In this document: positions 1 to 29,459 of the stretch, piece by piece | How positions within the stretch are numbered: position 1 is the first letter of the stretch | How the letters are laid out: every line of letters starts with the position of its first letter | From: a virus | Virus genome (UHGV): UHGV-0099905 | Strand: one strand, 5' to 3' | DNA length: 29,459 nt | Translations under genes and position numbers: made by a program | The notes under the pieces: generated by a model | What the model was told of the DNA's origin: nothing | The model's input: only the letters and a program-made list of their open reading frames with translations | Databases searched by the model: none

Positions 1-50
1 CCATCAGCAAAAGGGGATGATAAGTTTATCACCACCGACTATTTGCAACA

Positions 51-1004
51 GTGCCCAATAACCCATTAAGTCAATCCCTCTACACTGGGCGCACCGATGA
101 GTTTGGCCAAATAGAGTTTGCTTTACGAATGATGCAAGCTGAAACAGGCGCCATAGTAGGTCGCATAGGTGATGCATCAAATCGGCTTAGCGAACACACC
201 CGAGGCCTACTAAAGGATATTGAGTCAAGCAATGTACTTACAGTTGAGCAGCAGGCAGAGACAGATCAAATAGCAACGGCAGTAAACCAAATGGTGGCAA
301 GCATTCAAGAGGTTGCGAGCAATGCACAGCATGCTGCAGATGCGGCCGGAAGAGCAGACACTGAGACGGCATCTGGCCAGCGTCTGGTAGCCCACACAAG
401 CCAGTCAATCACTGCCCTTGAAGGTGAAATTAGGCAAGCCACTCAGGTTATTCATGAGCTTGAAGGTCAAAGTAACGAGATATCAAAAGTTCTTGACGTT
501 ATACGAGGGATCGCCGAGCAAACGAATTTGTTGGCACTCAACGCAGCAATTGAGGCCGCGCGTGCTGGTGAGCAGGGGCGTGGTTTTGCTGTTGTCGCCG
601 ATGAGGTTCGCAGTCTTGCTGCTCGCACACAGCAATCGACAACGGATATTCAAAGCATGATCAGCGCTCTACAAGAGCGAGCGCAATCCGCTGTTACAGT
701 CATGGAGCAAAGTAGTCGGCAAGCGCACACGAGTGTAGCTCACGCAGAGGAAGCAGCTACAGCTCTTGATGGAATTGGCCAACGCGTTAACGAAATTACC
801 GACATGAACGCGCAAATAGCGACTGCGGTCGAGCAGCAGGGAGCAGTAAGTGAAGACATAAACCGCAGTATTATCAATATACGCGATGCTGCTGATACCA
901 ATGTACAGACCGGGCAGAATAATTTGCAAAGTGCGAAATCTGTCGCTCAGTTAACTAGCGCTCTGAGCGAACTGGCAAAACAGTTTTGGGAAAAACGAGG
1001 ATAA
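51..1004 (+). CDS. Methyl-accepting chemotaxis protein, C-terminal signalling domain only (N-terminally truncated)
   Basis: Highly conserved MCP signalling motif [37 protein letters not shown]. Track start is GTG at 51; in-frame stops at 18-23 prevent upstream extension, so the periplasmic/TM part of a canonical MCP is absent. Confidence 0.75.
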
Positions 1005-1024
1005 CGCTTTTCAGTATCTCGACA

Positions 1025-1058
1025 GGGATAACTTACTTTACCATCGGTTATCCCTTTT
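1025..1058 (+). terminator. Hairpin GGGATAAC-N14-GTTATCCC followed by TTTT, 21 nt after the MCP stop
   Basis: 8-bp perfect inverted repeat at 1025-1032 and 1047-1054, T-run at 1055-1058. The loop (ATAACTTACTTTACC, 1028-1042) resembles the recurring ACTTACTTA motif. Confidence 0.45.
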
Positions 1059-1372
1059 AGCCGCACAAATTTTAGCCATGGCTTTTCAGGAAGTCAGGGC
1101 TATCAGAATGGCCTTAGAAAGCCTAGTCAAAGAGCTGTCACGAGAACACCGTTAGCTTAGCGTACGATTTTTTCCGAATTCTGCGGTTCCCCCTATTCCG
1201 CGTTCTGCAATCACACTCGCTCAGTGTGTCCCATTTTGGTAACGAGGCTGGAAACTGACCTCGCTGGTGTTTGACTTCTTAGGCTACTGCCAGGTATGCA
1301 TCTTCGTTTGCAGTTATATTTAACGTTCAAACAGTCGCATCTCAACGAAAACAAAGTGATCTTATACATATT

Positions 1373-1396
1373 AGATAAGTAAGTAAATACTTATCT
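1373..1396. promoter_or_regulatory. Palindromic motif copy AGATAAGTA-agtaaa-TACTTATCT
   Basis: 9-bp perfect inverted repeat with 6-bp spacer; overlaps the stop codon of the 1391-1696 gene at the end of the ligase operon. Confidence 0.5.
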
Positions 1397-1696
1397 ATCT
1401 GTAATGCGTTTAGTTGCTATTTTTTTGATCAGGCTCCCCTTTTGTTCCGGAGTTCTCGTGATGATGGCGGTAAAACGCTTCGCTTGAATAGTGATAGTTT
1501 CGTTTTCCTTGAGTTCGCCGTAATGCGTCTCTAACAGGGACCCCAGACGCCACAGACCGTCGTCTATGCGTTTATGGCTGGCGAATCTGATCAGCAGTAG
1601 CTTTACGATTAACTGACCAACGTAAAAGGCAAATCCGAAGCCGGCCGCAACAAGGTAGGTTGCCAGCCACCAGTCGAAGGAAGTCAAATTGCTCAT
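1391..1696 (-). CDS. Small membrane protein (101 aa, one N-terminal TM helix), last gene of the ligase operon
   Basis: ORF in track; hydrophobic segment WWLATYLVAAGFGFAFYVGQLIVKLLLI; its ATG overlaps the stop of the upstream 50-aa ORF (ATGA). Confidence 0.5.
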   Translation of the reverse strand: MSNLTSFDWWLATYLVAAGFGFAFYVGQLIVKLLLIRFASHKRIDDGLWRLGSLLETHYGELKENETITIQAKRFTAIITRTPEQKGSLIKKIATKRITDR

Positions 1697-1845
1697 TTTC
1701 GCACTCCCGTCTCGTGAACAACCCGATACACACGCTTACCGACACGAAGTGTTTTGGTTTTCAGTTCCTGCTGGACCAGGGCGCGGCAGATTGCGAGGCC
1801 GAGGCCCACGCCACCAGTAAAAGATAAAATGATGTATGGAATCAT
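1693..1845 (-). CDS. Unlisted 50-aa ORF, predicted single-pass membrane peptide (MIPYIILSFTGGVGLGLAICRALV...)
   Basis: Hand translation of the reverse complement of 1693-1845; ATG overlaps the stop of the upstream gene (TGATG) and its stop overlaps the downstream ATG (ATGA). Below the track size cut-off. Confidence 0.4.
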   Translation of the reverse strand: MIPYIILSFTGGVGLGLAICRALVQQELKTKTLRVGKRVYRVVHETGVRK

Positions 1846-2057
1846 CAGTGCGCCCCCGCCTCAGTCAATTGCTGCAACAACAAATAACCTTTTTCAGTCA
1901 GTTGATAGTTCTCAATACATCCCTTTGGAGAAACGTTGGCGACAAGATTCATGCGCTCCAGTTTGGCTCTGGTCTTCGGCTTCCAGTTGGCGTAGAACTC
2001 CTTCCACTTGCTAATTTCACGCAGGGTTTCCTTCTCTCGTTTACTTAACATGATCAT
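1845..2057 (-). CDS. Small soluble protein (70 aa), possible winged-helix-like DNA binder
   Basis: ORF in track; basic, with the segment YQLTEKGYLLLQQL reminiscent of wHTH wings; start lies inside the 3' end of the upstream 59-aa ORF. Confidence 0.4.
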   Translation of the reverse strand: MIMLSKREKETLREISKWKEFYANWKPKTRAKLERMNLVANVSPKGCIENYQLTEKGYLLLQQLTEAGAH

Positions 2058-2220
2058 CCTTAATCTCCTTCAGTGTGTCCGTGATATCTACTATGCGATA
2101 AATACGACCTCGCCTTTGCATGACACCGGCTTTTACGTAATCGTGGATACAGCTGGACATAACCAGACTTCCGATAACAATGCCGACGACTAAAAATACA
2201 AACATCCAGCCGAGCATCAT
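2041..2220 (-). CDS. Unlisted 59-aa ORF, predicted single-pass membrane peptide (MMLGWMFVFLVVGIVIGSLVM...)
   Basis: Hand translation; ATG overlaps the ligase stop codon (ATGA-type coupling); N-terminal hydrophobic helix. Confidence 0.4.
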   Translation of the reverse strand: MMLGWMFVFLVVGIVIGSLVMSSCIHDYVKAGVMQRRGRIYRIVDITDTLKEIKDDHVK

Positions 2221-3539
2221 TCTTTATCTCCAATACGATCTTCGGTATCTCGAAGACATTTAGGCCACTTCAGACGTGGATGACGCAAGCTACCATCTGG
2301 CGTTTTCTCATGGCAGTGAACCTCAACGATGCGTCCACGATACTTCTCCTGATTGTTCCAGATTTCATCCAGGTATTTATGCTTGATACCGCTGGCACGA
2401 ACGATGACGCCGTTCTCCAGACGAATCACTATCTTGCCTAGCGTATGCGCAAAGCCAGAGTCCGGATCGCCAGGCTCGAAGTCGATGACTTCACCGTCTT
2501 CTGAATCCTCGTCTTTCAGCTTCCACCAGCTGCGGGTACGTTTGAACTCGTAAACTGAATCCGGATCTTTGCCCATCTCTCCCTCTTCATTCTCGTCCAG
2601 TCGCTTCATGAAACGTTCGATGAAATCTTCGTGGCTATGGATGATGTAGAACGGATGAAGGTGGATATCTTGCGCATAATCTTCCACGCAAGTGTTGCGG
2701 AACAACGCCACCAGCATAGCCAGGCGCTCTTTCAGCTTCATACCGGTCTTCAGGTACTCTTTGCTTTTTGCTTGAGCACGCCACTCCGGTAAGAAGAAAT
2801 CGAAAATGTGGTAAACGGCACCAATGGCTTTCACGTTCTTCTTACGAAGCGCCGACACTGACTGGTTGAATGTACCTGCAGTGCCCTCTCCATCGAAGAA
2901 GATGTGATTGAAGCCGGAGAGTCTGCCCCGCTCCAGCATGGCTGGTTTAAGGTGATCGAGTGACGTAATCGGATTGCCGGTGCGCGTCAGGAAATTGACC
3001 TCACCCTCGTCCACGATGACTTCGCAGATAACCCGGAGACCATCGAGTTTGAGACTGCCGATCATTGGCCACTTGGCCTTTGGATTTGGTTTAAATGGGT
3101 ATTTGTCGCCTTTCTCCTTGTACGGAGACGCCAGCTGTACCTCAAACTTCGGAATTGGGTTTTTGAACACCTTGTTGCACAGGCTGATGCCGACACCGGC
3201 TTTCGGATCTTTCAGCAGGAAGCGACGAAACACGTCCTGCCCGTCAGCGCACATCGAGGCAACGAGTGATTCGACAGCAGCAATAGCGATGTTCCCGGTC
3301 AGTTCGCGCGCTGCCAGCTTCTCCAGCAGATCTACTACCTTCTGGTCGCTGGGTACGGAAGTATCGAGTGGCTCGGCCACTTTGTACTTCTTCACACCGA
3401 ATCGAATGAATGGATTGAGCATTAGCGAGACCATGCTCTGTTCAAATTCATCCAGATTGGCCAGCGCCTCTTTCTTGGCGTTGGTTCCCATCGTTTTAAT
3501 AGCATCCAGCTTGTGCTTTAGGGCGATCAGTTTTTCCAT
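2217..3539 (-). CDS. ATP-dependent DNA ligase, phage T7 ligase-like, with N-terminal extension
   Basis: Nucleotidyltransferase motif I KLDGLR, motif V-like RSWWKLK, and C-terminal ETPDGSLRHPR closely resembling the T7 ligase C-terminus (TPDGSLRHP) as recalled. Confidence 0.85.
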   Translation of the reverse strand: MEKLIALKHKLDAIKTMGTNAKKEALANLDEFEQSMVSLMLNPFIRFGVKKYKVAEPLDTSVPSDQKVVDLLEKLAARELTGNIAIAAVESLVASMCADGQDVFRRFLLKDPKAGVGISLCNKVFKNPIPKFEVQLASPYKEKGDKYPFKPNPKAKWPMIGSLKLDGLRVICEVIVDEGEVNFLTRTGNPITSLDHLKPAMLERGRLSGFNHIFFDGEGTAGTFNQSVSALRKKNVKAIGAVYHIFDFFLPEWRAQAKSKEYLKTGMKLKERLAMLVALFRNTCVEDYAQDIHLHPFYIIHSHEDFIERFMKRLDENEEGEMGKDPDSVYEFKRTRSWWKLKDEDSEDGEVIDFEPGDPDSGFAHTLGKIVIRLENGVIVRASGIKHKYLDEIWNNQEKYRGRIVEVHCHEKTPDGSLRHPRLKWPKCLRDTEDRIGDKE

Positions 3540-3573
3540 TAGTGTTTAACCTCCATCGGTCGCTCGGGAGTTT

Positions 3574-4049
3574 TCATGTGTTTTCTTTGGTTGCTTCTTC
3601 AATGAGTGCCGCGTACACGTCAGTGATCGACGCCAGTGAATCGGTGGGCTTGGTTTCGGATTTAGCAGGTTCTGTTTTCTTCGTGCGATGAATAAGACTG
3701 TCAATTGTCGCGGAGTTTCGCTTCCGGGGGGCGTTCTGGCATGGTCGTTTTGCTCTTCCACTTCTTTGATAAGTGAAGACATATCGATGAAGTAGAGCTG
3801 TTCGCCTTTGCGGATCTCTTCGACCATCATTTTCAGTGCCTGACATTTACCAGCAGCAATAGCCGCAGCACAGGACTGGAACGATGTAGCCGGGAGACGT
3901 TTTTCTTTATAGGCGAGGATCGTGTGTTGGCAGACTGTATAGCTGCAATGAGCCTCATGGCCGTTGAGCTTCACTTCCGGGCAGCGCAGCGAATAACCGT
4001 TGTTTCCGGAGATAGACGGGATTTTCGACAAATCTGTTCTTGTGGACAT
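3574..4049 (-). pseudogene. First gene of the ligase operon, split by a frameshift at a G6/C6 homopolymer (3726-3731)
   Basis: Track ORFs 3546-4049 and 3574-3846 are the same strand in different frames; the plausible N-terminal part (frame A) and C-terminal part (frame B, ...KPTDSLASITDVYAALIEEATKENT) join at the C6 run; each frame is low-complexity junk beyond the junction. Confidence 0.5.
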
Positions 4050-4067
4050 GCTTCTAACCGTAATCTT

Positions 4068-4083
4068 GTACTTACTTATTAAT
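4068..4083. promoter_or_regulatory. Motif copy GTACTTACTTATTAAT upstream of the ligase operon
   Basis: Gene-oriented sequence AATAAGTAAGTAC lies 18-40 nt upstream of the ATG at 4049. Confidence 0.45.
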
Positions 4084-4096
4084 CGCAGTTTAAAGA

Positions 4097-4112
4097 AGCC
4101 CCACGAGGGGCT
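4097..4112 (-). terminator. GC hairpin (AGCCCC-acga-GGGGCT) followed by a U-rich tract on the minus strand, after the 4130-4942 gene
   Basis: Inverted repeat seen directly; on the minus strand it is followed by TCTTTAA. Confidence 0.4.
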
Positions 4113-4129
4113 AAATGTTTTATCGAGGC

Positions 4130-4942
4130 TTACCAGGTCGCCCAGCCAGTCATTTTGTCCTGAGCAGCTTCGAACCGGTATGGGTCCAGTAAATCGTTGG
4201 CATGGTGGACGGCGTAGGATTTGGCTTCTTGTTTAATCATGGGTAATTCGTTGGCCAGACGAGCCACTTGCCCTGCAAAACTGGCGAGTACTCCGTCACA
4301 TGCCTGACCCGCGTCGACAATGATGCGCACCAGGTCTAAGTCGCTGCGGCACATATCGCAGATAATGCCGTATTCCACCTCACGAATGCGCTCAACGGCT
4401 TTTTTGATATCGCCACTGACCACCAATTCCAGCAAACCAGGTGGAGTTGTCAGATCTGTTACGCGCTCGGTAACTTCAGACTGTTCGACAATACTCAGGA
4501 ACGCCGCGATGGACGGGTCATCCGCCACACCAGCTCTGACTTTGAGCGTGCGAAGAGTTGCGTCGACAATATCCTCAAACCGTTCACCTTCATCGCACAC
4601 AGTCTGATTGGTGTAGACAGTCTGATTAGTGTAGACAATGCGACCGTCGTACCATGCACCGGTACTCACTTCGACCGTTGCGTCTTTCATCTCGCGAGAG
4701 AACGCCACAAGTGCCGCGCGTTTCTGCTTAACACCTGGCAACTCCGGGGACTCTCCAAAACGAACCCAGACCTGCATGTATTTCGAGCCTTCCGAAAGAG
4801 GTGCGGCGCTCACGGACGTGGCGATATGCTCCAGCGCAGTTTGGATCGCCTCGTCGATAATCTTCTGGCGCTCTTCTGTATCAATTTCTACGCCGGATTT
4901 GTCGATGATGTCGCAGACTAACTTCTGAAATTCTTCTTTCAT
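4130..4942 (-). CDS. Hypothetical acidic protein (270 aa), monocistronic with own motif-bearing promoter and terminator
   Basis: ORF in track; AGGAG SD 6 nt before ATG; no recognisable domain by eye. Confidence 0.6.
   Translation of the reverse strand: MKEEFQKLVCDIIDKSGVEIDTEERQKIIDEAIQTALEHIATSVSAAPLSEGSKYMQVWVRFGESPELPGVKQKRAALVAFSREMKDATVEVSTGAWYDGRIVYTNQTVYTNQTVCDEGERFEDIVDATLRTLKVRAGVADDPSIAAFLSIVEQSEVTERVTDLTTPPGLLELVVSGDIKKAVERIREVEYGIICDMCRSDLDLVRIIVDAGQACDGVLASFAGQVARLANELPMIKQEAKSYAVHHANDLLDPYRFEAAQDKMTGWATW
4601..4636. repeat. 18-bp tandem direct duplication, one mismatch, in-frame
   Basis: agtctgattggtgtagac / agtctgattagtgtagac; encodes duplicated hexapeptide in ...RIVYTNQTVYTNQTV... 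of the 4130-4942 protein. Confidence 0.9.
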
Positions 4943-4982
4943 AGCAACTCCTGACTAACAGATGAAAGTATTCTTTCAGAAA

Positions 4983-5004
4983 AATAAGTAAGTATCTACT
5001 TATT
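4983..5004. promoter_or_regulatory. Palindromic motif copy AATAAGTA-agtatc-TACTTATT
   Basis: 8-bp perfect inverted repeat, 6-bp spacer, 40-60 nt upstream of the ATG at 4942; a TATAAT hexamer abuts it in gene orientation. Confidence 0.55.
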
Positions 5005-5110
5005 ATATCGGGCGCAATAGTCTGCTATACGAAGAAGCCAGGCGTAAAAACCACTCGGATGCACATCCAGCACCCGACAAAGCAGTCGGACAGGCCAGCA
5101 ATGGGTGTTG

Positions 5111-5413
5111 TCACGGATAAAGGCGTACCTCAGTCGGACAGCTTTGCGAAGTACGCCGCGCTTTTTTTAATATGTCCCGTTCGTCGGTAACCCGCTTCAG
5201 CTCTTTCTGGAGACGGCGGATCTCGGCCTGAGCATCTGACTGTTCTTTATTAGTGGAAGAATCCGGACCGTACTTCTTTATCCAGGCATAAAGGCTGTGG
5301 GTGGTGATATCGAGACGTGTTGCAACGCTGGCAACAGAATAACCGCGATCAACAACCTGTTTGACTGCTTCAATTTTAAACTCTTCGGGATAACGCTTAC
5401 CGCTCATGGGCAC
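5111..5413 (-). CDS. IS3-family OrfA (transposase N-terminal HTH protein), probably truncated at the C-terminus
   Basis: Sequence pattern typical of IS3-family OrfA; ORF in track. Confidence 0.75.
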   Translation of the reverse strand: MPMSGKRYPEEFKIEAVKQVVDRGYSVASVATRLDITTHSLYAWIKKYGPDSSTNKEQSDAQAEIRRLQKELKRVTDERDILKKARRTSQSCPTEVRLYP

Positions 5414-5470
5414 CTCTCTTTAAGTCATCTTAAATGACTCTGAGGTGTCTATTAAACCTGTGGCGATTCA
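5111..5470 (-). mobile_element. IS3-family remnant: terminal inverted repeat plus orfA only; orfB deleted
   Basis: orfA-like product with HTH (MSGKRYPEEFKIEAVKQVVDRGYSVASVATRL...) and leucine-zipper-like tail; putative IR end TGAATCGCCACAGG (reverse complement of 5457-5470); no transposase orfB downstream; the C-terminus of orfA diverges after ...ILKKA. Confidence 0.65.
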
Positions 5471-5576
5471 ATACACTAAATCAATAAGTTGGTAGCATTA
5501 CCGATGAATTTGACAATTTAAACTAAAAAAATAAACTACGAAATAATTTTAATGTTATGTTTCCATAAACATGGTA

Positions 5577-6600
5577 GACTAGCCCATGAATCTCCAGACA
5601 GTTGGTTACAGCGCCTGCTGGGCAAAAAAACCATGGAAAACGAGCTGCTGAAAGAAGCCGTTGAATATGGCCGACAAAAAAAGTGGATAGCGCACGTGCC
5701 CTTGTTGCCGGAGGATGGTGAATAAGCCTTGTCAGTCGTTGCCTCCGGGTCTCACGTGCGCAACTGCATGCCATGGCCCGTCGGTCGAAGGGCTGGCAGG
5801 ATCGTCGGTGCAAGCGCAAGCCTGATGATACTGAAGCGCTGGCTCGTATCCATACCGTTATCGACGATCTGCCCACCTATGGTTATCGTCGTGTATGGGT
5901 ACTGCTGCGCAGACAATCAGAAACTGACGACATGGCGGTGATCAATGCCAAACGCGTATACCGCATCATGCGTCAGAATGCGCTGCTGCTTGAGCGTAAA
6001 CCGGCAATACCGCCCTCGAAGCGGGCGCATAGAGGGAAAGTGGCCGTTGGAGAAAGTAACCAGCGGTGGTGCTCCGACGGCTTCGAGTTCAGCTGTGATA
6101 ACGGTGAAAAACTGCGGATCACGTTCGCGCTGGACTGTTGCGATCGCGAGGCACTTCACTGGGCAGCAAGTACCGGTGGATATGACAGTGAAACCGTGCA
6201 GGACGTCATGCTGGGTGCAGTAGAGCGTCGCTTCGGTAACAGGCTGCCGACATCCCCCGTTGAGTGGCTGACAGACAACGGTTCAGCCTACCGTTCTCAT
6301 CAGACGCGTCAGTTCGCCAGAATGGTAGGACTGGAGCCAAAACATACGGCGGTACGTAGTCCAGAAAGCAACGGAATGGCGGAGAGCTTCGTGAAAACGA
6401 TGAAGCGCGACTACATCAGTATCATGCCAAAACCTGACGGGTTAACAGCGGCAAAGAACCTTGCGGAGGCCTTCGAACATTACAACGAATGGCATCCGCA
6501 CAGTGCACTGGGATATCGTTCTCCACGGGAATATCTGCGGCGGCGAACCAGTAATGGGTTAAGCGATAAAAAGTGTCTGGAAATATAGGGGCCAATCCAC
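5577..6600 (+). mobile_element. IS2-like element with internal deletion removing most of orfA (about 1.0 kb versus about 1.3 kb for intact IS2)
   Basis: Left end TAGACTAGCCCATGAATCTCCAGACA matches the IS2 left inverted repeat as recalled; it is joined directly to the last roughly 35 codons of InsC ([38 protein letters not shown]), followed by complete orfB; right end near GGGGCCAATCCA. Confidence 0.75.
5773..6588 (+). CDS. IS2 InsD-like transposase catalytic subunit (orfB)
   Basis: Very close match to IS2 InsD as recalled ([10 protein letters not shown]..., DNGS.YRS, rve integrase-core motifs). Confidence 0.85.
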
Positions 6601-6729
6601 ATGGAAATGTTTTTGATTAAAATAAAAAATATTCTTTTATATTGCCCTATCATTTTTATTTTTAGTAATTTATTAGCAAGAGATTGCGATCTCTTTTTTA
6701 GTTAAAGCAAATTAGTTAAGGATTAGTCT

Positions 6730-7278
6730 ATGAAACGTTCAGTTATTGCGGCTACTGTATTAGCATCTCTTTTTATGAGCGCAGGATCATTTGCAGCAGA
6801 AGGGAGTACAGAGGGTCAGTTAACTATTAACGGTAAAGTCACAGAGACTACATGTCAGTTCCTGAGCGGTAGTGAGAATACAACAATTTCGATGAGCGAA
6901 ATTGGTCGTGATCAATTTGAAAATGTAGAAGTTGGCTCCCCCGTTACTACTTATTCAAATACAACATCTTTACCACTAAAAGTTAAGTGTACCGGAGGAA
7001 AAGAACCAAGAATTACCTTCTCCAGCACCCAATTTGAAGGAACGGATTCAAATATTATTCGCAATACTGGTGATGCTAGCGGTGTCGGTTTCGCTGTTTT
7101 TTTGGGGAAAGGTACTGATTCTAGCAACCGGATTTCTGGTAATAGACCTATTAAGTTAACACCAACTACTAATGGTGAACATGAGTTACATTTTACGGCA
7201 CAATACGCAAAAACAGCTGTTGATGTGGGTACTGGCGAAGTTAGTTCTGCGATAACAATGACCGTTGTAACAGATTAA
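6730..7278 (+). CDS. Fimbrial major subunit (chaperone-usher pathway)
   Basis: Signal peptide MKRSVIAATVLASLFMSAGSFA, about 180 aa, first in operon before chaperone and usher; AGGA SD upstream. Confidence 0.7.
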   Translation: MKRSVIAATVLASLFMSAGSFAAEGSTEGQLTINGKVTETTCQFLSGSENTTISMSEIGRDQFENVEVGSPVTTYSNTTSLPLKVKCTGGKEPRITFSSTQFEGTDSNIIRNTGDASGVGFAVFLGKGTDSSNRISGNRPIKLTPTTNGEHELHFTAQYAKTAVDVGTGEVSSAITMTVVTD

Positions 7279-7333
7279 CATGATGTTTATCGGCGGCTTC
7301 GGTCGCCGATTTTCAATCGCAAGGATTGTTATC

Positions 7334-8014
7334 ATGAAAAAATTAATAGCCTTCTTACTAACCGTAACGGTCCCATCTGCGTGGGGCGGTGTCTATATTT
7401 ACGGCACTCGCGTTATTTATCCGGAACAGAAAAAAGAGATTGCAGTTCAGTTAATGAATGAAGGTGAGCGTAGTGCTCTTGTTCAGTCGTGGATTGATGA
7501 TGGCGATGCCAGCCTTCCTCCGGAAAAGATTAGTGTACCTTTTGTGCTGACTCCACCGGTAGTTCATGTTAGTAAGGGTGAAGGACAGCAACTGAAAATT
7601 AAACAACTGGCGAACACTCTACCTAAAGATCGCGAAAGTCTGTTCTTCCTTAATGTACTGGATATTCCACCTAATAGTGAGAAATACGAAGGCAAGAATC
7701 TGATTAAATTCGCGATGCAAAATCGTATCAAATTTATTTATCGCCCAAAGGGTATAACAAGAGTCGATAAAGAGAGTTTTTCCCGGATTAATATCAGACC
7801 CGTTGATAGAGGCATTAACATAAAAAATAATTCAGCGAACTGGATAACCATTCCTGAATTAACCGGGAATGCGAAAATTAATAAGGAGACACTACTGCTG
7901 GCACCCTGGTCAGATCAGACTGTCAAAACGACATCCGTTGTTAACTATTACAATGTTACTCTGATTGATGATCATGGAAACTATTTGAGTGAAAAAATAA
8001 AAACTGCCAAATAG
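7334..8014 (+). CDS. Periplasmic fimbrial chaperone (PapD-like)
   Basis: Classic chaperone N-terminal pattern GVYIYGTRVIYPE...; start moved to ATG at 7334 (MKKLIAFLL signal peptide) behind AAGGA, rather than the track start at 7280. Confidence 0.85.
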   Translation: MKKLIAFLLTVTVPSAWGGVYIYGTRVIYPEQKKEIAVQLMNEGERSALVQSWIDDGDASLPPEKISVPFVLTPPVVHVSKGEGQQLKIKQLANTLPKDRESLFFLNVLDIPPNSEKYEGKNLIKFAMQNRIKFIYRPKGITRVDKESFSRINIRPVDRGINIKNNSANWITIPELTGNAKINKETLLLAPWSDQTVKTTSVVNYYNVTLIDDHGNYLSEKIKTAK

Positions 8015-8031
8015 ATTATCAGGGATTGGTT

Positions 8032-10518
8032 ATGTCAAAGTTTAATTCTATTACACTGGCTATTCTGTCAGTATTAGCGACTTCGCATACATGGGCTAAG
8101 GGTGAAACGTTTAATACCAATTTTATGATTGGTGGTTTAAATGGGGAGAAAATTTCTAACTACCATATTGATAGTGATAAGCCGATGCCGGGTATCTACG
8201 CTATGGATGTTTATCTGAATAATCAATGGCGTGGCCACTATGATATTGATATTAAAGATGACCCTAATGCAACATGTTTATCCATGGAGCAATTAAAGCA
8301 AATTGGGATCCTCACTGAAGGAATTAGTATCGATAAAGGCGTAGAATGTGTACCACTTCGGGATGCTGTCCAGGGAGGCAGCGTCGACTATGATATTGGG
8401 CATTTTAACCTAAAATTAAGCGTGCCCCAAGCCTATGTTCTGGAATATGAACATGGCTATGTTCCGCCTGAAGCATGGGATCGCGGGATTAACGCATTAT
8501 ATACATCTTATTATGCCAGTCAGTATTACAGTGATTATAAAAACGGCGGAGATGATAAAAGTAGCTATCTAAATCTGAACAGTGGGTTAAATCTCCTGGG
8601 CTGGCAGCTGCATTCAAATGCCAATTATACGAAAAGCGACGAAAACAGCGGTAAATGGAAGAGTAACACGCTATATCTGGAACGTGGAATTCCACAAATT
8701 CTCGGCACGTTTCGCGCAGGTGAAATGTATACTGGTTCTGATGTTTTTGACTCCGTGCGTTTTCGCGGCGTGCGCCTTTGGCGCGATATGCAGATGTTAC
8801 CGAACTCTAAACAGAATTTTACTCCTGTGGTACGCGGCGTTGCCCAGAGTAACGCACTCGTCACCATAGAACAAAATGGTTTTGTGGTTTACCAGAAAGA
8901 AGTACCGCCAGGCCCATTCGCCATTGATGATTTGCAACTTTCTAATGGTGGGGCAGATTTGGAAGTTATCGTCAAAGAAGCTGATGGTTCAACGTCGTAC
9001 TATCGGGTGCCTTATTCATCGGTGCCAAATATGTTGCAACCTGGCGTTTCTAAATATGAATTTTCAGCCGGACGTAGTCATATTGAAGGAGCCAGCAATC
9101 AATCTGATTTTATCCAGGGAAGCTATAAGCATGGTTTCAACAATTTGCTGACAGGTTATGGCGGCACGCTGTTATCTGATAATTACTCATCGTTTGTTCT
9201 TGGAACAGGATGGAATACACCGATTGGTGCTATATCGGTTGATTTTACCCATTCATACAGCAAGCAAGACAACGGTGATGTGTTTAACGGTCAAAGTTAT
9301 CAGATTGCCTGGAATAAATATCTCTCTCAGAGCGGAACACAATTTTCTCTGGCGGCCTGGCGTTATTCCTCTCGGGGTTATCGTACTTTTAACGATCATG
9401 TATGGGCAAATAACAAAAATAGATACAATCGAGAAGACAACTCAGGCTATGACATTGCCAACTACTACCAGTATGATTTTGGTCGCAAGAATAGCTTTTC
9501 TTTAAATATCAACCAGTCATTACCGGAAAATTGGGGGTATCTGGCGATCAGCGGTCAATGGCGAGATTACTGGGAACGTAGCGGGACAGGGAAAAATTAC
9601 CAACTAAGCTATACGAACTCATGGGAACGTCTAAGTTATACCTTGTCGGTTAGCCAGACATACGATGAGGATAACAGCGAAGACAGACGCATTAACTTAT
9701 TTTTCTCAATCCCCTTCTCGTGGCGTGATAATATCACCGAAAAACGACGAGATTTATTTATCTCTAACTCGACCACATTTGATAAAGACGGCTACCAGTC
9801 AAATACTACCAGCCTCAGTGGTGTAGCTGGGAACCGTGATCAGTTCAGCTACGGGGCTAACTTTAGCCATCAACAACAGGACAGCGAAGCAACAGCAGGT
9901 GGAAATCTGATTTGGCGTGCGCCAGTGGCTACCATTGGTGGCAGCTATAGCCAGTCGAAAAAATATCAACAGATAAGTGGTAATATTCAAGGTGGTTTAG
10001 TCGCGTGGTCAGACGGGATAGCACTGGCTCCCAGACTTTCAGATACATTTACCATCGTCCATGCTCCGGGGCTGGATGGGGCTGCGGTACAGGGGTATCG
10101 TTACCTGAGCACGGATAGCCGAGGTTACGCTATTTATGACAGCCTGACGCCGTATCGTAAAAACACGTTGATGCTGGATACTTCTGACAGTCAAAGCGAT
10201 GTGGCACTACTGGGCAACCGTAAAAGCACCGCTCCTTATCGTGGGGCCGTTGTGATGACGCAGTTTGATACTGACAAACGTAAACCCTGGTATTTCCTTG
10301 CTCAGCGCCCGGATGGTTCTCCATTATCGTTCGGTTATGAAGTTGAAGATGAAAGCGGTAAGAATGTGGGCTTGGTAGGACAGGGAAGTCGGATATTTAT
10401 TCGCACTGATGATGTTCCCGCATCGATTCGCGTCTCGGTTAATAAACAGCAGGAACAATTCTGTACTATTACCTTTGATAAAGTTATCGAAGAGAATAAA
10501 GTTTATATTTGTCGTTAA
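8032..10518 (+). CDS. Fimbrial outer-membrane usher
   Basis: About 830 aa, signal peptide, usher N-terminal FNTNF motif, beta-barrel-type composition; ATG at 8032 behind AGGGA. Confidence 0.9.
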   Translation: MSKFNSITLAILSVLATSHTWAKGETFNTNFMIGGLNGEKISNYHIDSDKPMPGIYAMDVYLNNQWRGHYDIDIKDDPNATCLSMEQLKQIGILTEGISIDKGVECVPLRDAVQGGSVDYDIGHFNLKLSVPQAYVLEYEHGYVPPEAWDRGINALYTSYYASQYYSDYKNGGDDKSSYLNLNSGLNLLGWQLHSNANYTKSDENSGKWKSNTLYLERGIPQILGTFRAGEMYTGSDVFDSVRFRGVRLWRDMQMLPNSKQNFTPVVRGVAQSNALVTIEQNGFVVYQKEVPPGPFAIDDLQLSNGGADLEVIVKEADGSTSYYRVPYSSVPNMLQPGVSKYEFSAGRSHIEGASNQSDFIQGSYKHGFNNLLTGYGGTLLSDNYSSFVLGTGWNTPIGAISVDFTHSYSKQDNGDVFNGQSYQIAWNKYLSQSGTQFSLAAWRYSSRGYRTFNDHVWANNKNRYNREDNSGYDIANYYQYDFGRKNSFSLNINQSLPENWGYLAISGQWRDYWERSGTGKNYQLSYTNSWERLSYTLSVSQTYDEDNSEDRRINLFFSIPFSWRDNITEKRRDLFISNSTTFDKDGYQSNTTSLSGVAGNRDQFSYGANFSHQQQDSEATAGGNLIWRAPVATIGGSYSQSKKYQQISGNIQGGLVAWSDGIALAPRLSDTFTIVHAPGLDGAAVQGYRYLSTDSRGYAIYDSLTPYRKNTLMLDTSDSQSDVALLGNRKSTAPYRGAVVMTQFDTDKRKPWYFLAQRPDGSPLSFGYEVEDESGKNVGLVGQGSRIFIRTDDVPASIRVSVNKQQEQFCTITFDKVIEENKVYICR

Positions 10519-10528
10519 AGGATTTTTT

Positions 10529-11539
10529 ATGAAGAAATATTGGTTTTTGTTTTTGTTGATTATTCCATTTTTTGGGCAGGCGAAATGTACCCCTAAGGGA
10601 ACTTGGACAGCAACTCAACCAATTACACTGGACTTAACAACGGATTCAACAATAGTAAGTTTTAATCCCAACCTGCAAGGATCTTATGAATGTAACTCGA
10701 GGGGGGATAAGATGTATTTTGCAACAACGTTAGATGACTATATTGTTGAAATGAAAGATGGCTCCAGCAATAAGTCTATTTTTATTAAATTAAAGCTTGA
10801 GGCTGATGGATTTCCTGTAGAAACGAGTGGTTCGCTTCTGTCGCCTAAAACCTATTCTGTTGCTGATACCATTAATAATAAACAACTGAAGTTAACGGCC
10901 TCATATATACCACCAACTAAATATAGAAGTGATCGTGGTGAAGCGGTAGAGGGGGATTCATTCGAATTGAAAAAAGCGGCGGCTAATTTTTTGTCTGATA
11001 ATACATGTAGTTCAAATATTCTTTCATGGATAGCATGCTATGTTTTTGGATTGTTAAATAAAGGTGAAGCTTACGAACAAAAACTAACCATTAATGTTAA
11101 ACACAAACCCACAACCTGTCGTTTCTCGCAACCGACTTACGAAATAAGAATACCAGAAACAACGATAAGTGAAATGCTATCTGCCAATAACTCAAAATCA
11201 GGTTCTGTAGATCTGGTCCTAAATTGCGATAGTGTCTATAACGTCACGACTAATCCAGTGACTTTTAAAGTTGAGCGTGGTGTGTGGGATGATAGTGGAA
11301 CAATATTGAAAAATACATTGTCCGATGGTGCTAAGGGTGTAGGGTTCCAGATTTACAATGGTAATGCAACGACACCGTTAAAGCTGGGCGATACCCTGAT
11401 GAACAGATTACCTAAAATGGCGGCTATTCAGGAGCAGTACATCTTCCCGATTACCGCAAAATACGTTCGCGTGAAAGAGGAAGCTTTACAGCCTGGGGAA
11501 GTTCAAGGCCAGGCGATATTTGCCGTATCCTACGACTAA
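10529..11539 (+). CDS. Fimbrial minor subunit / tip adhesin candidate (two-domain size, about 337 aa)
   Basis: Signal peptide MKKYWFLFLLIIPFFGQA starting at ATG 10529 after SD AAAGGA; the track start at 10409 overlaps the usher and is rejected. Confidence 0.6.
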   Translation: MKKYWFLFLLIIPFFGQAKCTPKGTWTATQPITLDLTTDSTIVSFNPNLQGSYECNSRGDKMYFATTLDDYIVEMKDGSSNKSIFIKLKLEADGFPVETSGSLLSPKTYSVADTINNKQLKLTASYIPPTKYRSDRGEAVEGDSFELKKAAANFLSDNTCSSNILSWIACYVFGLLNKGEAYEQKLTINVKHKPTTCRFSQPTYEIRIPETTISEMLSANNSKSGSVDLVLNCDSVYNVTTNPVTFKVERGVWDDSGTILKNTLSDGAKGVGFQIYNGNATTPLKLGDTLMNRLPKMAAIQEQYIFPITAKYVRVKEEALQPGEVQGQAIFAVSYD

Positions 11540-11566
11540 TGAGCATGGTGGTTAGTCGCTACTTTT

Positions 11567-11600
11567 CACGTACTTTCGGAGAGAAAGTACGTGTGTTTTT
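11567..11600 (+). terminator. Rho-independent terminator after the fimbrial operon
   Basis: 11-bp perfect stem CACGTACTTTC / GAAAGTACGTG, 5-nt loop, followed by TGTTTTT. Confidence 0.6.
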
Positions 11601-11717
11601 ATCCAGAGCGCCCTAAAACCCCGTCCTTCAGAGTGGAGGTATAAGGCGCACTGGATAAAATGATGGAGTAGTGGGCAATTAAGCTCTATAATTGCGTACA
11701 CATATTGAGTACACGAG

Positions 11718-11945
11718 GTGTTTATGCAATCTATTAACTTCCGTACCGCACGCAGCAATCTTACCGAAGTGCTCAACAATGTTGAAGCCGGAGAAGAGGT
11801 TGAAATCACCCGTAGAGGCCGTGAGCCAGCTGTAATTGTCAGCAAGGCCACTTTCGAAGCCTACAAAAAAGCGGCGCTGGATGCTGAATTCGCATCCCTG
11901 TTTGACACTCTGGACACCACCAATAAGAAACTGGTTAACCGATAA
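11718..11945 (+). CDS. phd: Phd antitoxin (P1-type)
   Basis: [64 protein letters not shown]... is near-identical to P1 Phd as recalled; overlaps doc by TAATG. Confidence 0.9.
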
Positions 11946-12322
11946 TGAGGCATATATCACCGGAAGAGCTTACTGCAATTCATGATGCGAATATAAGCCG
12001 CTACGGCGGCCTGCCAGGCATGTCAGATTCGGGAAGAGCTGAGGCTATTATCGGGAGAGTCCAGGCCAGAGTTGCATATGAAGAGATTACCGACCTTTTC
12101 GAAGTCTCCGCAACTTACCTGGTGGCTACTGCGAGAGGGCATATATTCAATGATGCCAATAAGCGTACCGCGCTAAACAGTGCGTTGTTATTTCTGCGCC
12201 GTAACGGTGTGCAGGTATATGATTCACCAGAACTGGCAGAGCTTACTGTGGGGGCTGCGACCGGAGAGGTATCCGTATCTACTGTCGTTGCCACGTTACG
12301 TAGATTGTATGGTACGGCGTAG
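11945..12322 (+). CDS. doc: Doc toxin (Fic-fold kinase, P1-type)
   Basis: MRHISPEEL...[26 protein letters not shown]... matches P1 Doc as recalled, including the Fic-like HxFxDANKR motif. Confidence 0.9.
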
Positions 12323-12455
12323 TAAATTAATGGTACGCAAATACAACAAATTGTCCCGTGACGCGTTAAAGATGCTTCTTGATGGGGTGAGCAGCCGCAA
12401 GGTTATGAATCGCCACGGATAATTTAGACACTTCCGAGCCGTTGATAATACTGGT

Positions 12456-13640
12456 TCAAACTAATGCAGCTATGCCTTTTACCTTGCTTAAAAGTTCAAG
12501 CTGTCGTGAATAAGGTTTTGCGCAATAGTAGGCTTTGATAATCTGCCCCGGTGTCGCATCGCCGGGATCGAGTCCTTCCTCGCCCAAACACGCTACTTTG
12601 ACATTAAGACCGATACTGGTCAGTCGCCTGGCTGCGGCCATCGTGTTGCGTATAGCTTGCTTTTCACTATCCCACATCATAATCACATTACGTAATCCAC
12701 GCGCCTTGAGCGTCAGGAACGCGCCCAACTGATCTTCTGCATCCTGAGTGGTGTTACCAGATAGATGCATCCCGAACGTTCCTATCGGTTCCACGTAATC
12801 GCGTAATGTTTCTTCATCAAAAATAGCTCGTTTAACCCCCATAACATCGAACGCCCCCTCACAGACAACTACAGTCTGTTTGCCGACTGCATTGTGGCCG
12901 TTGTAGAGAAATTTACCCGATGCTGGCAGCTGCATGGGGAACAGATACCGGCGTTCTGCTGCACCGGTAATGTCACGACCCTGGAAGGTCTTCATCACGC
13001 CATCCAGATCGTAAACCGGTATCAGTATTCGCATATCGAATACCTGTCCTTTGACCTGGTCTGTGTACGGATCGACGTATGCGTGCTTGCCTTCGACGCA
13101 GTAACGCAGATCAAAGTATTTGGCCAGCTCCGGGGAAATCTGGCGCTCCACCAGATAATCAGGAAGACGACCGTCAATGGGGAGTTCGTAATGGCGCGGG
13201 AGAGCTACCGGTCCTTCCAGTTCAACCTTGCTGGCCAGCACGATCTCTTCCTTCTTCGGCGCCCAACCTTGTGAGATCAGCGCGTTCTGGACGTACTCTT
13301 CAAAATCGCGACGGGATTTGCCGCTGTAATGCTTTAGGAAGACCAGCTTATTGAACTGAATCTCTTCGGGATGATCACCTGCAAAGCATTTGCCGACACC
13401 ACTGGTCAGGTTGAAATAAACCTTCCAGTTTGAGCTGCCGCATACCGGACACTCTTTAATGTTGACCTCTCGTCCGCGAGTACTGACTCCACCATGACGG
13501 TAGATGATCCCTTCCATATCGAGCCATTGCTCAAAATCCAGCTCGGTCAGTAATTCTTTCAAGTCGCTCACGTTCTTACCCCTGTTTTTTGCAGGTAATA
13601 TCTTGATAAGCCTCGGTATTTGAATACCATAAAGGCTCAT
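12456..13640 (-). CDS. DNA primase (zinc-ribbon N-terminus plus TOPRIM-like core)
   Basis: CPVCGSS...C...H zinc-binding pattern and acidic TOPRIM-like segment VVVCEGAFD; start placed at ATG 13640 (MSLYGIQ) rather than the upstream TTG of the track. Confidence 0.6.
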   Translation of the reverse strand: MSLYGIQIPRLIKILPAKNRGKNVSDLKELLTELDFEQWLDMEGIIYRHGGVSTRGREVNIKECPVCGSSNWKVYFNLTSGVGKCFAGDHPEEIQFNKLVFLKHYSGKSRRDFEEYVQNALISQGWAPKKEEIVLASKVELEGPVALPRHYELPIDGRLPDYLVERQISPELAKYFDLRYCVEGKHAYVDPYTDQVKGQVFDMRILIPVYDLDGVMKTFQGRDITGAAERRYLFPMQLPASGKFLYNGHNAVGKQTVVVCEGAFDVMGVKRAIFDEETLRDYVEPIGTFGMHLSGNTTQDAEDQLGAFLTLKARGLRNVIMMWDSEKQAIRNTMAAARRLTSIGLNVKVACLGEEGLDPGDATPGQIIKAYYCAKPYSRQLELLSKVKGIAALV

Positions 13641-13694
13641 GTGTTTTTTCTTTTGTGGTTTTGGCAAAAGAGAAATTTGTTCTCTTCTGGAGAC

Positions 13695-13729
13695 AGGCGT
13701 GGAGAGTGTTTCCCCACGCCTTCTTTTTT
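13695..13729 (+). terminator. Plus-strand-oriented hairpin plus T-run, between minus-strand helicase and primase genes
   Basis: AGGCGTGG / CCACGCCT 8-bp stem followed by TTCTTTTTT on the plus strand; on the minus strand an A-run precedes the hairpin. Confidence 0.4.
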
Positions 13730-15068
13730 AGAGGACGTCCATAATGCGTTCGATGAATCGCATTTGTTCGAGGTTCTGCTTAACGCGGATGCTTACGCCG
13801 CCTTTCTGGTTACGTGAACCAGCGAAGTAAAGACGCGCTTCGCCTTTCGCTTCTTCTTCTTCCGTTTTGTTGATAGTGATAACGAGGTCAGCGATACGCA
13901 CCTTCTCGATGTTGTCCGCTGCGTGCATCATTGTAGCCACCTCAGAAGCGCCACCTTCTCTGTTAGTCTGCGATGCCGTGATGCCGGCAACGTTGTGTTT
14001 GTCGTACAGCGCACGCAGGTCAGTGTAGATGCTGCGAATGTTAGCGCGGTCGTCGCGGAGGTCGTAGCTGGCACGCATCAGGTCAGCGTAGTCGACCACA
14101 ACCATATCGGGGACCATACCGTTGGCTTTCATGCTGCCCAACATACGGTCCAGATCTGCGGGCGACATGCTTCCGGACGGTCGTTCAACAATCCACAAAC
14201 TTCCCACGCCTTTCGTCGCACCCAGCTCCGCCAGTTTGCGATGGACGTCATCGCGACGTTCCACCAGCCTGGACATTTCGGTCTCAGACAGACGGGCGTC
14301 AAAGCGATCTGACAGAATGGAGGTGTGAACTTCCAGCGACAGATACAGGACGTTGTAACCGGCAAGCGTGGCGTTGATGGAAAACTCCCCCATCGCCGTC
14401 GATTTACCAGACTTAGCGAAGCCCATAAACAGCACCATTTCACGCTTTGCCCAGCCTTTCTGGTAAAGCAGTTTGTCGAGCAGCGGGAGGCCGGTAGTGA
14501 TGCTGTTTGGCACGTAATCGTCGGACGCTTCGTACTCACGGGCCTTGTAACGCTCCGCTGATTCTGCGAAGTAATCGTAAATGCCGGTCGCTTCGTTAGA
14601 GCCAATTTGCTGGACCTTAGCCATGATTGCCATCGCGCCCTGGAAATCGCCCTTCTCTTTCATCTCAGCCGCTTTAATTAGCGCATCGTCGAACGCTACG
14701 CTTTTAGCAAATGTCGCGACCTGGTCGACCATGTACGCCGTATCTGACAGCTTCTCAGCGAGAATGCGCTTAAACGCCTCAACAACGTCAGGGAACAGCT
14801 CTTCGCGGATCGTCTTATCGCGTTTGGCGCGTTTGAGCATGTCGAGGATGGCTGATGATGATGGTGCGCTCTTATACATTCTGTAGTAGCCCGACACCAT
14901 GTTAACCAGAATGGAGTTAGCCGCATTAGAGAACTGGTTTGGGGCAACCAGATCGCCTGCGCGAGTCAGAAACTCATGGTCGCGACAGAAGTAGGCAGCG
15001 AGTCTATTCTGGAAGTCGTCGTCGAACTCTTCAGACAACCCTCGTCCTGTGTGGCAAAGTTCGGTCAT
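13728..15068 (-). CDS. Replicative DNA helicase, DnaB family
   Basis: Walker A GFAKSGKST, RecA-like C-terminal domain with DnaB-type motifs; 446 aa; diverged from host DnaB. Confidence 0.8.
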   Translation of the reverse strand: MTELCHTGRGLSEEFDDDFQNRLAAYFCRDHEFLTRAGDLVAPNQFSNAANSILVNMVSGYYRMYKSAPSSSAILDMLKRAKRDKTIREELFPDVVEAFKRILAEKLSDTAYMVDQVATFAKSVAFDDALIKAAEMKEKGDFQGAMAIMAKVQQIGSNEATGIYDYFAESAERYKAREYEASDDYVPNSITTGLPLLDKLLYQKGWAKREMVLFMGFAKSGKSTAMGEFSINATLAGYNVLYLSLEVHTSILSDRFDARLSETEMSRLVERRDDVHRKLAELGATKGVGSLWIVERPSGSMSPADLDRMLGSMKANGMVPDMVVVDYADLMRASYDLRDDRANIRSIYTDLRALYDKHNVAGITASQTNREGGASEVATMMHAADNIEKVRIADLVITINKTEEEEAKGEARLYFAGSRNQKGGVSIRVKQNLEQMRFIERIMDVL

Positions 15069-15128
15069 GTGCTTTCCTTTGGTGCTTAAACAATTTGTTT
15101 TCTAATACTAAAAAAGCCAGATAGGGGA

Positions 15129-15854
15129 TCAACAGAATCGCCGTGCTTCTTCCAGTTCTTCCGGGAAGTGCGCGTAAATCACACGCTCAGGCACGATTTC
15201 CATCAACCAGACAGCGGAGAAGATGATACGGATGCGTTTATCTCGGGTAATGCCACGCAGACGCTCCAGAATCCACTCAAAATAGCGTTCCTGAATCGGG
15301 TCACGCTGCATGTCTCCAAGATGCTTAAAACTCACCAGAGAGTCATCCAGACGGGTTACAGCGCGTTTGGCTAACTTCTCTTCGAATATCTCGATCAACT
15401 CGGGCTGCCAGAGATGCTGGGGGCGCGGTAATTTGTCCCACAGCCGTCGTGCAGCTGCGGAAAGAACGGTGGAGATAAAGTAGTCGTATGAGCAGCAATA
15501 GCGGTCAGCAAACTGGCGTGCTTTCCAGAGCGACGTTTTGTTGACCGTCGACAACTCCTGATATGGCACACGCTTCAGACCGGTTGTGAATGGAGCCGTC
15601 TCATAGTGTTCACGACCATGCGACAGCATGATGTATGAGTACTGGCGCTTGTATGCCTCAGTGAAAAGGCATGTGGCCATAAGTGGGTGCATGTCGCGGT
15701 AATCAAACCACTTCGTCTCGAAGAGTTCAGCCTCGTCTTTACAGCGCGACAAACCAATGTTTTCAGCGACCCACTTGTCCATAACAGCGGTATTCCACTC
15801 TGTCATGAAATCGTACTGGTCATTGTCGATAGTGTTGAAGAAGATCTGGCTCAC
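15129..15854 (-). CDS. Hypothetical protein (241 aa), first gene of the helicase-primase operon
   Basis: ORF in track; GTG start at 15854 behind AAGGGA; motif copy immediately upstream. Confidence 0.55.
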   Translation of the reverse strand: MSQIFFNTIDNDQYDFMTEWNTAVMDKWVAENIGLSRCKDEAELFETKWFDYRDMHPLMATCLFTEAYKRQYSYIMLSHGREHYETAPFTTGLKRVPYQELSTVNKTSLWKARQFADRYCCSYDYFISTVLSAAARRLWDKLPRPQHLWQPELIEIFEEKLAKRAVTRLDDSLVSFKHLGDMQRDPIQERYFEWILERLRGITRDKRIRIIFSAVWLMEIVPERVIYAHFPEELEEARRFC

Positions 15855-15866
15855 ATGATTCCCTTT

Positions 15867-15890
15867 AATAGGTATGTACTTACTTATCTA
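15867..15890. promoter_or_regulatory. Motif copy AATAGGTATGTACTTACTTATCTA
   Basis: Near-identical to the copy at 24921-24944 (21 of 22 aligned positions); directly upstream of the replication operon. Confidence 0.55.
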
Positions 15891-15991
15891 AGTGAGCGAA
15901 TCATAGCGACTGGAGATATTTTTGGGAAGTGGAAACGGAAGGGAGTTGTTCTGGTGGGTGTCTTTTAAAAGACCTGCTTCCGTATATATTT

Positions 15992-16006
15992 AATAAGTTA
16001 CTTATT
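15992..16006. promoter_or_regulatory. Palindrome AATAAGT-T-ACTTATT in the AT-rich region upstream of the GIY-YIG gene
   Basis: 7-bp perfect inverted repeat with 1-bp spacer, same half-site as the other motif copies. Confidence 0.45.
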
Positions 16007-16136
16007 ATTTATATACAGAAACAGGCATAACTTGTCGTCTTAGACACCCAGAAGCTCTACACTTTGAGCCTGTAAAATTGATTAAAAACTTATGTGTAAA
16101 ATAGAACGCATTAGTCAGTAGCTAAGAGATGCAATA

Positions 16137-16904
16137 ATGGACGATTTATCGGTATACGCGAGATCATTGGATAAGGCTAAATACTATGTTTACTGTCTCT
16201 ATGATACAGAAGACAAGATGAAAAGACCGTTTTACATAGGAAAAGGCAAATCGACTCGTTGTCTCGATCACATCAAGTATCCCGATGACTCTCCCAAATC
16301 CATGCGGATCAAAGAACTTTTGGCTAATAAAAAATTAGGCATAGATATTCTTCGTCATGGTATGGATGAAACCACAGCCAAACTTGTTGAGGCGACATGC
16401 ATCGACCTTATGGGTGTCGGAGAGCTTACGAATAAGGTACGAGGAAGTGGTTCCATGATGGGCAGAATATCACTGGACGCCTACCATCACTTAGTGCTGC
16501 AAGAGGAAACTGAAATTGCTCCTGAGCACGCCGGTCTTGCCTTCCTGCTAAACAGCACCTACAAGTCAGGAATGTCCGCTCTGGCATTATATGAAGCTAC
16601 GCGTGGCGTATGGGCAAAGGTTCCAAGAGACGAGAATCTCAAATATGCCTACGCTACATATGGGGGCCTGATAATGGAAGTTTATCAGATTGAATGCTGG
16701 GTCAAAGCCGGTTCTCAGCAGTACTTTACAAGGGATATAGCTCTTGGCCCCGACACAAAACGTTATGAATTTGTTGGCAGAATAGCCGATGAGCATATTA
16801 GAAAACTGTATGTAGGCAAATTAATCAAGAAGCCACCAAGCTACGGCAGCCCTTTTGTGAAGGTTGGGGTGGTTAGGAATGAACATAGTGTTAGCGCGGC
16901 ATAA
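16137..16904 (+). CDS. GIY-YIG nuclease-domain protein with uncharacterised C-terminal domain
   Basis: N-terminal KYYVYCLYDTEDKMKRPFYIGKGKSTRCLDH fits the GIY...YIG...R...H pattern with a downstream Glu; about 170-aa C-terminal region of unknown fold. Confidence 0.6.
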   Translation: MDDLSVYARSLDKAKYYVYCLYDTEDKMKRPFYIGKGKSTRCLDHIKYPDDSPKSMRIKELLANKKLGIDILRHGMDETTAKLVEATCIDLMGVGELTNKVRGSGSMMGRISLDAYHHLVLQEETEIAPEHAGLAFLLNSTYKSGMSALALYEATRGVWAKVPRDENLKYAYATYGGLIMEVYQIECWVKAGSQQYFTRDIALGPDTKRYEFVGRIADEHIRKLYVGKLIKKPPSYGSPFVKVGVVRNEHSVSAA

Positions 16905-16920
16905 AGCTGACACTGTACTT

Positions 16921-16959
16921 ATGCATTGGCGCGTACATTGCGCCAATGCATAATTTTTA
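16921..16959. terminator. Bidirectional terminator between the convergent GIY-YIG gene and the partition operon
   Basis: 12-bp perfect inverted repeat ATGCATTGGCGC-N7-GCGCCAATGCAT followed by AATTTTTA. Confidence 0.6.
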
Positions 16960-17316
16960 ACCTTTCTTCATCAACTCTCGTTTGATTTCATCGGTACGCA
17001 TCGTGACATCGGCAGCTGTGATCGCCTCGTTAAGTTTCACGATGTCCTCGATTTCCTGCGGTGACTTCTCTGCCAGATGGAAAATGGCTGCGCGAATCAC
17101 GTCAGAACGGGTGAACTTCTCGAAACGAGGGATGAACTTCATCATTTCCAGCAGTTCGAAGTATTCGTCCTCCAGTGACATTGTGCGGCTTTTAATTTTC
17201 TCTTTGCCACGAGTCGGGCGTCCCTGTGGTCTGACTGGTTGGCGCAAAGGAGTTGTGTTCTTGGCCGGTGCATCAGGCTCTTTGCGCTTTGCTAGGTCAC
17301 CCATTTTCATGGACAT
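16957..17316 (-). CDS. Putative partition adaptor / centromere-binding protein (small, basic N-terminus)
   Basis: 119 aa directly downstream of the ParA gene; K/R/P-rich N-terminal tail then helical domain; assignment by context only. Confidence 0.4.
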   Translation of the reverse strand: MSMKMGDLAKRKEPDAPAKNTTPLRQPVRPQGRPTRGKEKIKSRTMSLEDEYFELLEMMKFIPRFEKFTRSDVIRAAIFHLAEKSPQEIEDIVKLNEAITAADVTMRTDEIKRELMKKG

Positions 17317-17984
17317 TATTCTTCTTCCTCCAGACTCAACAGATAATCTACAAATTCTTCAAACTCGGCTTCCGCCTTTTTGTCGCGCTCGCTACCGGTC
17401 ATTTCAAAGATAGAACGACCAGACTCTTCCGCATCATCATAGACGTTGCGGTTATATAAATTGACTGGCGCAGACTCGATGCCAAACGTCTCGACAATCT
17501 CTTTAGCCGCCAAAATGCGAGACACTTGTGATGGCAAAGCCGGGCACTGGTTCATGACCGCGCGGACCTTCACTTTATCGTTTACATTACGAACATTGTC
17601 GATAATAGGATCGATGTCACGCAGAGATTTCAAATCACGACGCTTAGGACGAAGCGGGATAATGATAACGTCGGCCATCAGCATCGCTTGTCGCTGAATT
17701 TCGGAGTCAAAGCCACCAGCATCTACCACTACAAACTCAGCTCTACCCTGAAGCGATTTTAGGTGCTTAATGATGTCATCCTGAACGTATGCAAAAGGAA
17801 TCAGCTCAAGGTCTTCGTTCTGTCGACGGTCTTCACACCAGCTTGTTGTCGTGCGCTGAATATCTATATCAGTGATATAAACCTTCTTCTTCTTTTTGAC
17901 TTTCAGGCAAACGGCAATTTGCTGGGCAACAGTGGATTTGCCAGGCCCGCCCTTTGTGCCGCCAACCACAAAGATCTTGGTCAT
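17316..17984 (-). CDS. parA: ParA/Soj-family partition ATPase (small type)
   Basis: Deviant Walker A VVGGTKGGPGKST; 222 aa, typical of small ParA/ParF-like ATPases. Confidence 0.8.
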   Translation of the reverse strand: MTKIFVVGGTKGGPGKSTVAQQIAVCLKVKKKKKVYITDIDIQRTTTSWCEDRRQNEDLELIPFAYVQDDIIKHLKSLQGRAEFVVVDAGGFDSEIQRQAMLMADVIIIPLRPKRRDLKSLRDIDPIIDNVRNVNDKVKVRAVMNQCPALPSQVSRILAAKEIVETFGIESAPVNLYNRNVYDDAEESGRSIFEMTGSERDKKAEAEFEEFVDYLLSLEEEE

Positions 17985-18161
17985 TGGAGAGTTCCCTTTG
18001 CGTATATAATTATCGTCTGAAACAACTTGTTTTCTTATATGTGATATAGCCTAAATGCCTACGGCTGCGGTGTAAAGGTTATTTAGTAGGTTGTTATTGC
18101 CTATTGCTAGTAACTGTTTTCATTTGTCTGTTGAAAAAAGTGACAATCATCTCTATATTAC

Positions 18162-18184
18162 GTGTACGGTAAATTGCCGTACAC
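18162..18184. promoter_or_regulatory. Inverted repeat GTGTACGG-N7-CCGTACAC upstream of the partition operon (candidate operator/centromere element)
   Basis: Perfect 8-bp inverted repeat; a 12-bp palindrome GGGCTATAGCCC lies at 18207-18218. Confidence 0.35.
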
Positions 18185-18264
18185 AATTTGATGACACATA
18201 CGCAATGGGCTATAGCCCAGTTAAATAACCTTTGAGTCGAAAACTCAGTTTAAATAGAGAGCAA

Positions 18265-18293
18265 TGATGGCCTTCCTACATCACCGGCCATCA
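18265..18293. promoter_or_regulatory. Inverted repeat TGATGGCC-N13-GGCCATCA overlapping the RBS of the antitoxin gene (candidate TA operator)
   Basis: Perfect 8-bp arms immediately upstream of the ATG at 18304. Confidence 0.4.
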
Positions 18294-18303
18294 GGGGGTA
18301 CAC

Positions 18304-18573
18304 ATGTCCGCACTGAAAAAGCAGCGCATCGATTTGAGATTAACCGATGACGATAAAAGCATCATCGAGGAAGCTGCCGCAATGTCTAACCAGAGCATTA
18401 CCCAGTTCATGGTTAGCAGTGCATCCGAACGTGCCGTGAAGGTGATAGAGCAACACCGTAGACTGGTTCTAAGTGAAGAGTCCTGGAATCTGGTTATGGA
18501 TGCTATAAGCAATCCTCCGGCACCGAACGACAAGCTGAAACGAGCTGCCAATCGTCTGAAAAGCATGGAGTAA
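18304..18573 (+). CDS. tacA: DUF1778-type RHH antitoxin (TacA-like)
   Basis: 89 aa; RIDLRLTDDDKSIIEEAAA...QFMV...AISNPPAPNDKLKRA pattern typical of the family; followed 8 nt later by a GNAT gene. Confidence 0.8.
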   Translation: MSALKKQRIDLRLTDDDKSIIEEAAAMSNQSITQFMVSSASERAVKVIEQHRRLVLSEESWNLVMDAISNPPAPNDKLKRAANRLKSME

Positions 18574-18580
18574 TTTACTC

Positions 18581-19102
18581 GTGAGCAATACGACGATCGA
18601 GATTTTCTCTGGAGAGAAAGATTATGATCTAAACGGTTTTGATTGCGGCGAAGAGTCACTAAACGCATTTTTGACCAACCACTTAAAAAGACAGCATGAA
18701 GGAAAAATTCTTCGCGCTTATGTGCTTTGCACTAAAGAAGAAATACCAAAGGTATTAGGTTATTACACTTTGTCAGGCAGCTGCTTTGAGAAAGAAAACT
18801 TACCTTCAAAGAGTCAGCAAAAGAAAGTGCCTTATCGGCATGTCCCAAGTATCACTTTAGGCAGACTGGCTTTGGACAAATCTCTTCAAGGTCAGGGGCT
18901 TGGCTCAATGCTTGTAACTCACGCAATGCGTGTTGTGTACAATGCATCTCTTGCGGTAGGCATTCATGGGCTTTTCGTTGAGGCGTTGAACGATAAAGCC
19001 AGGGCGTTTTATAAAAGTTTGGGCTTTATCCAGCTGGTTGGTAACAACGATCGTTCTTTGTTCTATCCAACAAAATCTATCGAAAAATTGTTCGAAGAAT
19101 AA
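18581..19102 (+). CDS. tacT: GNAT-family acetyltransferase toxin (TacT/AtaT-like)
   Basis: 173 aa GNAT fold pattern (LGYYTLSGSCF..., QGQGLGSMLV) paired with a DUF1778 gene; GTG start. Confidence 0.8.
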   Translation: MSNTTIEIFSGEKDYDLNGFDCGEESLNAFLTNHLKRQHEGKILRAYVLCTKEEIPKVLGYYTLSGSCFEKENLPSKSQQKKVPYRHVPSITLGRLALDKSLQGQGLGSMLVTHAMRVVYNASLAVGIHGLFVEALNDKARAFYKSLGFIQLVGNNDRSLFYPTKSIEKLFEE

Positions 19103-19134
19103 TGTGTCCCCCTCATTTGAGGGGAACTTCGACA

Positions 19135-19320
19135 TCACCAACCGCAAACTCTCTCTCCCATCGTATTGTGAAAAAGGATTTGGCGTTCGGTTTCTTCGGT
19201 CATTACATCGTCATTGCTGATATAAATAGGTTCAGCGCCATCGCAGAACAACACGCTGGTGGTCTGTGGCTTAATTACGCACCCACTTATCATGCAGCTC
19301 ACGATGAATGGCAGAAGCAT
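19135..19320 (-). CDS. Outer-membrane spanin candidate (lipoprotein), embedded in a different frame in the i-spanin gene
   Basis: Lipoprotein signal MLLPFIVSCMISGC with lipobox; overlaps the 3' part of 19271-19522 out of frame, the classic Rz/Rz1 arrangement. Confidence 0.5.
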   Translation of the reverse strand: MLLPFIVSCMISGCVIKPQTTSVLFCDGAEPIYISNDDVMTEETERQILFHNTMGERVCGW

Positions 19321-19522
19321 CTTTCTGACGTATTTCACTGTTCGTCTCATTCACCACTTCCACTGTGCTTTGAAGACGCTTGTTATCTTCCCGCCGTTCT
19401 TTCTCTTCCATACTGCGTCTGGCCATATACCCGCCATAGGAGTATGCGCCGACAAGGACTAGAATGACGGCGGCCAGAGTGAACAAAGCGGATTTCATTT
19501 TGAACAACAGGCCGTCGAACAT
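19271..19522 (-). CDS. Inner-membrane spanin candidate (N-terminal TM, charged periplasmic helix)
   Basis: 83 aa; TM helix SALFTLAAVILVLVGAY followed by a charged helical segment; downstream of the putative lysin. Confidence 0.5.
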   Translation of the reverse strand: MFDGLLFKMKSALFTLAAVILVLVGAYSYGGYMARRSMEEKERREDNKRLQSTVEVVNETNSEIRQKDASAIHRELHDKWVRN

Positions 19523-19524
19523 AC

Positions 19525-20217
19525 TTACACTAATCCTTTCTGGTGCTTGCGAACCTGGGACCAGGCAATGAATGCTGCCACAAGAATGGTAGCTACGCCA
19601 AAGATGATGCGTACCGTATCTCCACTGGAGATATTGCCTTGCGCTTTATCCATTGCGGCAGAAACTTGAGGCATAACGTCAGCAATTTGTGCAAGGCCAA
19701 TACCTGCAGTGACTGTAGCACCTGTGGTTTCTTTTGTTACAGGAACGGCTTTTACAGCCTTTACCGGTTTGACAATGCCGGCACGTCGCAGCCCTTCTTC
19801 GATAAGTTCTGGTGTATACCAGCTATTGGGGGTTTTCAGCGGACCTCGGCCATTTTCATGTCTAATGATCGCCTCTACCAGCGGTCTTAAGGTCTCGTAG
19901 TCATGCAGATCGATAATCATATCTGGTGCTACTCCAACGGCTTTGGATACCTCGTTCACATAAGCCAAAGTGTTGTTCTCATGTGGAGGCGCCCAGCGTT
20001 CGATGACTTCGCGGATCGTATCAATGCTGGAGCCATCTTTTGCGCGGCGCTTGTCGTGGTAAGTAATGAGTGTCACTGCCAAAGCCCGAATCCCCCACAC
20101 GGGGTCTTTGAACGTGCAGAAACGCGGTTCGGCAGGGTTGTCAATTAGCCCCTGCCACGGCGCTCCTTTATCAAGATTACCGGGGTTGTTATTACGAATG
20201 CCTCTCGGAGTTTTCAT
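19525..20217 (-). CDS. Putative cell-wall hydrolase (endolysin-like) with C-terminal hydrophobic anchor; family not recognised
   Basis: Position between holin-like gene and spanins; N-terminal motif RGIRNNNPGNL; C-terminal TM IIFGVATILVAAFIAWSQV; start placed at ATG 20217 behind AGGAGA. Confidence 0.35.
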   Translation of the reverse strand: MKTPRGIRNNNPGNLDKGAPWQGLIDNPAEPRFCTFKDPVWGIRALAVTLITYHDKRRAKDGSSIDTIREVIERWAPPHENNTLAYVNEVSKAVGVAPDMIIDLHDYETLRPLVEAIIRHENGRGPLKTPNSWYTPELIEEGLRRAGIVKPVKAVKAVPVTKETTGATVTAGIGLAQIADVMPQVSAAMDKAQGNISSGDTVRIIFGVATILVAAFIAWSQVRKHQKGLV

Positions 20218-20230
20218 CCTTGATCTCCTG

Positions 20231-20554
20231 TTATTGCAATCCATTTTTTACGCCATACGCGGCCAATCCTAAAAGCAGTACGGTAATAATGAACGACGTT
20301 ATTTTCGAAACAATGCCGCCAAAGAACCCACTGGAGATGGTGTCGAGCCGGTTAAGAAGTTTGTCCAGATTGGAGTGCTGAATGCTGTGTTGTGCGGGCG
20401 TCATATCGCCAAAGTAGGTTTTGAGCTGGTCATTGACCTCCTGACCAATTTCCTCGCGTATTTCTTTACCTAATTTGCCTACGACTTCCCGAGCAACGAT
20501 TGAGGCGATGCGCTCAACCTGTTCAGTTGTGACTCCCGCCATCTCGTTCGACAT
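20231..20554 (-). CDS. Holin-like small membrane protein (single C-terminal TM)
   Basis: 107 aa from the ATG preceded by GGAGGA; C-terminal TM ITSFIITVLLLGLAAYGV; first gene of the lysis-like cassette; an extended -10 (TGGTATAAAT) lies upstream. Confidence 0.4.
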   Translation of the reverse strand: MSNEMAGVTTEQVERIASIVAREVVGKLGKEIREEIGQEVNDQLKTYFGDMTPAQHSIQHSNLDKLLNRLDTISSGFFGGIVSKITSFIITVLLLGLAAYGVKNGLQ

Positions 20555-20620
20555 GTTTTCCTCCATGAAAAGTCAAATCGGGATGGCGAATTTATACCAC
20601 AAATATTACCTTTTTTGTAG

Positions 20621-20632
20621 GTAAGTACTTAC
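20621..20632. promoter_or_regulatory. Perfect 12-bp palindrome GTAAGTACTTAC (motif copy) upstream of the lysis-like cassette
   Basis: Overlaps the stop codon of the Gly-rich gene; followed at about 25 nt by TGGTATAAAT. Confidence 0.5.
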
Positions 20633-21423
20633 ACACGAGAACCGTATATTGCTCCGACGGCGATCCATTGAGGGGCATTACCCATGACAGCAGCCCCAGC
20701 AGCCCCACCGCCATATCGATTTCCAGAGTTGCCATAACACGCTCCACCTGCCGCTCCAACATTGCCACCAGTACCGCCATGATTAGCGTTAACCCCAGAC
20801 CCAGTACCTGGAGCAGTAAGCGAAGCGGCCCCAGCAGCAGCACCACCATTGCCTGAATACCTACCTGCAGCACCAAATGGCCTGCCACCGCCACCACCTA
20901 CCAGATAGGCTCCGACAAAGCCGGCATCCCAATAGCCACCACCGCCACCACCGCCACCACCGCCACCACCGGCAATAGCACCATTATTGGTAATACGTAG
21001 TCTAGTTCCTATTGCATTCTTAATCGCGGCCCCACCAGCAGAACCCGCTGAGTTTGACCCGCCATTTCCTCCTCTCCCATATATGGTAACTCCACCATTA
21101 ATTACGAGGTTAATATATGAGTTTGATAAGTCACCAGGAAAGTCTAGGCAAGGGACTGTACTACTTGTAGAAACTAAATCCCCTGTAATAGTAACTACTA
21201 CAGGTGTAGAGCCAACAGAGCGTAAATATGATATTAATGTGTCTTTGTTATAATTGTGATTAGCCCCTATTGAGTAGTAAATCTCTTTTGACCTACCGGC
21301 CATCTGTGACATATTTCCTGCTGCCGACAATTGGACTGTGGTACGGGCAGCACTCATCCAACGTTGCCCTGTTTCGGAAACCGCTGATGATCCTATCCAT
21401 CCTGGAACATTTGAAATTGACAC
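20629..21423 (-). CDS. Glycine-rich protein (264 aa) downstream of the side tail fibre gene
   Basis: ORF in track; GTG start after GAGAGGG; central G12 run and GG/GN repeats; N-terminal non-repetitive domain. Confidence 0.6.
   Translation of the reverse strand: MSISNVPGWIGSSAVSETGQRWMSAARTTVQLSAAGNMSQMAGRSKEIYYSIGANHNYNKDTLISYLRSVGSTPVVVTITGDLVSTSSTVPCLDFPGDLSNSYINLVINGGVTIYGRGGNGGSNSAGSAGGAAIKNAIGTRLRITNNGAIAGGGGGGGGGGGGYWDAGFVGAYLVGGGGGRPFGAAGRYSGNGGAAAGAASLTAPGTGSGVNANHGGTGGNVGAAGGACYGNSGNRYGGGAAGAAVMGNAPQWIAVGAIYGSRV
20936..20973. repeat. Simple-sequence repeat (CCACCACCG)x4 encoding the poly-Gly run
   Basis: Seen directly; the 9-bp unit keeps the reading frame. Confidence 0.9.
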
Positions 21424-21485
21424 AATAACCCTCTCAAATATTATGACAGTTTATTATGGGAGAGGTCTTAGCCTCTCCAACATTA

Positions 21486-24400
21486 TCATATTTTTTGTTC
21501 AATGATTGCTGCCAGCTCTTTAACAGCCTCAATAAGAAGTGCTATTTGTGCAGAATTTGAAATAGTCAGAACATCTTCGCCATTTGCATCTTTGTAAGCT
21601 GAAACAGCTTCCGGTAAAACCTTTTGGAGTTCCTGAGCAACAACACCCGCCTCACGACGAACCGTACTAGATTGAAAATTTTCCTTTTTATCGTAAATTA
21701 ATCCGCTCAGTACTTTCACCTTACTCAGAGCATTTTTAATCGGTGCGAAGTTACTTTTAAGTCTGGCATCAGAGCGGATATAAACATCGTTAAAGTTACC
21801 ATTACCTCCACAAACCCAAGTACCATCATTTTGAAGATATGCGTTCGCATCCGTGCCATTCGCGGTACGTGAGTTGTTGATCATGTAAAAACCAAACTGA
21901 CTGTTTCCCAAGCCACCCACAAAGAATTTGCGATCCGCGTGGTCTTGTCTCAACAACGCTTGTGCAGAGCTTGTGCTTACAGCATTCTTCCCGAAGATGA
22001 CGTTCTGGCTCCGCATATCGATCCATGCGCCAGAACCGCTGTTGATAGAGTAGCTGTTGGCATAAACCCATGCACTTGACGTGATATCCCCCGTTACACT
22101 CAACGGCTTAAGGCTTTGCAACGTGCCATTAGTGAACCGAAAAACATGGGCATTATTTGCATAAACATCAAGAATGCCATCACCATTCTGTTTTAAGCCA
22201 GTATCATTATCGCCTAATACGATAGAGTTTCCGCCAAGCGCATTCGACACCCCTAATCCGACGCTACCGTTAATTACTGCCCCATTACTAATATCAACGC
22301 CATTTCCAAGTGTCACTCGTCCTGTTGTATTGCTAATATATAGTGGACGTAAAGGTCCCCAACTTCCATGTTGATCACCTGAATTTGTCAACAGAAAGTA
22401 AGTATTCGCCCCATCATTTCGAATGAAGAAGCCATAATTCCCATATACTGCACGGAAAGCATTTGCTGTTTCGGAAACCACCTCTCCATTTATACTCATT
22501 GTAATAGTATTGTCAGTGTTTCTCTGACTGTAAAAGTGATAGCCTTGATCGTCTTTGAATTCAATTACCGTTGGCCTTGAAGAATTTCCCCATACCTGCA
22601 TATAAGTATTCAGTGACGGAGTTTCAGTAGTCTGCACCCTGAATACTTTCCCGTTTGAATTTTGAAATCCAAGTGACCCGGTTAAAGTTCCTCCGGTTAA
22701 TTTCAAAAAGAGTGCATCAATCCATCCAGCGAAACCCGGTTTATTGATATACACGTTGCCATCATTGGCAAATATACCACCACCAGGTGATCTTAATGGC
22801 TGCGACATATTCGCCAAAGTCAATTGGCCTGACATTGAATCGCCAGCTCGATTAAAGTCGCGCCTCCAGCCTGGCGCATAAGAGTCACCGTGGTTGATGT
22901 AGGTAAACTGAGCCTTGACGGTTCCGCCATTCGTTGCCGTCGTGGGGGTAGTGACGCGAATCGTCATAGCATCCCGAACCCCCATAACTTCAACTACAGC
23001 GCCAGCGAGTTGTATATTCCCACAACCGGTATCCGTGATGATTTTATTGGCAGCGTAAGACCAAGAGCCTTTGCACATCCAGTATGGATAATTGAATGCC
23101 CCCTGAGACTCCAACCACTCAATAAATTGCGCCGTCGTCCAGTTGTTGCTGTCTCCCCCAATACTGATACTGCCGCCAGCAGCTTTCGCTGCGCCAATAT
23201 TTTTTGCGAAGGTGTCTTTGCTAGGTATATCCGCGCCATTCTGGTCTTTCCGAAGGCGTGTTTCAGCATTGTCGTATGCGGCCTTCACGGCCTTTGATGT
23301 GGCCGCATAACTTTCACTGCTATTGTTGGTATCACTGTTAAGCTGAACAAGCCCCTTTTGCGACGTGGTGGCGTCCTGTGCAGTGTATTTGCCATTAGCA
23401 AGATCATATGCTGTCTTTACTGCTTTTGGGGTGGCTGCAAATGACTCCGATTCGCTATTAGTTGAGCTACTAAGTTGTACTATTCCCTTATTCGTCGTGC
23501 TTGCATCCTCAAGCGCCACGGCGGATGCAATATCCTCAGCTCGTTTTGCCGCTGTCTCAGAGCGTGTTGCCGCGGATTCTGCCGCATTTTTGCTCTGCGC
23601 AGCCGCCGTCGCACTGTCTGCCGCTTCCGTCGCCTTCGTTGATGCCGTTGTCGCACTCTCTGCTGCCGCTGACGCCTGGCGAGCGGCCTCATCTTTTGAA
23701 GATGACGCCGAGGAAGCTGAAACAGAGGCAGAGCTTGCAGATTCGGCTGCTGTCTCCTTAGAAGCAGCGGCATTGTCTTCTGAAGTCTTTGCATTGGTTT
23801 CAGAAGATTTTGCCGCCTCTGCTGACTTTTCCGCAGCTGTTGCCTGTTTCGTCGCCTCTGTCGCTTTAGCGGTGGCATTTGCCGCGGATAACGAAGCGCT
23901 TTCCGCAGACTTTTCTGCCGACGTTGCACTTGATGAAGCACTATCCGCGCTTACTGAGGCCGCGCTCGCTGACGTTTCTGCCGCAGATTTCGAACTGTTT
24001 GCAGACAATGCACTCTGTTCGGCAGCAGATTCAGACGCTTTTGCGTTTGTCTCTGATGCTTTTGCTGCCTTACATGAATTTGCAGCTTCTGTAGCTGATG
24101 ATGCTGCCGCGTTTGCACTCGATGAAGCGTTAGTCTCTGATAATTTAGCCGCATCCTTAGATGCAGAGGCACTGGACGCTGATGTGGCTGCCTCCGATGC
24201 TTTAGTCGACGCCACAGATGCTGATTCTGCTGCCGCTTCTTTTGCCGCTTCTGCGTTTGTTTCAGATTTTTCCGCAGCAGCTGCACTCTCACTCGCCGCA
24301 CTTTGTGAAGATACCGCAGCGGATGCACTTTGAGATGCCTGAGAGGCTTTTTCTACAGCAGTGTTGGCACTTTCTGCCGCAGCGACAGCACTGGCCGCCG

Positions 24401-24875
24401 CCTCCCGAGCTTTGTCTCCAGCGGCCTCAATCGCATCGGTGTTATTTTTATACCACTCAACGTTTTCGTTATGCTCGTTGACGATCTGCATTAGCGGCTT
24501 AACGGTCACTTCTGTACCGTCTTCACGCTCGATTGTCACATCATCCAGAGCGGTCAACCAACTGCGCATGGACTTGGAATCAGCCGACATACGCGACATT
24601 AGTGCAGTAAAGCGCGCACTAAACTGAGTTAAGTCGCCTTCATAGGTCGTAATGATTCGGCACGGAACTTTAGATTGAGTTTCGCCGGTATAAGGTTCTG
24701 AGAGGACAATGACCGTATCACTGGTTACGCGCTTGACCTCATACAACTTATTGTCAGGACCAATGACAATCATGCCCGGTAACACGCCGTTTTCGGTCAA
24801 ATTCCAACGTGTTCCGATGCCTGATATTGTGTCGCTTCCTTTTGTAAATGTAACAGTACCTTCCCTGTACCACAT
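21486..24875 (-). CDS. Side tail fibre protein (lambda Stf-like) with Ala/Ser-rich coiled-coil region, phage fibre repeats and C-terminal S74-type intramolecular chaperone
   Basis: KRAEDIASAVALEDASTTNKGIVQLSSSTNSESESFAATPKAVK closely matches the lambda Stf repeat as recalled; C-terminal SDARLK...VLPEAV chaperone/autocleavage pattern; start moved to ATG 24875 behind AAGGAG (the track ORF begins 31 codons upstream). Confidence 0.85.
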   Translation of the reverse strand: MWYREGTVTFTKGSDTISGIGTRWNLTENGVLPGMIVIGPDNKLYEVKRVTSDTVIVLSEPYTGETQSKVPCRIITTYEGDLTQFSARFTALMSRMSADSKSMRSWLTALDDVTIEREDGTEVTVKPLMQIVNEHNENVEWYKNNTDAIEAAGDKAREAAASAVAAAESANTAVEKASQASQSASAAVSSQSAASESAAAAEKSETNAEAAKEAAAESASVASTKASEAATSASSASASKDAAKLSETNASSSANAAASSATEAANSCKAAKASETNAKASESAAEQSALSANSSKSAAETSASAASVSADSASSSATSAEKSAESASLSAANATAKATEATKQATAAEKSAEAAKSSETNAKTSEDNAAASKETAAESASSASVSASSASSSKDEAARQASAAAESATTASTKATEAADSATAAAQSKNAAESAATRSETAAKRAEDIASAVALEDASTTNKGIVQLSSSTNSESESFAATPKAVKTAYDLANGKYTAQDATTSQKGLVQLNSDTNNSSESYAATSKAVKAAYDNAETRLRKDQNGADIPSKDTFAKNIGAAKAAGGSISIGGDSNNWTTAQFIEWLESQGAFNYPYWMCKGSWSYAANKIITDTGCGNIQLAGAVVEVMGVRDAMTIRVTTPTTATNGGTVKAQFTYINHGDSYAPGWRRDFNRAGDSMSGQLTLANMSQPLRSPGGGIFANDGNVYINKPGFAGWIDALFLKLTGGTLTGSLGFQNSNGKVFRVQTTETPSLNTYMQVWGNSSRPTVIEFKDDQGYHFYSQRNTDNTITMSINGEVVSETANAFRAVYGNYGFFIRNDGANTYFLLTNSGDQHGSWGPLRPLYISNTTGRVTLGNGVDISNGAVINGSVGLGVSNALGGNSIVLGDNDTGLKQNGDGILDVYANNAHVFRFTNGTLQSLKPLSVTGDITSSAWVYANSYSINSGSGAWIDMRSQNVIFGKNAVSTSSAQALLRQDHADRKFFVGGLGNSQFGFYMINNSRTANGTDANAYLQNDGTWVCGGNGNFNDVYIRSDARLKSNFAPIKNALSKVKVLSGLIYDKKENFQSSTVRREAGVVAQELQKVLPEAVSAYKDANGEDVLTISNSAQIALLIEAVKELAAIIEQKI

Positions 24876-24895
24876 GTTCTTTTTCACTCCTTGAA

Positions 24896-24919
24896 GTGTG
24901 GGCGTCCCCCCGCCCACAC
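24896..24919. other. GC-rich hairpin (9-bp stem GTGTGGGCG / CGCCCACAC, 6-nt loop) in the 5' leader of the tail-fibre gene
   Basis: Seen directly between the motif copy and the RBS. Confidence 0.5.
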
Positions 24920-24920
24920 A

Positions 24921-24944
24921 AATAGGTATATACTTACTTATTAT
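24921..24944. promoter_or_regulatory. Motif copy AATAGGTATATACTTACTTATTAT
   Basis: Near-identical to the 15867-15890 copy; 45-70 nt upstream of the tail-fibre ATG. Confidence 0.55.
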
Positions 24945-25012
24945 CCATGATACAAAATCCTTTTGCACTAAGAAAACACGCTATATACATTGCTGCTCAT
25001 TATTCCTATCAA

Positions 25013-26533
25013 TTAACTGATGCCCGACATGGAAAATGCGCCACTTCCACGGCTGATTAGCATCACGGGCGAATAAATATGTGTCTGTGATGAACTGGTC
25101 ACTTTTACCGTAACAGCAACAGTTCTTGAGGTAACATTGTTAAAAGCAGCGTAAAGAGTGCCACCGACGCCTGTAGAACTTGTCGAATTAAGATCAGGGT
25201 CTCTGTATGTTGCCCCCTTACCAGTGGTTGCGGTCTTCGTCACTCCATTGCAGGTAAATTGGGCTGCAACAGGGCCGACGCCCCCCGTATATACATTTAT
25301 TGCCACATAAATATTTTTGGGCAATGCAGACGAAGAAGAGTCTGTATATGTCATTGTATATGTGCCGTTGTAACGAACTGAGAAGTCATTGCCCACATAC
25401 ATGTTAGCGACATCGCCTACGAAGTGATCTGCTTGTACCGTGCCTCTGAATGTTCCGCTGGTAGCCTGTATTTCTCCTGTGAATTTGCCATTCGTTGCGT
25501 AAACGGTGCCTCTAACAGTTACATTGTTAAACTCTGAGTTCCCGTTTTTATTAATATGCCACCCCGTCATCCCGCTTGAGTAATCGTTGGACTGAATGAA
25601 GTTGCCTATTTTGGCGTTATCAATGGTGCCGTTCTTGATATAAGCTCCGTTCATATAAGCCACACCGGCATCAATAACGAATGGCGTTGTAATTTTCCCA
25701 TTAACGGAGTTCACCAAACCAAAGCGATCTGCCTGCACCAAAAACTGCGATAGACCTGTTGTGTCGATGCCCAACGCTATGCCGGCAACATATTTTTGGC
25801 CTCCGCTGGTGGAGGTTTCCATTTTCAGCGTCCAGGCTGTTGATACCTTCTTGTTCGTATCAGCAATAGCTGTGGCCTGTTGTTGAATTGTTGCTGTATT
25901 TCCATCTACTGATGCTTTTAAGGTGTCAACTCTCCCACTTAGTGCATTGTCGGCGCTTGACGCATCAAACGTCACCTTGAAGCGCATCGTCTGGTGTTCA
26001 GCGCCGACTCGCTCGGTTTTCTCGCGTTTGTCCTCATCGACCGGCTCGTCATCGCCACGGGAGAGCGCTTCCAGCGCTTCAAGATCGATAACGGACGCTT
26101 TGGCGAGTGTTGCCGCCATTTCGTCGTCATACGGGGCGATATCGGACAACCGGTAGTCGATTTCAGACTGGATTTCTTCGATTAAGCGCTGCAAAGCGAC
26201 CTGATCGTCTTCGCCGTAGCGCTCGTTGTCGACGAGGGAAATCTGTTTAGCCACCAGATCGTTAATTTTGCCCACGGAGATGACGGGAACCGTTGAAATG
26301 CCCTGCTCCATCGCGGCACGCCAGCGGTGTTCACCACCGAGGATCTCAAAAATGCCCCCGTCCAACTCCCGCGCCAGAATTGGCTTAAAAAAGCCCAATT
26401 TTTCGATAGAGCCTTTCAGTTTTTCGAAGTTTTGCGCCCCAACGGAGTTGGTATTCCAGGGATTCGGACGCAGGTTCGCGACTTCCACCTGCAGAATCGT
26501 AATTTTCACACCCATAATTCTGATACAATCCAT
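25013..26533 (-). CDS. Chimeric protein: N-terminal ParB/Srx-like nuclease domain fused to a lambda J-type (host-specificity / tail-tip) C-terminal region
   Basis: N-terminal LRPNPWN...ILGGEHRWRAA resembles ParB box motifs; an acidic linker follows; the C-terminal half (FLVQADRFGLVNSVNGKITTPFVIDAGVAYMNGAYIKNGTIDNAKIG...) resembles the C-terminal receptor-binding part of J-like proteins; single uninterrupted ORF. Confidence 0.55.
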   Translation of the reverse strand: MDCIRIMGVKITILQVEVANLRPNPWNTNSVGAQNFEKLKGSIEKLGFFKPILARELDGGIFEILGGEHRWRAAMEQGISTVPVISVGKINDLVAKQISLVDNERYGEDDQVALQRLIEEIQSEIDYRLSDIAPYDDEMAATLAKASVIDLEALEALSRGDDEPVDEDKREKTERVGAEHQTMRFKVTFDASSADNALSGRVDTLKASVDGNTATIQQQATAIADTNKKVSTAWTLKMETSTSGGQKYVAGIALGIDTTGLSQFLVQADRFGLVNSVNGKITTPFVIDAGVAYMNGAYIKNGTIDNAKIGNFIQSNDYSSGMTGWHINKNGNSEFNNVTVRGTVYATNGKFTGEIQATSGTFRGTVQADHFVGDVANMYVGNDFSVRYNGTYTMTYTDSSSSALPKNIYVAINVYTGGVGPVAAQFTCNGVTKTATTGKGATYRDPDLNSTSSTGVGGTLYAAFNNVTSRTVAVTVKVTSSSQTHIYSPVMLISRGSGAFSMSGIS

Positions 26534-26535
26534 TG

Positions 26536-26553
26536 TATAAGTACTTACTTACC
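26536..26553. promoter_or_regulatory. Motif copy TATAAGTACTTACTTACC (contains palindrome TAAGTACTTA) in the divergent intergenic region
   Basis: Lies 3 nt from the ATG of the minus-strand gene and about 45 nt upstream of the plus-strand helicase ATG. Confidence 0.5.
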
Positions 26554-26597
26554 ATAATAGCCAATTACCATACAAAAGGCACGAAGGAAAGAGGTTT

Positions 26598-28157
26598 ATG
26601 ACAGTTCGGATTGTATCGAATGCAGTCAATGCGCTGATTTCTAGCGCTGATGACAACGTGAAGCGGCTCGTTCAGGAGATGTTGAGCTATGAAGTGGAGG
26701 CTGGGGACTGGAAAGGAACCAGCACGATGTTCAACTGGAGCAAAAACGCGTTCCCGGCTGGGTTTGCGAAGCCAGTTGCAGCCAACCTTCTGAAAGCTGG
26801 CATCAAATGCGTGCATGTGCGCAAGGAAAAAGCTCCCGCGCTGGGCAAGCCGAACCCGGTAGTTAACCCATTCCCGTATAACCCGGACTATGCGTATCAG
26901 GATCAGACAGTGGAAACACTGGTGCGCGAAGGGATGATGATTGCCCAGATTGCGACGGGTGGCGGTAAATCGAACGTAGCGTGTAAGGCTGCTGCTCGCA
27001 TTGGTCGTATGACGCTGTTTTTAACCACGCGATCGGTTCTGATGTTCCAGATGGCAGAGAACTTCCAGAAATCCATCGACTACCGCGCGGAGAATGGCGA
27101 GCCGTGGCTGAAAGGTCAGAGAGTTGGGGTGATTGGATCGGGTGAGTTCCAGGTCTCGCGCCATATCAACGTTGCCACGGTGCAGACCCTGGCCAGTTTT
27201 CTCGAAGAGCCACCGCGCGACGCATCACCGGAGAAAAAACAGTACCACCTGAAGCGCCGGGAACTGGTTAAACGCTTCCTGTCCAGCGTTTCTCTGCTGA
27301 TTCTGGAAGAGGCACACGAATCATCTGGTTCTAACTTCTACGACATCGCCCGGTTGTGCATCAATGCCGACTACCGTCTGGCGCTGACAGCTACGCCGTT
27401 CATGAAGGACTCGACTGAAGCAAATATGCGTCTCATGGCCGTTGCGGGTCGCATCGAGATAAAAGTAACGGAGAAATATTTGATCGACAGAGGTATTTTA
27501 GCGAAACCATACTTTTTATATCATAAAATCGCGTACACTCCAGATGAGGCGCGGATTAGAGCCGAACTTGCTTCAAAACACCTGAATTTTCGGGTTGGAA
27601 TGAGCACGGCTTACCAGAAAGCCTATCAGTTAGGCATCGTCTATAATCTGGGCCGCAACGAAGCTATTGTGCGTGAAGCGCTAATGTACAAGAGTCACGG
27701 TCTGAACTGTATGACATTGGTTCGTCTGAAGCGTCATGGTCAGATCTTGATGGAAATGATGAAAGAGAGTGGCCTCAAGGTCGATTTCATCTACGGAGAA
27801 TCAAACCAGACTACCCGACAAGCAAAACTTAATAGTCTGGCGGCAGGCAAGATAGATGTTCTCATTGGTTCAACCATTCTGGATGTTGGTGTCGACGTTC
27901 CAAGCGTAGGCGCGGTGATTCTGGGTGGTGGCGGGAAAGCAGAAGTTGAAATGAGACAGCGTGTCGGTCGTGGCTTACGAGCCAAGAAAAATCAGGCTAA
28001 CGTGTGCTTTATTACCGACTTCATCGACGTGAGCAACAAATACCTCATGTCGCATTCATATGAGCGGAAACACATTATCGACACGACGCCTGGGTTTGCC
28101 GAGGGGGTCTTGCCGGTTGGCAGCACATTCGATTTCACTGTTTTGGATAGAGAGTAA
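26598..28157 (+). CDS. Superfamily II DNA/RNA helicase (DExH-type variant)
   Basis: Motif I QIATGGGKSN, motif II LLILEEAHE, motif III LTATPF, motif VI QRVGRGLR. Confidence 0.8.
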   Translation: MTVRIVSNAVNALISSADDNVKRLVQEMLSYEVEAGDWKGTSTMFNWSKNAFPAGFAKPVAANLLKAGIKCVHVRKEKAPALGKPNPVVNPFPYNPDYAYQDQTVETLVREGMMIAQIATGGGKSNVACKAAARIGRMTLFLTTRSVLMFQMAENFQKSIDYRAENGEPWLKGQRVGVIGSGEFQVSRHINVATVQTLASFLEEPPRDASPEKKQYHLKRRELVKRFLSSVSLLILEEAHESSGSNFYDIARLCINADYRLALTATPFMKDSTEANMRLMAVAGRIEIKVTEKYLIDRGILAKPYFLYHKIAYTPDEARIRAELASKHLNFRVGMSTAYQKAYQLGIVYNLGRNEAIVREALMYKSHGLNCMTLVRLKRHGQILMEMMKESGLKVDFIYGESNQTTRQAKLNSLAAGKIDVLIGSTILDVGVDVPSVGAVILGGGGKAEVEMRQRVGRGLRAKKNQANVCFITDFIDVSNKYLMSHSYERKHIIDTTPGFAEGVLPVGSTFDFTVLDRE

Positions 28158-28159
28158 GC

Positions 28160-28438
28160 ATGAGCGAGAAACGCGCTATTAACTGCCAGGTTAAGTTAAC
28201 CGAAAAAGCAAACGATAAACTAGAGACCTTTCAGAATCGACTGCGTGAACGCAGCATAAAACTGTCAAAGGCAGACATCATCAATCTGGTACTGTCCAAT
28301 ATGACGATGGGTGATTTTGATAAGATAGCTACGTCATTAGAGACTACTGCAAAGGCTCGTGAAAAGGTCATGAAGATTTACGAAAACTCGGGTATGACCA
28401 AAGAAGATCTGGCCGATATTCTAAAACGCCTCGATTGA
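28160..28438 (+). CDS. Hypothetical protein (92 aa), translationally coupled to the helicase
   Basis: ATG overlaps the helicase stop (TAAGCATG); helical, charged. Confidence 0.5.
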   Translation: MSEKRAINCQVKLTEKANDKLETFQNRLRERSIKLSKADIINLVLSNMTMGDFDKIATSLETTAKAREKVMKIYENSGMTKEDLADILKRLD

Positions 28439-28443
28439 GCATT

Positions 28444-28468
28444 ATGGCGCCTTGAGGCGCCATGATTT
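28444..28468 (+). terminator. Hairpin ATGGCGCC-ttga-GGCGCCAT followed by a short T-run (terminator or attenuator)
   Basis: 8-bp perfect inverted repeat seen directly, followed by GATTTTC. Confidence 0.35.
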
Positions 28469-28497
28469 TCGTAAAGATAAGGATTTTGTTCGGCACA

Positions 28498-28920
28498 ATG
28501 AAACACGTATTACTTCCTCTGGTTGCTGCCTCCGCGTTACTTATCACTGCATGTCAATCTCGTCCTATTCCTGTCTCTGAGGCAAAGCCAGCACCGCAGA
28601 CCAGAATATTCAAATACCAATCTCCGGCGGCATCGACGCTGGTGGTTATGAGAGATAAAAGCATGGTGGGCGCCGGTTGCGACGCATCGATCTTCATCAA
28701 TGGCGAAACCGTTGCAAAACTGGAAACAGGTGAAAAAGTCACTTTTCATCTGGATGCCGGAGAATGGATTGTTGGCGCCTCACTCGAAGACGCTGGGCTG
28801 TGCGCACTGAATCCTGCTCGTCAGGAACGCGAGACGATTACCAAAGCTGGCGAGACGAAAGTCTTCCGGGTGTTCACCAGTAATGCTGGTGACATCGATA
28901 TCTTACCAACGACACTGTGA
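28498..28920 (+). CDS. Lipoprotein (about 140 aa precursor)
   Basis: Signal peptide MKHVLLPLVAASALLITAC with lipobox; start placed at ATG 28498 rather than the track start 28462. Confidence 0.6.
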   Translation: MKHVLLPLVAASALLITACQSRPIPVSEAKPAPQTRIFKYQSPAASTLVVMRDKSMVGAGCDASIFINGETVAKLETGEKVTFHLDAGEWIVGASLEDAGLCALNPARQERETITKAGETKVFRVFTSNAGDIDILPTTL

Positions 28921-28924
28921 CGAT

Positions 28925-29092
28925 ATGACGAATATTACTGACATCACCTACGGGATTCCTGCAGAAGTCTGGCCGCGCGATTACACCAACGTGGAGAAAG
29001 CGCTGATGTTCTGGCGCAAGTCTCTTATTCCTGTAAGGGTCACGATGGAAGATGGTCAGGTGTTCTGCATGTATGTTCAGGGTCTCATGTAG
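28925..29092 (+). CDS. Small hypothetical protein (55 aa)
   Basis: ATG 5 nt after the lipoprotein stop; no recognisable motif. Confidence 0.3.
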   Translation: MTNITDITYGIPAEVWPRDYTNVEKALMFWRKSLIPVRVTMEDGQVFCMYVQGLM

Positions 29093-29095
29093 TGG

Positions 29096-29459
<364 letters not shown>

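Follow-up and report, generated by a model that had tools for sequence, protein, structure and literature searches.

A palindromic motif coupled to -10 elements is dispersed over the backbone of SSU5-like phage-plasmids and is probably the site of a family-specific regulator

Does the palindromic sequence that recurs between the phage-type genes of UHGV-0099905 mark the targets of one element-encoded regulator, and in which direction would such a regulator act? The window, that is, the whole stretch of 29,459 nucleotides analysed here, is a defective remnant of an SSU5-like phage-plasmid within an IncY resistance plasmid, and its SSU5-homologous DNA begins near position 1191. SSU5-like phage-plasmids, among them Cyrano and the pHCM2-like plasmids, occur widely in Enterobacterales (Escherichia, Salmonella, Klebsiella and Cronobacter) and are frequent carriers of resistance genes. 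We found no published account of how plasmid maintenance versus lysis is controlled in these elements, and did not find the motif described in the literature.

The repeat consists of a dyad of 18 bp, TARGTA-N6-TACYTA (full consensus aTAAGTAAGT.ACTTACTTAt), in which the centres of the two TARGTA hexamers lie 12 bp apart. Unbiased motif discovery, as suggested in a preliminary description of the locus, recovered it: TAAGTAAGTA/TACTTACTTA is the most over-represented 10-mer both in the window and in phage SSU5 (TAAGTAAGTA, 6 observed versus 0.04 expected and 9 versus 0.05, respectively), and the dyad is the top inverted repeat in close lineages as well as in those of 81-85% identity. With at most one mismatch, TARGTANNNNNNTACYTA has 5 matches in the window against 0.14 expected; none of 100 shuffles reached 5.

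A scoring matrix of 26 columns, with SSU5 sites as its only input, finds copies in the window at 1372, 4057, 4981, 15865, 15983/15990, 20614, 24919 and 26530 (Table 1). Eight of the nine sites originally proposed are thereby recovered. The ninth, at 1029..1046, is spurious: it scores below 8 bits and lies outside SSU5-homologous DNA, in surroundings 100% identical to a non-SSU5 aerotaxis-receptor segment. The family membership of the copy at 15983..16008 (reported as 15992) is doubtful; this sequence forms the apex of a separate AT-rich hairpin of ~50 nt (15974-16024), which recurs in SSU5 near 33.45 and 78.3 kb. The site sequences and the perfect inverted repeats had been described correctly, the latter with spacers of 6, 6, 1 and 0 bp, and so had the near-identity of the copies at 15867 and 24921 (20 of 22 positions).

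Table 1 Motif copies, associated promoter elements and candidate regulator gene in the window
Feature	Position	Strand	Score (bits)	Context
Motif copy TAGATAAGTAAGTAAATACTTATCTA	1372..1397	-	28.4	Orthologous to SSU5 site 41774; overlaps the end (stop codon 1391-1393) of the SSU5_048 homologue, last gene of the ligase operon; -10-like element TGTATAAGAT comes next on the minus strand
Half-site-type copy TAAGTAAGTACAAGATTA	4057..4082	-	13.5	28 variants keep TAAGTAAGTACA.GA.TA; ~10 nt past an intrinsic terminator (4112-4097), 11 nt ahead of SSU5_043 homologue start
Strongest promoter-type copy	4981..5006	-	31.1	Upstream of SSU5_042 homologue (start codon 4942)
Extended -10 TGAAAGAAT (TGTAAGAAT in most relatives)	4970..4978	-		5-6 nt beyond the flanking T of the motif; without -35 box
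Motif copy	15865..15890	+	31.8	52 variants aligned; 11 nt upstream of SSU5_038 homologue start (15854, minus strand), first gene of the DnaB-primase operon
Conserved block, sigma-70-like TTCCCA-17-TATGAT	15900..15928	-		Upstream of the 15865 motif; CCAGTCGCTATGAT nearly invariant
Weak copy AATAAGTTACTTATT, membership doubtful	15983..16008	.	10.7	
Motif copy	20614..20639	-	19.6	Upstream of lysis cassette (holin start 20566/20554)
Extended -10 TGGTATAAA	20591..20599	-		21 nt past motif; then conserved leader GCCATCCCGATTTGAC and ribosome-binding site
Motif copy	24919..24944	-	29.6	Upstream of tail-fibre gene
Motif copy	26530..26555	+	19.4	64-bp divergent ParB_N/helicase region; ParB_N gene start 26533 (minus strand), UvsW-like DEAD helicase start 26598 (plus strand)
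-10 hexamer CATAAT (TATAAT in relatives)	26553..26558	+		Abuts motif; helicase gene; 30 variants
70-aa core protein SSU5_046 / CYRAN_37, candidate regulator	1845..2057	-		Predicted minimal winged helix

The motif is restricted to the phage backbone and conserved throughout the family, with ~30 copies per SSU5-like phage-plasmid genome. At a threshold of at least 12 bits, SSU5 has 27 sites, phage Cyrano 29 and the window 7, and raw matches in the window number 10 versus 0.17 in shuffles. The controls, together 164 kb (pLAO59 outside the backbone, 65.6 kb; E. coli K-12, 50 kb; P1, 48 kb), had no site at this threshold, and the 50 kb of E. coli chromosome lacked sites even at 10 bits. The fimbrial, IS, phd/doc, par and tacAT modules of the window, from which the motif had been said to be missing, have no match of at least 8 bits. 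SSU5 is ~88% coding, but the copies are almost all intergenic. The earlier proposal that every copy marks the start or end of an operon does not extend to full-length relatives, where copies also occupy short gaps within the late operon and one lies inside the portal gene. Copies without an adjacent promoter are found in the 26-nt terL-portal gap, between the capsid-gene stop codon and its terminator, and in the portal-gene interior.

Physical coupling to -10 elements was seen when 30-53 relatives were aligned. The motif stands at a fixed spacing from a conserved -10 element without a -35 box, and the surrounding DNA diverges. In the window, this holds for the copies at 4981, 20614 and 26530 (UvsW-like helicase), and probably for that at 1372. 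Among 49 distinct regions upstream of SSU5_042, only the motif and TGTAAnAAT are conserved, with unrelated DNA farther upstream; no indels separate the two, save for one lineage with the -10 3 nt closer. Upstream of the holin gene, most of 53 variants keep the motif, a variable spacer of ~21 nt and then T.TG.TATAAA; the motif is absent in one lineage and the spacer shortened in one. In the 30 helicase variants, (T/C)ATAAT abuts the motif. The -10-proximal half, ACTTACYTA, is the stronger half of the dyad at the SSU5_042, SSU5_096, SSU5_073, helicase and holin promoters. The backbone shows no enrichment of canonical -35/-10 promoters (4 versus 4.3 expected; 10 versus 17 expected).

The arrangement nonetheless differs between sites, with motif-to--10 distances of about 0-1, 6, 8-11 and 21-22 nt. 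At SSU5 sites, -10-like hexamers are equally enriched on either flank, so part of the -10 signal may be AT-richness. The motif abuts the start codon at the ParB_N gene and at SSU5_066. If the block at 15900..15928 is a genuine promoter, the 15865 motif falls at about +9 to +30. At 24919, a GC-rich hairpin directly follows the motif on the minus strand, then a ribosome-binding site, and no -10 element is recognisable; SSU5 21938 and Cyrano 22445 share this layout, with different stem sequences. A second palindrome, AAAACAAnTTGTT (motif B), lies at other genes, just downstream of good sigma-70 -10 elements, in the classical position of a repressor site.

Backbone-only occurrence and placement on -35-less promoters make a docking site of one phage regulator the most likely function. 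We consider it probable that one regulator specific to the family uses the motif as an operator or promoter element. This agrees with the preliminary suggestion of a single element-encoded regulator in so far as the dyad is backbone-restricted, conserved in the SSU5 family, free of stem covariation and coupled to -10 elements, although one of the sites behind that suggestion is spurious and one doubtful. A dedicated RNA polymerase, also suggested then, is unlikely: neither a polymerase nor a sigma factor is indicated by the annotated SSU5 and Cyrano products or by the Pfam matches of the stretches looked up.

More tentatively, we propose that a dimeric SSU5-family regulator bound at the dyad switches on the -35-less promoters. 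One sequence-specific protein encoded by the family would bind the ~30 dyads of a genome, making them one backbone-wide regulon. Where several of the transcription units begin, the dyad would stand in for the -35 box of host sigma-70 promoters, the -10 being retained and often extended; in the window, three units would be driven in this way, one comprising the SSU5_042 homologue and the ligase operon, the others the lysis cassette and the UvsW-like helicase. The bound protein would recruit or re-target host RNA polymerase to these promoters and so turn on lytic genes, and the promoters with the best -10 elements would retain some basal activity in the plasmid state. Expression in Cyrano bears on this scheme. 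In each of the five RNA-seq conditions, CYRAN_34, the SSU5_042 homologue, shows a rise of 2-3.4 log2 over the neighbouring gene upstream. In lysogens, its transcripts and those of helicase CYRAN_118 stand ~5x over background with the motif overlapping their core promoters, and the holin and the SSU5_096 homologue, whose -10 elements are poorer, are silent; this pattern is more in keeping with a missing activator than with a bound repressor.

We lean towards activation over repression, with several observations pulling the other way. Activators usually need a fixed geometry, and the motif-to--10 distance is not constant; a dyad centre near -22 is hard to square with activation; the SSU5_038 copy, possibly downstream of a sigma-70-like promoter, and the start-codon-abutting copies are placed in a repressor-like manner. 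The copies without an adjacent promoter also count against an activator, as do the published RNA-seq data, in which motif-containing gaps have no significant genome-wide link to expression steps. It is possible, if rather unlikely, that the motif is a global repressor operator: one repressor on ~30 dyads would silence the lytic 100-kb genome in the plasmid state, occluding -35-less promoters and roadblocking gaps between genes, like the dispersed P1 C1 operators or the IncP KorA/KorB regulon. Repressor operators are typically dyads; this one shifts with respect to the -10 but is always inside the RNA polymerase footprint, and it lies downstream of the promoter or against the start codon at SSU5_038, ParB_N and SSU5_066. 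An extended -10 promoter can do without an activator, in Cyrano lysogens the majority of motif-adjacent genes stay at background level, and pLAO59 retains a CYRAN_45-type HTH repressor whose gene is closely preceded by a GGTAAGTGCTTACC-like sequence. Yet a CYRAN_45 homologue is absent from SSU5, a genome with 27 sites, and, despite the motif over their core promoters, both the SSU5_042 homologue and the helicase yield transcripts in lysogens. One would look for -35 boxes in promoters meant to be strong upon derepression, and these have none; motif B is the better candidate for, and better placed as, the immunity operator.

Readings without a dedicated phage regulator appear weaker still. That the motif is a linker for recombination or an intergenic mobile cassette, comparable to T4 PeSL cassettes or lambdoid boundary sequences, and plays no direct part in transcription, is improbable. 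Lineages do share the motif and downstream DNA with unrelated DNA upstream, and motif-containing gaps flank the accessory modules and deletions of the window; however, 18 bp is short for homologous exchange, and the fixed -10 spacing, the stronger half facing the -10 and hexamers conserved at ~30 non-homologous positions point to selection for binding. Slightly less probable again is a stem-loop in RNA or single-stranded DNA that stabilises mRNA, directs processing or accompanies terminators, as REP elements or RNase III sites do. The stem would be short and AU-rich, and R/Y, its only variable position, is Watson-Crick in 48% of 243 distinct sites versus 42% expected, leaving A.C or G.T in over half; there is no covariation past two flanking positions. 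Conservation is on the hexamer sequence and not on pairing, which disfavours a hairpin role for all that the motif is palindromic. It usually lies 0-20 nt past an upstream stop codon, a closeness that is partly forced, because the motif itself contains stop codons in two frames per strand. Five SSU5 gaps have a GC-rich hairpin or terminator after the motif, but elsewhere terminators stand on either side or are missing. The motif is not itself an intrinsic terminator (GC-rich stem plus T-run), being AT-rich and without a T-run, with the terminators separate. Least probable of all is a site for a host regulator such as NarL/NarP, whose heptamer is TACYYMT. The half-site TACYTAT fits this heptamer and the host range is wide; against this, the motif is strictly backbone-restricted and has no site of at least 10 bits in 50 kb of E. 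coli chromosome. The NarL/NarP 7-2-7 site (TACYYMT-NN-AKRRGTA) was rejected, since the heptamers are in reversed order and 6 bp apart.

Among known systems, the Lpa/SspA-dependent late promoters of P1 are similar in belonging to an enterobacterial phage-plasmid and in combining a -10 without a -35 with a short AAGT/ACTT inverted repeat. The annotated P1 promoters read AAGT(G/T)ACTT-N4-TAnnnT and are dispersed over the genome, as in the SSU5 family. However, the P1 box is a 9-bp AAGTnACTT centred near -22 with a gap of 4 bp to the -10, whereas the SSU5 family has a dyad of 18 bp whose outer hexamers are TARGTA and whose edge lies about 9, 21 or 0-1 nt from the -10. Only site 15992 of the window holds an exact P1 box, AAGTTACTT. 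When P1 Lpa was used as tblastn query, SSU5, the window and pLAO59 yielded chance matches only (E >= 1), and none of nine candidate proteins matches Pfam BPP1_LPA (PF25716), which P1 Lpa itself matches at 3e-57. Box and gap being unlike, and Lpa not found in these searches, identity with Lpa-dependent promoters was rejected. P1 C1 offers the precedent of one regulator with many operators, several of them annotated, which overlap promoters of many operons over a ~100-kb phage-plasmid, as proposed here. C1 operators are asymmetric 17-mers related to ATTGCTCTAATAAATTT and absent from late operons, whereas the SSU5-family dyad is symmetric and also present in structural and lysis regions; unlike in the C1 case, two motif-overlapped promoters are active in lysogens. 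With unrelated sequence and no matrix match in 48 kb of P1, identity with C1 operators was likewise rejected.

In T4, middle promoters have a -10 but no -35, and depend on MotA and on sigma appropriation by AsiA; the MotA box, (a/t)(a/t)TGCTT(t/c)A with the core TGCTTtA, is centred near -30, 11-13 bp from the sigma-70 -10. SSU5_042, SSU5_096 and SSU5_073 also have a -10 without a -35, with T(A/G)CTTA inside the dyad at variable spacing; at the SSU5_042 and SSU5_096 promoters this -10-proximal half lies near -27 to -30. The genes driven correspond in function to those of T4: the Cyrano annotation lists UvsW, UvsY, a gp32-like SSB, ligase, NrdAB, Td and Frd. In contrast to the dyad with its variable -10 distance, the MotA box is an asymmetric monomer site, and neither annotated products nor the available Pfam matches (precomputed, SSU5 88-103 kb) suggest MotA or AsiA homologues. 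The IncP KorB/KorA system shares a palindromic operator repeated across a plasmid backbone at variable promoter distances, and ParB_N-domain proteins are encoded beside a motif copy. The difference is that the two SSU5 proteins, SSU5_125 and SSU5_126, like the fusion ORF of the window, have ParB_N only; a search for an HTH up to E = 1 found none.

Operators of the MarR family, pseudo-palindromes of 16-20 bp bound by winged-helix dimers, also resemble the dyad, and a 70-aa core protein (Table 1), already named in the preliminary description, is a candidate for the regulator. Its model (pLDDT 80) matches the structures of MarR, MepR, FabT and PadR with TM 0.65-0.75; the likeness is to the DNA-binding domains of MarR, MepR and FabT, and the MarR dimerisation helices are missing. 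The protein has no Pfam match, its family is confined to SSU5-like elements, and its operon is bounded by the 4981 and 1372 motif copies. It is a candidate only. An unlikely but more far-reaching version of activation would make the dyad a new phage promoter class in a temperate phage-plasmid with T4-like replication and recombination genes. A small family-specific factor, possibly the 70-aa protein, would re-target sigma-70 polymerase to -35-less promoters, and AAAACAAnTTGTT would serve as immunity operator in a two-tier switch common to the entire SSU5 family. If this is true, the factor would be to the family what MotA/AsiA is to T4 or Lpa to P1, but dimeric and dyad-reading.

Overall, the motif provides a family-wide map of ~30 regulatory sites per SSU5-like genome, through which a master regulator could be found by the DNA that it binds. 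In the defective remnant studied here, the lysis cassette is still intact and stably kept behind a motif-type promoter, which favours the activation scheme. The motif also lets one predict which resistance-plasmid remnants, like the window, still have controllable lysis genes.

The motif is a real, family-wide regulatory motif. In an unbiased k-mer screen of the window, TAAGTAAGTA/TACTTACTTA was the top 10-mer (6 observed versus 0.04 expected), and it was again first in the independent genome of the Salmonella phage SSU5 (9 observed versus 0.05 expected). An unbiased screen for inverted-repeat dyads ranked TAAGT-N8-ACTTA first in close relatives, as it did in a lineage whose capsid protein is only 81-85% identical, and in a shuffle test TARGTANNNNNNTACYTA with at most one mismatch gave 5 matches versus 0.14 expected. 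A symmetric 26-column matrix, built solely from 25 SSU5 sites, retrieved the window sites starting at 1372, 4057, 4981, 15865, 15983/90, 20614, 24919 and 26530. The window has 7 sites of at least 12 bits, SSU5 has 27 and the Escherichia phage Cyrano 29, corresponding to 2.4-2.7 per 10 kb; the count is 0 in 65.6 kb of non-backbone DNA of the matching E. coli plasmid pLAO59, 50 kb of E. coli K-12 and 48 kb of P1. Elsewhere in pLAO59, strong matches were confined to a second SSU5-derived segment (7.5-13.9 kb). The preliminary description had seen the motif as restricted to the phage-like backbone and had called for an unbiased motif search with a scan of host DNA; both the enrichment and the restriction were found, with no match of at least 8 bits in the window's accessory modules and no site of at least 12 bits in the 164 kb of control DNA. 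Of the nine copies listed there, 1029-1046 is rejected as a member, its score being under 8 bits and its location external to the SSU5-homologous DNA, and the copy at 15992 is doubtful, with 10.7 bits and a position at the apex of a separate AT-rich hairpin. The motif is apparently newly found: searches of the literature by sequence string and by SSU5/pHCM2 returned no published description.

The unit is an 18-bp dyad, TARGTA-N6-TACYTA, flanked by A and T, within a full consensus aTAAGTAAGT.ACTTACTTAt. The spacers of 0, 1 or 6 bp reported initially can be traced to the half-site, within which a 4-nt unit repeats (TAAG-TAAG-T). Asymmetry is common among the sites: one inner half (ACTTACYTA) is retained and the other is degenerate. 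A hairpin or cruciform model was rejected by a covariation test on 243 distinct sites: the sole variable stem position, with R in the left arm and Y in the right, forms a Watson-Crick pair in 48% versus 42% expected, and covariation is absent from the flanks beyond two positions. A link to terminators was likewise discarded, these being located after the motif in 4 cases, before it in 5 and otherwise missing. Conservation of the hexamer sequence but not of its pairing, together with this inconsistent relation to terminators, argues for two half-sites that would be read on duplex DNA by a dimeric protein.

SSU5 is 88% coding, and nearly all of its motif copies are intergenic. Between 2 and 84 kb the motif occupies 29 of the ~75 gaps, among head, tail, lysis, replication and nucleotide-metabolism genes; it is nearly absent from 85-99 kb. 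The distance is usually 0-20 nt from the preceding stop codon and 0-970 nt to the next start codon; the proximity to stop codons is partly trivial because the motif carries stops in two frames per strand and ends any ORF reaching it. In the relatives, the motif overlaps the terL stop codon within a 26-nt gap, is found within the 3' end of the portal gene, and stands between the capsid-gene stop and the capsid-gene terminator in 34/34 variants. At the ParB_N gene and at SSU5_066 it directly adjoins the start codon.

Orthologous upstream regions, aligned from 160 fetched loci, couple several copies to -10 elements. Upstream of the SSU5_042 homologue (site 4981), the sole conserved block in 49 distinct sequences consists of the motif and, after it, the extended -10 element TGTAAnAAT; no indels separate the two, bar one lineage with the -10 element 3 nt closer, and the DNA beyond the motif is unrelated between lineages. 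At the holin gene (site 20614), most of the 53 variants share the motif, a ~21-nt variable spacer, T.TG.TATAAA and a conserved leader, the exceptions being one lineage without the motif and one with a shortened spacer. In the divergent region at 26530, the motif abuts the (T/C)ATAAT of the UvsW-like helicase gene, kept in 30 variants and reading CATAAT in the window. These three promoters are devoid of a -35 box; the dyad occupies that space, and its stronger half points toward the -10 element. The backbone shows no enrichment of canonical -35/-10 promoters. Around non-orthologous SSU5 sites, -10 elements are significantly enriched at 8-12 nt (p = 0.002 and 0.007), equally on both flanks, so that this enrichment is not decisive.

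Coordinates of promoter elements, repeats, hairpins and genes in the window and its relatives
Feature	Location	Strand	Detail
Extended -10, SSU5_042 homologue	window 4978-4970	-	TGAAAGAAT
Extended -10, holin	window 20599-20591	-	TGGTATAAA
Nearly invariant non-coding block	window 15895-15950		~55 nt
Tail-fibre leader hairpin	window 24875-24918; SSU5 21958-21993; Cyrano 22471-22510	- (window)	GC-rich
Second palindrome	window 15088-15102, 18020-18034		precede DnaB and ParA-like genes
Second palindrome	SSU5 (L004-L006), e.g. 30448, 42728, 82467, 88369, 92758, 94524		~14-18 sites
AT-rich hairpin	window 15974-16024; SSU5 ~33455-33515, ~78305-78365		at least 3 copies in SSU5-like genomes
70-aa protein gene	window 1845-2057	-	SSU5_046, CYRAN_37
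GIY-YIG nuclease gene	window 16137-16904	+	LEM-3-like, free-standing
Holin, endolysin, spanin ORFs	window 19271-20566	-	intact
Chimeric ORF	window 25013-26533	-	506 aa
FljA homologue	SSU5_121, L005 46897-47343	-	
FljA homologue	locus L170, 12328-12855		
repA and iteron-like repeats	SSU5 58.8-61.0 kb (L005 8872-10952)		outside the window

At the SSU5_038 homologue (site 15865), the motif lies 11 nt from the start codon and is preceded by a nearly invariant block that contains TTCCCA-17-TATGAT. This non-coding block (CCCTTC.GTTTCCACTTCCAAAA.....CCAGTCGCTATGAT), nearly unchanged in 52 distinct relatives, may represent either a sigma-70 promoter or a small opposite-strand transcript. The tail-fibre gene (site 24919) has no visible -10 element; the space from the motif to the ribosome-binding site contains a GC-rich hairpin. 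Its stems differ by lineage with pairing retained (GTGTGGGCG/CGCCCACAC, GGCGGGC/GCCCGTC and GGCGGGC/GCCCGCC), which suggests, from sequence comparison, a conserved RNA structure in the leader.

The motif falls within a known kind of signal, the operators or promoter elements that a phage regulator uses at dispersed sites, and a single regulator with a single regulon is likely. As to the sign of regulation, steps in expression between neighbouring genes were compared with motif presence in the published RNA-seq table of Cyrano (PMC9928086, supplementary). Upward steps showed no significant genome-wide association with motif gaps (Fisher p 0.2-0.96), in a test underpowered by a mostly uninduced population, and downward steps were weakly associated in one condition only (p = 0.03). 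In lysogens, CYRAN_34 (the SSU5_042 homologue) and the helicase CYRAN_118 are expressed ~5x above background although the dyad overlaps their core promoters, while the holin, CYRAN_91 and CYRAN_31 are silent. An activator absent from the plasmid state explains this pattern more easily than a bound repressor; promoters with the best -10 elements would then fire basally. Activation by a dyad-bound regulator is nevertheless a tentative reading, since the distance from motif to -10 element varies (about 0-1, 6, 8-11 and 21-22 nt) and some motif positions look repressor-like. The latter would fit a regulator bound at the dyads as a global repressor, which the activity of CYRAN_34 and CYRAN_118 in lysogens makes the less likely of the two readings.

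The 70-aa protein, which the preliminary description had put forward as DNA-binding, is the product of a core gene whose operon is bounded by two motif copies, and its family is confined to SSU5-like elements. Its predicted structure (pLDDT 80) matches the winged-helix domains of MarR, MepR, FabT and PadR with TM-scores of 0.65-0.75, making it a reasonable candidate for the motif regulator, though no more than that. pLAO59 encodes a CYRAN_45-type HTH repressor whose gene is preceded by a related inner palindrome; SSU5 lacks this repressor. Among others considered, ParB_N proteins as KorB-like binders were dismissed, no HTH being found, as was a homologue of P1 Lpa (tblastn negative for SSU5, the window and pLAO59, Pfam negative for nine candidate proteins), and SSU5_054/055 appear, from position and the Cyrano annotation, to be a HicB/HicA pair. 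SSU5_121 was set aside; Pfam identifies it as a close homologue of FljA (Flag1_repress, E = 3e-81), the phase-1 flagellin repressor; in SSU5-like elements it looks like a lysogenic-conversion gene. Nine other candidate regulators gave no significant Pfam match, and none is precomputed for the early region.

In design, the motif promoters come nearest to the late promoters of P1, which read AAGTnACTT-N4-TAnnnT in the annotated record, and are likewise close to the MotA-box middle promoters of T4; the dispersed layout resembles that of the P1 C1 operators and of the IncP KorA/KorB operators. The motif departs from the defining sequence and spacing features of each of these systems, so it probably belongs to none of them.

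A second palindrome, AAAACAAnTTGTT, is likewise dispersed, frequently with AAG just before it; it lies 10-13 nt beyond good sigma-70-like -10 elements and 12-21 nt before the start codons of other genes, with its SSU5 sites concentrated at 80-95 kb. Such a position, just after the -10 element and before the start codon, is classical for an immunity operator; the palindrome could be one, or a 5'-UTR element. The AT-rich hairpin, ~50 nt long (CCTGCTTCCGTATATA...TATATACrGAArCAGG, dG -20 to -26 kcal/mol), is followed by a T-run in its SSU5 copies. Beside it in the window is a GIY-YIG gene, in the place that a DUF2971 gene of opposite strand takes in SSU5; it may have arrived by insertion as a homing endonuclease.

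Salmonella phage SSU5 and Escherichia phage Cyrano are 84-89% identical to window ~1191-28900, and window 55-25000 matches pLAO59 (NZ_OP242238), an IncY multiresistance mosaic, at a reported 100.0% identity, a 9-nt length difference aside. Window 55-1193 is 100% identical to the 'aerotaxis sensor receptor' region of a P1 variant (MH445380), and since an IncY (P1-type) replicon resides on the same plasmid, the mosaic joins P1-like and SSU5-like phage-plasmid DNA. In SSU5, repA is flanked by eleven iteron-like repeats, CACTACAGTGGATA, probably the plasmid origin. Insertions in the SSU5-derived DNA of the window comprise a fimbrial operon, IS elements, phd/doc and tacAT. In the chimeric ORF, residues 1-192 correspond to the ParB_N protein SSU5_125 (99.5% identity), and the remainder matches SSU5_020, the tail-tip protein, in its C-terminal part. 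The fusion marks the loss of every head gene and most tail genes, which makes the SSU5-derived DNA a defective remnant. The ORFs for holin, endolysin and spanin remain intact and similar in length to those of SSU5, and the promoter of this lysis cassette must be silent in a plasmid that carries a remnant incapable of forming virions.

Follow-up and report, generated by a model that had tools for sequence, protein, structure and literature searches.

We describe a replication operon in which an ATP-dependent DNA ligase gene is followed by four small genes, three of them predicted to encode single-pass inner-membrane proteins. Patterns of substitution across diverged relatives indicate that all four are real genes under purifying selection. 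Their products are very probably accessory proteins of the lytic phase rather than a resident defence or toxin module. We tentatively, and only weakly, favour the reading that the membrane proteins tether replication to the membrane; the specific tethering mechanism is itself doubtful.

Organization of the operon

The DNA analysed here (hereafter referred to as the window) is a stretch of 29,459 nucleotides from the virus genome UHGV-0099905. Sequence comparison identifies it as an SSU5/pHCM2/pMT1-type phage-plasmid of E. coli, with 100% identity to pLAO59 and 92% to phage SSU5. The operon lies on the minus strand, between helicase/primase genes and the polymerase gene, and is thus part of the replication module. 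Its genes run in the order 158/167-aa gene, ATP-dependent ligase, g59 (58 aa in its probable form, see below), g70, g50 and g101 (Table 1). This synteny is conserved in pHCM2, in pMT1 and in plasmids of Klebsiella, Cronobacter and Enterobacter, and 768 plasmid records, pHCM2 (S. Typhi) and pMT1 (Y. pestis) among them, match a 3.1-kb query across the operon. Phages commonly interleave unrelated small genes, and being placed in a replication operon says little about function.

Table 1 Features of the operon and its borders (positions in the window)
Feature	Position	Strand	Evidence or remark
167-aa ORF, first operon gene	3546-4049	-	ORF call
ATP-dependent DNA ligase, 440 aa	2217-3539	-	PF01068, phrog_114
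g59, small bitopic inner-membrane protein (predicted)	2041-2220	-	phrog_4381, E 2e-39
g70, soluble basic winged-helix-like protein, 70 aa	1845-2057	-	phrog_4054, AF2/Foldseek
g50, small bitopic inner-membrane protein (predicted), 50 aa	1693-1845	-	phrog_6302, E 6e-33
g101, bitopic membrane protein (predicted), 101 aa, last operon gene	1391-1696	-	phrog_4507, E 2e-59
Perfect 9-6-9 palindrome AGATAAGTAAGTAAATACTTATCT	1373-1396	.	overlaps g101 stop codon, 1391-1393
Upstream operon boundary	4069-4112	.	motif copy and terminator-like hairpin
Conserved non-coding stretch 3′ of the operon	1191-1372	-	start of ~750-nt conserved region

The initial annotation had described the small membrane genes as unusual. 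They are in fact long-annotated hypotheticals: all four small genes are listed, in unchanged order behind the ligase, as SSU5_045-048 in SSU5 and as STY_RS26055, RS25030, RS25580 and RS25025 in pHCM2, and each has a full-length PHROG match (phrog_4381, phrog_4054, phrog_6302 and phrog_4507; E about 1e-33 to 1e-59) labelled ‘unknown function’. Two of them, g59 and g50, are indeed absent from the ORF track of the window, as had been pointed out, most likely because of a <60-aa length threshold; their absence does not extend to the SSU5 and pHCM2 records. The g50 gene is also frequently left out of PGAP annotation, and the 58-aa gene is lacking in the record of the related phage-plasmid Cyrano. 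Among the small non-lysis proteins of SSU5, 6 of 38 have a transmembrane (TM) segment, one of them encoded immediately behind the recombinase.

The first gene of the operon, the 167-aa ORF, belongs to the 158-aa SSU5_043 family (phrog_5055) as a frameshifted allele. A 1-nt deletion in a run of C residues sets it apart from SSU5 and pHCM2, its phrog_5055 match spans residues 1-106 only, and pLAO59 and E. coli D4 plasmid A have the same allele. The ligase matches PF01068 (46.2 bits, cut-off 26.2) and phrog_114 (E 2e-124), and its translation contains a KLDG adenylation motif (KxDG motif I), as expected of an ATP-dependent DNA ligase. Identity to the SSU5 ligase is 97.5%; with T4-type ligases it is ~27% across the whole protein. 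An earlier assignment to the T7 type does not hold, as full-length alignment is obtained with T4 gp30-type enzymes, whereas T3/T7-type enzymes cover only residues 159-439.

The proposal that the operon ends at a motif copy overlapping the last stop codon was borne out (Table 1). AGATAAGTAAGTAAATACTTATCT belongs to a family of intergenic motifs spread over the genome: the window holds six copies of TACTTACTTAT at ≤1 mismatch, compared with 0.39 expected, and SSU5 holds 19 motif copies in 100 kb, compared with 1.45 expected. At the upstream boundary, the 167-aa gene begins 20 nt after another motif copy (4069-4079), and the preceding 270-aa gene is followed by a terminator-like G+C hairpin (4097-4112). 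Promoter-like sites occur at chance level (4 found, 4.5 expected). The conserved region 3′ of the operon runs to tRNA-Asn in relatives; in the window it is interrupted at 1191 by inserted cargo.

Gene junctions and start codons

Chaining of the small genes by ATGA or TGATG stop-start overlaps, as first noted, is present at three junctions but not at the g59/g70 junction, which is a 17-nt overlap of neither type. The ligase and g59 overlap by 4 nt (ATGA) or, if g59 begins at its second ATG, by 1 nt (TGATG). The g70/g50 junction is a 1-nt TGATG (ATGA in most relatives), and g50 and g101 are joined by ATGA. The second ATG of g59, at 2217, is likely to be its true start, giving a product of 58 aa: the first codon reads CTG or GTG in SSU5, pHCM2, pMT1, Cronobacter and one Klebsiella plasmid. 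A GGAG-type Shine-Dalgarno site is found 8-13 nt upstream of every start, and these sites and the overlaps (1-17 nt) are retained in 15/15 lineages compared. The gene arrangement is that of a translationally coupled operon, and such coupling is predicted here.

The small ORFs are selected genes

All four small ORFs are intact and of constant length in 12-15 diverged lineages. Median dN/dS is 0.13 for g59, 0.08 for g70, 0.17 for g50 and 0.11 for g101; the value for the ligase is 0.05. Across 12-15 diverged sequences there are no internal stops in the annotated frames, compared with 0.5-9.4 per sequence in the other five frames, and the lowest pN/pS together with freedom from stops is seen in the annotated frame only. 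By these measures the four ORFs are real genes under purifying selection, and the lack of conservation and selection that the initial annotation had named as its test is clearly not what is seen. Non-functional or mis-called ORFs, retained merely through overlap with other signals, would be in keeping with the skipping of the 50-aa ORF by PGAP in many records. However, this reading is effectively refuted by dN/dS values of 0.08-0.17, by the stop counts, and by starts, Shine-Dalgarno sites and overlaps that are kept at saturating synonymous divergence.

Gene content across lineages marks ligase→g50→g101 as the conserved core of the operon, and g59 and g70 as dispensable and missing in some lineages. 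The g59 gene is missing at 14 of 96 loci and in a distant lineage (L099) in which g50 lies directly behind the ligase. The ligase→g50→g101 arrangement is retained even where the g101 homologue is only ~30% identical, and the operon ends there at an intrinsic terminator. At six Klebsiella loci the greater part of the ligase, g59 and g70 is gone and g50 and g101 remain, indicating that this pair is independent of the ligase; in other plasmids g101 has been replaced. No occurrence of the small-gene families was found beyond the SSU5-type phage lineage.

Three predicted bitopic membrane proteins

The maximum Kyte-Doolittle value over a 19-residue window is 2.57 for g59, 1.83 for g50, 1.83 for g101 and 0.03 for g70. 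On this simple scale, a protein was taken to be bitopic if it had one segment of at least ~19 residues above 1.6 together with charge asymmetry. In g59, g50 and g101, no K or R precedes the helix and four follow within 15 residues. Hydropathy and charge distribution thus support the single N-terminal TM helix that had been assigned to these three proteins, and predict an N-out/C-in topology. The predicted periplasmic parts are 0-17 residues long (~8 in g101 if its longer helix, 9-36, is taken).

In g59 the TM helix, which carries a GxxxG motif, is followed by the tail sequence RRGRIYRIV; g50 has a GxxxG helix and the tail sequence GKRVYRVVHET, and the predicted cytoplasmic tails of both are ~30 aa long. 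G12xxxG16 is invariant in both proteins, as are A17/G19/A23/G27 in g101. Profiles of g59 and g50 align collinearly (hhalign probability 67%, E 5e-5), and column shuffling gives a z score of 7.0 for the whole and of 4.5 when only the tail is used. On this evidence g59 (58 aa) and g50 are paralogues, with a GxxxG helix and a G-R/K-R-x-Y-R-V-V tail.

In g101, the predicted N-terminal TM helix contains a small-xxx-small motif; beyond it the protein is predicted to form a long helix in the cytoplasm, then a β-hairpin and a basic tail. An AF2 model of low confidence (pLDDT 64) places the helix at 6-59 and the hairpin at 67-80. A profile search of 1.84 billion proteins returned 18 matches, mostly of the same family, and including three relatives of ~30% identity. 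The RefSeq name ‘C-type natriuretic protein’ is supported by no Pfam or NCBIfam model. The tails of the membrane proteins matched no known DNA-binding domain in Pfam or among PDB sequences.

A winged-helix model for g70

The initial description of the 70-aa protein as soluble, basic and wHTH-like agrees with its hydropathy, its pI of 9.6 and its structural model. AF2 (pLDDT 72) gives an H-β-H-β-β-H layout, and the top Foldseek matches in PDB and BFVD are almost all winged-helix proteins (MarR, PadR, RosR, TubR), with probability about 1 and TMq of 0.67-0.82 but E values of only 0.002-0.15. HTH_45 (PF14947) is found sub-threshold in 12/16 family members (best E 0.0012), and no Pfam or NCBIfam match at threshold places g70 in a curated wHTH family. 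We conclude that g70 models as a small winged helix and is a putative DNA-binding protein.

The operon is silent in a lysogen of a relative

In an overnight LB lysogen (uninduced) of Cyrano, which is 74-79% identical to this element, the homologues of the ligase and of the three small genes that are annotated there have 5.0-7.6 normalised reads with a floor of 4.99, compared with 7.1 for the terminase and 96 for the repressor (PMC9928086 S1 Table). Reads fall from 43.7 (CYRAN_34) to 8.8 (CYRAN_35) across the upstream operon boundary (PMC9928086 S1 Table). The operon homologues are transcriptionally silent in the Cyrano lysogen, at or near the floor. Elsewhere in SSU5, the holin/endolysin/spanin lysis cassette is SSU5_026-030, ~12 kb off, and the Cor exclusion gene adjoins the tail fibre genes.

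These data bear on the suggestion that the peptides are typical of superinfection-exclusion, abortive-infection or toxin modules. Given the floor expression in the lysogen and the separate lysis cassette and Cor, that suggestion is not supported. Small membrane proteins such as T4 Imm and Sp and HK97 gp15 do mediate superinfection exclusion, and an early lytic-phase role as in T4 Imm would fit the expression data. We nevertheless consider it very unlikely that the peptides stop the entry of incoming phage DNA or abort infection. There is no PADLOC match below E 0.04 and none with a defence annotation in Pfam, NCBIfam or PHROG; the predicted periplasmic N-termini comprise merely 0-17 residues; SSU5 already has an exclusion protein; and the families are confined, as far as found, to this phage lineage. 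Expression in the lysogenic (plasmid) state, which exclusion would call for, is not seen in the data from the relative Cyrano, and a resident element could not use genes that are silent in the lysogen for protection.

Membrane-depolarising toxins or auxiliary holin/antiholin-type lysis-timing peptides are, in our assessment, very unlikely. Many small TM peptides are toxic upon over-expression, and the size, single TM helix, basic C-terminus and glycine-rich helices seen here recall type I toxins and pinholins, which share these features. However, the genes are embedded in a replication operon and none was found to have a promoter of its own, and depolarising the membrane while replicating would be self-defeating. 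Matches to Hok/Gef, holin and toxin families are absent in Pfam, PHROG and NCBIfam, and the genes are neither Hok/TisB-like nor adjacent to endolysin or spanin genes, the complete lysis cassette of SSU5 being the distant one described above.

Possible roles at the membrane

With negligible periplasmic parts and short tails, the TM helix is a plausible business end of these proteins. The GxxxG helices could bind a host inner-membrane protein (divisome, transporter or FtsH) and switch it off in lytic growth. This would be the manner in which the Caulobacter proteins SidA and DidA and phage SPO1 gp56, small bitopic regulators working through their TM helix, block division. The helix motifs are the best-conserved part of otherwise fast-evolving proteins, expression in the lytic phase is suggested by lysogen silence in Cyrano, and the genes are dispensable in plasmid lineages. 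Such a host-directed function is fairly unlikely, as no homology to known inhibitors was found in Pfam, PHROG, NCBIfam or PDB and strict conservation of the cytoplasmic G-R/K-R-x-Y-R-V-V hairpin points to a role for the tail as well.

The weakly favoured reading remains that of a membrane tether for replication. The most likely role of the proteins would be that of adaptors keeping phage DNA at the membrane during replication or repair, or keeping its proteins there. They would be made together with the replication enzymes only upon induction or infection; their TM helices would pack into small membrane complexes, and their positive-inside topology would leave their tails, which are short, basic and predicted to form a β-hairpin, in the cytoplasm. 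They would act at the cytoplasmic face of the inner membrane. The soluble winged-helix protein g70 may be an optional DNA-binding partner of these adaptors. A bolder proposal, which we regard as unlikely, is that g50, g101 and the paralogue g59 form an unrecognised phage micro-membrane family coupling ligation and replication to the inner membrane through packed GxxxG helices and a basic cytoplasmic β-hairpin, with g70 as a soluble partner that binds DNA and may recognise the ATAAGTAAGTACTTACTTAT palindrome found throughout the genome. If true, pHCM2 (S. Typhi) and pMT1 (Y. pestis) would carry a Gram-negative counterpart of phi29 p16.7/p1.

The operon is an ordinary accessory module and reveals no new defence system or mechanism. 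What is new is the g59/g50 paralogy, the conserved core, the floor-level expression of the operon in the Cyrano lysogen, and the location of the lysis cassette and Cor elsewhere in SSU5. SSU5-type phage-plasmids are widespread in clinical Enterobacterales and carry resistance and virulence cargo, and their lytic biology is almost unstudied. Proof that four micro-ORFs are selected genes leads to better annotation, and the core pair g50/g101 and the paralogous micro-protein family offer clear motifs for mutation and are concrete, cheap targets. A membrane tether, if true, would be a modest yet real addition to phage replication organisation in Gram-negative hosts.

Comparison with known systems

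Structural superposition matches the g70 model with minimal winged-helix proteins (MarR/PadR/HxlR cores, TubR, HTH_45; TMq as above). Unlike these proteins, g70 comprises 70 aa without a dimerisation or ligand domain, and in its model a single clear helix separates the first strand from the wing. The membrane proteins resemble T4 Imm/Sp, HK97 gp15 and Cor in being small phage-encoded proteins of the envelope (a predicted location here), but have no homology to them, essentially no predicted periplasmic domain, and homologues that are silent in the lysogen. They are also similar to SidA/DidA, SPO1 gp56 and E. coli AcrZ/MgtS-type proteins, which have 30-100 aa, a single small-xxx-small helix and a short cytoplasmic tail; homology is again lacking, and those regulators do not have the G-R/K-R-x-Y-R-V-V hairpin.

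In p16.7 of Bacillus phage phi29, DNA is bound by a defined C-terminal domain that is dimeric, and the protein serves a linear genome replicated by protein priming. The tails of the present proteins span 30-65 aa and carry a predicted β-hairpin, there is no sequence or fold relationship to p16.7 and no PDB or Pfam match, and the low-confidence g101 model shows helix, hairpin and helix in place of a C-terminal DNA-binding domain. In phi29, p16.7 and p1 are membrane proteins proposed as anchors of the phage replication machinery that recruit replication intermediates (PMC4974454). As with these two, the proteins described here are small phage proteins with a (predicted) membrane anchor, encoded alongside replication functions, and we infer a corresponding timing from operon structure and lysogen silence. 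In the model, g101 shares with p16.7 the succession of an N-terminal TM segment, a long helix and a small element at the C-terminus. The tether proposed above would be a functional analogue, not a homologue, of phi29 p16.7/p1.

Operon organization and genomic context

Four small genes, here named by codon count (g59, g70, g50 and g101), follow the DNA ligase gene, and the overlaps at the ligase–g59, g59–g70, g70–g50 and g50–g101 junctions are 4, 17, 1 and 4 nt, respectively. A GGAG-type Shine–Dalgarno sequence lies 8–13 nt 5′ of each start, and overlaps and Shine–Dalgarno sites are kept in all 15 lineages compared. The initial annotation described the gene calls, the chaining and the division into transmembrane (TM) and soluble products accurately, apart from two corrections. 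The ligase, which it called T7-type, resembles T4 gp30-type enzymes over its full length, and T3/T7-type ligases match just the C-terminal two thirds of the protein. The reported absence of two small genes from the ORF track probably reflects a mere 60-aa threshold; all four are annotated in phage SSU5 (045–048) and in pHCM2. Because codon 1 of g59 is CTG or GTG in SSU5, pHCM2, pMT1, Cronobacter and one Klebsiella plasmid, the true start is probably the second ATG, giving 58 aa and a TGATG overlap.

Features of the ligase operon and its surroundings in the window. Median pairwise dN/dS values are Nei–Gojobori estimates from codon alignments of 15 loci, with synonymous divergence often saturated in these pairs.
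Feature	Coordinates	Strand	Length (aa)	Median dN/dS
167-aa ORF	3546-4049	minus	167	
Ligase	2217-3539	minus	440	0.05
g59	2041-2220	minus	59	0.13
g70	1845-2057	minus	70	0.08
g50	1693-1845	minus	50	0.17
g101	1391-1696	minus	101	0.11
Conserved non-coding stretch	1191-1372	minus		
Terminator-like hairpin	4097-4112			
Palindromic motif copy	1373-1396			
Palindromic motif copy	4069-4079			
Palindromic motif copy	4982-5005			
Palindromic motif copy	15866-15889			
Palindromic motif copy	24931-24941			
Palindromic motif copy	26542-26552			

Over the 3.1 kb around the operon, identity is 100% with pLAO59 and NZ_AP027746, both E. coli plasmids, and 92% with Salmonella phage SSU5; the stretch matches 768 plasmid records, drawn from Klebsiella, Escherichia, Enterobacter, Salmonella, Yersinia and others, the majority typed as non-mobilizable. 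This gene order recurs in the annotations of SSU5, pHCM2 (S. Typhi CT18), pMT1 (Y. pestis; ligase interrupted by IS100), the E. coli phage-plasmid Cyrano, Klebsiella phage pJN2-26, and Cronobacter and Enterobacter plasmids. Together, the identity matches and common gene order mark the element as an SSU5-type phage-plasmid. In SSU5, the operon region lies in the replication module, 3′ of a DnaB-like helicase and primase and 5′ of tRNA-Asn and DNA polymerase.

In the window, the SSU5 backbone is broken on both flanks of the operon block (1–1190 and about 5010–6600). The left flank, short of 1191, carries the 3′ part of a gene for a PAS-domain methyl-accepting chemotaxis protein (51–1004; preceded by IS26 in pLAO59) and lacks the tRNA-Asn of relatives. 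Right of about 5010, IS3-family transposase ORFs and then fimbrial (yehD-like) genes occupy the place of SSU5_041 and the primase in SSU5. In the 167-aa ORF, a frameshifted allele of the SSU5_043 family (Cys-rich, 158 aa), one nucleotide is deleted from a homopolymeric C-run (3724–3729); the same allele is found in pLAO59 and E. coli D4 plasmid A (no CDS listed there), and the ORF represents either a pseudogene or a variant C terminus. The g59 homologue is intact yet unannotated in Cyrano (OV696614, 3343–3519), and the 50-aa gene, again with an intact ORF, does not figure in the annotation listed for pTB212, pLAO59, pMT1 and several Klebsiella plasmids. A 52-aa ORF (1211–1369, minus) was rejected as a gene, being unconserved and carrying stops in three lineages.

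Purifying selection on the small genes

Judged from sequence, the four small ORFs are real genes. Their dN/dS values lie between 0.08 and 0.17, with synonymous divergence often saturated, and in a six-frame control the annotated frame alone was stop-free and had the lowest pN/pS, the other frames holding 0.5–9.4 stops per sequence. ORF lengths are essentially constant between lineages, and each product matches one PHROG over its full length (4381, 4054, 6302 and 4507, all of 'unknown function'). The initial annotation had named missing conservation or missing purifying selection as the argument against these genes; given the low dN/dS, the stop-free frame, the constant lengths and the PHROG matches, we therefore find the reverse.

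Predicted membrane micro-proteins and a predicted winged-helix protein

The products of g59, g50 and g101 each have one N-terminal hydrophobic helix (maximum Kyte–Doolittle score over 19 residues of 2.57, 1.83 and 1.83, respectively), with no K/R before it and four K/R in the 15 residues after it, a distribution that predicts an N-out/C-in topology. g59 and g50 align without gaps over 50 columns, with invariant M1, G12, G16, K29, R38, Y40, R41 and T46, and share a GxxxG helix and a predicted cytoplasmic G-R/K-R-x-Y-R-V/I-V/I-x-x-T element. Profile–profile comparison gave a probability of 67% (E 5e-5), and, with shuffled columns as control, the z score was 7.0 overall and 4.5 when only the tail was compared. 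On these comparisons, we conclude that g59 and g50 are paralogues. A lipoprotein or signal-peptide reading of both was discarded, since S. Concord, Cronobacter and K. oxytoca do not conserve the Cys that follows the helix.

In g101, residues A17, G19, A23 and G27 of the helix are invariant, and a low-confidence AF2 model (pLDDT 64) comprises one long helix (6–59), a β-hairpin (67–80) and a short C-terminal helix. The hairpin (AKRFTAIITRT; QGKEYAVRIMRKT in distant members) was considered as a relative of the g50/g59 motif and rejected (hhalign 0.1%, 3% and 1.9%); kinship of g101 to g50 or g59 was not detectable by hhalign. RefSeq calls the g101 product a 'C-type natriuretic protein', a name that has been propagated and is backed by no model.

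The g70 product is, as initially annotated, soluble, basic and winged-helix-like: it is not hydrophobic (same hydropathy measure, 0.03), has a pI of 9.6 and is modelled by AF2 as H-β-H-β-β-H (pLDDT 72). Foldseek matches in PDB and BFVD are almost all winged-helix proteins (TMq 0.67–0.82, with weak E values), including MarR, PadR, RosR, TubR and small uncharacterised phage proteins. Pfam HTH_45 gave a sub-threshold match in 12 of 16 family members, and the annotators of Cyrano had guessed at a 'putative transcriptional regulator' for the homologue.

A conserved core with losable neighbours

Searches of Pfam, NCBIfam, PADLOC and PDB sequences gave no significant match for any of the four proteins, and PDB sequence searches with three profiles gave nothing below E 0.2. 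A word-indexed search of 5.8 billion proteins (g101, g70 and a combined g59+g50 profile) returned SSU5-type relatives only, the g101 profile run as a full HMM search against 1.84 billion representatives returned 18 proteins, most of the same family, and tblastn of a phage collection found nothing beyond SSU5-type elements; the matches of every search thus fall within SSU5-type elements of Enterobacterales. With the ligase as anchor, no comparable context was found beyond this group, the next-closest ligases being less than 32% identical and from T4-like and T7-like phages.

Three distant g101 relatives, at about 30% identity, were among the matches, one of them in a 110-kb IMG/VR contig (L099, UViG_3300013669_000001). 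In that contig, a g50 homologue of 52 aa overlaps the ligase stop and is followed directly by the g101 homologue and an intrinsic terminator; g59 and g70 are missing. An extra 134-aa gene (3115–3519) stands between a 152-aa gene and the ligase in L099, and the operon ends in a classic G+C hairpin with T-run instead of the AT-rich palindrome.

In a survey of 96 loci, a biased sample since most were found through g101, all five genes were present in 61; g59 was missing in 14, where the ligase stop overlaps the g70 start, and six Klebsiella loci lacked most of ligase, g59 and g70 and kept g50 and g101. Klebsiella plasmid pUCLAOXA232-4.X keeps ligase–g59–g70, with g50 disrupted and g101 replaced. 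These presence/absence patterns leave g50 and g101 as the conserved core, with g59 apparently a losable duplicate of g50; no small gene is required for plasmid maintenance. In at least one element, a deletion has created an in-frame fusion of roughly the first 30 ligase residues with the C-terminal half of g101 (P0219, 87 aa), a further sign of a deletion hotspot at the operon region in plasmid-state elements.

Palindromic motif and downstream non-coding region

As first described, the operon ends at a motif copy, the palindrome AGATAAGTAAGTAAATACTTATCT, that overlaps the last stop codon. Copies of the motif (ideal form ATAAGTAAGTACTTACTTAT) lie at gene boundaries, for the most part 10–60 nt 5′ of start codons. 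The window holds six copies of the 11-mer (at most one mismatch) against 0.39 expected, and the first 100 kb of SSU5 hold 19 against 1.45 expected, nearly all intergenic and in the late and replication modules; L099 has a variant form instead. Possible roles for the motif are operator, promoter element and RNA processing hairpin. g70 was considered as its binder, but Klebsiella lineages without g70 still have motif copies and no link can be claimed.

The non-coding stretch just 3′ of g101 contains long invariant blocks across lineages whose coding genes are ~70% identical, and its counterpart in relatives starts a conserved non-coding region of roughly 750 nt that reaches tRNA-Asn. Rfam gave a lone 16-bit beta_tmRNA fragment (E 0.034), and RNAalifold gave hairpins without compensatory changes. 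An ncRNA, a tRNA precursor leader and a cis-acting site are candidates for this stretch.

Expression in a lysogen and possible functions

The only relevant expression data found are the LF82/Cyrano transcriptomes (PMC9928086, S1 Table), from the lysogen grown overnight in LB and given as normalised read counts; LF82/Cyrano can be induced through the SOS response (PMC9928086). Ligase (5.9 reads) and the homologues of g70 (6.4), g50 (4.99, the floor) and g101 (7.6) compare with 7.1 for the terminase, 43.7 for the homologue of the upstream 270-aa gene and 96 for the repressor, and none of the operon genes is among the authors' morons, prophage genes expressed in the lysogen (PMC9928086). Near the floor and off the moron list, the operon behaves like a unit of the lytic cycle. 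Its upstream boundary falls, in the window, at the terminator-like hairpin and the motif copy of 4069–4079.

Of the readings initially offered, an exclusion, abortive-infection or toxin module is poorly supported as a resident function because the operon is silent in Cyrano lysogeny, no defence family matches significantly, the proteins are predicted to have practically no periplasmic domain, and SSU5 carries a separate Cor gene and a complete holin–endolysin–spanin cassette elsewhere. Exclusion during the lytic phase is improbable, and a toxin or holin-like role slightly more so. Small membrane peptides beside a replication enzyme had been called unusual, yet small TM proteins are no rarity in this genome: a TM segment is present in 9 of 41 small SSU5 proteins, namely three lysis proteins, the three studied here and three dispersed over early regions, of which one directly follows the recombinase.

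The genes have been public since pHCM2 and SSU5 were sequenced, each matching a PHROG, and are not new as records. In the literature searched we did not find stated that all four ORFs are under purifying selection, that g59 and g50 are paralogues with shared motifs, that ligase→g50→g101 is a conserved core, that g70 can be assigned by fold to winged-helix proteins, or that expression data speak against a resident defence role. In the same literature, no paper was found that joins SSU5, DNA ligase and transmembrane, and nothing on pHCM2, phage and transcriptome that touches the small genes.

This leaves a lytic-phase accessory module, which would consist of cytoplasm-facing, basic-tailed micro-membrane proteins and, optionally, a small winged-helix protein, all produced along with the replication enzymes; we infer its topology, complex formation and every functional step. 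Such an ordinary, uncharacterised phage accessory module is not surprising, and merits correct annotation and simple experiments. Modulation of a host membrane protein is an unlikely role for it. A membrane adaptor or tether for replication and repair, the other reading initially offered, is the role we favour, though with low confidence, and would be analogous to the proposed tether role of the small phi29 proteins p16.7 and p1 (PMC4974454).

Follow-up and report, generated by a model that had tools for sequence, protein, structure and literature searches.

A gene split at a run of six cytosines

We analysed a stretch of 29,459 nucleotides (hereafter the window) in which a frameshifted gene (3574-4049, minus strand) lies between a gene for a 270-aa hypothetical protein (4130-4942, minus strand; phrog_4248) and the gene for a 440-aa ATP-dependent DNA ligase, which is the next gene downstream (2217-3539, minus strand; PF01068, E = 5.6e-12; phrog_114). 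Two overlapping minus-strand ORFs cover the frameshifted gene, one at 3546-4049 (167 aa) and the other at 3574-3846 (90 aa). A single intact protein is matched by codons 1-108 of the 167-aa ORF together with the final 49 codons of the 90-aa ORF, and the rest of both ORFs is out-of-frame sequence. The break falls at a C6 homopolymer (3726-3731, minus strand; G6 on the plus strand); the whole window has only four G/C runs of at least six bases. Codons 1-108 (3726-4049, minus strand) are in frame with the start codon and correspond to a compact domain by alignment and structural modelling, while the C-terminal part (3574-3725, minus strand), which comprises a basic linker and the motif DVYAALIEEATKENT and ends with the original TGA stop (3574-3576), is now out of frame. 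The shifted frame extends over 3546-3573 (minus strand) to a new stop, the TAA at 3546-3548.

Comparison of positions 3560-4060 with pYLPI6a and S56 plasmid B showed that the only difference in length is one base at the C run, which reads C6 in the window, C7 in pYLPI6a and CTCCCCC in S56 plasmid B. Both plasmids carry a single 477-nt CDS over the gene span, encoding 158 aa. When repaired to C7, the window sequence matches phrog_5055 over positions 1-154 of 155 (E = 1.7e-91), and the window copy spans the same positions in two frames; a match of this strength over the full length argues that the fusion is not a chance reading. Full-length homologues were found in phage SSU5 (90.5% identity) and in nine further phage records (64-69% identity). 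The SSU5 gene, SSU5_043 (AFL46970.1), is annotated as a single 477-nt CDS beside the ligase and has the same neighbours as the window copy, a 264-270-aa hypothetical gene on one side and the ATP-dependent ligase on the other; the window copy differs in having lost one C and in being shifted at codon 109. The ORFs at 3546-4049 and 3574-3846 are thus the halves of one gene split at the C6 run. The first-pass annotation had described two ORFs, each half plausible and half junk, which would fuse upon a one-base change in the tract, and had pointed to homologues as the test; the homologues bear this out, since they hold a single conserved ORF, and neither two separate conserved genes nor a lack of conservation in both frames was seen among them. 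The window copy is a pseudogene of the phrog_5055/SSU5_043-like family and not an intact member, because, relative to the start codon, its C-terminal motif is encoded in the -1 frame.

This frameshift is already known and is carried as a pseudogene in public annotation. RefSeq RG42_RS26805, on plasmid A of E. coli D9 (NZ_CP010153.1), is labelled 'hypothetical protein; frameshifted' and is 100% identical in DNA with the same coordinates, so that there is no difference between it and the window gene, and our observation re-discovers an existing annotation. The span 3574-4049 given by the first-pass annotation is exactly that of the pseudogene called by PGAP in the D9 plasmid. PGAP applies the term 'frameshifted' to the gene span in six RefSeq plasmids (D9, YPE3, YY76-1, YZ22PE244, 2017-01-4CC and CUPF06). 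No mention of the ligase, a frameshift or a pseudogene was found in one recent phage-plasmid survey.

Origin and content of the window

The window corresponds to ENA ERZ1744943 NODE_363_length_29459_cov_15.09 and belongs, as a contig, to a phage-plasmid of the SSU5/pHCM2/pMT1 type from E. coli. Plasmids of 114 kb from E. coli D9, D4, YPE3 and others match the region at 100% identity, and all matches in complete E. coli genomes (48/48) are located on plasmids. More distant matches include Yersinia pestis pMT1-type, Salmonella and Citrobacter plasmids as well as phage SSU5 and its relatives; SSU5 is referred to as a recognised phage-plasmid type in PMC7969092. The window also encodes a DnaB-like helicase, a DnaG-like primase, ParA and tail-fibre genes. 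Scans for Rfam families and tRNAs gave no matches in the window.

Several other features of the window were observed. A cargo island, highly mosaic between plasmids, occupies approximately 5000-12400 between the primase and the 270-aa gene and contains IS3-family remnants (5111-6588), a yehD-like fimbrial operon (6730-11539) and the toxin-antitoxin genes phd/doc, the doc-like ORF of which lies at 11945-12322. In the island-free plasmid NT1F34, the primase, the 270-aa gene, the orthologue of the frameshifted gene and the ligase are directly adjacent. The C-terminal part of a methyl-accepting chemotaxis protein (MCP) is encoded at 51-1004 (plus strand) as cargo on the phage-plasmid; at the equivalent position a full PAS-domain MCP is annotated next to IS26/IS1 in pLAO59 and pTAir-3, and the tRNA genes found there in other relatives are absent from the window. 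A 255-aa ORF at 16137-16904 (plus strand), on the opposite strand within the replication/partition region, matches a LEM-3-like GIY-YIG nuclease (E = 5.5e-7), and a 506-aa ORF at 25013-26533 (minus strand) shows an unusual pairing of an N-terminal ParB_N domain (E = 8.5e-13) with Phage_Tail_Tip (E = 5.2e-46).

The 270-aa gene itself varies among relatives. An 18-bp tandem duplication (2.2 copies) at 4599-4637 encodes VYTNQT-VYTNQT, and the orthologue in SSU5, SSU5_042, is shorter by 18 nt (795 vs 813 nt). In YZ22PE244, a G-to-T change at approximately window position 4381 creates a premature stop and the gene is split by PGAP into two CDSs, so that this C6 plasmid has lost a second gene of the module.

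The C6 allele is widespread among plasmids

Homopolymers are classic sites of indel errors and the coverage of the contig, according to its record name, is only about 15x; a sequencing or assembly error in a metagenome contig was one of the explanations considered. A 79-nt probe was identical (C6) to 7 of 38 complete E. coli plasmid records, while the other 31 match one base longer (80 nt). In PLSDB, C6 was present in 8 of 42 close records, including one Enterobacter plasmid, which brings the distinct C6 records from both sets to nine. Their sources are dog, pork, cow, pig, human and air samples in several countries. An exact copy of the 167-aa shifted product was found on 92 contigs in 146 index blocks (NCBI drafts, ENA and Logan), and the three main intact alleles on 183, 218 and 223 contigs.

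Random homopolymer error cannot explain a C6 allele that unrelated laboratories obtained in nine complete plasmid records and that is present on 92 contigs, short-read drafts among them, nor can it yield the linkage of C6 to specific SNPs described below. An error is extremely improbable and this option, raised by the first-pass annotation, is excluded by the recurrence of the allele.

C6 is confined to a single local haplotype

From 4942 to approximately 2650, all C6 copies have a single local haplotype in common, which is that of pYLPI6a (C7) apart from the deletion. The C7 allele with S140 is the nearest intact allele and was used as the comparison group. Comparison of 10 C6 contigs with 10 C7/S140 contigs showed that a SNP at 3159, located 570 bp from the tract, separates the two groups perfectly; no mixing of C6 and C7 within a haplotype was seen among these 20 contigs. 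Local linkage was used in place of a comparison of the 8.8 kb upstream, where a clean C6 clade was sought and not obtained: the island is too mosaic, and certain C7 plasmids resemble the window more than certain C6 plasmids do.

C6 nevertheless occurs on two backgrounds, which differ in a block of approximately 66 SNPs at the 3' end of the ligase gene (2217-2625) and in the upstream fimbrial island. The same block is present in QL57EC, a plasmid with an intact gene, and the window-type background is the only one on which the intact C7/S140 allele was seen. We read the two C6 backgrounds as the outcome of recombination after a single origin, because the C7/S140 allele was seen on only one of the two; the alternative would be a second, independent slip on the same local haplotype. 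Within the block, which covers the 3' third of the ligase gene, D9, YPE3, CUPF06, YZ22PE244 and QL57EC differ from the window at approximately 66 of 79 variable sites, and they are nearly identical to it upstream of 2650. The small genes downstream of the ligase also switch type (71/50/96 aa vs 59/70/50/101 aa).

No sign that the tract acts as a switch

The first-pass annotation had also proposed a slippage-prone switch controlling the first cistron, that is, a C tract whose length changes often and reversibly and turns the gene on and off. The position of the homopolymer exactly at the break and the presence of both C6 and C7 among near-identical plasmids would fit such a phase-variable locus. 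However, the tract is short (six to seven bases), and no length other than C6 or C7, such as C5 or C8, was seen among the close relatives (38 E. coli records and 42 in PLSDB). C6 was found on a single haplotype, in perfect linkage with the SNP at 3159, and frequent flipping would scramble this linkage, which argues against fast switching. The tract is interrupted (CTCCCCC) in many relatives and absent in SSU5, and is thus not a conserved device. Two-way variation of tract length among identical or clonal genomes, by which phase variation is recognised, was not found. The contingency loci of Neisseria, Haemophilus and Campylobacter share with this gene a coding-region homopolymer whose length sets the reading frame, but the window tract, unlike theirs, is short, not conserved and without a series of lengths, and its C6 form is clonally inherited and linked to SNPs. 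We consider a switch very unlikely, and the data do not support it.

A related possibility is that the two frames are joined during expression, by ribosomes slipping by -1 on CCC CCC, ahead of the rare GGA codon, or by transcriptional slippage, so that some full-length protein is restored and expression of the gene is reduced rather than dead. The sequence would permit this: a -1 slip after CCC CCC re-pairs perfectly, and CGG AAG CGA then follows in the native frame. The arrangement in two frames is, however, kept in no homologue, all full-length homologues being single ORFs, and a canonical X XXY YYZ heptamer is absent. The runs known to give efficient transcriptional slippage are far longer than C6. 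Any protein made in this way would be a by-product at low level rather than the outcome of a programmed event, and we regard recoding as highly improbable.

Of the three explanations put forward by the first-pass annotation, a real pseudogene is the one favoured by the data. At the site of the tract, SSU5 reads ACG CTT ACC CGT (CTTACCCGT) and has no homopolymer, many E. coli plasmids read ACG CTC CCC CGG, and a subset reads ACG CCC CCC CGG. The run thus grew by substitution, from CTTACCCGT in SSU5 through CTCCCCC to C7, and C7 then lost one C in the window lineage, most likely by replication slippage. The C6 copies carry no additional mutations downstream of the shift, which indicates that the deletion is recent and that relaxed selection is not yet visible.

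The frameshift leaves the cysteine domain and removes the tail

An exhaustive profile search (E < 1e-3) gave 193 representatives of the family, and conservation was judged on an alignment of 75 sequences, down to 21-34% identity. In this alignment C23, C40, C60, C69 and E78 are invariant, and S12, N17, Y37, A71, M74 and G82 are nearly so. All five invariant residues lie within the in-frame part of the window ORF. The first-pass annotation had suggested metal binding from a Cys/His cluster in this half; metal binding remains plausible, with C23 and C40 as candidate ligands, but the cluster as such does not hold, since H31, H34 and C35 vary, H42 is kept only among close relatives, and the invariant set of cysteines is C23, C40, C60 and C69.

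AlphaFold2 gave an unusable model with 22 close homologues (pLDDT 46), while the 75-sequence alignment yielded a prediction in which residues 10-100 form a beta-hairpin followed by four helices (pLDDT approximately 95), residues 105-143 a low-confidence linker and residues 145-156 a helix. In the alignment the linker varies in length and sequence, whereas a (D)xYAxxI(N/E) motif, here DVYAALIEE, persists throughout; its YAxxI(N/E) core is conserved even in relatives of 25-30% identity. In the window this motif, encoded at 3574-3725, is not in frame with the N-terminal domain. The shift at codon 109 keeps the whole cysteine domain: translation would yield residues 1-108 with the four cysteines intact, followed by 59 unrelated, out-of-frame residues in place of the basic linker and the conserved, docking-type C-terminal motif. 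In line with the pseudogene call in RefSeq, the gene is presumably inactivated, at least in part; the untouched N-terminal domain could retain activity.

No match to the family was found in Pfam or NCBIfam, nor in the PDB by sequence or profile, and no fold match to known zinc-finger, zinc-ribbon or Fe-S families was detected. A DciA-like helicase loader has a similar layout (folded domain, disordered linker, terminal helix) and was considered, but sequence and fold lend it no support and the likeness is one of analogy. A wider family is formed by the proteins of phrog_4558 (130-230-aa phage proteins), which share the four invariant cysteines and E78, the layout of a folded N-terminal domain, a variable linker and a short conserved C-terminal motif, and the location between primase and ligase. 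They are, however, only 21-34% identical, and most are longer, with an extra C-terminal helix (G-x-S-x-L-E-x-A-R).

Damage to the C-terminal part was also observed in other copies. Plasmid p1 of E. coli I3 carries an independent 13-bp deletion, equivalent to window 3627-3639, which removes the C-terminal motif while the C7 tract is intact, and its gene is called 'incomplete, missing C-terminus' by PGAP. Several other variants diverge at residues 101-123; some of these may be errors, as their source is metagenome or draft data. Such damage in several copies fits relaxed or negative selection on the tail and proves neither.

Signals around the ligase start and upstream of the gene

The native stop (3574-3576) lies 34 nt before the ligase start. 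The shifted frame crosses the ligase Shine-Dalgarno sequence, GGAGG at 3550-3554, and stops 6 nt before the ligase ATG; since it ends at 3546-3548, translating ribosomes would come to a stop over the start region of the ligase.

Between the 270-aa gene and the frameshifted gene lies a terminator-like, GC-rich hairpin (4097-4112, minus strand; AGCCCC-UCGU-GGGGCU followed by UUCUUU). Alignment showed that it is kept, with a better T-run, in the diverged plasmid NT1F34, and its stability is no greater than that of shuffled whole-spacer controls (z = -0.49). The interval from the hairpin to the start codon yielded no sigma-70-like promoter. The hairpin is a possible transcript boundary. The claim that the gene is the first of a ligase operon is plausible only: the conserved pairing of gene and ligase and the terminator-like hairpin upstream speak for it, while no promoter was found.

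Gene order around the primase and the ligase

The order DnaB, DnaG-like primase, often a protein of about 260 aa, the protein studied here, and ATP-dependent ligase was found in six independent distant contexts and in SSU5. The ligase is adjacent in four of the distant contexts, separated by two small genes in one and by 3 kb in another, and the protein of about 260 aa fills the position of the 270-aa gene. The same order is seen in SSU5 and in the island-free plasmid NT1F34. In the window the primase and DnaB genes (12456-15068) are split from the frameshifted gene by the fimbrial/IS island. Judging from gene order, the protein is probably an accessory factor of the replication module, and it may consist of a metal- or cluster-binding core with a flexible tail that docks on a partner. 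A role as a zinc domain acting in trans for the primase is unlikely, the primase having its own CPVC...C..H motif.

Discussion

We consider it highly probable that a real and heritable one-base deletion, from C7 to C6, which is stable over the time covered by the sample, has at least partly inactivated a gene for a putative replication accessory factor that would be dispensable in the plasmid state. The elements that carry C6, and their relatives, live as plasmids, and resistance islands are located nearby in many of these relatives. Such an element may persist without the protein, as maintenance in the plasmid state would not depend on the lytic replication module, and loss of the gene would then be tolerated.

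The likeliest of the alternatives is a functional truncated product. In this case the N-terminal domain with its four cysteines would keep its activity or change it, and loss of the tail would be selected in plasmid-borne lineages, for example by damping lytic replication; or the shifted ORF, ending 6 nt before the ligase ATG, would couple translation of the ligase to its own, to the benefit of the element. This would agree with an N-terminal domain that is intact and confidently folded in the model, with an allele that is common (92 contigs) and present on two recombinant backgrounds, with the independent C-terminal disruptions in I3 p1 and other variants, and with a new stop codon that overlaps the ribosome-binding region of the ligase. 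Conservation of the C-terminal motif across the family argues, however, that the tail is needed for normal function, intact alleles are several times more frequent (183, 218 and 223 contigs), and the frequency of C6 could equally reflect hitch-hiking on successful resistance plasmids; some of the other truncated variants may also be errors. A functional truncation is in our view unlikely, and inactivation by the deletion is the reading that we retain.

A bolder proposal would unite phrog_5055 and phrog_4558, a widespread set of phage proteins, in a new family of metal- or Fe-S-binding accessory factors of the replisome or ligase, with selection for the repeated C-terminal truncation in E. coli plasmid lineages. 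We hold this combination to be rather unlikely; if it were true, selection on the truncation, and not neutral decay, could cripple lytic replication or retune translation of the ligase.

The frameshift itself is ordinary, a pseudogene in a known group of phage-plasmids that spreads resistance and fimbrial cargo. Its practical use may be that of a lineage marker, as C6, S140 and the reference base at 3159 jointly define a widely disseminated plasmid clade. Of more interest is a by-product of the analysis, namely an uncharacterised, conserved four-cysteine family located between primase and ligase.

Follow-up and report, generated by a model that had tools for sequence, protein, structure and literature searches.

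Three kinds of described mobile DNA bear on the locus reported here. Elements of the IS2 group of the IS3 family have terminal repeats beginning TAGACTGGCCCC (IRL) and TGGATTGGCCCC (IRR), duplicate 5 bp of target DNA, and carry overlapping orfA and orfB genes, an A-run motif for -1 frameshifting and an rve (DDE) catalytic domain. A 1229-bp IS3-family element, present at full length in pKqu-1 and p8BG and common on Klebsiella, Enterobacter and E. coli plasmids, has identical IR tips (TGAATCGCCAC) and an OrfA with an HTH_Tnp_1 domain; PGAP calls it only 'IS3 family', and we take ISSen4 or ISEhe3 to be candidate names. Finally, IS-bounded modules and decayed composite transposons of plasmids and phage-plasmids carry cargo flanked by directly oriented copies of one IS, whose inner ends adjoin it. 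The locus described here shares all of these features and, like such modules, sits in a variable part of a conserved phage-plasmid backbone.

The window, by which we mean the whole 29,459-nt stretch of DNA analysed, comes from an SSU5-like E. coli phage-plasmid and is 99.96% identical to pLAO59. Collinear DNA homology to the replication and ligase-primase-helicase genes of SSU5, and to tail-fibre genes, places it in the SSU5 (pHCM2-type) group. Homology to SSU5 (91% identity over 2000-5006) stops at 5006 and restarts at 12481 (87% from there), and in the cargo-free relative pRHB11-C04_3 the match, at 99%, reaches 5043 and picks up again at 12446, with two other genes between. This defines a variable slot whose neighbours are a conserved backbone gene (4130-4942) and the primase gene; in this lineage it is filled by a 7.4-kb accessory module (5034-12456) that replaces the roughly 1.8 kb found there in the cargo-free relative. 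A literature search on fimbrial cargo of SSU5-like phage-plasmids yielded nothing specific. The initial annotation had put defective IS copies at the junction of phage-plasmid backbone and fimbrial cargo, a placement that these comparisons support. We consider it about 80% probable that these relics are inert IS fragments marking the entry, by short homology, of a fimbriae and phd-doc module into the slot. The module and its edges comprise:

5034..5470, minus strand: left arm, the IRL-proximal 437 bp of the 1229-bp IS3-family element, truncated inside orfB at 5034
5034..5043: left junction with the backbone, 10-bp microhomology GAAGCCAGGC common to the IS interior and the phage-plasmid backbone
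About 5162-5169: A7G motif of the left arm, with a 1-bp deletion just after it at about 5160
5407, minus strand: ATG start of the left-arm orfA
5470: IRL tip TGAATCGCCAC of the left arm
5471..5574: AT-rich spacer of 104 bp, which seems to be the fimbrial operon's own upstream DNA
5510-5537: promoter-like TTGACA-16-TAAACT in the spacer (10 of 12 positions)
6730..11539, plus strand: yehD-type chaperone-usher fimbrial operon (major subunit, chaperone, usher, adhesin-like subunit), from ORFs and the annotation of near-identical plasmids
11687..12403, plus strand: P1-derived phd-doc addiction module, followed by ~80 nt from the start of pdcA, which the IS tip truncates
12406..12456, minus strand: right arm, a 51-bp IRR tip belonging to the 1229-bp IS of the left arm, its end TGAATCGCCAC at 12406 facing the cargo
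12446..12456: right junction with the backbone, 11-bp microhomology TAATACTGGTT common to the IS and the backbone, its end coinciding with the final base of the primase stop codon
12456-12458: primase stop codon

The two arms match opposite ends of one full-length IS (positions 1010-2238 of record L008, where it is flanked by a 3-bp duplication). The left arm is 97.3% identical to the full-length copies in L008 and L002, and the right arm, which is identical in all carriers examined, is 98% identical to the IRR end of L008. Between them they retain the marks of the IS3 family, namely an HTH_Tnp_1 OrfA, the A7G slip motif and TG…CA termini. No contiguous element with both ends and a transposase gene is found at these positions, the two fragments lying 6.9 kb apart with ~740 bp missing and a 1-bp deletion in orfA, and PGAP annotates the left arm as 'transposase, frameshifted, incomplete'. 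The opposite-strand IS3-family remnant with terminal repeat and orfA that had been read from the letters alone is thus confirmed by its HTH_Tnp_1 match (E=5.5e-20). It had been taken to begin at 5111 and to abut the IS2-like element directly; the remnant stands, but it extends to 5034 and is separated from its neighbour by the spacer. Its true partner, the 51-bp IRR tip, had gone unnoticed.

The sequences beside the two IS tips (…GTTA and ATAC…) form no target duplication, so a single insertion that was later permuted is unsupported. Circular permutation of one insertion would also need 5471-5576 to be a continuation of P1 pdcA, which it is not. Insertion of the cargo into a resident IS was likewise rejected, as the tips would then face outward and they are observed facing inward.

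Between the IS tips the cargo runs in the order spacer, dead IS2-like element, yehD-type fimbrial operon and phd-doc-pdcA'. The spacer has no match to P1 or to the IS references. The phd-doc segment is 91.2% identical to P1 positions 88009-88725; pdcA overlaps the 3' end of doc in P1, and PGAP annotates the fragment here as 'PdcA, incomplete'. A fimbrial operon 85% identical to this one accompanies IS1 on F-type and P1-like plasmids.

We defined the microhomologies at the outer edges by a three-way comparison of the window, the IS (L008) and a cargo-free backbone (L017), which serve as proxies (97% identity for the IS, 99% for the backbone) rather than as the true parents. The probability that random joining gives an overlap of at least 10 bp is ~8e-6, and of at least 11 bp ~2e-6. 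Since the IS fragments are fused to the backbone at these 10 and 11 bp, the module was probably installed, or its flanks trimmed, by short-homology (illegitimate) recombination and not by transposition. A composite transposon would show two IS copies with functional outer ends and a duplication outside them; only inner ends are present.

Within the cargo lies a second relic, an ISEc27/ISEc36-like member of the IS2 group, with the following parts:

5575..6599, plus strand: IS2-group (ISEc27/ISEc36-like) deletion derivative of 1025 bp (full-length element 1330 bp)
5570-5574 and 6600-6604: left and right CATGG, the 5-bp target-site duplication, as seen in the sequence itself
5575-5606, plus strand: IRL remnant
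5605-5607: deletion junction
5677-5683: slip site A AAA AAG
5719-5721: TGA nonsense codon in the orfB frame
Up to the TAA at 5723-5725: orfA tail
5722-6588: open orfB frame
6558-6599: IRR

An IS2-like element with both ends and an internal loss of about 300 bp had been proposed and is confirmed, with limits that shift from 5577-6600 to exactly 5575-6599 and a loss of 304 bp relative to full-length relatives of 1330-1331 bp. Positions 5605-6599 are 99.4% identical to the full-length copy in L005. Over the part retained, the element is ~95.8% identical to copies that PGAP labels ISEc27 or ISEc36 and 99.4% identical to unnamed full-length copies, while IS2 itself is more distant than the copies so labelled. 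Imperfect terminal repeats of ~40 bp at both ends, the 5-bp duplication (full-length relatives also have 5 bp, CGTAT in L005 and CAGAC in L002) and an orfB with the DDE (rve) catalytic domain place the element in the IS2 group; its Pfam matches are rve (E=3.1e-19), rve_3 (E=6.1e-19) and HTH_21 (E=2.8e-11). The IRR is identical to that of the full-length copy in L005. Only 32 nt of the IRL are left, with two changes in the window copy: a G-to-A change common to the window, pLAO59 and p2017-01-4CC_1, and a 1-bp loss in the window alone.

The deletion, whose junction was placed by BLAST and string positions, removed positions 34-337 of the full-length element, with GT microhomology at the break. 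The lost DNA held the inner IRL and the first 82 of the 121 OrfA codons, including the orfA start and the HTH. A transposase-made deletion was rejected because the loss is internal and starts at no IS tip. A C-to-T change has additionally created the TGA in the orfB frame, 12 codons past the slip site. The orfB had been described as intact; its rve-domain frame is indeed open for 288 codons, but it is closed off from the slip site by this stop. The complete orfA with HTH and the OrfAB fusion made by -1 frameshifting, on which autonomy depends, are absent from 5575-6599, and with both lesions OrfAB transposase cannot be made. PGAP reports the same pseudogene as 'frameshifted; internal stop; incomplete'. 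The earlier view that both IS copies are defective and non-autonomous is supported, and from its sequence the IS2-like derivative is predicted to be inert. The nonsense codon and the 5-bp target duplication were also missing from the initial annotation.

The distribution of the deletion junction is narrow. It is present in 23 of 72,556 plasmids and 24 of 5,426 E. coli genomes, a single time in each, always at the same locus and never on a chromosome, and an exact 30-mer scan did not find it in GTDB representative genomes or JGI metagenome contigs. A derivative confined to one locus does not spread. The deletion, the TGA and both backbone junctions are identical in the divergent carriers L019-L021, and the pdcA'-IRR and IRL-spacer junctions occur only in the same 23 plasmids; the fimbriae and phd-doc module of this lineage thus appears, from these sequences, to have arisen once. 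Our search for a donor, whether a full-length IS abutting the spacer or a P1-like element with an IS inserted in its pdcA, found neither, so the acquisition route is reconstructed and not observed. A 26-mer of the reconstructed empty site (spacer and downstream flank with one CATGG) is absent from GTDB representatives.

The reconstruction runs as follows. On either side of the module stands an end of the 1229-bp IS. The inward-pointing IRL end and IRR tip could derive equally from a donor in which the cargo lay between two direct copies of this IS or from a circle carrying the cargo and one copy, and we infer the order of the steps. Short-homology recombination at the 10 and 11 bp would have installed the module or trimmed the flanking IS copies. 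The IS2-group element would have entered the cargo by normal transposition, 130 bp upstream of the major-subunit gene, leaving CATGG on both sides. Its decay would have followed, the internal deletion taking the orfA start and the DNA-binding part and the nonsense codon uncoupling the catalytic frame from the frameshift site.

The inward tips are the exact inner ends of a direct-repeat composite transposon, and the same final structure would result if such a transposon (IS-cargo-IS, with two full direct 1229-bp copies) had entered the slot and two later slipped-mispairing deletions between the 10-11-bp repeats had cut away the outward portions of the IS copies along with what was left of the slot DNA. 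Selection for a genome small enough for the capsid might have favoured these losses. Deletion between short direct repeats is a classical mechanism. Against it, the outer ends of such a transposon, and with them any target duplication, are gone; this course takes three events against one double exchange, and no intermediate with a fuller IS occurs among the 23 plasmids and 24 genomes; we regard it as possible and rather unlikely. Far less can be said for a reading in which the orfA remnant at 5111-5470 and a similar, probably intact IS at 29096 act as homologous repeats, so that the 23.6 kb between 5470 and 29096 can invert or be deleted and the relics are a recombination scar. The relics do sit at the backbone/cargo edge, and both elements are IS3-family, lie on the minus strand and give Pfam matches (HTH_Tnp_1 and rve). 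The distal element, however, is a different IS:

29088..29459, minus strand: IRR and orfB 3' end of an unrelated IS3-family element, inside a Flag1_repress-type regulator gene and continuing past the end of the window

It is 98.2% identical to the element in L012, and the full-length relatives L012 (distal) and L008 (1229-bp IS) have no significant blastn similarity, only a 56-bp stretch at 73%; the OrfB C-termini of the two elements are 44% identical as proteins. In three near-identical plasmids (pLAO59, p2017-01-4CC_1 and pYY76-1-1) all that is left of the supposedly intact copy is a stump of 885 bp, cut off by ISKpn26. There is no overlap between the portions that survive (the orfA end at 5034-5470, the orfB end distally), and a self-BLAST of the window gave no internal repeats. 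The initial annotation had itself named unrelatedness of the two segments as the result that would tell against it, and at the DNA level they are unrelated. With no DNA in common there is no substrate for inversion or deletion, and because both elements lie on the minus strand inversion is excluded in any case, so that we give this reading almost no credence. Judged by their sequences, none of the relics should be able to transpose by itself, none shares sequence with another or with the IS at about 29088, and they would offer no substrate for homologous rearrangement.

Two further readings give the IS2-like relic a present role. In the first it would still be a live non-autonomous element, a mini-IS or something like a MITE, which either moves in trans with the help of full-length ISEc27/ISEc36-type copies or makes an N-truncated transposase from the ATG at 5773. 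In favour of this, its IRR is complete, 32 nt of its IRL remain, it has a target duplication and its rve-domain frame is unbroken; enterobacterial plasmids also commonly carry full-length relatives. A mobilisable element would leave several copies that share the junction at different loci, and none were found: wherever the collections searched contain the junction it is at one locus, the IRL has been both shortened and mutated, and IS3-family transposases act preferentially in cis. The truncated transposase, which the initial annotation had put forward, is unsupported; a protein from 5773 would be without the end-recognising, DNA-binding OrfA part, and the fusion frame is closed by the TGA. 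Continued mobility is therefore very improbable. Retention for expression of the fimbrial operon, with the relic either cutting the operon off from its native promoter or contributing, at its right end, the -35 box of a hybrid promoter, seems doubtful to us. IS2 insertions that create hybrid promoters are known; 130 bp separate the relic from the downstream major-subunit start, towards which it reads, and a promoter-like TCCACA-16-TAAAAT spans the IRR tip (6596-6623), with a better candidate upstream of the IS in the spacer. The number of promoter-like sites, however, is not above expectation (3 found against 2.2 ± 1.6 after shuffling), and the junction region differs in carriers L019 and L020. 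In a wider reading, the slot between the gene at 4130-4942 and the primase gene might be a recurrent cargo-exchange site of SSU5-like elements, at which cassettes are swapped by short-homology double exchange over 10-11 bp, perhaps through a phage-plasmid-encoded annealing recombinase and with the IS giving the donor-side homology, while the dead IS2-like element acts as a promoter or insulator that sets fimbrial operon expression; taken jointly, this is speculative and improbable.

Under our preferred reading, inert IS fragments left by short-homology entry, the feature is ordinary mobile-element archaeology, and its value lies mostly in annotation and history. Three IS relics obtain exact boundaries, and the predicted 23.6-kb rearrangement can be dropped from what long-read data would be searched for. 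The fimbriae and phd-doc module would now be fixed where it is, lacking both transposable ends and repeats through which it could be excised. The locus would also illustrate cleanly how accessory DNA can enter a phage-plasmid through short-homology joining inside an IS rather than by transposition, in keeping with the current picture of cargo exchange between phage-plasmids and plasmids.

Unlike other IS2-group members, the element at 5575-6599 measures 1025 rather than 1330-1331 bp, is without positions 34-337, has a mutated IRL and a nonsense codon between slip site and catalytic domain, and exists as a single fixed copy. The 1229-bp element keeps 97-98% identity to its full-length copies over 5034-5470 and 12406-12456, whereas the window copy is split into non-overlapping fragments whose tips face each other across the cargo, with ~740 bp (most of orfB) gone and orfA frameshifted. 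In contrast to IS-bounded modules and decayed composite transposons, the module is without outer IS ends and its joints are 10-11-bp IS-internal microhomologies, and it is therefore unable to move as a transposon.

The window belongs to an E. coli phage-plasmid of the SSU5-like (pHCM2-type) kind: it matches pLAO59 (NZ_OP242238.1) at 99.96% identity across 29.4 kb and is collinear with p2017-01-4CC_1 and pYY76-1-1. DNA homology to phage SSU5 (87-91%) ends at 5006 and restarts at 12481, the corresponding SSU5 interval being one hypothetical gene, and the cargo-free E. coli plasmid pRHB11-C04_3 shows 99% homology up to 5043 and again from 12446, with about 1.8 kb in its slot (a 414-nt gene and a sel1-repeat gene). 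Together, these comparisons place the IS relics at the left border of a slot with variable cargo, organized as follows:

4130-4942, minus strand: conserved backbone gene left of the slot
5034-5470, minus strand: orfA remnant of a 1229-bp IS3-family element (437 bp, 97.3% identity), with its left-repeat tip TGAATCGCCAC at 5470 and its orfA (Pfam HTH_Tnp_1) starting at ATG 5407
5471-12405: cargo, comprising a spacer, the dead IS2-like element, a yehD-type fimbrial operon (6730-11539) and phd-doc
5570-5574 and 6600-6604: 5-bp direct repeat CATGG flanking the IS2-like element
5575-6599, plus strand: IS2-like element, 1025 bp
12406-12456: right-repeat tip TGAATCGCCACGG… of the same 1229-bp element (51 bp, 98% identity to the full-length copy)
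12456-12458: stop codon of the primase gene right of the slot
~29088, minus strand: tip of the IS at the window end (98% identity to a full-length IS on p03_3013-1)

The initial annotation had rightly recognized two defective IS relics, IS3-family and IS2-like, whose boundaries are corrected here; they lie side by side, separated by a 104-bp AT-rich spacer rather than directly adjacent. It credited the IS2-like element with both ends, a loss of roughly 300 bp and an intact orfB, of which the first two hold and the last is right only in part. The CATGG flank has the duplication size typical of the group, and full-length 1330-bp copies from Citrobacter and Klebsiella plasmids match 5605-6599 at 99.4% identity (the element is ~95.8% identical to 1331-bp copies labelled ISEc27 or ISEc36 family by PGAP). 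Positions 34-337 of the full-length element (304 bp) are missing, with a GT dinucleotide common to both sides at the joint (5605-5606), so that orfA has lost its start and 82 of its 121 codons, and the left repeat its inner part. At 5677-5683 the slip site A AAA AAG persists, but 12 codons past it a C-to-T change, silent in the orfA frame, closes the orfB frame with a TGA (5719-5721), so an OrfAB fusion cannot be completed and PGAP flags an internal stop. Beyond this codon 288 codons of the rve-domain frame stay open (Pfam rve, rve_3, HTH_21). A 57-codon ORF (5552-5725) begins in the spacer, crosses the left repeat and enters the orfA tail, and has no Pfam match. The left repeat carries a G-to-A change otherwise found only in pLAO59 and p2017-01-4CC_1, and a 1-bp loss seen in the window copy alone.

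The deletion-junction sequence occurs in 23 of 72,556 plasmids and in 24 of 5,426 complete E. coli genomes, as one copy per record, plasmid-borne and at a single locus every time; exact-match scans of GTDB representative genomes and JGI metagenome contigs found none. A mobile mini-IS would be expected at more than one place, and this reading was rejected on that distribution. Three divergent carriers have the same deletion, TGA and adjoining junctions, so the element had died before their lineages split and is a fixed relic. Two divergent carriers, pYPE3-114k and pTAir-3, show clustered differences from the window across 6471-7300, spanning the right end of the relic, the next 130 bp (which differ by 13%) and the fimbrial operon start, and are missing four bases from the right target duplication; this suggests that the allele around the major fimbrial subunit was replaced.

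The second relic was compared with a full-length copy of the 1229-bp element (positions 1010-2238 of its record, with a 3-bp duplication GAC). Besides orfA it holds the A7G motif and ~130 bp of orfB, and a 1-bp deletion right after the motif alters the final OrfA residues. It is apparently mosaic: 5034-5159 matches a fragment beside groEL on an NDM-1 plasmid at 100% identity and 5160-5470 matches pieces on other E. coli plasmids at 99%, against just 97% overall for the best full-length copy. Its true partner, which the initial annotation overlooked, is 12406-12456, which cuts a P1-derived phd-doc-pdcA' segment (P1 homology 11687-12403). Read left to right, 5034-5470 runs from IS interior to IRL tip and 12406-12456 from IRR tip to IS interior, so both tips face the cargo. 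This is the geometry given by two direct IS copies with the cargo between their inner ends, or by a circular donor carrying one IS. Insertion of the cargo into a resident IS was rejected, as it would leave the opposite tip geometry. The bases beside the tips (GTTA, ATAC) form no duplication, and the sequence from 5471 on is not pdcA.

When the window is set against both the IS and the cargo-free backbone, the IS and backbone homologies overlap by 10 bp at the left joint (GAAGCCAGGC, 5034-5043) and by 11 bp at the right (TAATACTGGTT, 12446-12456). Such overlaps have probabilities of ~8e-6 and ~2e-6 under homology-independent joining, so both joints are products of short-homology recombination. 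A double exchange could have put the module in place of the resident 1.8 kb; alternatively, two later deletions between short direct repeats could have trimmed full flanking IS copies. The data fit double exchange and later trimming alike, and a search for an intermediate or donor structure for the module found none. The right joint stops precisely at the primase stop codon, which leaves the primase gene intact.

The initial annotation also placed a similar IS3-family copy at 29096 and proposed a 23.6-kb inversion or deletion between the copies; its location of the relics at the backbone/cargo junction stands, and the homologous rearrangement falls away. The IS on p03_3013-1 has no significant nucleotide similarity to the 1229-bp element (the OrfB C-termini of the window-end IS and the latter are 44% identical), and no internal repeats occur anywhere in the window. 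In pLAO59, p2017-01-4CC_1 and pYY76-1-1, 885 bp of the window-end IS are left before ISKpn26; the window's copy, readable only to 29459, is likely truncated in the same way given the 99.96% identity to pLAO59. A homologous 23.6-kb rearrangement thus has no substrate, and because the orfA remnant and this IS share a strand, inversion is excluded regardless. The IS interrupts a Flag1_repress-family gene (FljA-like repressor of phase-1 flagellin; 28925-29092, 55 codons left) that is whole (528 nt) in IS-free carriers such as pEC21Z137-115K.

Elsewhere, a 9-bp indel, the sole length difference from pLAO59 across 29.4 kb, lies at ~21480-24970 around the tail-fibre and receptor-recognition genes, as judged from ORF/annotation coordinate offsets. 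A single 506-codon ORF at 25013-26533 (minus strand) joins a ParB N-terminal domain (aa 14-103) to a phage tail-tip domain (aa 215-350), annotated as partial ParB and partial DUF1983 in near-identical plasmids; it looks like parB joined to a tail gene by deletion, so the phage-plasmid may no longer function properly as a phage. Annotation of near-identical plasmids also gives the 3' part of a PAS-domain methyl-accepting chemotaxis protein gene (1-1004), a GIY-YIG (LEM-3-like) nuclease gene (16137-16904) and a DUF1778/GNAT toxin-antitoxin pair (18304-19102).

Most simply, the relics would be inert. The HTH-bearing OrfA of the 1229-bp element is nearly intact and could still be produced. The fimbrial major-subunit gene lies 130 bp downstream of the IS2-like relic, in the direction in which the relic reads. 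A promoter-like site is present upstream of the relic (5510-5537, 10/12 positions) and a weaker one spans its right tip (6596-6623), in counts no better than shuffled sequence; an influence on the fimbrial gene is conceivable.

Related operons recur beside IS elements. An 85%-identical yehD-type operon lies next to IS1 on pEC416_1 and pE148-2 (an F-type and a P1-like plasmid), and another on pCP53-113k (~113 kb, 85%) sits beside repA, with an IS2-group element and a 193-bp IRR piece of the 1229-bp element after it, showing that the link is recurrent and the operon a habitual IS-associated cargo. Corrections worth keeping concern the exact positions where the relics begin and end, the nonsense codon, the pairing with 12406-12456, the microhomology joints to the backbone, and the 23.6-kb rearrangement, which is no longer predicted. 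Everything falls into known categories, with little that is new: a deletion derivative of an IS2-group element and split fragments of an IS3-family element, in an IS-bounded accessory module within the variable region of a phage-plasmid.

Follow-up and report, generated by a model that had tools for sequence, protein, structure and literature searches.

A predicted Yeh/Yhl-family pilus operon as accessory cargo of an SSU5-like Escherichia coli phage-plasmid backbone

The Yeh and Yhl pili of E. coli are gamma-4 chaperone-usher fimbriae encoded by minimal four-gene operons; the binding target is pectin for YehD and colon mucosa for YhlD (PMC12778044). The Yeh pilus (K-12 yehDCBA; YehA-D in UTI89 nomenclature) is found at the chromosomal rcnB-yehE locus, and the Yhl ('Yeh-like') pilus of phylogroup E strains occupies a fixed chromosomal locus adjoining nhaR. 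The yeh operon of K-12 and similar relatives are cryptic in the laboratory. In Yersinia pestis the caf1 (F1 capsule) chaperone-usher operon is located on pMT1. It belongs to a different chaperone-usher type whose product, a capsule-like polymer, lacks a tip adhesin, and it includes a regulator of its own, caf1R. The pMT1 plasmid is a member of the SSU5 supergroup, whose shell genome includes PapC and PapD (PMC7969092). Other phage-plasmids hold IS-bounded accessory DNA in their variable regions, for example blaCTX-M-15 on SSU5-like pECOH89-type elements and cnf3 and enterotoxins on P1-like elements (PMC8085198; 10.1101/2025.09.12.675607). The operon described here lies on mobile elements, unlike those of Yeh and Yhl. 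Like caf1 it is a chaperone-usher system that an SSU5-related phage-plasmid backbone carries as accessory cargo, but in another host genus and at another cargo site. With the resistance and toxin cargo of SSU5-like and P1-like phage-plasmids it shares the layout of an IS-bounded insert in a conserved backbone, and it differs from them in combining an adhesin system with a toxin-antitoxin stub.

The window, the whole stretch of 29,459 nucleotides of virus genome UHGV-0099905 analysed here, is ~100% identical to the E. coli plasmid pLAO59. The complete four-gene fimbrial operon recognised in an earlier note is borne out: four co-directional reading frames at 6730-11539, each with a Pfam match, encode a major pilin and a PapD-type chaperone, followed by a complete usher and a tip adhesin of two domains, in the minimal gene order of the Yeh/Yhl/Stc group (Table 1). 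The pilin combines an Ig-like fold with a signal peptide and the tip adhesin has a separate receptor-binding domain, as in classical chaperone-usher pili. For the major pilin, 'YehD' in PGAP corresponds to 'YehA/YhlA' in the Hultgren nomenclature. The chaperone translation, read directly, contains the subunit-anchoring residues Arg8 (mature N-terminus GVYIYGTR) and Lys112 (NRIKFIYRP motif). By Pfam the usher has its N-terminal domain (PapC_N, E 1e-33), barrel and plug (Usher, E 1e-183, profile positions 1-549 of 549) and C-terminal domain (PapC_C, E 9e-10). The chaperone, usher and adhesin starts are those of PGAP in the identical plasmid record (7334, 8032 and 10529), and the last of these means that the 376-aa adhesin frame of the earlier note was over-extended. 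The 336-aa protein divides into a receptor-binding domain (~residues 19-190) and a pilin domain (~195-336).

Table 1. Coordinates of the features in and around the pilus operon
Feature	Position	Strand	Remarks
Left arm of SSU5-like backbone (context, not cargo)	1191-5006	-	91% identical to SSU5 38175-41976; ATP-dependent DNA ligase 2217-3539, SSU5_043 and SSU5_042 homologues; gene order as SSU5_042-048
ISEhe3-like (IS3-family) fragment	5034-5470	-	93% identical to ISEhe3 of phage SfIV; NCBIfam transpos_IS3; orfA 5111-5413; terminal inverted repeat ending ...GGCGATTCA at 5470; outer part deleted
Second IS3-family element, 5'-truncated	5609-6601	+	orfB 5773-6588; Pfam rve/rve_3/HTH_21
AT-rich upstream region, presumed promoter and Shine-Dalgarno sequence	6602-6729	+	21.9% GC
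Major pilin, 182 aa	6730-7278	+	Pfam Fimbrial E 1e-9; NCBIfam YehD equivalog 192.7 bits (cut-off 136)
Periplasmic PapD-type chaperone, 226 aa	7334-8014 (ORF from 7280)	+	PapD_N E 4.5e-40; NCBIfam PRK15218 387.9 bits (cut-off 372)
Outer-membrane usher, 828 aa	8032-10518 (ORF from 8026)	+	PapC_N, Usher, PapC_C; NCBIfam PRK15217 1455.7 bits (cut-off 933)
Two-domain tip adhesin, 336 aa	10529-11539 (ORF from 10409)	+	Pfam Fimbrial E 3e-13, C-terminal half only
Intrinsic terminator	11567-11602	+	11-bp stem 11567-11593, then TGTTTTTAT; closes operon
26-nt imperfect inverted repeat I2	11597-11660	.	joint of pilus module and P1-derived fragment
P1-derived addiction stub	11687-12405	+	-10 box of Pphd, phd 11724-11945, doc 11945-12322, first ~75 nt of pdcA
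ISEhe3 other-end remnant, 51 nt	12406-12456	-	TGAATCGCCAC...; 92% identical to opposite ISEhe3 end in SfIV
Right arm of SSU5-like backbone (context)	12456-15068	-	DNA primase 12456-13640, DnaB-like helicase 13728-15068

The homology search for the fimbrial type that the earlier note had asked for leads, by NCBIfam profiles and identities, to the Yeh/Yhl family. The usher falls in the Yeh-type subfamily on its PRK15217 profile score and pairwise identities. Usher, chaperone and major pilin are 62%, 55% and 35% identical to those of K-12 Yeh and 56%, 50% and 33% identical to those of Sakai Yhl; the corresponding identities between Yeh and Yhl are 58%, 56% and 27%. The adhesin scores 25-27 bits against Yeh adhesin profiles with cut-offs of 395 and 452. 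It aligns with the Yeh adhesin only in the C-terminal pilin domain (26%); the two heads have no sequence similarity, and pectin binding is not to be assumed. Nor does it have detectable sequence similarity to the Yhl adhesin. Yeh proper, as an orthologue of K-12 yehDCBA, was rejected on the adhesin scores and on a location in plasmids and islands rather than at rcnB-yehE, and Yhl proper, as an orthologue of Sakai ECs_0019-0024, on the 56% usher identity, an adhesin without a BLASTP match and a different locus. Chromosomal four-gene orthologues with ushers 77-90% identical occur in S. diarizonae, E. whittamii, Escherichia sp. E1V33 and Citrobacter spp. Judged by these comparisons, the pilus forms a lineage of its own, the third after Yeh and Yhl. 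The predicted structure of the adhesin has a Yeh/Yhl-type head on a FimH-like pilin domain, so the head would share the Yeh/Yhl fold despite the lack of detectable sequence similarity. Adhesin heads of the Yeh/Yhl/Stc group have a beta jelly-roll core with an alpha-helical flap lying between its last two strands, the flap being the defining feature of the YehD and YhlD heads; here the flap region is modelled only as a single short helix (residues 164-172) at low confidence (pLDDT ~57-61).

A divergent allele of the operon, ~85% identical, has the module 6709-11602 in common with the window; this includes the terminator and, of the upstream region, only the last ~22 nt (from 6709). The strong terminator noticed earlier behind the operon is well above chance (11567-11593; dG -16 kcal/mol, z -4.06, none of 200 shuffles equally stable). 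The operon had also been credited with its own upstream hairpin; one is present at 6681-6696, followed by a T-run, but it is weak (dG -6.7), and with a z of -0.96, 34 of 200 shuffles folding as well and no counterpart in the 85% allele it is not above chance. A promoter search gave promoter-like matches equal to the shuffled expectation and identified no promoter. The region upstream of K-12 yehD is similarly AT-rich (24% GC).

The lower GC content of the operon, seen by eye in the earlier note, is confirmed by windowed analysis. The module has 41.7% GC against 49.3% in the left and 48.2% in the right backbone, GC3 is 26-41% in operon genes and 42-64% in backbone genes, and the 4.9-kb segment with the lowest GC in the whole sequence begins at 6551. 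The drop is real, but as a sign of cargo it fails, as low GC is found in the core chromosomal operons of the family too (K-12 yeh 42.5%, Sakai yhl 39.4%). Low GC here is no evidence of foreignness; it is a trait of the pilus family. Since the core K-12 operon itself stands at 42.5%, presence or absence among relatives becomes the decisive evidence for cargo.

The phage/plasmid-type backbone proposed earlier can be named. Overall the flanks (3.8 kb left and ~10 kb right of the cargo) match Salmonella phage SSU5 at 87-91% identity, with 12481-16025 at 91% and the match running on to about 22.3 kb; this nucleotide homology is accompanied by the SSU5 order of replication and recombination genes, and the rest of the window is matched by more closely related SSU5-like plasmids. 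pLAO59 has been published as a P1-type (IncY) phage-plasmid (PMC10272864). Its repA-parAB, 97.5% identical to that of P7/P1, is of type IncY and not an SSU5/pHCM2-type replicon; its siblings pYLPI6a and pLAO18 are typed IncFIB. The annotation of pLAO59 contains no capsid, portal or terminase genes; of the virion genes it retains just those for a tail fibre and a receptor-recognising protein. With its replicon of P7/P1 type and its lack of capsid genes, pLAO59 is a defective chimera. pGS04EC-1 has terminase, portal, capsid, tape-measure and tail-fibre genes as well as the same block at the same site, and is a carrier with an apparently complete virion module.

The fragment downstream of the operon is 91.2% nucleotide identical to P1 88009-88725, from the -10 box of Pphd into pdcA. 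Its two complete genes match Pfam PhdYeFM and Fic/DOC and keep the P1 order and sequence; a PdcA fragment is annotated in pGS04EC-1. The earlier note had set the operon against a phd/doc module, and this is indeed present at 11724-12322; it is not a landmark of the backbone but a 0.7-kb P1-derived part of an imported block. It is improbable that the element is a P1-type phage-plasmid, as published, and that the operon came with P1 DNA. The P7/P1 replicon of pLAO59 (PMC10272864), the 91% identity of phd/doc to P1 and the occurrence of the 85% allele in a genuine P1-like plasmid all speak for such an origin, but P1-like DNA makes up only 0.7 kb of the window, against 3.8 kb on the left and ~10 kb on the right that match SSU5 at 87-91%. 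The same block with the same junctions is present in pGS04EC-1, where none of the genes annotated for head, tail and replication bears a P1 name, and the P1-borne allele reaches only ~85% identity and has another, IS1-linked location.

The block as a whole (6602-12405) is ~99% identical to a chromosomal island of strain YZ22MPE54. In the island a further 28 bp of P1 pdcA are retained and the IS is full-length, so that the plasmid copy appears to be a trimmed derivative of this longer version. By this comparison the phd/doc stub travels with the operon, the same block recurring in a chromosome. Inverted repeat I2 is present in chromosome L007 and absent downstream of the 85% allele. IS remnants beside the operon, also claimed earlier, are the ISEhe3-like fragment 5034-5470 and the 5'-truncated element 5609-6601. 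The right end of the latter abuts the operon upstream region; it is annotated by PGAP in pGS04EC-1 as 'IS3 family transposase, missing N-terminus' and is ~80% identical to an IS at the same spot in chromosome L007. The 51-nt ISEhe3 remnant on the other side abuts the primase stop codon and is found also in pLAO18 and pGS04EC-1; a 38-nt inverted repeat (I1) has one arm in each ISEhe3 piece. Intact ISEhe3 terminal inverted repeats face the cargo at 5470 and 12406, in an order that fits two direct copies, as would be expected if the block were, or had been, a composite transposon moved by them. Such a history is improbable: of the two copies only 437 and 51 nt are left, without a transposase gene; the block ends show no target-site duplication (ATA vs TTA); and ISEhe3 is missing on either side of the block in its chromosomal copy. 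Moreover, identical remnants flank wholly different cargo in pLAO18, which argues that they predate, or are independent of, the present cargo.

Among 703 PLSDB plasmids sharing the adjacent primase/helicase region, 23 carry an operon allele at least 98% identical, every one (23/23) at this site; none of 50,697 phage records, SSU5 included, holds the operon. The site is filled by SSU5_041 in SSU5, by genes for a RecQ-like helicase and DprA in pLAO18, and by IS5 with sulfatase and maturase genes in pYLPI6a. In complete E. coli genomes the operon occurs in 111 of 5426 (2%), in 79 chromosomal and 40 plasmid places; the prevalence of yeh is about half to over 90% (PMC12778044, PMC3559732). The 85% allele adjoins IS1 in a P1-like plasmid with a flank 98% identical to P1; it recurs in an IncF plasmid, beside repA in another SSU5-like plasmid, and in a chromosome. 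An operon ancestral in the SSU5-like backbone and lost from some relatives would account for the shared position and junctions of the 23 plasmids, and PapC and PapD families do belong to the supergroup shell genome (PMC7969092). This is nevertheless very improbable, given the rarity of the operon among the 703 plasmids, its absence from the phage records, the unrelated genes at the site in backbones 97-99% identical to that of the window, and the nature of the block, which is IS-bounded, includes P1-derived DNA and is found in a chromosome too. Uniform composition and conservation of the operon in all relatives had been named beforehand as marks of an ancestral component; neither is found, as most relatives lack the operon and have other genes at the site. 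The suspicion that the operon is cargo thus holds: on these comparisons it is accessory, not ancestral, in a swap-prone site of an SSU5-like E. coli phage-plasmid backbone.

Whether the cargo is used is a separate matter. With 22% GC upstream and no regulator gene, the operon may, like cryptic K-12 yeh, be subject to H-NS-type silencing. The operon might then be an intact-looking but silent passenger, hitch-hiking with phd/doc and IS elements and conferring no adhesion phenotype, and this has a real though minor chance of being right. The composition of the upstream region resembles that of H-NS-silenced cryptic operons, K-12 yeh has been described as cryptic (PMC3559732), and the operon is linked to phd/doc in plasmids and chromosome. 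Against this, the four reading frames are intact in 23 plasmids and dozens of chromosomes. Plasmid and chromosomal ushers diverge by at most 0.1%, and changes cluster in the major pilin and in the head of the adhesin, where 24 fall within 400 nt; between alleles, too, the surface proteins diverge most (62-69% vs 84-89%). Divergence concentrated in adhesin head and major pilin is the pattern expected of expressed, selected surface antigens.

Taken as a whole, the locus is very probably an intact, self-contained gamma-4 operon of the Yeh/Yhl/Stc group (6602-11602), of a third lineage, brought as part of a block into a cargo-swap site of the SSU5-like backbone. The native setting of the lineage would be the chromosome of Citrobacter, of Salmonella enterica subsp. 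diarizonae and of cryptic Escherichia species. All four proteins have predicted Sec signal peptides. Following the established chaperone-usher pathway, the chaperone would cap subunits via donor-strand complementation, and the usher would take the adhesin first and then the major pilin, polymerised beneath it by donor-strand exchange. The product would be a thin, flexible fibre with a receptor-binding domain of Yeh/Yhl fold at its tip. Arrival would have been as the block 6602-12405, with an IS3-family element before the operon and the operon fused to the P1-derived phd-doc-pdcA' stub, and the cargo-swap site would lie between the SSU5_042 homologue and the primase, bracketed by the two ISEhe3 remnants. 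In the replicon matching the window (pLAO59) the phage part is defective and the replicon P7/P1-type; in intact siblings, the pilus genes would arrive with phage-plasmid lysogeny, as lysogenic conversion, and their retention would be favoured by phd/doc.

A phage-plasmid is a plausible route for mobilising colonisation factors, as the earlier note had proposed, and the pilus operon on it is a real but fairly ordinary example of a mobile one. Current understanding is unchanged, since pilus-assembly genes (PapC/PapD) in the SSU5 supergroup and mobile fimbrial operons were already known. Phage-plasmids have been studied mainly as carriers of resistance genes; here the cargo is a well-defined adhesin system for which the swap site is mapped; an addiction module is linked to it, and P1-like elements carry a second allele. 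The adhesin head, with its predicted Yeh/Yhl fold yet no sequence similarity to either, offers a ready third specimen for ligand diversification of this newly described fold. More tentatively, an unnamed third Yeh/Yhl lineage may be spreading in human and livestock E. coli as a lysogenic-conversion trait, the SSU5-like and P1-like phage-plasmid families, unrelated to each other, having taken up different alleles independently. If so, infection by a virion, not conjugation, would hand the cell a gut-adhesion organelle together with an addiction module, and if carriers such as pGS04EC-1 are inducible, the pilus genes could reach, by infection, strains that are closed to conjugative plasmids.

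The four co-directional pilus genes carry the expected Pfam domains, which upholds the reading of the earlier note that a complete four-gene fimbrial operon is present. The strong terminator claimed behind them is also real: an 11-bp stem containing GC followed by a T-run, with a dG of -16 kcal/mol and a z of -4.06 (0 of 200 shuffles equally stable). The upstream hairpin at 6680-6705 exists but is weak (dG -6.7, z -0.96, 34 of 200 shuffles as good), and it is absent from a divergent allele of the operon that is about 85% identical. A regulatory role for this hairpin was rejected because shuffles match its stability and the other allele does not keep it. No known RNA element accompanies the operon: scanned in full against Rfam with gathering thresholds, the window matched no family. 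A promoter scan returned as many hits as the shuffled expectation. One promoter-like site, at 6596-6623 (TCCACA-16-TAAAAT), places a -35 within the IS3-family element, at the right-hand end, and a -10 in the operon leader; with the scan overall at chance level, it is a possible lead for an IS-adjacent hybrid promoter.

Features of the cargo insert and its borders
Feature	Coordinates	Strand	Remarks
ISEhe3-like IS3-family fragment	5034-5470	-	terminal repeat and orfA
138-nt intervening segment	5471-5608
Second IS3-family element	5609-6601	+	5′-truncated
AT-rich leader	6602-6729
Operon and terminator	6730-11602
Major pilin	6730-7278	+	182 aa
PapD-type chaperone	7334-8014	+
Usher	8032-10518	+	complete; PapC_N, Usher profile (549 positions, in full), PapC_C
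Adhesin	10529-11539	+	336 aa; Pfam Fimbrial domain restricted to C-terminal half
Terminator	11567-11602
Inverted repeat	11597-11660		26 nt, imperfect, 81% complementary, 12-nt spacer
P1-derived piece	11687-12405
Opposite end of ISEhe3	12406-12456		51 nt, abuts primase stop codon

Three of the proteins pass the curated cut-offs of the NCBIfam Yeh-type models, the pilin with 192.7 bits (cut-off 136), the chaperone with 387.9 (372) and the usher with 1455.7 (933). The adhesin falls below them (25-27 bits vs 395 and 452). Homology of major subunit and adhesin had been proposed earlier as the means of typing the fimbria; pilin, chaperone and usher come out as Yeh type. The usher is 62% identical to that of K-12 YehDCBA and 56% to that of Sakai Yhl (ECs_0019-0024), the two sharing 58% with each other; the corresponding values are 55%, 50% and 56% for the chaperone and 35%, 33% and 27% for the major pilin. 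The adhesin shares 26% with Yeh, in the C-terminal pilin domain only, and has no BLASTP hit to Yhl, nor do the Yeh and Yhl adhesins hit each other. On these identities the operon is placed as a third lineage beside Yeh and Yhl, its distance to each being about their mutual distance.

Yeh and Yhl are gamma-4 pili with exactly such a minimal four-gene layout; their adhesin heads have a common fold at just 14% identity, and YehD binds pectin while YhlD binds colon mucosa (PMC12778044). A sequence search of the present adhesin against the PDB gave no hits at E<=1, and its fold was established through a fold search, the only informative comparison. The adhesin model has only one short low-confidence helix where the Yeh and Yhl heads have an alpha-helical flap. 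Among species-representative genomes, four-gene chromosomal orthologues (usher identity 77-90%) occur in S. enterica subsp. diarizonae, Escherichia whittamii, Escherichia sp. E1V33 and several Citrobacter species. The pSE11-2 operon (ECSE_P2-0002), a plasmid-borne type of Wurpel et al. 2013, was considered and set aside as a different type with another gene order (chaperone, usher, small subunits).

The window corresponds to about 79518-108976 of the E. coli plasmid pLAO59 (NZ_OP242238), to which it is ~100% identical over 55-25000. Its backbone matches Salmonella phage SSU5 at 91% over 1191-5006 and at 87-91% from 12481 onward, and between these two arms SSU5 has one gene, SSU5_041. The same interval holds a 1558-aa RecQ-like helicase and DprA in the SSU5-like plasmid pLAO18 (arms 97-98.5% identical), and IS5, a sulfatase and an anaerobic sulfatase maturase in pYLPI6a (arms 98-99.6%), which answers in the affirmative the earlier question of whether relatives lack the insert. 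In PLSDB the adjacent primase/helicase region is found in 703 plasmids (237 from Escherichia); the allele of the window (>=98% identity) is present in only 23 of the 703, and exactly those 23 have the operon contiguous with both backbone arms. Given this rare carriage and the other cargo at the same interval, the operon is accessory cargo at a swap-prone site, as the earlier note had proposed for a phage-plasmid-type backbone. Across 50,697 phage records the operon was found in none, and 111 of 5426 complete E. coli genomes carry it, at 79 places in chromosomes and 40 in plasmids.

The swap hotspot is the interval from the SSU5_042 homologue to the primase, between 5006/5470 and 12406/12481; its borders carry ISEhe3 end remnants, and the orientation differs in pYLPI6a. 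A second variable region, at ~20632-24968, covers tail-fibre/receptor-recognition genes (20629-21423 and 21486-24968, minus strand), where alignments with close siblings break and annotated tail-fibre lengths vary between plasmids. At 18304-19102 lies a second toxin-antitoxin pair, a DUF1778/TacA-type antitoxin with a GNAT acetyltransferase toxin, kept in SSU5-like siblings.

IS remnants do lie beside the operon, as the earlier note had claimed. The two ISEhe3 pieces, both stumps, are permuted ends, as expected of two direct copies around a cargo. A composite transposon was rejected nonetheless: no target duplication is present around the cargo, and the same stumps surround other genes. Since those around the RecQ/DprA cargo of pLAO18 are identical, the stumps are taken to mark a hotspot rather than the vehicle of the operon cargo.

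The P1-derived piece (91.2% homology to P1) opens with the phd promoter's -10 box and stops 95 nt into pdcA. No phd/doc is found at the cargo site in SSU5 and the operon-free siblings. The operon does sit between IS remnants and phd/doc, but phd/doc is not the flanking backbone it had been taken for and is assigned, from this distribution, to the cargo. The inverted repeat lies exactly at the joint of the pilus module and phd/doc, and a chromosomal copy has it too. This copy, in strain YZ22MPE54, is part of an island adjoining an integrase and hsdR, in which an IS3-family element precedes the four pilus genes and phd, doc and a pdcA stub follow them; it is ~99% identical to 6602-12405, which establishes operon and P1 piece as one block. 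On the left its P1 piece starts at the same point, but it extends 28 bp more into pdcA, and its upstream IS is full length and only ~80% identical to that of the window. With the longer pdcA stub and the full-length IS in the island, the plasmid copy is a trimmed-down version of a block in which operon and addiction stub were already joined. The two copies differ at 24 positions within 400 nt of the adhesin head (10809-11208) and at 21 within 600 nt of pilin and leader (6609-7208), whereas the usher is almost invariant (0-2 differences per 200 nt). Such clustering suggests that exposed parts undergo diversifying selection or recombination.

Lower GC content than the flanks had been noted by eye, and measurement agrees: the module (6709-11602) has 41.7% GC against 49.3% and 48.2% in the left and right backbone, operon genes have a GC3 of 26-41% against 42-64% for those of the backbone, and the 128-nt leader ahead of the first gene has 21.9%. 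As proof of foreign origin, this was rejected. The yeh operon of the K-12 core chromosome is equally AT-rich (42.5% GC, flanks 51-53%, upstream region 24%), as is Sakai yhl (39.4%), and native Citrobacter and Salmonella orthologues have 43-45% with flanks of 52-55%. Low GC is therefore a trait of the pilus family and no mark of recent import.

The second allele is ~85% identical over 6709-11602; at the protein level the usher is 89%, the chaperone 84%, the pilin 69% and the adhesin 62% identical; its adhesin head gives no DNA-level alignment to the window allele. It adjoins IS1 in pMB7206_1 (flank 98% identical to P1), is flanked by IS66 and IS1 in a conjugative IncF plasmid, adjoins repA in another SSU5-like plasmid and adjoins an integrase in a chromosome. 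All four settings share, ~120 nt beyond the adhesin gene, a tRNA-like remnant which PGAP annotates as a 127-nt tRNA-Ser and in which ARAGORN finds no tRNA. The orthologous operons of E. whittamii and Escherichia sp. E1V33 are followed, after ~670 bp, by a tRNA-Ser(GGA). Together, these point to capture of the 85% allele from a chromosome of this kind.

pLAO59 is a chimera: its repA-parAB is of P7/P1 type (97.5% identical, typed IncY), yet the DNA of phage origin in the window resembles SSU5. It combines ~30 kb of SSU5-like DNA with ~65 kb of genes for resistance and metal tolerance, and its annotation lists no terminase, portal or capsid gene. Its authors describe a P1-type (Y-type) phage-plasmid that has lost the phage body genes and do not mention fimbriae (PMC10272864). 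An identical block with identical junctions is found in the sibling plasmid pGS04EC-1 (106 kb), which also has genes for terminase, portal, major capsid, tape measure, tail tip and tail fibre and whose size fits that of SSU5-like phages in isolation (103-120 kb). Virion transfer of the operon by such sibling elements is thus plausible. At the left end of the window (1-1193), an IS26 end (1-54) interrupts an aer-like PAS-domain methyl-accepting chemotaxis gene, leaving its 3′ part (ORF 51-1004). This fragment is 100% identical in the P1-like records MH445380 and SJ46, which suggests an IS26-associated module common to P1-like and SSU5-like elements.

The Y. pestis plasmid pMT1 carries the caf1 chaperone-usher operon. 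It is a member of the SSU5 supergroup, whose shell genome is reported to include the pilus-assembly proteins PapC and PapD (PMC7969092), and mobility of fimbrial operons on plasmids and islands is textbook matter (PMC3559732). The literature search found no paper connecting pMT1, pHCM2 and caf1 and nothing specific on the operon in SSU5/pHCM2-like elements. The literature searched does not describe that the operon represents a third lineage of Yeh/Yhl type, that it is fused to an addiction stub from P1, where the swap site maps, or that P1-like elements carry a second allele in parallel.

By the established chaperone-usher pathway, the pilus proteins would be exported by Sec, the chaperone would complement the subunits by donor-strand complementation, the adhesin would enter the usher first, and donor-strand exchange would polymerise the pilin into a thin fibre of gamma-4 type. 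The AT-rich leader may serve to silence the operon and phd/doc to stabilise the carrier, and the pilus itself may have a role in gut colonisation.

Follow-up and report, generated by a model that had tools for sequence, protein, structure and literature searches.

Three plasmid-maintenance modules and a 23.8-kb deletion in what is very probably a piece of E. coli SSU5-like phage-plasmid backbone

Closest described systems

The phd/doc pair of P1 is a textbook plasmid-addiction module, in which the unstable Phd keeps Doc, an EF-Tu-phosphorylating kinase with a Fic fold, in check, and plasmid-free cells stop translating. Toxins of another family, AtaRT, differ among its members in the aminoacyl-tRNA that they acetylate. 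At the scale of whole elements, the Salmonella phage SSU5 is a complete virus, unlike the element studied here, and pTB212 (CP033252) is a complete 110-kb E. coli phage-plasmid with relatives of about 106-115 kb (the pSLy3-type group). The E. coli multidrug-resistance plasmids pLAO59 (OP242238) and p2017-01-4CC_1 (AP027746) are closer still. Loss of phage genes in pLAO59 is already published: its authors labelled it a “Y-type phage-plasmid”, reported that phage body genes had been lost and put the loss down to ISKpn26/IS1294 (PMC10272864).

The DNA analysed here (“the window”; 29,459 nucleotides, UHGV virus genome UHGV-0099905) is 99.96% identical to pLAO59 and 99.89% identical to AP027746, over 29.4 and 28.3 kb respectively. 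Common to all three are a deletion junction, a truncated regulator, three maintenance modules, a fimbrial operon and a Gp38-type fibre cassette; an IS26 in the window cuts a methyl-accepting chemotaxis protein (MCP) gene at a position found in neither relative. Identity to pTB212 exceeds 99% over window positions 1191-20632 and is 98.4-98.9% over 23390-29093, and pTB212 carries phd/doc, the ParA operon, the AtaRT-like pair, a PD-T4-3-like gene and the fimbrial operon in the same order. It differs in having terminase, portal, capsid, tape measure, a full-length tail-tip gene, an SSU5-type repA and dnaE, in keeping a regulatory and DNA-metabolism arm of about 39 kb, and in its tail-fibre cassette, from which that of the window departs over 20633-23389. 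SSU5 and pHCM2 are syntenic with the window across the ligase block, primase, DnaB-like helicase, ParA operon, lysis genes and helicase/lipoprotein block. There is no phd/doc, fimbrial operon, AtaRT-like pair or GIY-YIG gene in SSU5, where SSU5_041, SSU5_035-037 and SSU5_031-032 take up the corresponding slots.

A sequence-only reading of this DNA had proposed an SSU5-like rather than P1-like ancestry, and the nucleotide comparisons bear this out: identity to SSU5 is mostly 80-96% in conserved blocks (80-91% for primase, helicase, ParA and lysis genes; 68-81% in tail-fibre and tail-tip patches, with 68-75% in three tail-gene patches), the match to P1/P7 is restricted to the 717-bp phd/doc cassette at 11687-12403 (91% to P1 88009-88725), and P1-type structural, lytic-replication and lysis genes are missing. 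Positions 1191-29093 are very probably a piece, about 28 kb long, of the backbone of an E. coli SSU5-like phage-plasmid, probably of the pSLy3 group, from which the virion module has been deleted and in which the maintenance modules would now act as stabilisers. As part of the same joint explanation, its present setting is very likely a large multidrug-resistance plasmid, with the segment bounded by IS26 and an IS3-family remnant.

Deletion of the virion module

The right part of the window contains the following features:

25013-26533, reverse strand: in-frame chimeric open reading frame, the deletion scar (Pfam ParB_N and Phage_Tail_Tip in one frame)
26598-29093, forward strand: homologues of SSU5_124-121 (95.9% to SSU5 100392-97256)
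26598-28157, 28160-28438 and 28462-28920, forward strand: DEAD/DEAH helicase, small open reading frame and lipoprotein of that block
28925-29093, forward strand: start of a transcriptional regulator gene, ~56 codons (SSU5_121 homologue), truncated by the IS3-family remnant
29094-29459, reverse strand: IS3-family transposase remnant, at which the SSU5-type segment stops (rve domains; PGAP pseudogene in AP027746)

The chimeric frame joins residues 1-191 of a ParB_N protein (SSU5_125 homologue) to the tail-tip (J-type) protein, cut to the last ~315 of its 1524 residues; in AP027746 each half is annotated as a pseudogene by PGAP. The two parts meet at 25958-25963, where there is microhomology of a few bases but no IS, and the breakpoints correspond to 21382/100392 in SSU5 and 44565/68334 in pTB212. 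Every intact relative has the virion module directly between the tail-tip and ParB-like genes. Missing from the window are 23.8 kb, including SSU5_126-130 and 001-019: a small-terminase-like gene, TerL, portal, capsid, tape measure, minor tail genes and about four-fifths of the tail-tip gene. An IS-free deletion would have removed the packaging, head and tail-shaft genes and left the ParB-like gene fused to what remains of the tail-tip gene, its 3′ end, and the regulator would later have been cut by an IS. In pTB212 and pHNAH968 this regulator has its full length, and in AP027746 it is “incomplete”; ending at 29093 in the window, it leaves the lysogeny/regulatory region not intact.

The junction is rare, being contiguous in 5 of the 278 plasmids that match either half. 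These five are complete, independently sequenced plasmids from Laos, Vietnam and China, and from human, cow, chicken and air samples. None is among the best 60 holders of the TerL-capsid block (all at least 96.3% identical), and three of the five are taken to lack virion genes solely from their absence among those best 60. The complete records of pLAO59 and AP027746 contain no packaging or head genes anywhere. A lack of packaging genes elsewhere in the element is part of what the sequence-only reading had named as speaking against it, and the two closest complete records show this lack; its view of the element as a current phage-plasmid is not supported. A plasmid location is: near-identical matches are all on plasmids and none on chromosomes.

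Both close relatives are loaded with IS26 and resistance DNA. Of the 110-kb backbone, 33.5 kb is kept in pLAO59 and 45.2 kb in AP027746; both lack a regulatory arm of ~37-39 kb, and both have a P7-type IncY repA-parAB block about 2.5 kb to the right of the region matching the window. The SSU5-type RepA (IncFIB pHCM2/H89 type) is present in AP027746 and absent from pLAO59, which relies on the P7-type IncY repA. Our account differs from that of the pLAO59 authors: we assign the phage genes to the SSU5 type and the replicon alone to the P7/P1 type, and see no IS at the junction left by the virion module.

Given the virion-module deletion and the cut regulator, the element very probably can no longer make virions unaided; its three modules would now serve only as plasmid stabilisers, and the source replicon would be non-inducible. 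With a deletion scar and without capsid, packaging and tail genes, the window therefore most likely belongs to a multidrug-resistance plasmid of an ordinary and previously described kind that descends from a phage-plasmid.

Three maintenance modules between SSU5-type blocks

The sequence-only reading had placed three plasmid-maintenance modules at 11.7-19.1 kb, namely phd/doc, a small ParA locus and a DUF1778/GNAT pair. All are present, with the named genes at or near their proposed positions and profile matches far beyond chance, and they are interleaved, as it had described, with SSU5-type primase, DnaB-like helicase, lysis and tail-fibre genes. The modules fill variable slots between conserved SSU5 blocks, with the fimbrial operon, the PD-T4-3-like nuclease and a swapped tail-fibre cassette as further cargo. 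We infer that each module is active. The features from the phd/doc cassette to the GIY-YIG nuclease are:

11687-12403, forward strand: P1-derived addiction cassette (Pphd -10 box, operator palindromes, phd, doc, pdcA stub)
11718-11945, forward strand: Phd, likely start ATG 11724 (PF02604, E = 6.6e-13; TIGR01552)
11945-12322, forward strand: Doc (TIGR01550 DOC_P1, 124 bits against a cutoff of 38.65)
12456-15854, reverse strand: SSU5-type replication operon (90.8% to SSU5 36995-33458; Pfam, PHROG and NCBIfam matches)
12456-13667, reverse strand: primase (profile matches)
13728-15068, reverse strand: DnaB-like helicase (profile matches)
15129-15854, reverse strand: conserved gene of the replication operon (phrog_2500)
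16137-16904, forward strand: GIY-YIG nuclease of the PD-T4-3/CMoRE anti-phage family (PADLOC PDLC04031, 1.3e-23, near full length)
16919-16953: hairpin with a 15-bp stem between the convergent GIY-YIG and partition genes

The phd/doc cassette shares with P1 its gene order (antitoxin gene first), the 1-nt overlap of the two genes at 11945, the -10 box and the operator region. Doc shares 92% identity with its P1 counterpart (PDB 3k33), and its Fic motif is intact (HIFNDANKR, fitting H-x-F-x-(D/N)-(A/G)-N-K-R). Homology begins exactly at the P1 -10 box and stops inside pdcA, of which a stub of ~80 nt remains (“PdcA incomplete” in the PGAP annotation of pTB212 and AP027746); from this stub it is evident that the cassette descends directly from a P1-family element. 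Everything of P1 beyond the cassette is missing from the window, and in the alignment of the promoter region the P1 -35 box was not carried over with phd/doc, so that expression rests on a hybrid promoter. The -10 box and operator region are kept with substitutions, among them one in an operator half-site that reads GCGTACAC here and GTGTACAC in P1. Copied from a P1-family element, the cassette would be the first of three devices for vertical inheritance.

The GIY-YIG nuclease is a fourth accessory gene in the interval, overlooked by the sequence-only reading. It further matches PDB 9u7u (2e-15) and PF22945, and stands in place of SSU5_035-037; the alignment to SSU5 shows no homology at 16026-16958. 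The hairpin downstream is probably a bidirectional terminator.

The partition locus and the toxin-antitoxin operon diverge from a shared intergenic region:

16957-17984, reverse strand: core partition operon (86% to SSU5_033/034)
17316-17984, reverse strand: ParA, ParF-like type Ib, 222 aa (PF09140/PF13614, phrog_164)
16957-17316, reverse strand: 119-aa partner, overlapping parA (phrog_5111)
17985-18081: conserved region upstream of parA (64 nt 100% identical to SSU5)
18131-18184, forward strand: sigma-70-like site TTGAAA-17-TATATT, the best found, followed by the palindrome GTGTACGGTAA-T-TTGCCGTACAC, in a non-SSU5 segment
18304-19102, forward strand: AtaR/AtaT (KacA/KacT, TacA/TacT)-type operon, in place of SSU5_031-032
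18304-18573, forward strand: DUF1778/TacA antitoxin (PF08681, 3.5e-26)
18581-19102, forward strand: GNAT toxin (AtaT 6gts, 1.1e-77, 69% identity over the full length; GNAT Pfam matches)

ParA has a deviant Walker A box (KGGPGKST, residues 11-18) and no N-terminal DNA-binding domain. Its best solved relatives are ParF (4dzz, 1.2e-10) and TP228 ParA (5u1g), and it scores 116 bits against NF041546, under the equivalog cutoff of 180. Like ParF/ParG of TP228, the locus combines a small Walker ATPase with a coupled small downstream gene and a conserved upstream region; unlike that system, its 119-aa partner has no detectable ParG similarity and no iterated centromere repeats were identified. Searches of PDB detected no similarity of the partner to ParG or any solved protein, and those of Pfam and PDB found no DNA-binding domain recognisable by sequence; its alignment is compatible with a disordered tail followed by strand-helix-helix, with a faint match to an RHH family (21 bits) and a low-confidence AF2 model (pLDDT 63). 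The partner family is confined to enterobacterial contigs of ~105-150 kb. We regard the partner as a putative centromere-binding adaptor and 17985-18081 as a candidate promoter, operator and centromere; repeat searches of this upstream region yielded no convincing centromere repeat family near parA. This type Ib operon would be the backbone’s own, second inheritance device, pairing a ParF-like ATPase with a translationally coupled adaptor that may stimulate ParA and recognise a centromere within the ~100 bp upstream, which are highly conserved.

In the third module, the antitoxin matches KacA (5zgn, 2.5e-41) and the AtaT-associated DUF1778 antitoxin chain (5.2e-40), and the toxin also matches KacT (4e-75). 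In common with AtaR-AtaT of E. coli O157:H7 and KacA-KacT of Klebsiella, the antitoxin gene comes first, here with a 7-nt gap before the toxin gene, and a palindrome follows the promoter; unlike those pairs, this one sits in the backbone of a phage-plasmid, as an insert specific to its lineage. In 152 E. coli genomes the pair is exclusively plasmid-borne, with 152 plasmid places and no chromosomal one. By homology, the toxin would acetylate charged tRNA and block translation, making the pair a third inheritance device.

Inverted repeats upstream of ParA had been assigned to the partition locus by the sequence-only reading. The repeats exist; those nearby (18113-18293) barely exceed what chance would give, with an equally long arm in 27 of 300 dinucleotide shuffles, and since all lie to the right of the end of SSU5 homology at 18081, they belong, within the intergenic region that the two loci share, to the side of the toxin-antitoxin pair. 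Their sequence is better read as a toxin-antitoxin operator. The site and palindrome at 18131-18184 are the probable promoter and operator of the pair, the palindrome just past the promoter being a likely AtaR-type operator.

Flanking, lysis and tail-fibre regions

The remainder of the window comprises backbone blocks and cargo:

1-57: terminal 57 nt of IS26, the left boundary (100% to IS26 copies in pLAO59)
58-1004, forward strand: 3′ portion of the gene for a PAS-domain methyl-accepting chemotaxis protein, cut by IS26 (full-length collinear gene in pLAO59)
1191-5006, reverse strand: SSU5-type backbone block, homologues of SSU5_048-042 (90.9% to SSU5 41976-38175; 99.3% to pTB212)
2217-3539, reverse strand: ATP-dependent DNA ligase of that block (ligase family matches)
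5039-6588: transposase and IS3-family remnants, left flank of the cargo island (PGAP pseudogenes at equivalent positions in pTB212 and AP027746)
6730-11539, forward strand: yehD-type chaperone-usher fimbrial operon with subunit, chaperone, usher and adhesin-like protein (annotations of relatives)
19271-20566, reverse strand: SSU5-type lysis cassette (80% to SSU5 28955-27478; SSU5 annotation)
19271-19522, 19525-20244 and 20231-20566, reverse strand: Rz-like spanin, endolysin and putative holin (phrog_1026, phrog_873 and phrog_5093)
20629-24968, reverse strand: mosaic tail-fibre cassette (PF05268, 2e-70, and others)
20629-21423, reverse strand: Gp38-type adhesin of that cassette
21486-24968, reverse strand: long fibre of that cassette, with Gp34_trimer and Peptidase_S74 domains

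The chemotaxis gene is cargo and not part of the SSU5 backbone, and the exact IS26/MCP joint of the window occurs in no record of the searched databases. The GC content of the fimbrial operon, absent from SSU5, is low (0.40-0.43); PapC/PapD-type genes have been reported to be shell genes of the SSU5 supergroup (PMC7969092).

Alternative explanations

The SSU5-like backbone, the intact lysis and tail-fibre reading frames and the presence of the same three modules in complete, pTB212-like phage-plasmids could all be expected if the window were part of an SSU5/pHCM2-like phage-plasmid that is intact and inducible and whose terminase, capsid and repA lie outside it; moreover, the searched collections do not contain the source replicon, which would leave room for a second, intact virion module elsewhere. 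We consider this highly improbable, as the tail-tip and ParB-like genes are fused with 23.8 kb gone, little of the tail-tip protein is left, the regulator gene is cut short and both of the closest complete records are without virion genes. It is extremely improbable that the junction and mosaic are assembly artefacts, or the region a chromosomal defective prophage: the region is rich in IS elements, which can mislead assemblers, but this junction is common to five independently sequenced complete plasmids, contains no IS and is crossed by a continuous open reading frame, and the near-identical matches are exclusively plasmid-borne.

A different question is what the toxin-antitoxin pairs are kept for. 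Both might be retained mainly for anti-phage defence by abortive infection, or for competition between elements, as a defence cluster with the PD-T4-3-like nuclease. The interval does hold a bona fide defence-family gene (PMC12923530), the modules sit in variable cargo slots, and Doc weakly matches candidate defence-system models. On the other side, the GNAT toxin has no PADLOC match, the modules persist where phage functions are lost, and addiction is the textbook role of P1 phd/doc. We therefore judge a mainly defensive function unlikely, noting that defence and post-segregational killing are compatible roles.

Implications

On the preferred reading, of a phage-plasmid backbone that has lost its virion module and is kept as part of a resistance plasmid, the modules would stabilise their carrier. 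A more far-reaching proposal, which we think very improbable, is that the deletion lineage is no mere relic in decay but a selected hybrid of the SSU5 and P1 families, the two main ones among enterobacterial phage-plasmids, in which a P7/P1-type IncY replicon and P1-type phd/doc keep an SSU5-type remnant in place, and that it may interact with intact SSU5-like phage-plasmids. If this were true, the partition operon, lysis genes, fibre cassette and conserved SSU5 sequences might allow such interaction, and incompatibility or exclusion, or satellite-like, helper-dependent mobilisation, would be possible.

An SSU5-type backbone with replaced slots

The sequence-only reading had proposed a phage-plasmid signature in the window from the co-occurrence of maintenance, replication, lysis and tail genes, and every gene that it named is present in our ORF map and profile searches:

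11718-11945, Phd (PF02604, E = 6.6e-13)
11945-12322, Doc (TIGR01550 'DOC_P1', 124 bits against a cutoff of 38.65)
12456-13667, minus strand, primase (profile matches)
13728-15068, minus strand, DnaB-like helicase (profile matches)
17316-17984, minus strand, ParA, 222 aa, with a deviant Walker A box (KGGPGKST)
18304-18573, DUF1778/TacA antitoxin (PF08681, 3.5e-26; KacA, 2.5e-41)
18581-19102, GNAT toxin (AtaT, 6gts, 1.1e-77; 69% identity, full-length alignment)
19271-20566, minus strand, spanin, endolysin and holin (profile matches)
20629-24968, minus strand, Gp38-type adhesin and long tail fibre (profile matches)

Doc is 92% identical to P1 Doc (PDB 3k33) and has an unbroken Fic motif (HIFNDANKR). 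The nearest solved relatives of ParA are ParF/ParA of TP228 (1.2e-10), and by its sequence it is of the small type Ib class.

The proposed ancestry, SSU5/pHCM2-like and not P1, is borne out. The ligase block, primase-helicase, ParA operon, lysis genes and helicase/lipoprotein block occur in the same order in Salmonella phage SSU5 at 80-96% nucleotide identity, with patches of lower identity (68-81%) in the tail-fibre and tail-tip genes. Identity to the 110-kb E. coli plasmid pTB212 (CP033252) exceeds 99% over window 1191-20632 and is 98.4-98.9% over 23390-29093; SSU5-type repA, dnaE, terminase, portal, major capsid and tape measure genes and a tail-tip protein of 1524 aa make pTB212 a complete SSU5-like phage-plasmid, and it holds phd/doc, the ParA operon and the DUF1778/GNAT pair at the same sites as the window. 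The match to P1/P7 is confined to 717 bp (window 11687-12403, 91%), which rules out a P1-like phage-plasmid. A chromosomal prophage is likewise ruled out: near-identical matches to the window are plasmids only, and the toxin-antitoxin segment, found in 152 of 5426 complete E. coli genomes, is plasmid-borne in every case.

Comparison with SSU5 resolves the window into conserved blocks with replaced slots between them:

5007-12480, in place of SSU5_041: IS remnants, a yehD-type fimbrial operon and the P1 cassette
16026-16958, in place of SSU5_035-037: a GIY-YIG gene
18082-19152, in place of SSU5_031-032: the AtaRT-like (DUF1778/GNAT) pair
20633-23389, in place of the tail-fibre cassette: a different fibre cassette

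The ParA operon belongs to the backbone (86% identity to SSU5_033/034). Its 119-aa second product is of the family phrog_5111, whose members come from contigs of about 105-150 kb in Escherichia, Salmonella Typhi, Klebsiella and Citrobacter. Homology of the cassette to P1 sets in exactly at the Pphd -10 box, spans the operator region and stops ~80 nt inside pdcA, leaving a stub annotated independently by PGAP; these edges and the stub indicate direct import from a P1-family element. Both phd/doc coding sequences are unbroken, the operator region is retained with substitutions, and the -35 is replaced. Toxin-antitoxin systems and PapC/PapD-type pilus genes are among the shell genes of the SSU5 supergroup (PMC7969092).

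The slots hold further cargo. The fimbrial operon (5039-11539) is of chaperone-usher type, comprising subunit, chaperone, usher and adhesin-like protein, with a GC content of 0.40-0.43 against ~0.48-0.50 around it; with IS3-family remnants to its left and the P1 phd/doc cassette to its right, it forms one cargo island replacing SSU5_041. The GIY-YIG ORF (16137-16904, plus strand) lies inside the interval 11718-19102 and is a member of the PD-T4-3/CMoRE family, single-gene type IV restriction enzymes that cleave hmC or glucosyl-hmC phage DNA; its scores (PADLOC, 1.3e-23; PDB 9u7u, 2e-15) mark it as a distant yet full-length relative, and intact relatives of the element, pTB212 among them, carry it too. 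The tail-fibre cassette is a mosaic in which a T-even-type Gp38 adhesin (PF05268, 2e-70) stands beside a fibre of 1160 aa that bears Gp34_trimer and Peptidase_S74 chaperone domains. Its part at 20633-23389 lacks homology to pTB212, which at this place encodes a macro-domain protein and a tail-fibre assembly protein. The cassette looks like a host-range swap, kept despite the lost virion genes.

A deletion scar in place of the virion module

Just to the right of the interval, the ORF at 25013-26533 (minus strand) is a continuous, in-frame chimera of 506 aa, with a ParB_N domain at residues 14-103 and a phage tail-tip domain at residues 215-350. Residues 1-191 are the N-terminus of an SSU5_125 homologue, and the remainder is the final ~315 residues of the tail-tip protein, its C-terminal receptor-binding part. 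At the DNA level, window 25601-25954 corresponds to SSU5 21735-21382 and window 25958-29093 to SSU5 100392-97256; in pTB212 the breakpoints fall at 44565 and 68334, so that 23.8 kb is missing from the window. The counterpart of this gap in SSU5 and pTB212 contains the second ParB-like gene, an ABC-type ATPase, a small-terminase-like gene, TerL, portal, major capsid, head-tail connectors, tape measure, minor tail proteins and four-fifths of the tail-tip gene. An IS-mediated virion deletion, as suggested for plasmid pLAO59, finds no support at this junction, where the joint shows microhomology of a few bases and no IS.

IS elements bound the segment at both ends. On the right (28925-29459), a transcriptional regulator homologous to SSU5_121, unbroken in pTB212 and pHNAH968, keeps ~56 codons before an IS3-family transposase remnant truncates it. 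On the left (1-1004), the terminal 57 nt of IS26 are followed by the 3' part of a PAS-domain methyl-accepting chemotaxis protein gene, which in pLAO59 is unbroken, with IS26 farther left. This IS26 joint is found in neither PLSDB nor the complete E. coli genomes, and conclusions about the rest of the replicon therefore lean on the two closest complete relatives, pLAO59 (99.96% identity to the window) and AP027746 (99.89%); as neither has the joint, the window's exact source is a further member of the sublineage. Between the fusion ORF and the right end, a DEAD/DEAH helicase (26598-28157, plus strand; SSU5_124 homologue) has a domain-level match to PADLOC PbeA models (1.8e-22), which probably reflects shared helicase domains and not membership.

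Plasmids sharing the junction

With a 601-bp probe across the joint, 278 PLSDB plasmids match one or other half, and the halves are joined in five of them:

pLAO59 (OP242238), IncY, 111.5 kb, human stool, Laos
p2017-01-4CC_1 (AP027746), IncFIB + IncY, 183 kb, human faeces, Vietnam
pYY76-1-1 (CP040928), IncFIB + IncQ1 + IncY (+ rep_cluster_312), 163 kb, cow faeces, China
pTAir-3 (CP063951), IncFIB + IncY, 146 kb, air, China
pHNAH968 (CP104619), IncFIB only, 133 kb, chicken faeces, China

The 60 plasmids with the best-matching terminase-portal-capsid block (all at least 96.3% identical) include none of these five. This list is the indirect basis on which virion genes are taken to be absent from pYY76-1-1, pTAir-3 and pHNAH968; for pLAO59 and AP027746 the full sequences were searched, and every virion gene is missing from both. 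Their complete sequences retain 33.5 kb and 45.2 kb, respectively, of the 110-kb pTB212 backbone, lack a regulatory/DNA-metabolism arm of ~37-39 kb as well, and abound in resistance, mercury and silver/copper determinants bounded by IS26. In AP027746 both halves of the fusion ORF are annotated as pseudogenes by PGAP. With the fusion ORF marking the loss of the 23.8-kb virion module and the closest relatives devoid of virion genes, the proposal of a present-day phage-plasmid is unsupported.

About 2.5 kb to the right of the window region, pLAO59 and AP027746 both carry a repA-incA-parA-parB block 98.3% identical to that of P7 (IncY), at 1-3500 of L003 (pLAO59) and 41992-45419 of L014 (AP027746), and thus combine an SSU5-type remnant with a P1-family replicon. 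In pHNAH968 the regulator and the backbone beside it are retained and the IncY replicon is lacking, which suggests that the deletion came first and was followed by IS-mediated rearrangements and IncY acquisition. The 24.5-kb 'Salmonella phage SJ1' (OQ595196) contains the P7-type block at 99.9% and the window's IS3 remnant at 93.7%.

The region upstream of parA

The inverted repeats that had been reported upstream of ParA exist in the 319-bp parA/antitoxin intergenic region; they are marginal and lie on the toxin-antitoxin side. In the best, the arms are 11 nt long and differ at one position; an equal or better repeat arises in 27 of 300 dinucleotide shuffles. All close inverted repeats fall at 18113-18293, to the right of 18081, where SSU5 homology stops, and the best (18162-18184) comes straight after the most promoter-like site, which is oriented toward the antitoxin gene. 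We therefore reject the repeats as the ParA centromere, given the marginal shuffle result, their place in a non-SSU5 segment and their adjacency to the toxin-antitoxin promoter. AtaR/TacA antitoxins autoregulate their operons, and by analogy the repeat at 18162-18184 is probably the operator of the toxin-antitoxin operon. Genomic context cannot part the repeats from parA, since all 152 E. coli matches to the pair and palindrome are plasmids of ~106-240 kb that cover the entire query.

Next to parA (17985-18081), 64 consecutive nucleotides are identical to SSU5, against 86% identity for parA itself. This run points to a constrained regulatory or centromere site, as far as conservation can indicate one. 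There is no convincing repeat structure at 17985-18081, and a search for direct repeats across 15.8-18.3 kb returned short two-copy matches only. Features of the 119-aa partner are a conserved N-terminal MGDLAK, a basic linker, a strand-helix-helix-like pattern and a faint match to a ribbon-helix-helix family. The protein has no match in Pfam, a profile search against PDB gave noise only (E >= 0.44), and its AlphaFold model, from a 12-sequence alignment, is poor (pLDDT 63, pTM 0.23). We regard it as a putative ParG-like adaptor.

Proposed mechanism

The best explanation of the three modules is a stack of devices for vertical inheritance. In P1, phd/doc acts by post-segregational killing through the unstable Phd and the EF-Tu kinase Doc, and the window's phd/doc is predicted to do the same. 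ParA is the ATPase of a partition operon; together with the 119-aa adaptor, which like the centromere we infer, it would provide active partition of type Ib design. The GNAT toxins AtaT, KacT and TacT acetylate charged tRNA and halt translation, while the DUF1778 antitoxin neutralises the toxin and autoregulates the operon; by analogy, the AtaRT-like pair would stop translation through charged-tRNA acetylation, countered by its DUF1778 protein. A defence role for the toxin-antitoxin pairs, additional or alternative to inheritance, is reasonable in view of the nearby PD-T4-3/CMoRE-like nuclease. As inheritance devices, the modules would stabilise the prophage-plasmid in intact relatives; in the deletion lineage they would stabilise a resistance plasmid, which has P7-type parAB and vapBC besides.

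Discussion

All elements of the finding have precedent: SSU5-group phage-plasmids with variable plasmid-like cargo are described in PMC7969092, the passage of P1-like phage-plasmids to plasmids through gene loss and resistance-gene gain in PMC10879196, and PMC12977533 deals with the trouble that defective and hybrid elements cause for typing. The window is an SSU5-type case of phage-plasmid-to-plasmid conversion. It refines the published description of pLAO59 in two respects: the phage-derived part is of SSU5 type, with only the replicon/partition block and phd/doc of P1/P7 type, and the virion deletion arose at microhomology, free of any IS, and left an in-frame ParB-tail-tip fusion ORF.

The chief value of the analysis is as a correction. 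Because phage-plasmids decay to plain plasmids, the co-occurrence of phage and plasmid genes can mislead as a 'phage-plasmid signature', and here the decisive evidence, the fusion ORF and the loss of the whole virion module, lay just beyond 11718-19102, the interval in which the signature was reported. The maintenance modules outlast the conversion, and would now stabilise a plasmid with multidrug and metal resistance.

Follow-up and report, generated by a model that had tools for sequence, protein, structure and literature searches.

The plus-strand gene at 16137..16904 of the window, by which we denote the whole 29,459-nt stretch of viral DNA analysed here, encodes a protein of 255 aa that, judged by its homology, is a divergent member of the known PD-T4-3/CMoRE defence family, with a predicted activity. 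Probably, this protein is a CMoRE-like enzyme which restricts phage DNA containing modified bases. The gene is carried in an exchangeable cargo slot between the replication and the partition module of the window, which by its similarities represents an SSU5-like phage-plasmid of E. coli. Among the three roles considered in the preliminary description, i.e. a free-standing homing endonuclease, a nuclease of defence or anti-defence, and a replication or recombination nuclease, both the PD-T4-3/CMoRE homology and the cargo slot thus favor the defence nuclease.

PD-T4-3 (Vassallo et al. 2022, as referred to in papers citing that study) was later characterised and renamed CMoRE, with representatives from E. 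coli ECOR68, APEC O1 and O157:H7 and the structures 9U7U, 9U7Z, 9U75 and 9U8D (Liu et al. 2026, PMC12923530). CMoRE is a type IV endonuclease that needs 5hmC or glucosyl-5hmC in its substrate and leaves DNA with C or 5mC uncut (PMC12923530). It guards E. coli against T2, T4 and T6 by direct defence and not by abortive infection, is weakly active on phages with arabinosylated DNA, and forms a tetramer, arranged as a dimer of dimers, with the interface residues V92 and L96 (PMC12923530). A homologue from Capnocytophaga, PD-T4-3Capno, which is 48% identical to PD-T4-3, is likewise a modification-dependent nuclease, and mom-modified Mu DNA is also cut by this enzyme (PMC12366544).

The open reading frame proposed earlier is real. 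It begins with an ATG, is preceded by a Shine-Dalgarno-like AAGAGA at 16124-16129, 7 nt 5' of the start, and is under purifying selection, with 8 synonymous and 2 non-synonymous differences between the window copy and that of phage PhiR41_1 (dN/dS 0.07, based on small counts). As had been described, a minus-strand module lies on either side of it, and no other gene between these modules is on the plus strand. On the replication side (12456-15854) these comprise a primase-like ORF (12456-13667), a DnaB-like helicase (13728-15068) and a 241-aa ORF (15129-15854), and on the partition side (16957-17984) a 119-aa ORF (16957-17316) and ParA (17316-17984). The corresponding RefSeq entry, WP_001711193.1, is labelled either as "LEM-3-like GIY-YIG domain-containing protein" or as "hypothetical", and a literature search by accession returned no mention of it.

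The assignment to the PD-T4-3/CMoRE family is based on several types of comparison. The PADLOC PD-T4-3 model (PDLC04031) matches aa 11-231 over profile positions 11-238 (E 1.3e-23), and with 228 of its 256 positions covered the match is full-length. The protein also matches PHROG 5356, a family of unknown function (E 7e-100), while an NCBIfam profile search gave no match. In a phmmer search against the PDB the only sequences matched are those of the four CMoRE crystal structures, with 9u7u and 9u75 at E 2e-15 (aa 12-230 for 9u7u_A). A family profile built from 42 homologues matches these structures with E 2.7e-23, and hhalign to CMoRE gives a probability of 99.3%. The AlphaFold2 model of the protein (pLDDT 82.6) has 9u75 and 9u7u as top Foldseek matches (E 5e-12, probability 1.0); owing to the flexible linker (aa 95-108), its global TM score is low. 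Thus, the C-terminal part, in which no known domain had been recognised, is in fact included in full-length matches to the CMoRE structures. At the sequence level the relationship is distant, with 32% identity over 237 columns in BLASTP. In an exhaustive search of cluster representatives, 1782 clusters reach E<=1e-3, of which 632 also reach E<=1e-10 and 58 reach E<=1e-30; identity declines continuously, and most of the matches are about 245-260 aa long. The family is thus large, and the window protein stands comparatively far from its crystallised members. That the characterised enzymes are not the nearest relatives of the window protein, and share only 32% identity with it, counts against the CMoRE-like reading.

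The catalytic domain is encoded at 16137..16448 (+), and its GIY-YIG signature, recognised already in the preliminary description, is supported by Pfam PF22945 with 30.1 bits (cutoff 27). [quoted passage not shown] This third tyrosine is also found in the window protein, which shows Y17-V-Y19 and Y33-I-G along with the catalytic R41 and E85. For the comparison we took the native numbering of CMoRE as the PDB chain numbering minus 5, an offset that was accepted because all four tyrosines named in the CMoRE paper then land on tyrosines. On this basis Y17, Y19, Y31, R39, E93 and N105 of CMoRE align with Y17, Y19, Y33, R41, E85 and N99 of the window protein, all of which are invariant in the alignment of the 42 homologues (50-79% identity). 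Hereby, every CMoRE residue proven essential by mutagenesis aligns with an invariant position, so that the window protein shares with PD-T4-3/CMoRE not only the single-gene organisation and the length of about 250 aa but also the complete catalytic Arg, Glu and Asn set, and nuclease activity can be predicted. With regard to the tetramer residues, V92 of CMoRE aligns with the conserved V84 and L96 with C88, a residue that does not vary within the subfamily; a similar oligomeric state is possible by analogy.

The two proteins differ in a loop that is central to the safety of the characterised enzyme. Most CMoRE members contain an acidic autoinhibitory insert (DDDE) between alpha2 and alpha3, which measures 15 residues in CMoRE itself, and neutralisation of its charges in the 4A mutant results in cleavage of ordinary DNA and toxicity (PMC12923530). 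In the window protein the alpha2-alpha3 segment comprises 12 residues vs 19 in CMoRE and is thus 7 residues shorter; the loop itself reads Y-P-D-D-S-P-K (Y48-P-D-D-S52), with 2 acidic and 2 basic residues and a net charge of about 0, and spans only 5 residues in the AlphaFold2 model. The subfamily has on average 3.0 acidic and 2.2 basic residues in this segment. Judged by the alignment, a negatively charged autoinhibitory insert of the CMoRE type is therefore absent from the window protein, which counts against the CMoRE-like reading. One could hence imagine that the protein is a less specific, toxic DNase acting by abortive infection, which is restrained by another factor and freed upon infection. 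While the shortened lid with its net charge of about 0 and the behavior of the 4A mutant would fit such a role, CMoRE and PD-T4-3 act by direct defence, the cassette contains no partner immunity gene, and over 100 plasmids stably maintain the gene with 98-100% identity, so that we regard an abortive nuclease as very unlikely.

The C-terminal domain (aa 109-244; 16461..16868, +) is homologous to the modification-sensing domain of CMoRE, to which it is 34% identical. [quoted passage not shown] The position of Y127 maps to a gapped stretch which is variable within the subfamily of the window protein and thus provides no conserved counterpart, another point that counts against the CMoRE-like reading. 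The 42-homologue alignment reveals an invariant insert specific to the subfamily, N139-STYKSGM-146, and a conserved C-terminal tail, R/P-S-x-G-x-P-F-V-x-V-G, both of which set the window protein apart from CMoRE. It is therefore conceivable that the protein belongs to the same family and uses the same mechanism but senses another hypermodified base, e.g. momylated adenine, arabinosyl-hmC or another phage modification, and consequently acts on another set of phages. The low identity of the sensing domain, the unconserved surroundings of Y127 and the invariant insert all speak for such a shift, as does the plasticity of the family: PD-T4-3Capno, which belongs to the same family as the window protein and shows that a distant homologue may still be a modification-dependent nuclease, differs in also cutting mom-modified Mu DNA, and CMoRE acts weakly on arabinosylated phages. 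Due to this plasticity, the modification sensed by the clade cannot be assumed. As a separate explanation we consider a different specificity unlikely; within the CMoRE-like reading, the chance that the preferred modification differs from that of CMoRE is below even but considerable.

According to the original study, neither sequence nor structure revealed homologues of the CMoRE sensor domain (PMC12923530). With the model of the C-terminal domain as query, weak but consistent similarity is found to ASCH domains, to YTH domains (Mmi1, YTHDC1, YTHDF), to EVE proteins (THYN1 bound to 5mC DNA, PH1033, Rpa0253), to the N-terminal domains of McrB and to the 5hmC-dependent VcaM4I; YqfB and the N-terminal domains of Lon and ATP sulfurylase are matched as well. 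A Pfam search at E<=10 across the 42 homologues shows no consistent EVE, YTH, ASCH or SRA signal in this domain. The steady recurrence of PUA-like folds suggests that the CMoRE-type sensor may be a very divergent PUA-like reader; given that the scores are weak and that the query is itself a predicted model, we treat this as a lead only. Such an architecture would parallel VcaM4I (EVE-HNH), the McrB N-terminal domains and the MspJI/SRA class, i.e. type IV systems which join a PUA-like reader to a nuclease, but these rely on HNH or PD-(D/E)xK nucleases in place of the GIY-YIG domain of the window protein and show no detectable sequence similarity to it.

Taken together, a CMoRE-like restriction of modified phage DNA probably accounts best for both domains. 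According to this model the enzyme would be made while the phage-plasmid resides in its host as a plasmid. The C-terminal domain would bind hypermodified bases in the DNA of an invading phage, which in analogy to CMoRE are most likely the 5-hydroxymethyl- or glucosyl-hydroxymethyl-cytosine of T-even-like phages, whereupon the N-terminal GIY-YIG domain with its catalytic residues would cut the DNA. Host and phage-plasmid DNA, being unmodified, would be spared, so that no partner methyltransferase would be needed, and the phage-plasmid would thereby exclude competing virulent phages.

The genomic context points in the same direction. The locus is 100% identical to many plasmids of about 106-113 kb typed as IncFIB/rep_cluster_488, the window is 97% identical to the Escherichia phages CMS-2020a and PhiR41_1, and tail genes are found near the locus. 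The gene is part of a variable cassette of about 930 bp (16026-16952/16958) between the replication and partition modules, which is present in 107 of 5426 complete E. coli genomes and is plasmid-borne every time. With this location the gene differs from PD-T4-3/CMoRE, which is chromosomal. The rep-to-parA region of the window is matched by 732 PLSDB records, only 124 of which cover at least 80% of it. In the other records homology ends at 16025/16026 and restarts at 16953-16959, and the slot is filled by unrelated cargo in either orientation. The occupants found in place of the GIY-YIG gene are a DUF2971 protein (PADLOC candidate PDC-S31, E 1.9e-40), KAP-family NTPases in two versions of 39% mutual identity (PADLOC candidate PDC-S49, E 3e-24), a 352-aa protein without family match, a gene pair of 135 + 254 aa with marginal matches only, and a 225-aa protein from Shigella sonnei, again without family match. 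An empty slot was not observed in 40 sampled records spread across the ranking.

A fixed slot with exchanged cargo argues for a cargo or defence hotspot that is swapped by recombination in the flanking conserved genes, and not for homing. A free-standing GIY-YIG homing endonuclease would propagate by insertion of its gene at cognate sites in related phage-plasmids, and presence/absence polymorphism at this position had been put forward as a sign of such behavior. The window protein does have the catalytic fold and the catalytic residues in common with I-TevI-type homing enzymes, and equally with UvrC, SLX1 and LEM-3; these proteins differ from it in accessory domains and biology, and only the catalytic core of about 90 aa aligns. 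The Pfam search of the 255-aa protein returned the GIY-YIG domain only, with no NUMOD or other I-TevI-type DNA-binding module, IENR1 and HTH modules are missing as well, and the C-terminal domain is a CMoRE sensor domain. Moreover, the polymorphism consists in the swapping of unrelated genes, with no empty site among the sampled records, and in Providencia and Shewanella close homologues stand alone on the chromosome in unrelated surroundings. We therefore consider a homing endonuclease highly improbable.

The position between the replication and partition modules could also be taken as a sign of a housekeeping nuclease, active in replication, recombination or resolution, or of an anti-defence factor. 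However, the gene occupies the slot in only about 124 of the 732 plasmid records, with unrelated genes elsewhere, and its homologues are lone chromosomal genes. Since most related phage-plasmids do without the gene, a replication or recombination role, as suggested initially, can hardly be maintained, and we assign to this group of functions the smallest probability of all. In support of the defence reading, a survey of phage-plasmids that relied on automated screening reports PD-T4-3 calls for E. coli and Shigella elements of the SSU5 group; no description of the rep-par slot as a hotspot was found in that survey. A partial copy of the cassette on the 142-kb plasmid NZ_CP107722.1 (3501-3658 of the locus) consists of its last 158 bp, i.e. 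the 3' end of the gene and the hairpin downstream of it, and starts about 50 bp past an IS26 transposase gene; it was set aside as probably a remnant truncated by the adjoining IS26.

The left edge of the slot is marked by a large palindrome on the minus strand (15973..16025), whose two arms of 26 nt each (15973-15998 and 16000-16025) are 85% complementary. In the preliminary description part of this element (15992-16006) had been viewed as a copy of a motif and as a private promoter of the gene, and neither view holds. The palindrome is larger than assumed, and a scan of the window for its strict core yields a single site, with near-matches no more frequent than expected by chance, so that the idea of a recurring operator motif was dropped. 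In an alignment of eight phage-plasmids with six kinds of cargo, Klebsiella elements included, the outer arms are conserved in all eight, reading CCTGCTTC(C/T)G / C(A/G)GAA(A/G)CAGG (also given as AGACCTGCTTC(C/T)G ... C(A/G)GAA(A/G)CAGG), whereas the AT-rich centre varies. Similarity between the elements stops directly after the right arm, so that the 5' region of the gene (16026..16136, +) is specific to the cassette. Because the palindrome is conserved whatever the cargo or its orientation, it must be regarded as a backbone element and not as a promoter belonging to the gene. In line with this, neither a tool-based nor a laxer scan of 15960-16136 revealed a convincing sigma-70 promoter at the palindrome or within 16026-16136, where only weak -10/-35 elements are found; this negative outcome counts against the above model. 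On the minus strand the palindrome forms a hairpin of -27.6 kcal/mol (z -6.4) with UCUUUUAAAAG (UCUUUU) behind it, which makes it a candidate minus-strand terminator or insulator in front of the rep promoter region. As such it may stop minus-strand transcripts that read in from the par side or start in minus-strand cargos; it may also serve as a rep operator or origin element. A second, imperfect palindrome (15855-15904, 24-nt arms, 71% complementary) lies directly 5' of the 241-aa rep ORF, shares the core TTTAATA(G/A)GT...ACTTA with the large one and could be a rep operator.

Behind the gene lies an intrinsic terminator inside the cassette (16919..16953, +), with a stem of 14-15 bp, a folding energy of -24.5 kcal/mol (z -5.6 vs shuffles) and a UUUUU tract on the plus strand, encoded as TTTTT. 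A U-tract is missing on the minus strand, so that of the bidirectional terminator proposed before only the plus direction is borne out. An Rfam search over the whole window found nothing.

If the assignment is correct, a gene which over 100 sequenced E. coli phage-plasmids carry under the label "hypothetical" or "LEM-3-like GIY-YIG" gains a testable antiphage function. Phage-plasmids with this gene would guard both the host cell and themselves against virulent phages whose DNA is hypermodified, which would be of relevance for phage therapy against strains harboring such plasmids. The divergent sensor and the short safety loop would offer a comparison for how CMoRE-type enzymes choose their substrates and avoid self-damage, and the clade could supply a reagent with a new modification specificity. 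Likewise, the rep-par slot appears worth mining for defence genes, with the unannotated occupants (352 aa, 225 aa and the 135 + 254-aa pair) as candidate new defence genes. Tentatively, one may go further and propose jointly that the clade of about 246-255 aa, with its short lid and own sensor motifs, forms a distinct CMoRE specificity class, that the slot is a hotspot for defence cargo and that the sensor may be PUA-like, a combination that is possible, if on balance questionable.

Further genes in the window belong to the accessory content of the element. Just beyond parA, a TacA-like antitoxin (DUF1778, Pfam TacA1 3.5e-26) and a GNAT acetyltransferase toxin are encoded at 18304-19102. On the other side, a Fic/Doc toxin is found at 11945-12322, upstream of which a Phd/YefM antitoxin is annotated in an identical plasmid, so that two addiction modules flank the rep/par core. 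The region 6730-11539 holds a chaperone-usher fimbrial operon as cargo, with a YehD-like subunit, chaperone, usher and adhesin as annotated for the identical plasmid NZ_CP010244.1. Finally, a fragment-like ORF with a methyl-accepting chemotaxis signalling domain (51-1004, MCPsignal 3e-44) and a protein with an ATP-dependent DNA ligase domain (2217-3539) are encoded near the start of the window.

Follow-up and report, generated by a model that had tools for sequence, protein, structure and literature searches.

Four minus-strand genes between positions 19,135 and 20,554 of the UHGV virus genome UHGV-0099905 (29,459 nt; the whole of this stretch is referred to below as the window) raise the question of what kind of lysis cassette they form, and of what the small membrane protein encoded by the first of them contributes to lysis. 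The four ORFs proposed for this region in an earlier note were confirmed, and matches to protein families support them. The cassette is a host-lysis module of four late genes belonging to an SSU5-like phage-plasmid. The best explanation of the whole, namely an SSU5-like lysis cassette with an endolysin that carries a transmembrane domain (TMD), a pair of spanins and a first gene acting as a co-holin or timing partner, was given a probability of about 0.62. The features of the region, in gene order, are as follows.

20231..20554, minus strand: gene 1, 107 aa, an ORF with a GGAGG Shine-Dalgarno sequence, member of phrog_5093 (E=6e-68)
19525..20217, minus strand: gene 2, 230-aa endolysin of the Enc34/M4Lys type (PDB 7Q47, E=1.3e-55; phrog_873)
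19271..19522, minus strand: gene 3, i-spanin (Rz-like), 83 aa (phrog_1026 'Rz-like spanin', E=4e-22)
19135..19350, minus strand: gene 4, o-spanin (Rz1-like) lipoprotein, 71 aa (phrog_1275, E=3e-25)
19106..19127, minus strand: GC-rich hairpin, putative cassette terminator (consensus match in the terminator scan)

The cassette and its replicon

All four ORFs lie on the minus strand, in the order gene 1, endolysin, i-spanin and o-spanin. Given their PHROG matches (E=6e-68, 1.5e-85, 4e-22 and 3e-25, respectively) and the match of the endolysin to a chain of known crystal structure (E=1.3e-55), these ORFs are not due to chance. The lysis-cassette signature recognized in the earlier note was borne out, as the 230-aa protein is homologous to endolysins that have been characterized both biochemically and structurally. 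The region was 100% identical to plasmids of E. coli and Enterobacter and 80–84% identical to phages SSU5 and Cyrano, in whose GenBank records the cassette genes are labeled holin, endolysin, Rz and Rz1. The same kind of cassette is present in Chi, Enc34 and BSPM4 (Casjensviridae).

The cassette and its class of lysin are already known and the locus is largely ordinary, gene 1 being its sole part of unassigned function. The cassette reading by itself changes little, since it had been annotated in SSU5-like phages and the lysin class had been published and crystallized. On hundreds of enterobacterial plasmids, the RefSeq labels for the cassette genes are 'hypothetical' or 'membrane protein', and the o-spanin was absent from the RefSeq gene tables examined. 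As a result of this gap in labeling, phage-plasmids with AMR genes, and remnants of them, carry complete lysis cassettes that go unnoticed. The cassette of the window is carried on a phage-plasmid remnant of ∼30 kb. A near-identical plasmid relative of the window replicon has lost its head and tail genes; the window copy likewise appears to sit on a remnant seemingly without virion genes, and on account of this relative the cassette has probably been left behind here as a relic, intact but orphaned.

The hairpin (19127..19106) is located directly 3′ of the o-spanin stop codon, with a convergent gene for a TacT-like GNAT toxin beyond it. Based on its consensus match, it probably serves as the terminator of the cassette and possibly acts in both directions. 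The promoter scan found no minus-strand promoter upstream of gene 1. By eye, the string TGgTATAAA at 20599-20591 resembles an extended -10 element and is noted here as a candidate.

The endolysin and the spanins

The endolysin gene is preceded by AGGAG located 7 nt upstream of its start, and the motif RGIRNNNPGN occupies aa 5–14 of the protein. The earlier note had recognized no lysin signature in this protein; sequence and profile searches placed it in the PHA02564/Enc34 class. The catalytic domain of PHA02564 covers ∼aa 1–155 (nt 20217-19753), and the phmmer match to PDB 7Q47 (E=1.3e-55) extends over aa 10–160 of the 239-aa ORF. The protein also matched phrog_873 'endolysin' (E=1.5e-85) and was 52–56% identical over its full length to Chi gp38 and the lysins of JS26 and SS2019XI. 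Three residues, W75 (ERW), Y86 (LAY) and E121 (RHENG), were aligned with Trp79, Tyr95 and Glu131 of Enc34, of which the Trp and Tyr position the substrate and the Glu is catalytic. By homology, gene 2 is predicted to encode a PHA02564/Enc34-type glycosidase that acts on peptidoglycan, in which the catalytic domain is followed by a linker and a C-terminal membrane module.

Hydropathy analysis revealed no N-terminal signal or SAR segment in the endolysin, which starts with MKTPRGIRNNNPGN. Its TM segment was located at aa 202–222 (nt 19614-19552; mean KD 1.93) and that of gene 1 at aa 81–102, in agreement with the C-terminal positions noted earlier for both proteins. The TM segment of the endolysin is preceded by a weak, SAR-like helix at aa 164–189 (nt 19728-19651; mean KD 0.89), 54% of whose residues are Gly/Ala/Ser/Thr; the loop between the two helices has a net charge of -1 and the basic tail, RKHQKGLV, one of +3. 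When the C-terminal modules of four endolysins were searched alone against PHROGs, only phrog_873 was matched and the holin matches were insignificant. The tail-anchored topology had been regarded as atypical. The C-terminal anchor is indeed present, but this architecture was already described in 2019–2022, also for the GH24 enzyme LysAP.

Previous studies have shown that the purified domain of Enc34 ORF39 is muralytic and that the full-length protein is toxic. M4Lys of phage BSPM4 lyses E. coli alone, requires its C-terminal TMD to do so and is not blocked by azide; N-acetylglucosaminidase activity was reported for it, with lysis independent of a holin or Sec. ORF_37, which is encoded upstream of M4Lys, is dispensable and slightly delays lysis. 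For the TMD of the Siskin endolysin, a two-helix topology with both ends inside (N-in/C-in) was predicted by its authors. By analogy with such homologs (∼54% identical), the window endolysin would be inserted into the membrane after translation, most likely as a hairpin, with the helix at aa 164–189 and the TM segment at aa 202–222 both spanning the membrane and the basic tail in the cytoplasm. The enzyme part would stay tethered to the inner membrane face, and the membrane module itself would make the membrane permeable in the manner of a holin, opening the way to the wall for the enzyme. Against this picture, published work offers no account of how a catalytic domain that faces the cytoplasm gets to the wall.

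The last two genes had been read as a spanin pair, which was supported by their matches to phrog_1026 and phrog_1275 and by the published spanin census, in which the SSU5 pair is cataloged, the i-spanin as a singleton family (2018) and the o-spanin in the 'Chi' family. The i-spanin has an N-terminal TM segment (∼aa 6–29) followed by a charged periplasmic domain of ∼55 aa, and it is homologous to the i-spanins of SS2019XI, JS26 and Chi (BLASTP 1e-11 to SS2019XI gp28). In the o-spanin, which is 51% identical to Chi gp40, a basic n-region precedes the lipobox ISG/C at aa 21–24 (nt 19290-19279); the Val residue at position +2 implies sorting to the outer membrane, and the mature lipoprotein of 48 aa has Cys residues at positions 1, 13 and 46. 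The o-spanin gene starts within the i-spanin gene in another frame (80-nt overlap) and continues for 136 nt after the i-spanin stop (19271), ending at 19135. The pair is consequently of the overlapped architecture and not of the embedded one that the earlier note had named. By homology, the products of genes 3 and 4 constitute a two-component spanin of this overlapped type that disrupts the outer membrane.

The first gene and its relatives

The Shine-Dalgarno sequence of gene 1 (GGAGG, 20564-20560) is located 6 nt before the ATG at 20554. The sole hydrophobic segment of the protein is the C-terminal TM segment (nt 20314-20249), which is followed by a tail of five residues, KNGLQ. The flank on the C-side of this segment is slightly more basic than that on the N-side, from which an N-out orientation would be argued under the positive-inside rule. 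The only significant PHROG match was to phrog_5093, annotated as 'unknown function'; neither Pfam nor NCBIfam gave a match, and no holin family was hit in Pfam, NCBIfam or PHROGs. A profile search retrieved 62 relatives, and all 29 that were aligned matched phrog_5093. Across this alignment, whose members are 21–54% identical, G49, H56 and H60 are invariant (G49...H56...H60, nt 20410-20375), the two histidines forming a His-x3-His pair. A few Pfam matches among the 29 members (IpaB, Bcl-2 and others; E ∼0.002–0.03) were dismissed as noise. The AF2 model obtained with the 29 diverse sequences as input contained two long helices, at aa 10–48 and 53–103 (pLDDT 85.6), while the model built from eight close sequences could not be used (pLDDT 45.6). 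Foldseek comparison of the model with the PDB and BFVD returned nothing at E<=0.001, as is to be expected for a two-helix protein.

The SSU5 and Cyrano homologs of gene 1 are annotated as 'putative holin', and the product had been called holin-like in the earlier note. This label derived from position and was not sustained, given the lack of a holin-family match and the separate small membrane proteins that accompany the relatives. Two holin traits, small size and adjacency to the endolysin gene, are present in gene 1, and the charged hydrophilic C-terminal domain, another such trait, is absent from it. Four roles were weighed for gene 1, which in descending order of probability are a co-holin or activator, the sole holin or pinholin, an antiholin or delay factor, and, as a distinctly small share, something else.

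That gene 1 is the only true holin, a pinholin-like protein with a single TM segment that builds up and whose timed depolarization of the inner membrane activates or releases the tethered endolysin in the way that pinholins serve SAR endolysins, was judged unlikely, though it deserves serious attention. Gene 1 opens the cassette 13 nt from the endolysin gene and encodes a small membrane protein that is strongly conserved across the Enterobacterales (down to 51–55% identity), always with the same partners, and the SSU5-type cassette holds no other small multi-TM gene. Holins with one TM segment are known, for example HolAP, which works with the C-terminal-TMD endolysin LysAP, and the authors of the Enc34 study speculated that the holins paired with TMD endolysins are pinholins. 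This role is at odds with the absence of any holin-family match, with a tail of only five residues where a charged hydrophilic one is typical, and with the homologous endolysin M4Lys, which lyses cells free of a holin. The cassettes of the distant relatives also speak against it, as they hold separate small membrane proteins, most of them with two or three TM segments, beside soluble endolysins.

These distant cassettes, which came mainly from look-ups of exact proteins and make up a small sample of eight, were compared with that of the window. In all eight independent non-SSU5 contexts, the phrog_5093 member opens a lysis cassette, and the endolysins downstream are of the Peptidase_M15_3, M15-like (a 137-aa protein), phrog_669 and GH108 types; with the window included, the nine contexts cover five endolysin types. 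A separate small membrane protein was present in every one of the eight, with two TM segments in five, three in two and one in the remaining context. One of the three-TM neighbors matched phrog_8226 'holin' and was the sole neighbor to match a PHROG holin family; the two-TM neighbors matched phrog_6637, to which no function is assigned, and are candidate holins only. The order seen in distant contexts with a two-TM neighbor is C-terminal-TM protein, endolysin and two-TM protein. Within SSU5-like and Chi-like cassettes, whose endolysin has its own TMD, a separate small gene with two or three TM segments is absent. The scan of metagenomes with the pattern LSDNFW found no loci, those with YFGDMT recovered almost only SSU5-like loci, and tblastn of a distant phrog_5093 member against GenBank phages returned SSU5-like phages only, which indicates that the family is unstudied in cultured phages outside this group. 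The 2.9-kb record of Klebsiella phage Kpn_R1 was considered as a cloned cassette and rejected, being an unverified partial genome without a functional study.

The same comparison bears on whether gene 1 belongs to lysis. It might instead be a tail-fiber-associated protein or a moron (for superinfection exclusion, for example) inserted between the tail-fiber and lysis modules: the family gene always follows tail-fiber or adhesin genes, three morons of the membrane or exclusion kind, Cor among them, occupy the same gap in SSU5, and phrog_5093 has no annotated function. The spacing of the genes makes this improbable. An intergenic gap separates the family gene from the tail gene in the nine contexts (74 nt in the window and 64–103 nt in the four other loci that were measured), whereas the next lysis gene is abutted or overlapped, from an overlap of 28 nt up to a gap of 13 nt, and the gene keeps its place beside the lysis genes regardless of the tail genes upstream.

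Because the distant relatives nearly always accompany a separate small membrane protein, gene 1 was taken as an accessory protein rather than the hole-former. Based on its position and co-occurrence, we tentatively read it as a co-holin or activator, an assignment that stays somewhat short of an even chance. Gene 1 would act in the membrane, as co-holin or timing partner, on a hole-forming module, which would be the TMD of the endolysin itself in SSU5-like phages and the separate small membrane protein in other phages. Its function would then be analogous to that of SPP1 gp24.1 or PBSX XhlA, which work with a two-TM holin. As an observation against the need for a co-holin, overexpressed M4Lys lyses cells without any partner. 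SSU5 also encodes small two-TM proteins outside the cassette, such as SSU5_061, and a conventional holin is possible there; given these ORFs elsewhere in its genome, the claim that SSU5 is without a holin anywhere was dropped.

The delay seen with ORF_37 leads to the opposite role, that of an antiholin or lysis-delay factor, in which gene 1 would bind and restrain the membrane module of the endolysin, or in other phages a separate holin, until late in infection. ORF_37 is a non-homologous single-TM protein that slowed lysis when co-expressed with M4Lys, and its authors raised the control of premature lysis as a possibility. An endolysin able to lyse cells alone would need such restraint; members of the gene 1 family co-occur elsewhere with candidate holins, and the invariant His pair could, speculatively, be a sensor or an interaction site. 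Nevertheless, ORF_37 is unrelated to gene 1, and the delay may reflect lower levels of M4Lys, as its authors themselves cautioned. Known antiholins are usually isoforms of the holin or periplasmic sensors and not C-terminally anchored proteins. The antiholin role was considered less likely than that of sole holin.

With the co-holin or activator role retained as the preferred one, the occurrence of phrog_5093 genes before five unrelated types of endolysin, always with another small membrane module, suggests a modular trigger subunit. It is conceivable, though rather doubtful, that phrog_5093, with its invariant Gly and His-x3-His motif, represents a widespread but unrecognized class of lysis-timing proteins anchored at the C-terminus, a functional analog of XhlA/gp24.1 in Gram-negative hosts that acts on whichever hole-forming module is present. 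If so, TMD endolysins would in effect be fusions of enzyme and holin under a separate trigger subunit. The comparison of gene 1 across cassettes offers a handle on how C-terminally anchored endolysins reach the wall and on what times them.

Comparison with known lysis systems

The closest counterparts of the window endolysin are Enc34 ORF39, M4Lys and Chi gp38, which share its catalytic domain and catalytic-site residues, the linker, a Gly/Ala-rich amphipathic helix, the TM segment and the basic tail. They also lack an N-terminal signal, and homologous i- and o-spanins are encoded downstream of them. These endolysins sit in siphoviruses of the Casjensviridae, whereas the host of the window cassette is an SSU5-like phage-plasmid; furthermore, Enc34 ORF39 and M4Lys were characterized biochemically, while the window endolysin is known from its sequence. 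The upstream partner differs as well: in their cassettes it is an N-terminal-TM protein of the 'lysis protein B' or gp37 type, and in the window it is the unrelated C-terminal-TM protein of phrog_5093. Like gene 1, the putative 'class IV holin' of Siskin and gp37 of Chi are single-pass proteins of ∼110 aa, of which ∼70–80 aa form a soluble part that is helical and charged, and they are encoded directly upstream of a TMD endolysin. Their TMD is N-terminal, at the end opposite to that of gene 1, with a predicted N-out/C-in orientation, and the G...H...H motif is absent from them; BLASTP of gene 1 against Chi gp37, SS2019XI gp26 and the upstream protein of JS26 revealed no similarity.

In architecture, gene 1 resembles SPP1 gp24.1 and PBSX XhlA: all are ∼90–110 aa long, their N-terminal part is helical, and their only TM segment lies at the C-terminus, ahead of a very short tail. 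Each is the product of the first gene of its lysis cassette, and the gene order of the distant phrog_5093 contexts is identical to that of SPP1 24.1-25-26. In SPP1, both membrane proteins, gp24.1 and the two-TM gp26, are needed together; the two-TM partner of XhlA in PBSX is XhlB. When homology of the gene 1 family to gp24.1/XhlA was examined, the hhalign probability was 1% and PF10779 was found in 0 of 29 members, so that the analogy is architectural only. Unlike the SPP1 and PBSX systems, the phrog_5093 cassettes have Gram-negative hosts. SPP1 also has a separate two-TM holin, gp26, whereas the putative two-helix partner in SSU5-like phages would lie within the endolysin.

LysAP of Acidovorax phage AP1 is like the window endolysin in that its TMD lies at the C-terminus, with cationic residues after it. 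Both toxicity and lysis depend on the TMD of LysAP, whose partner HolAP is a single-TM holin of 111 aa. LysAP differs in its GH24 lysozyme domain and in its export, which was reported to be Sec-dependent, unlike that of M4Lys.

A membrane tether is common to the window endolysin and to the SAR endolysin and pinholin systems (phage 21, P1 Lyz), and the weak Gly/Ala/Ser/Thr-rich helix followed by a stable TM segment resembles TMD1 and TMD2 of pinholins. In SAR endolysin/pinholin systems, lysis is possible without a large-hole holin. The anchor of SAR endolysins is N-terminal, whereas that of the window endolysin is C-terminal, and the route of M4Lys is Sec-independent. Finally, the spanin pair of the window is like the overlapped spanins of the P2 LysB/LysC type, in which the i-spanin has an N-terminal TM segment and the o-spanin gene lies out of frame and ends beyond the i-spanin gene; at 83 aa for the i-spanin and 48 aa for the mature o-spanin, the window proteins are very short representatives compared with this overlapped type.

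The lysis cassette, its endolysin and its spanins

The region 20554-19135 was found to be filled by four co-oriented ORFs on the minus strand, followed by a probable terminator:

20554..20231, minus strand: gene 1, 107 aa; GGAGG 6 nt 5' of the ATG
20217..19525, minus strand: gene 2, 230 aa; AGGAG 7 nt upstream
19522..19271, minus strand: gene 3, 83 aa; N-terminal transmembrane (TM) segment
19350..19135, minus strand: gene 4, 71 aa; frame differs from that of gene 3
19127-19106: putative terminator, a GC-rich hairpin 3' of gene 4

An alternative start of gene 1 (ATG 20566, 111 aa) was without a ribosome-binding site. The earlier note had read this region as a lysis cassette with unusually placed TM segments, and both points were borne out: gene 2 was homologous to endolysins and genes 3 and 4 to spanins, and C-terminal TM segments were located in gene 1 (a single one at aa 81-102 by hydropathy, with a tail of only 5 residues) and in gene 2 (aa 202-222). 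Its coordinates and descriptions were also correct, except for the spanin architecture. Convergent with the cassette and sharing the hairpin at 19106-19127, a toxin-antitoxin pair was observed at window 18304-19102 (plus strand), consisting of an antitoxin resembling TacA (PF08681, E=3.5e-26) and a TacT/KacT-like GNAT toxin; the same pair is labelled as a KacT-type toxin in the record of phage Cyrano.

The gene 2 protein starts with MKTPRGIRNNNPGN, and an N-terminal hydrophobic stretch is absent; its one strong TM segment is preceded by a weakly hydrophobic helix (aa 164-189, 54% Gly/Ala/Ser/Thr) and followed by RKHQKGLV. No model for gene 2 was found in Pfam or NCBIfam, which is why no lysin signature had been recognised. 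The implication that the lysin is unclassifiable did not hold: gene 2 matched the Enc34 phage endolysin in its catalytic domain (PDB 7Q47, E=1.3e-55), and over its full length, including the membrane module, it shared 52-56% identity with the Chi, JS26 (Serratia phage) and SS2019XI (Pseudomonas phage) endolysins. Residues W75, Y86 and E121 were aligned to Enc34 Trp79, Tyr95 and the catalytic Glu131. By homology, gene 2 is a predicted glycosidase endolysin, and since endolysins homologous to it have been characterised, the tail-anchored lysin falls in a known class. In purified form, the Enc34 domain had muralytic activity against permeabilised Gram-negative cells; the full-length protein was toxic. 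M4Lys of phage BSPM4 alone lysed E. coli, for which its C-terminal TM domain (TMD) was required and which azide did not block; it showed N-acetylglucosaminidase activity, and its authors inferred endopeptidase activity too. The gene upstream of M4Lys was dispensable and delayed lysis slightly. Another published lysin with a TMD at its C-terminus is LysAP, a GH24 lysozyme. Without the membrane module, the Enc34-type catalytic domain was frequent among phage records, some of which place it inside genes annotated as internal virion proteins; the N-terminus of Gp29 (PDB 9vvp, a 1295-aa chain) is the same domain. Among four Enc34-type C-terminal membrane modules (that of gene 2 lies at window 19525-19770, minus strand), two weakly matched the C-terminal part of phrog_17373 (E=0.1-0.25, not significant), a peptidase family that an M15 endolysin matches too; these non-significant matches hint that a similar module may be joined to other catalytic domains.

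Gene 4 has a basic n-region, the lipobox ISG↓C and a 48-aa mature lipoprotein, with Val next after the lipid-modified Cys. The residue following the lipidated Cys directs sorting by the Lol system, so the gene 4 product is predicted to go to the outer membrane. Gene 3 matched phrog_1026 (4e-22) and was 29-35% identical to the i-spanins of JS26 and SS2019XI; gene 4 matched phrog_1275 (3e-25) and was 51% identical to Chi gp40. The pair had been described as embedded; the two genes share 80 nt and gene 4 extends 136 nt past the 3' end of gene 3, so the pair is overlapped, and genes 3 and 4 are, as judged by homology, a putative overlapped spanin pair. The 2018 spanin census holds the SSU5 spanins, the i-spanin as an overlapped singleton and the o-spanin in the 'Chi' family alongside Enc34 and Redjac.

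Origin and status of the window copy

Several E. coli and Enterobacter plasmids matched the cassette region at 100% identity, and phages SSU5 and Cyrano at 80-84%. The four genes are labelled holin, endolysin, Rz and Rz1 in the phage records and 'hypothetical' or 'membrane protein' on RefSeq plasmids; the o-spanin was absent from the RefSeq plasmid gene tables examined. The SSU5 cassette forms the end of the late structural operon, 3' of the tail fibre, an adhesin and three membrane morons. In the window, a 1160-aa tail fibre with many Ala/Ser repeats (21486-24968, minus strand) is followed by a T-even-type gp38 adhesin with Gly-rich motifs (20629-21423, minus strand; PF05268, E=2e-70), a myovirus-style receptor-binding module on a siphovirus-like phage-plasmid; another, shorter adhesin and the morons occupy this position in SSU5. 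An IS3-family transposase (rve), then a chaperone-usher fimbrial operon (fimbrial subunit, PapD-like chaperone, 830-aa usher and 376-aa fimbrial protein), was located at window 5773-11539 (plus strand), and intact E. coli SSU5-like phage-plasmids also hold this cargo.

A 506-aa ORF (window 25013-26533, minus strand) joins SSU5-type ParB (aa 1-192, 99.5% identity) in frame to the C-terminal portion of the tail-tip protein J, from about aa 1210. This junction, the mark of a deletion that took out the head and tail morphogenesis genes, was present in only 5 of 470 matching plasmids. One of the five is pLAO59, an IncY multidrug-resistance plasmid collinear with the window at 99.9%, in which no terminase, portal, capsid or tape-measure homologue was found. 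Together, the junction and the gene content of pLAO59 mark the window as what is left of a phage-plasmid, carried on an AMR plasmid. The cassette is intact, with DNA identical across its region to that of an intact phage-plasmid, and is here probably an orphaned relic, unable to serve virion release.

The phrog_5093 family and its genomic contexts

Three of the four genes are common to Chi-like cassettes. Gene 1 is the exception, being replaced in Chi, JS26 and SS2019XI by a 109-157-aa protein with its TM segment at the N-terminus, to which gene 1 had no detectable similarity. Its sole match was phrog_5093, a family without known function and the only real lead of the cassette, confined among cultured phages to SSU5-likes. 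Only close relatives were returned by a word-index search, and when 1.84 billion representative proteins were searched with a profile, 62 relatives were returned at E<=1e-3. When 29 members were aligned (21-54% identity), all matched phrog_5093, and G49, H56 and H60 were invariant, within [YH]FGDMTxxQHxxQHxR immediately N-terminal to the TM segment; a C-terminal TM segment was present in 28 full-length aligned relatives (94-143 aa). The AlphaFold model of gene 1 from this alignment (pLDDT 85.6) contained confident helices at aa 10-48 and 53-103, the second continuing straight into the membrane segment; fold searches with the model found nothing.

At more than 200 SSU5-like loci (some duplicated between scans), including Kluyvera, Buttiauxella, Xenorhabdus, Photorhabdus and Morganella, with identity down to 51-55%, the order was invariant: family gene, Enc34-type lysin, i-spanin, o-spanin. 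Extra ORFs were observed within the SSU5-like cassettes of L173 and L178 (Photorhabdus asymbiotica) and L174 and L177 (Xenorhabdus, Morganella), in the gene 1-endolysin gap (51 aa, 218 aa) or the endolysin-spanin gap (146-219 aa). Eight independent distant contexts held a different cassette:

Genes following the phrog_5093 gene at the distant loci
L088, L090, L263, L264: next a soluble Peptidase_M15_3 endolysin; also a 71-91-aa 2-TM protein with a charged tail
L261: next a 137-aa M15-like protein; also a 2-TM protein with a GPxN...WF motif
L087, L091: next a 93-101-aa 3-TM protein, then a phrog_669 endolysin and spanins
L262: next a GH108 endolysin; also a 58-aa 1-TM protein

The motif GPxNxxIxxWFxER was present in three of the four 2-TM proteins of the first group, and the 3-TM protein of L087 matched phrog_8226 'holin'. 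At all eight loci the family gene lies 3' of tail genes, and the lysis gene that comes next adjoins it or overlaps with it. The family gene is separated from the upstream tail gene by 64-103 nt at the four distant loci measured, compared with 74 nt in the window. From this placement, the family is clearly a lysis-cassette gene. Its presence is independent of endolysin type, and in lineages without a TMD-bearing endolysin the cassette also encodes a distinct small membrane protein, in most cases with 2-3 TM segments.

The GPxNxxIxxWFxER proteins (72-91 aa, 2-TM, charged C-tail; L088:5905-6123, L261:4284-4517, L263:4291-4566, L264:4305-4565) weakly matched phrog_6637 (unknown function). In cassettes that begin with a phrog_5093 gene, their gene always directly follows that of an M15-type endolysin, and they are a candidate unannotated holin family. 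A PhoH-like ATPase gene lies 3' of the lysis and spanin genes in L087, L261, L263 and L264, and several of these contigs are ~98-109 kb, near the SSU5 genome size, which suggests a broader SSU5-like group with swapped endolysin modules.

Predicted topology and role of gene 1

As inferred from its homologues, the membrane module of the endolysin would be necessary and sufficient for lysis, without a holin or Sec. The TM segments of gene 1 and the endolysin end 5-8 residues short of the C-terminus, and a segment so near the C-terminus leaves the ribosome only after termination, so the insertion of both would have to be post-translational, in agreement with the M4Lys azide result. The endolysin may be inserted as a hairpin whose loop (aa 190-201, net charge -1) is exported and whose basic tail remains inside; the enzyme would then stay on the cytoplasmic side up to the point at which the membrane is breached. 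This arrangement appears the best fit to the charge distribution and agrees with the Siskin genome note, in which an N-in/C-in two-helix anchor was predicted and a new endolysin class proposed. For gene 1, tail-anchor logic favours an N-in orientation, and the slightly more basic C-side flank argues against it.

Gene 1 might be a partner that sets when the hole-forming module acts, in the manner of gp24.1/XhlA, a tentative reading to which a probability of about 0.4 was given. That gene 1, with its single TM segment, is itself the sole, pinholin-like holin seems rather unlikely. Outside its cassette, SSU5 encodes small 2-TM proteins that have basic C-tails (NC_018843: 55747-55947, SSU5_061; 58095-58274; 80558-80746), and since their features are holin-like, no claim is made that SSU5-likes lack a conventional holin. 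An antiholin role is somewhat more doubtful still. Other roles were considered the least likely.

As a timing partner, gene 1 would find its best functional parallel in SPP1 gp24.1/PBSX XhlA, whose TM segment is C-terminal and which is the obligate partner of a 2-TM holin. The phrog_5093 family is not homologous to gp24.1/XhlA; the distant phrog_5093 cassettes have their genes in the same order as SPP1 (24.1-endolysin-26).
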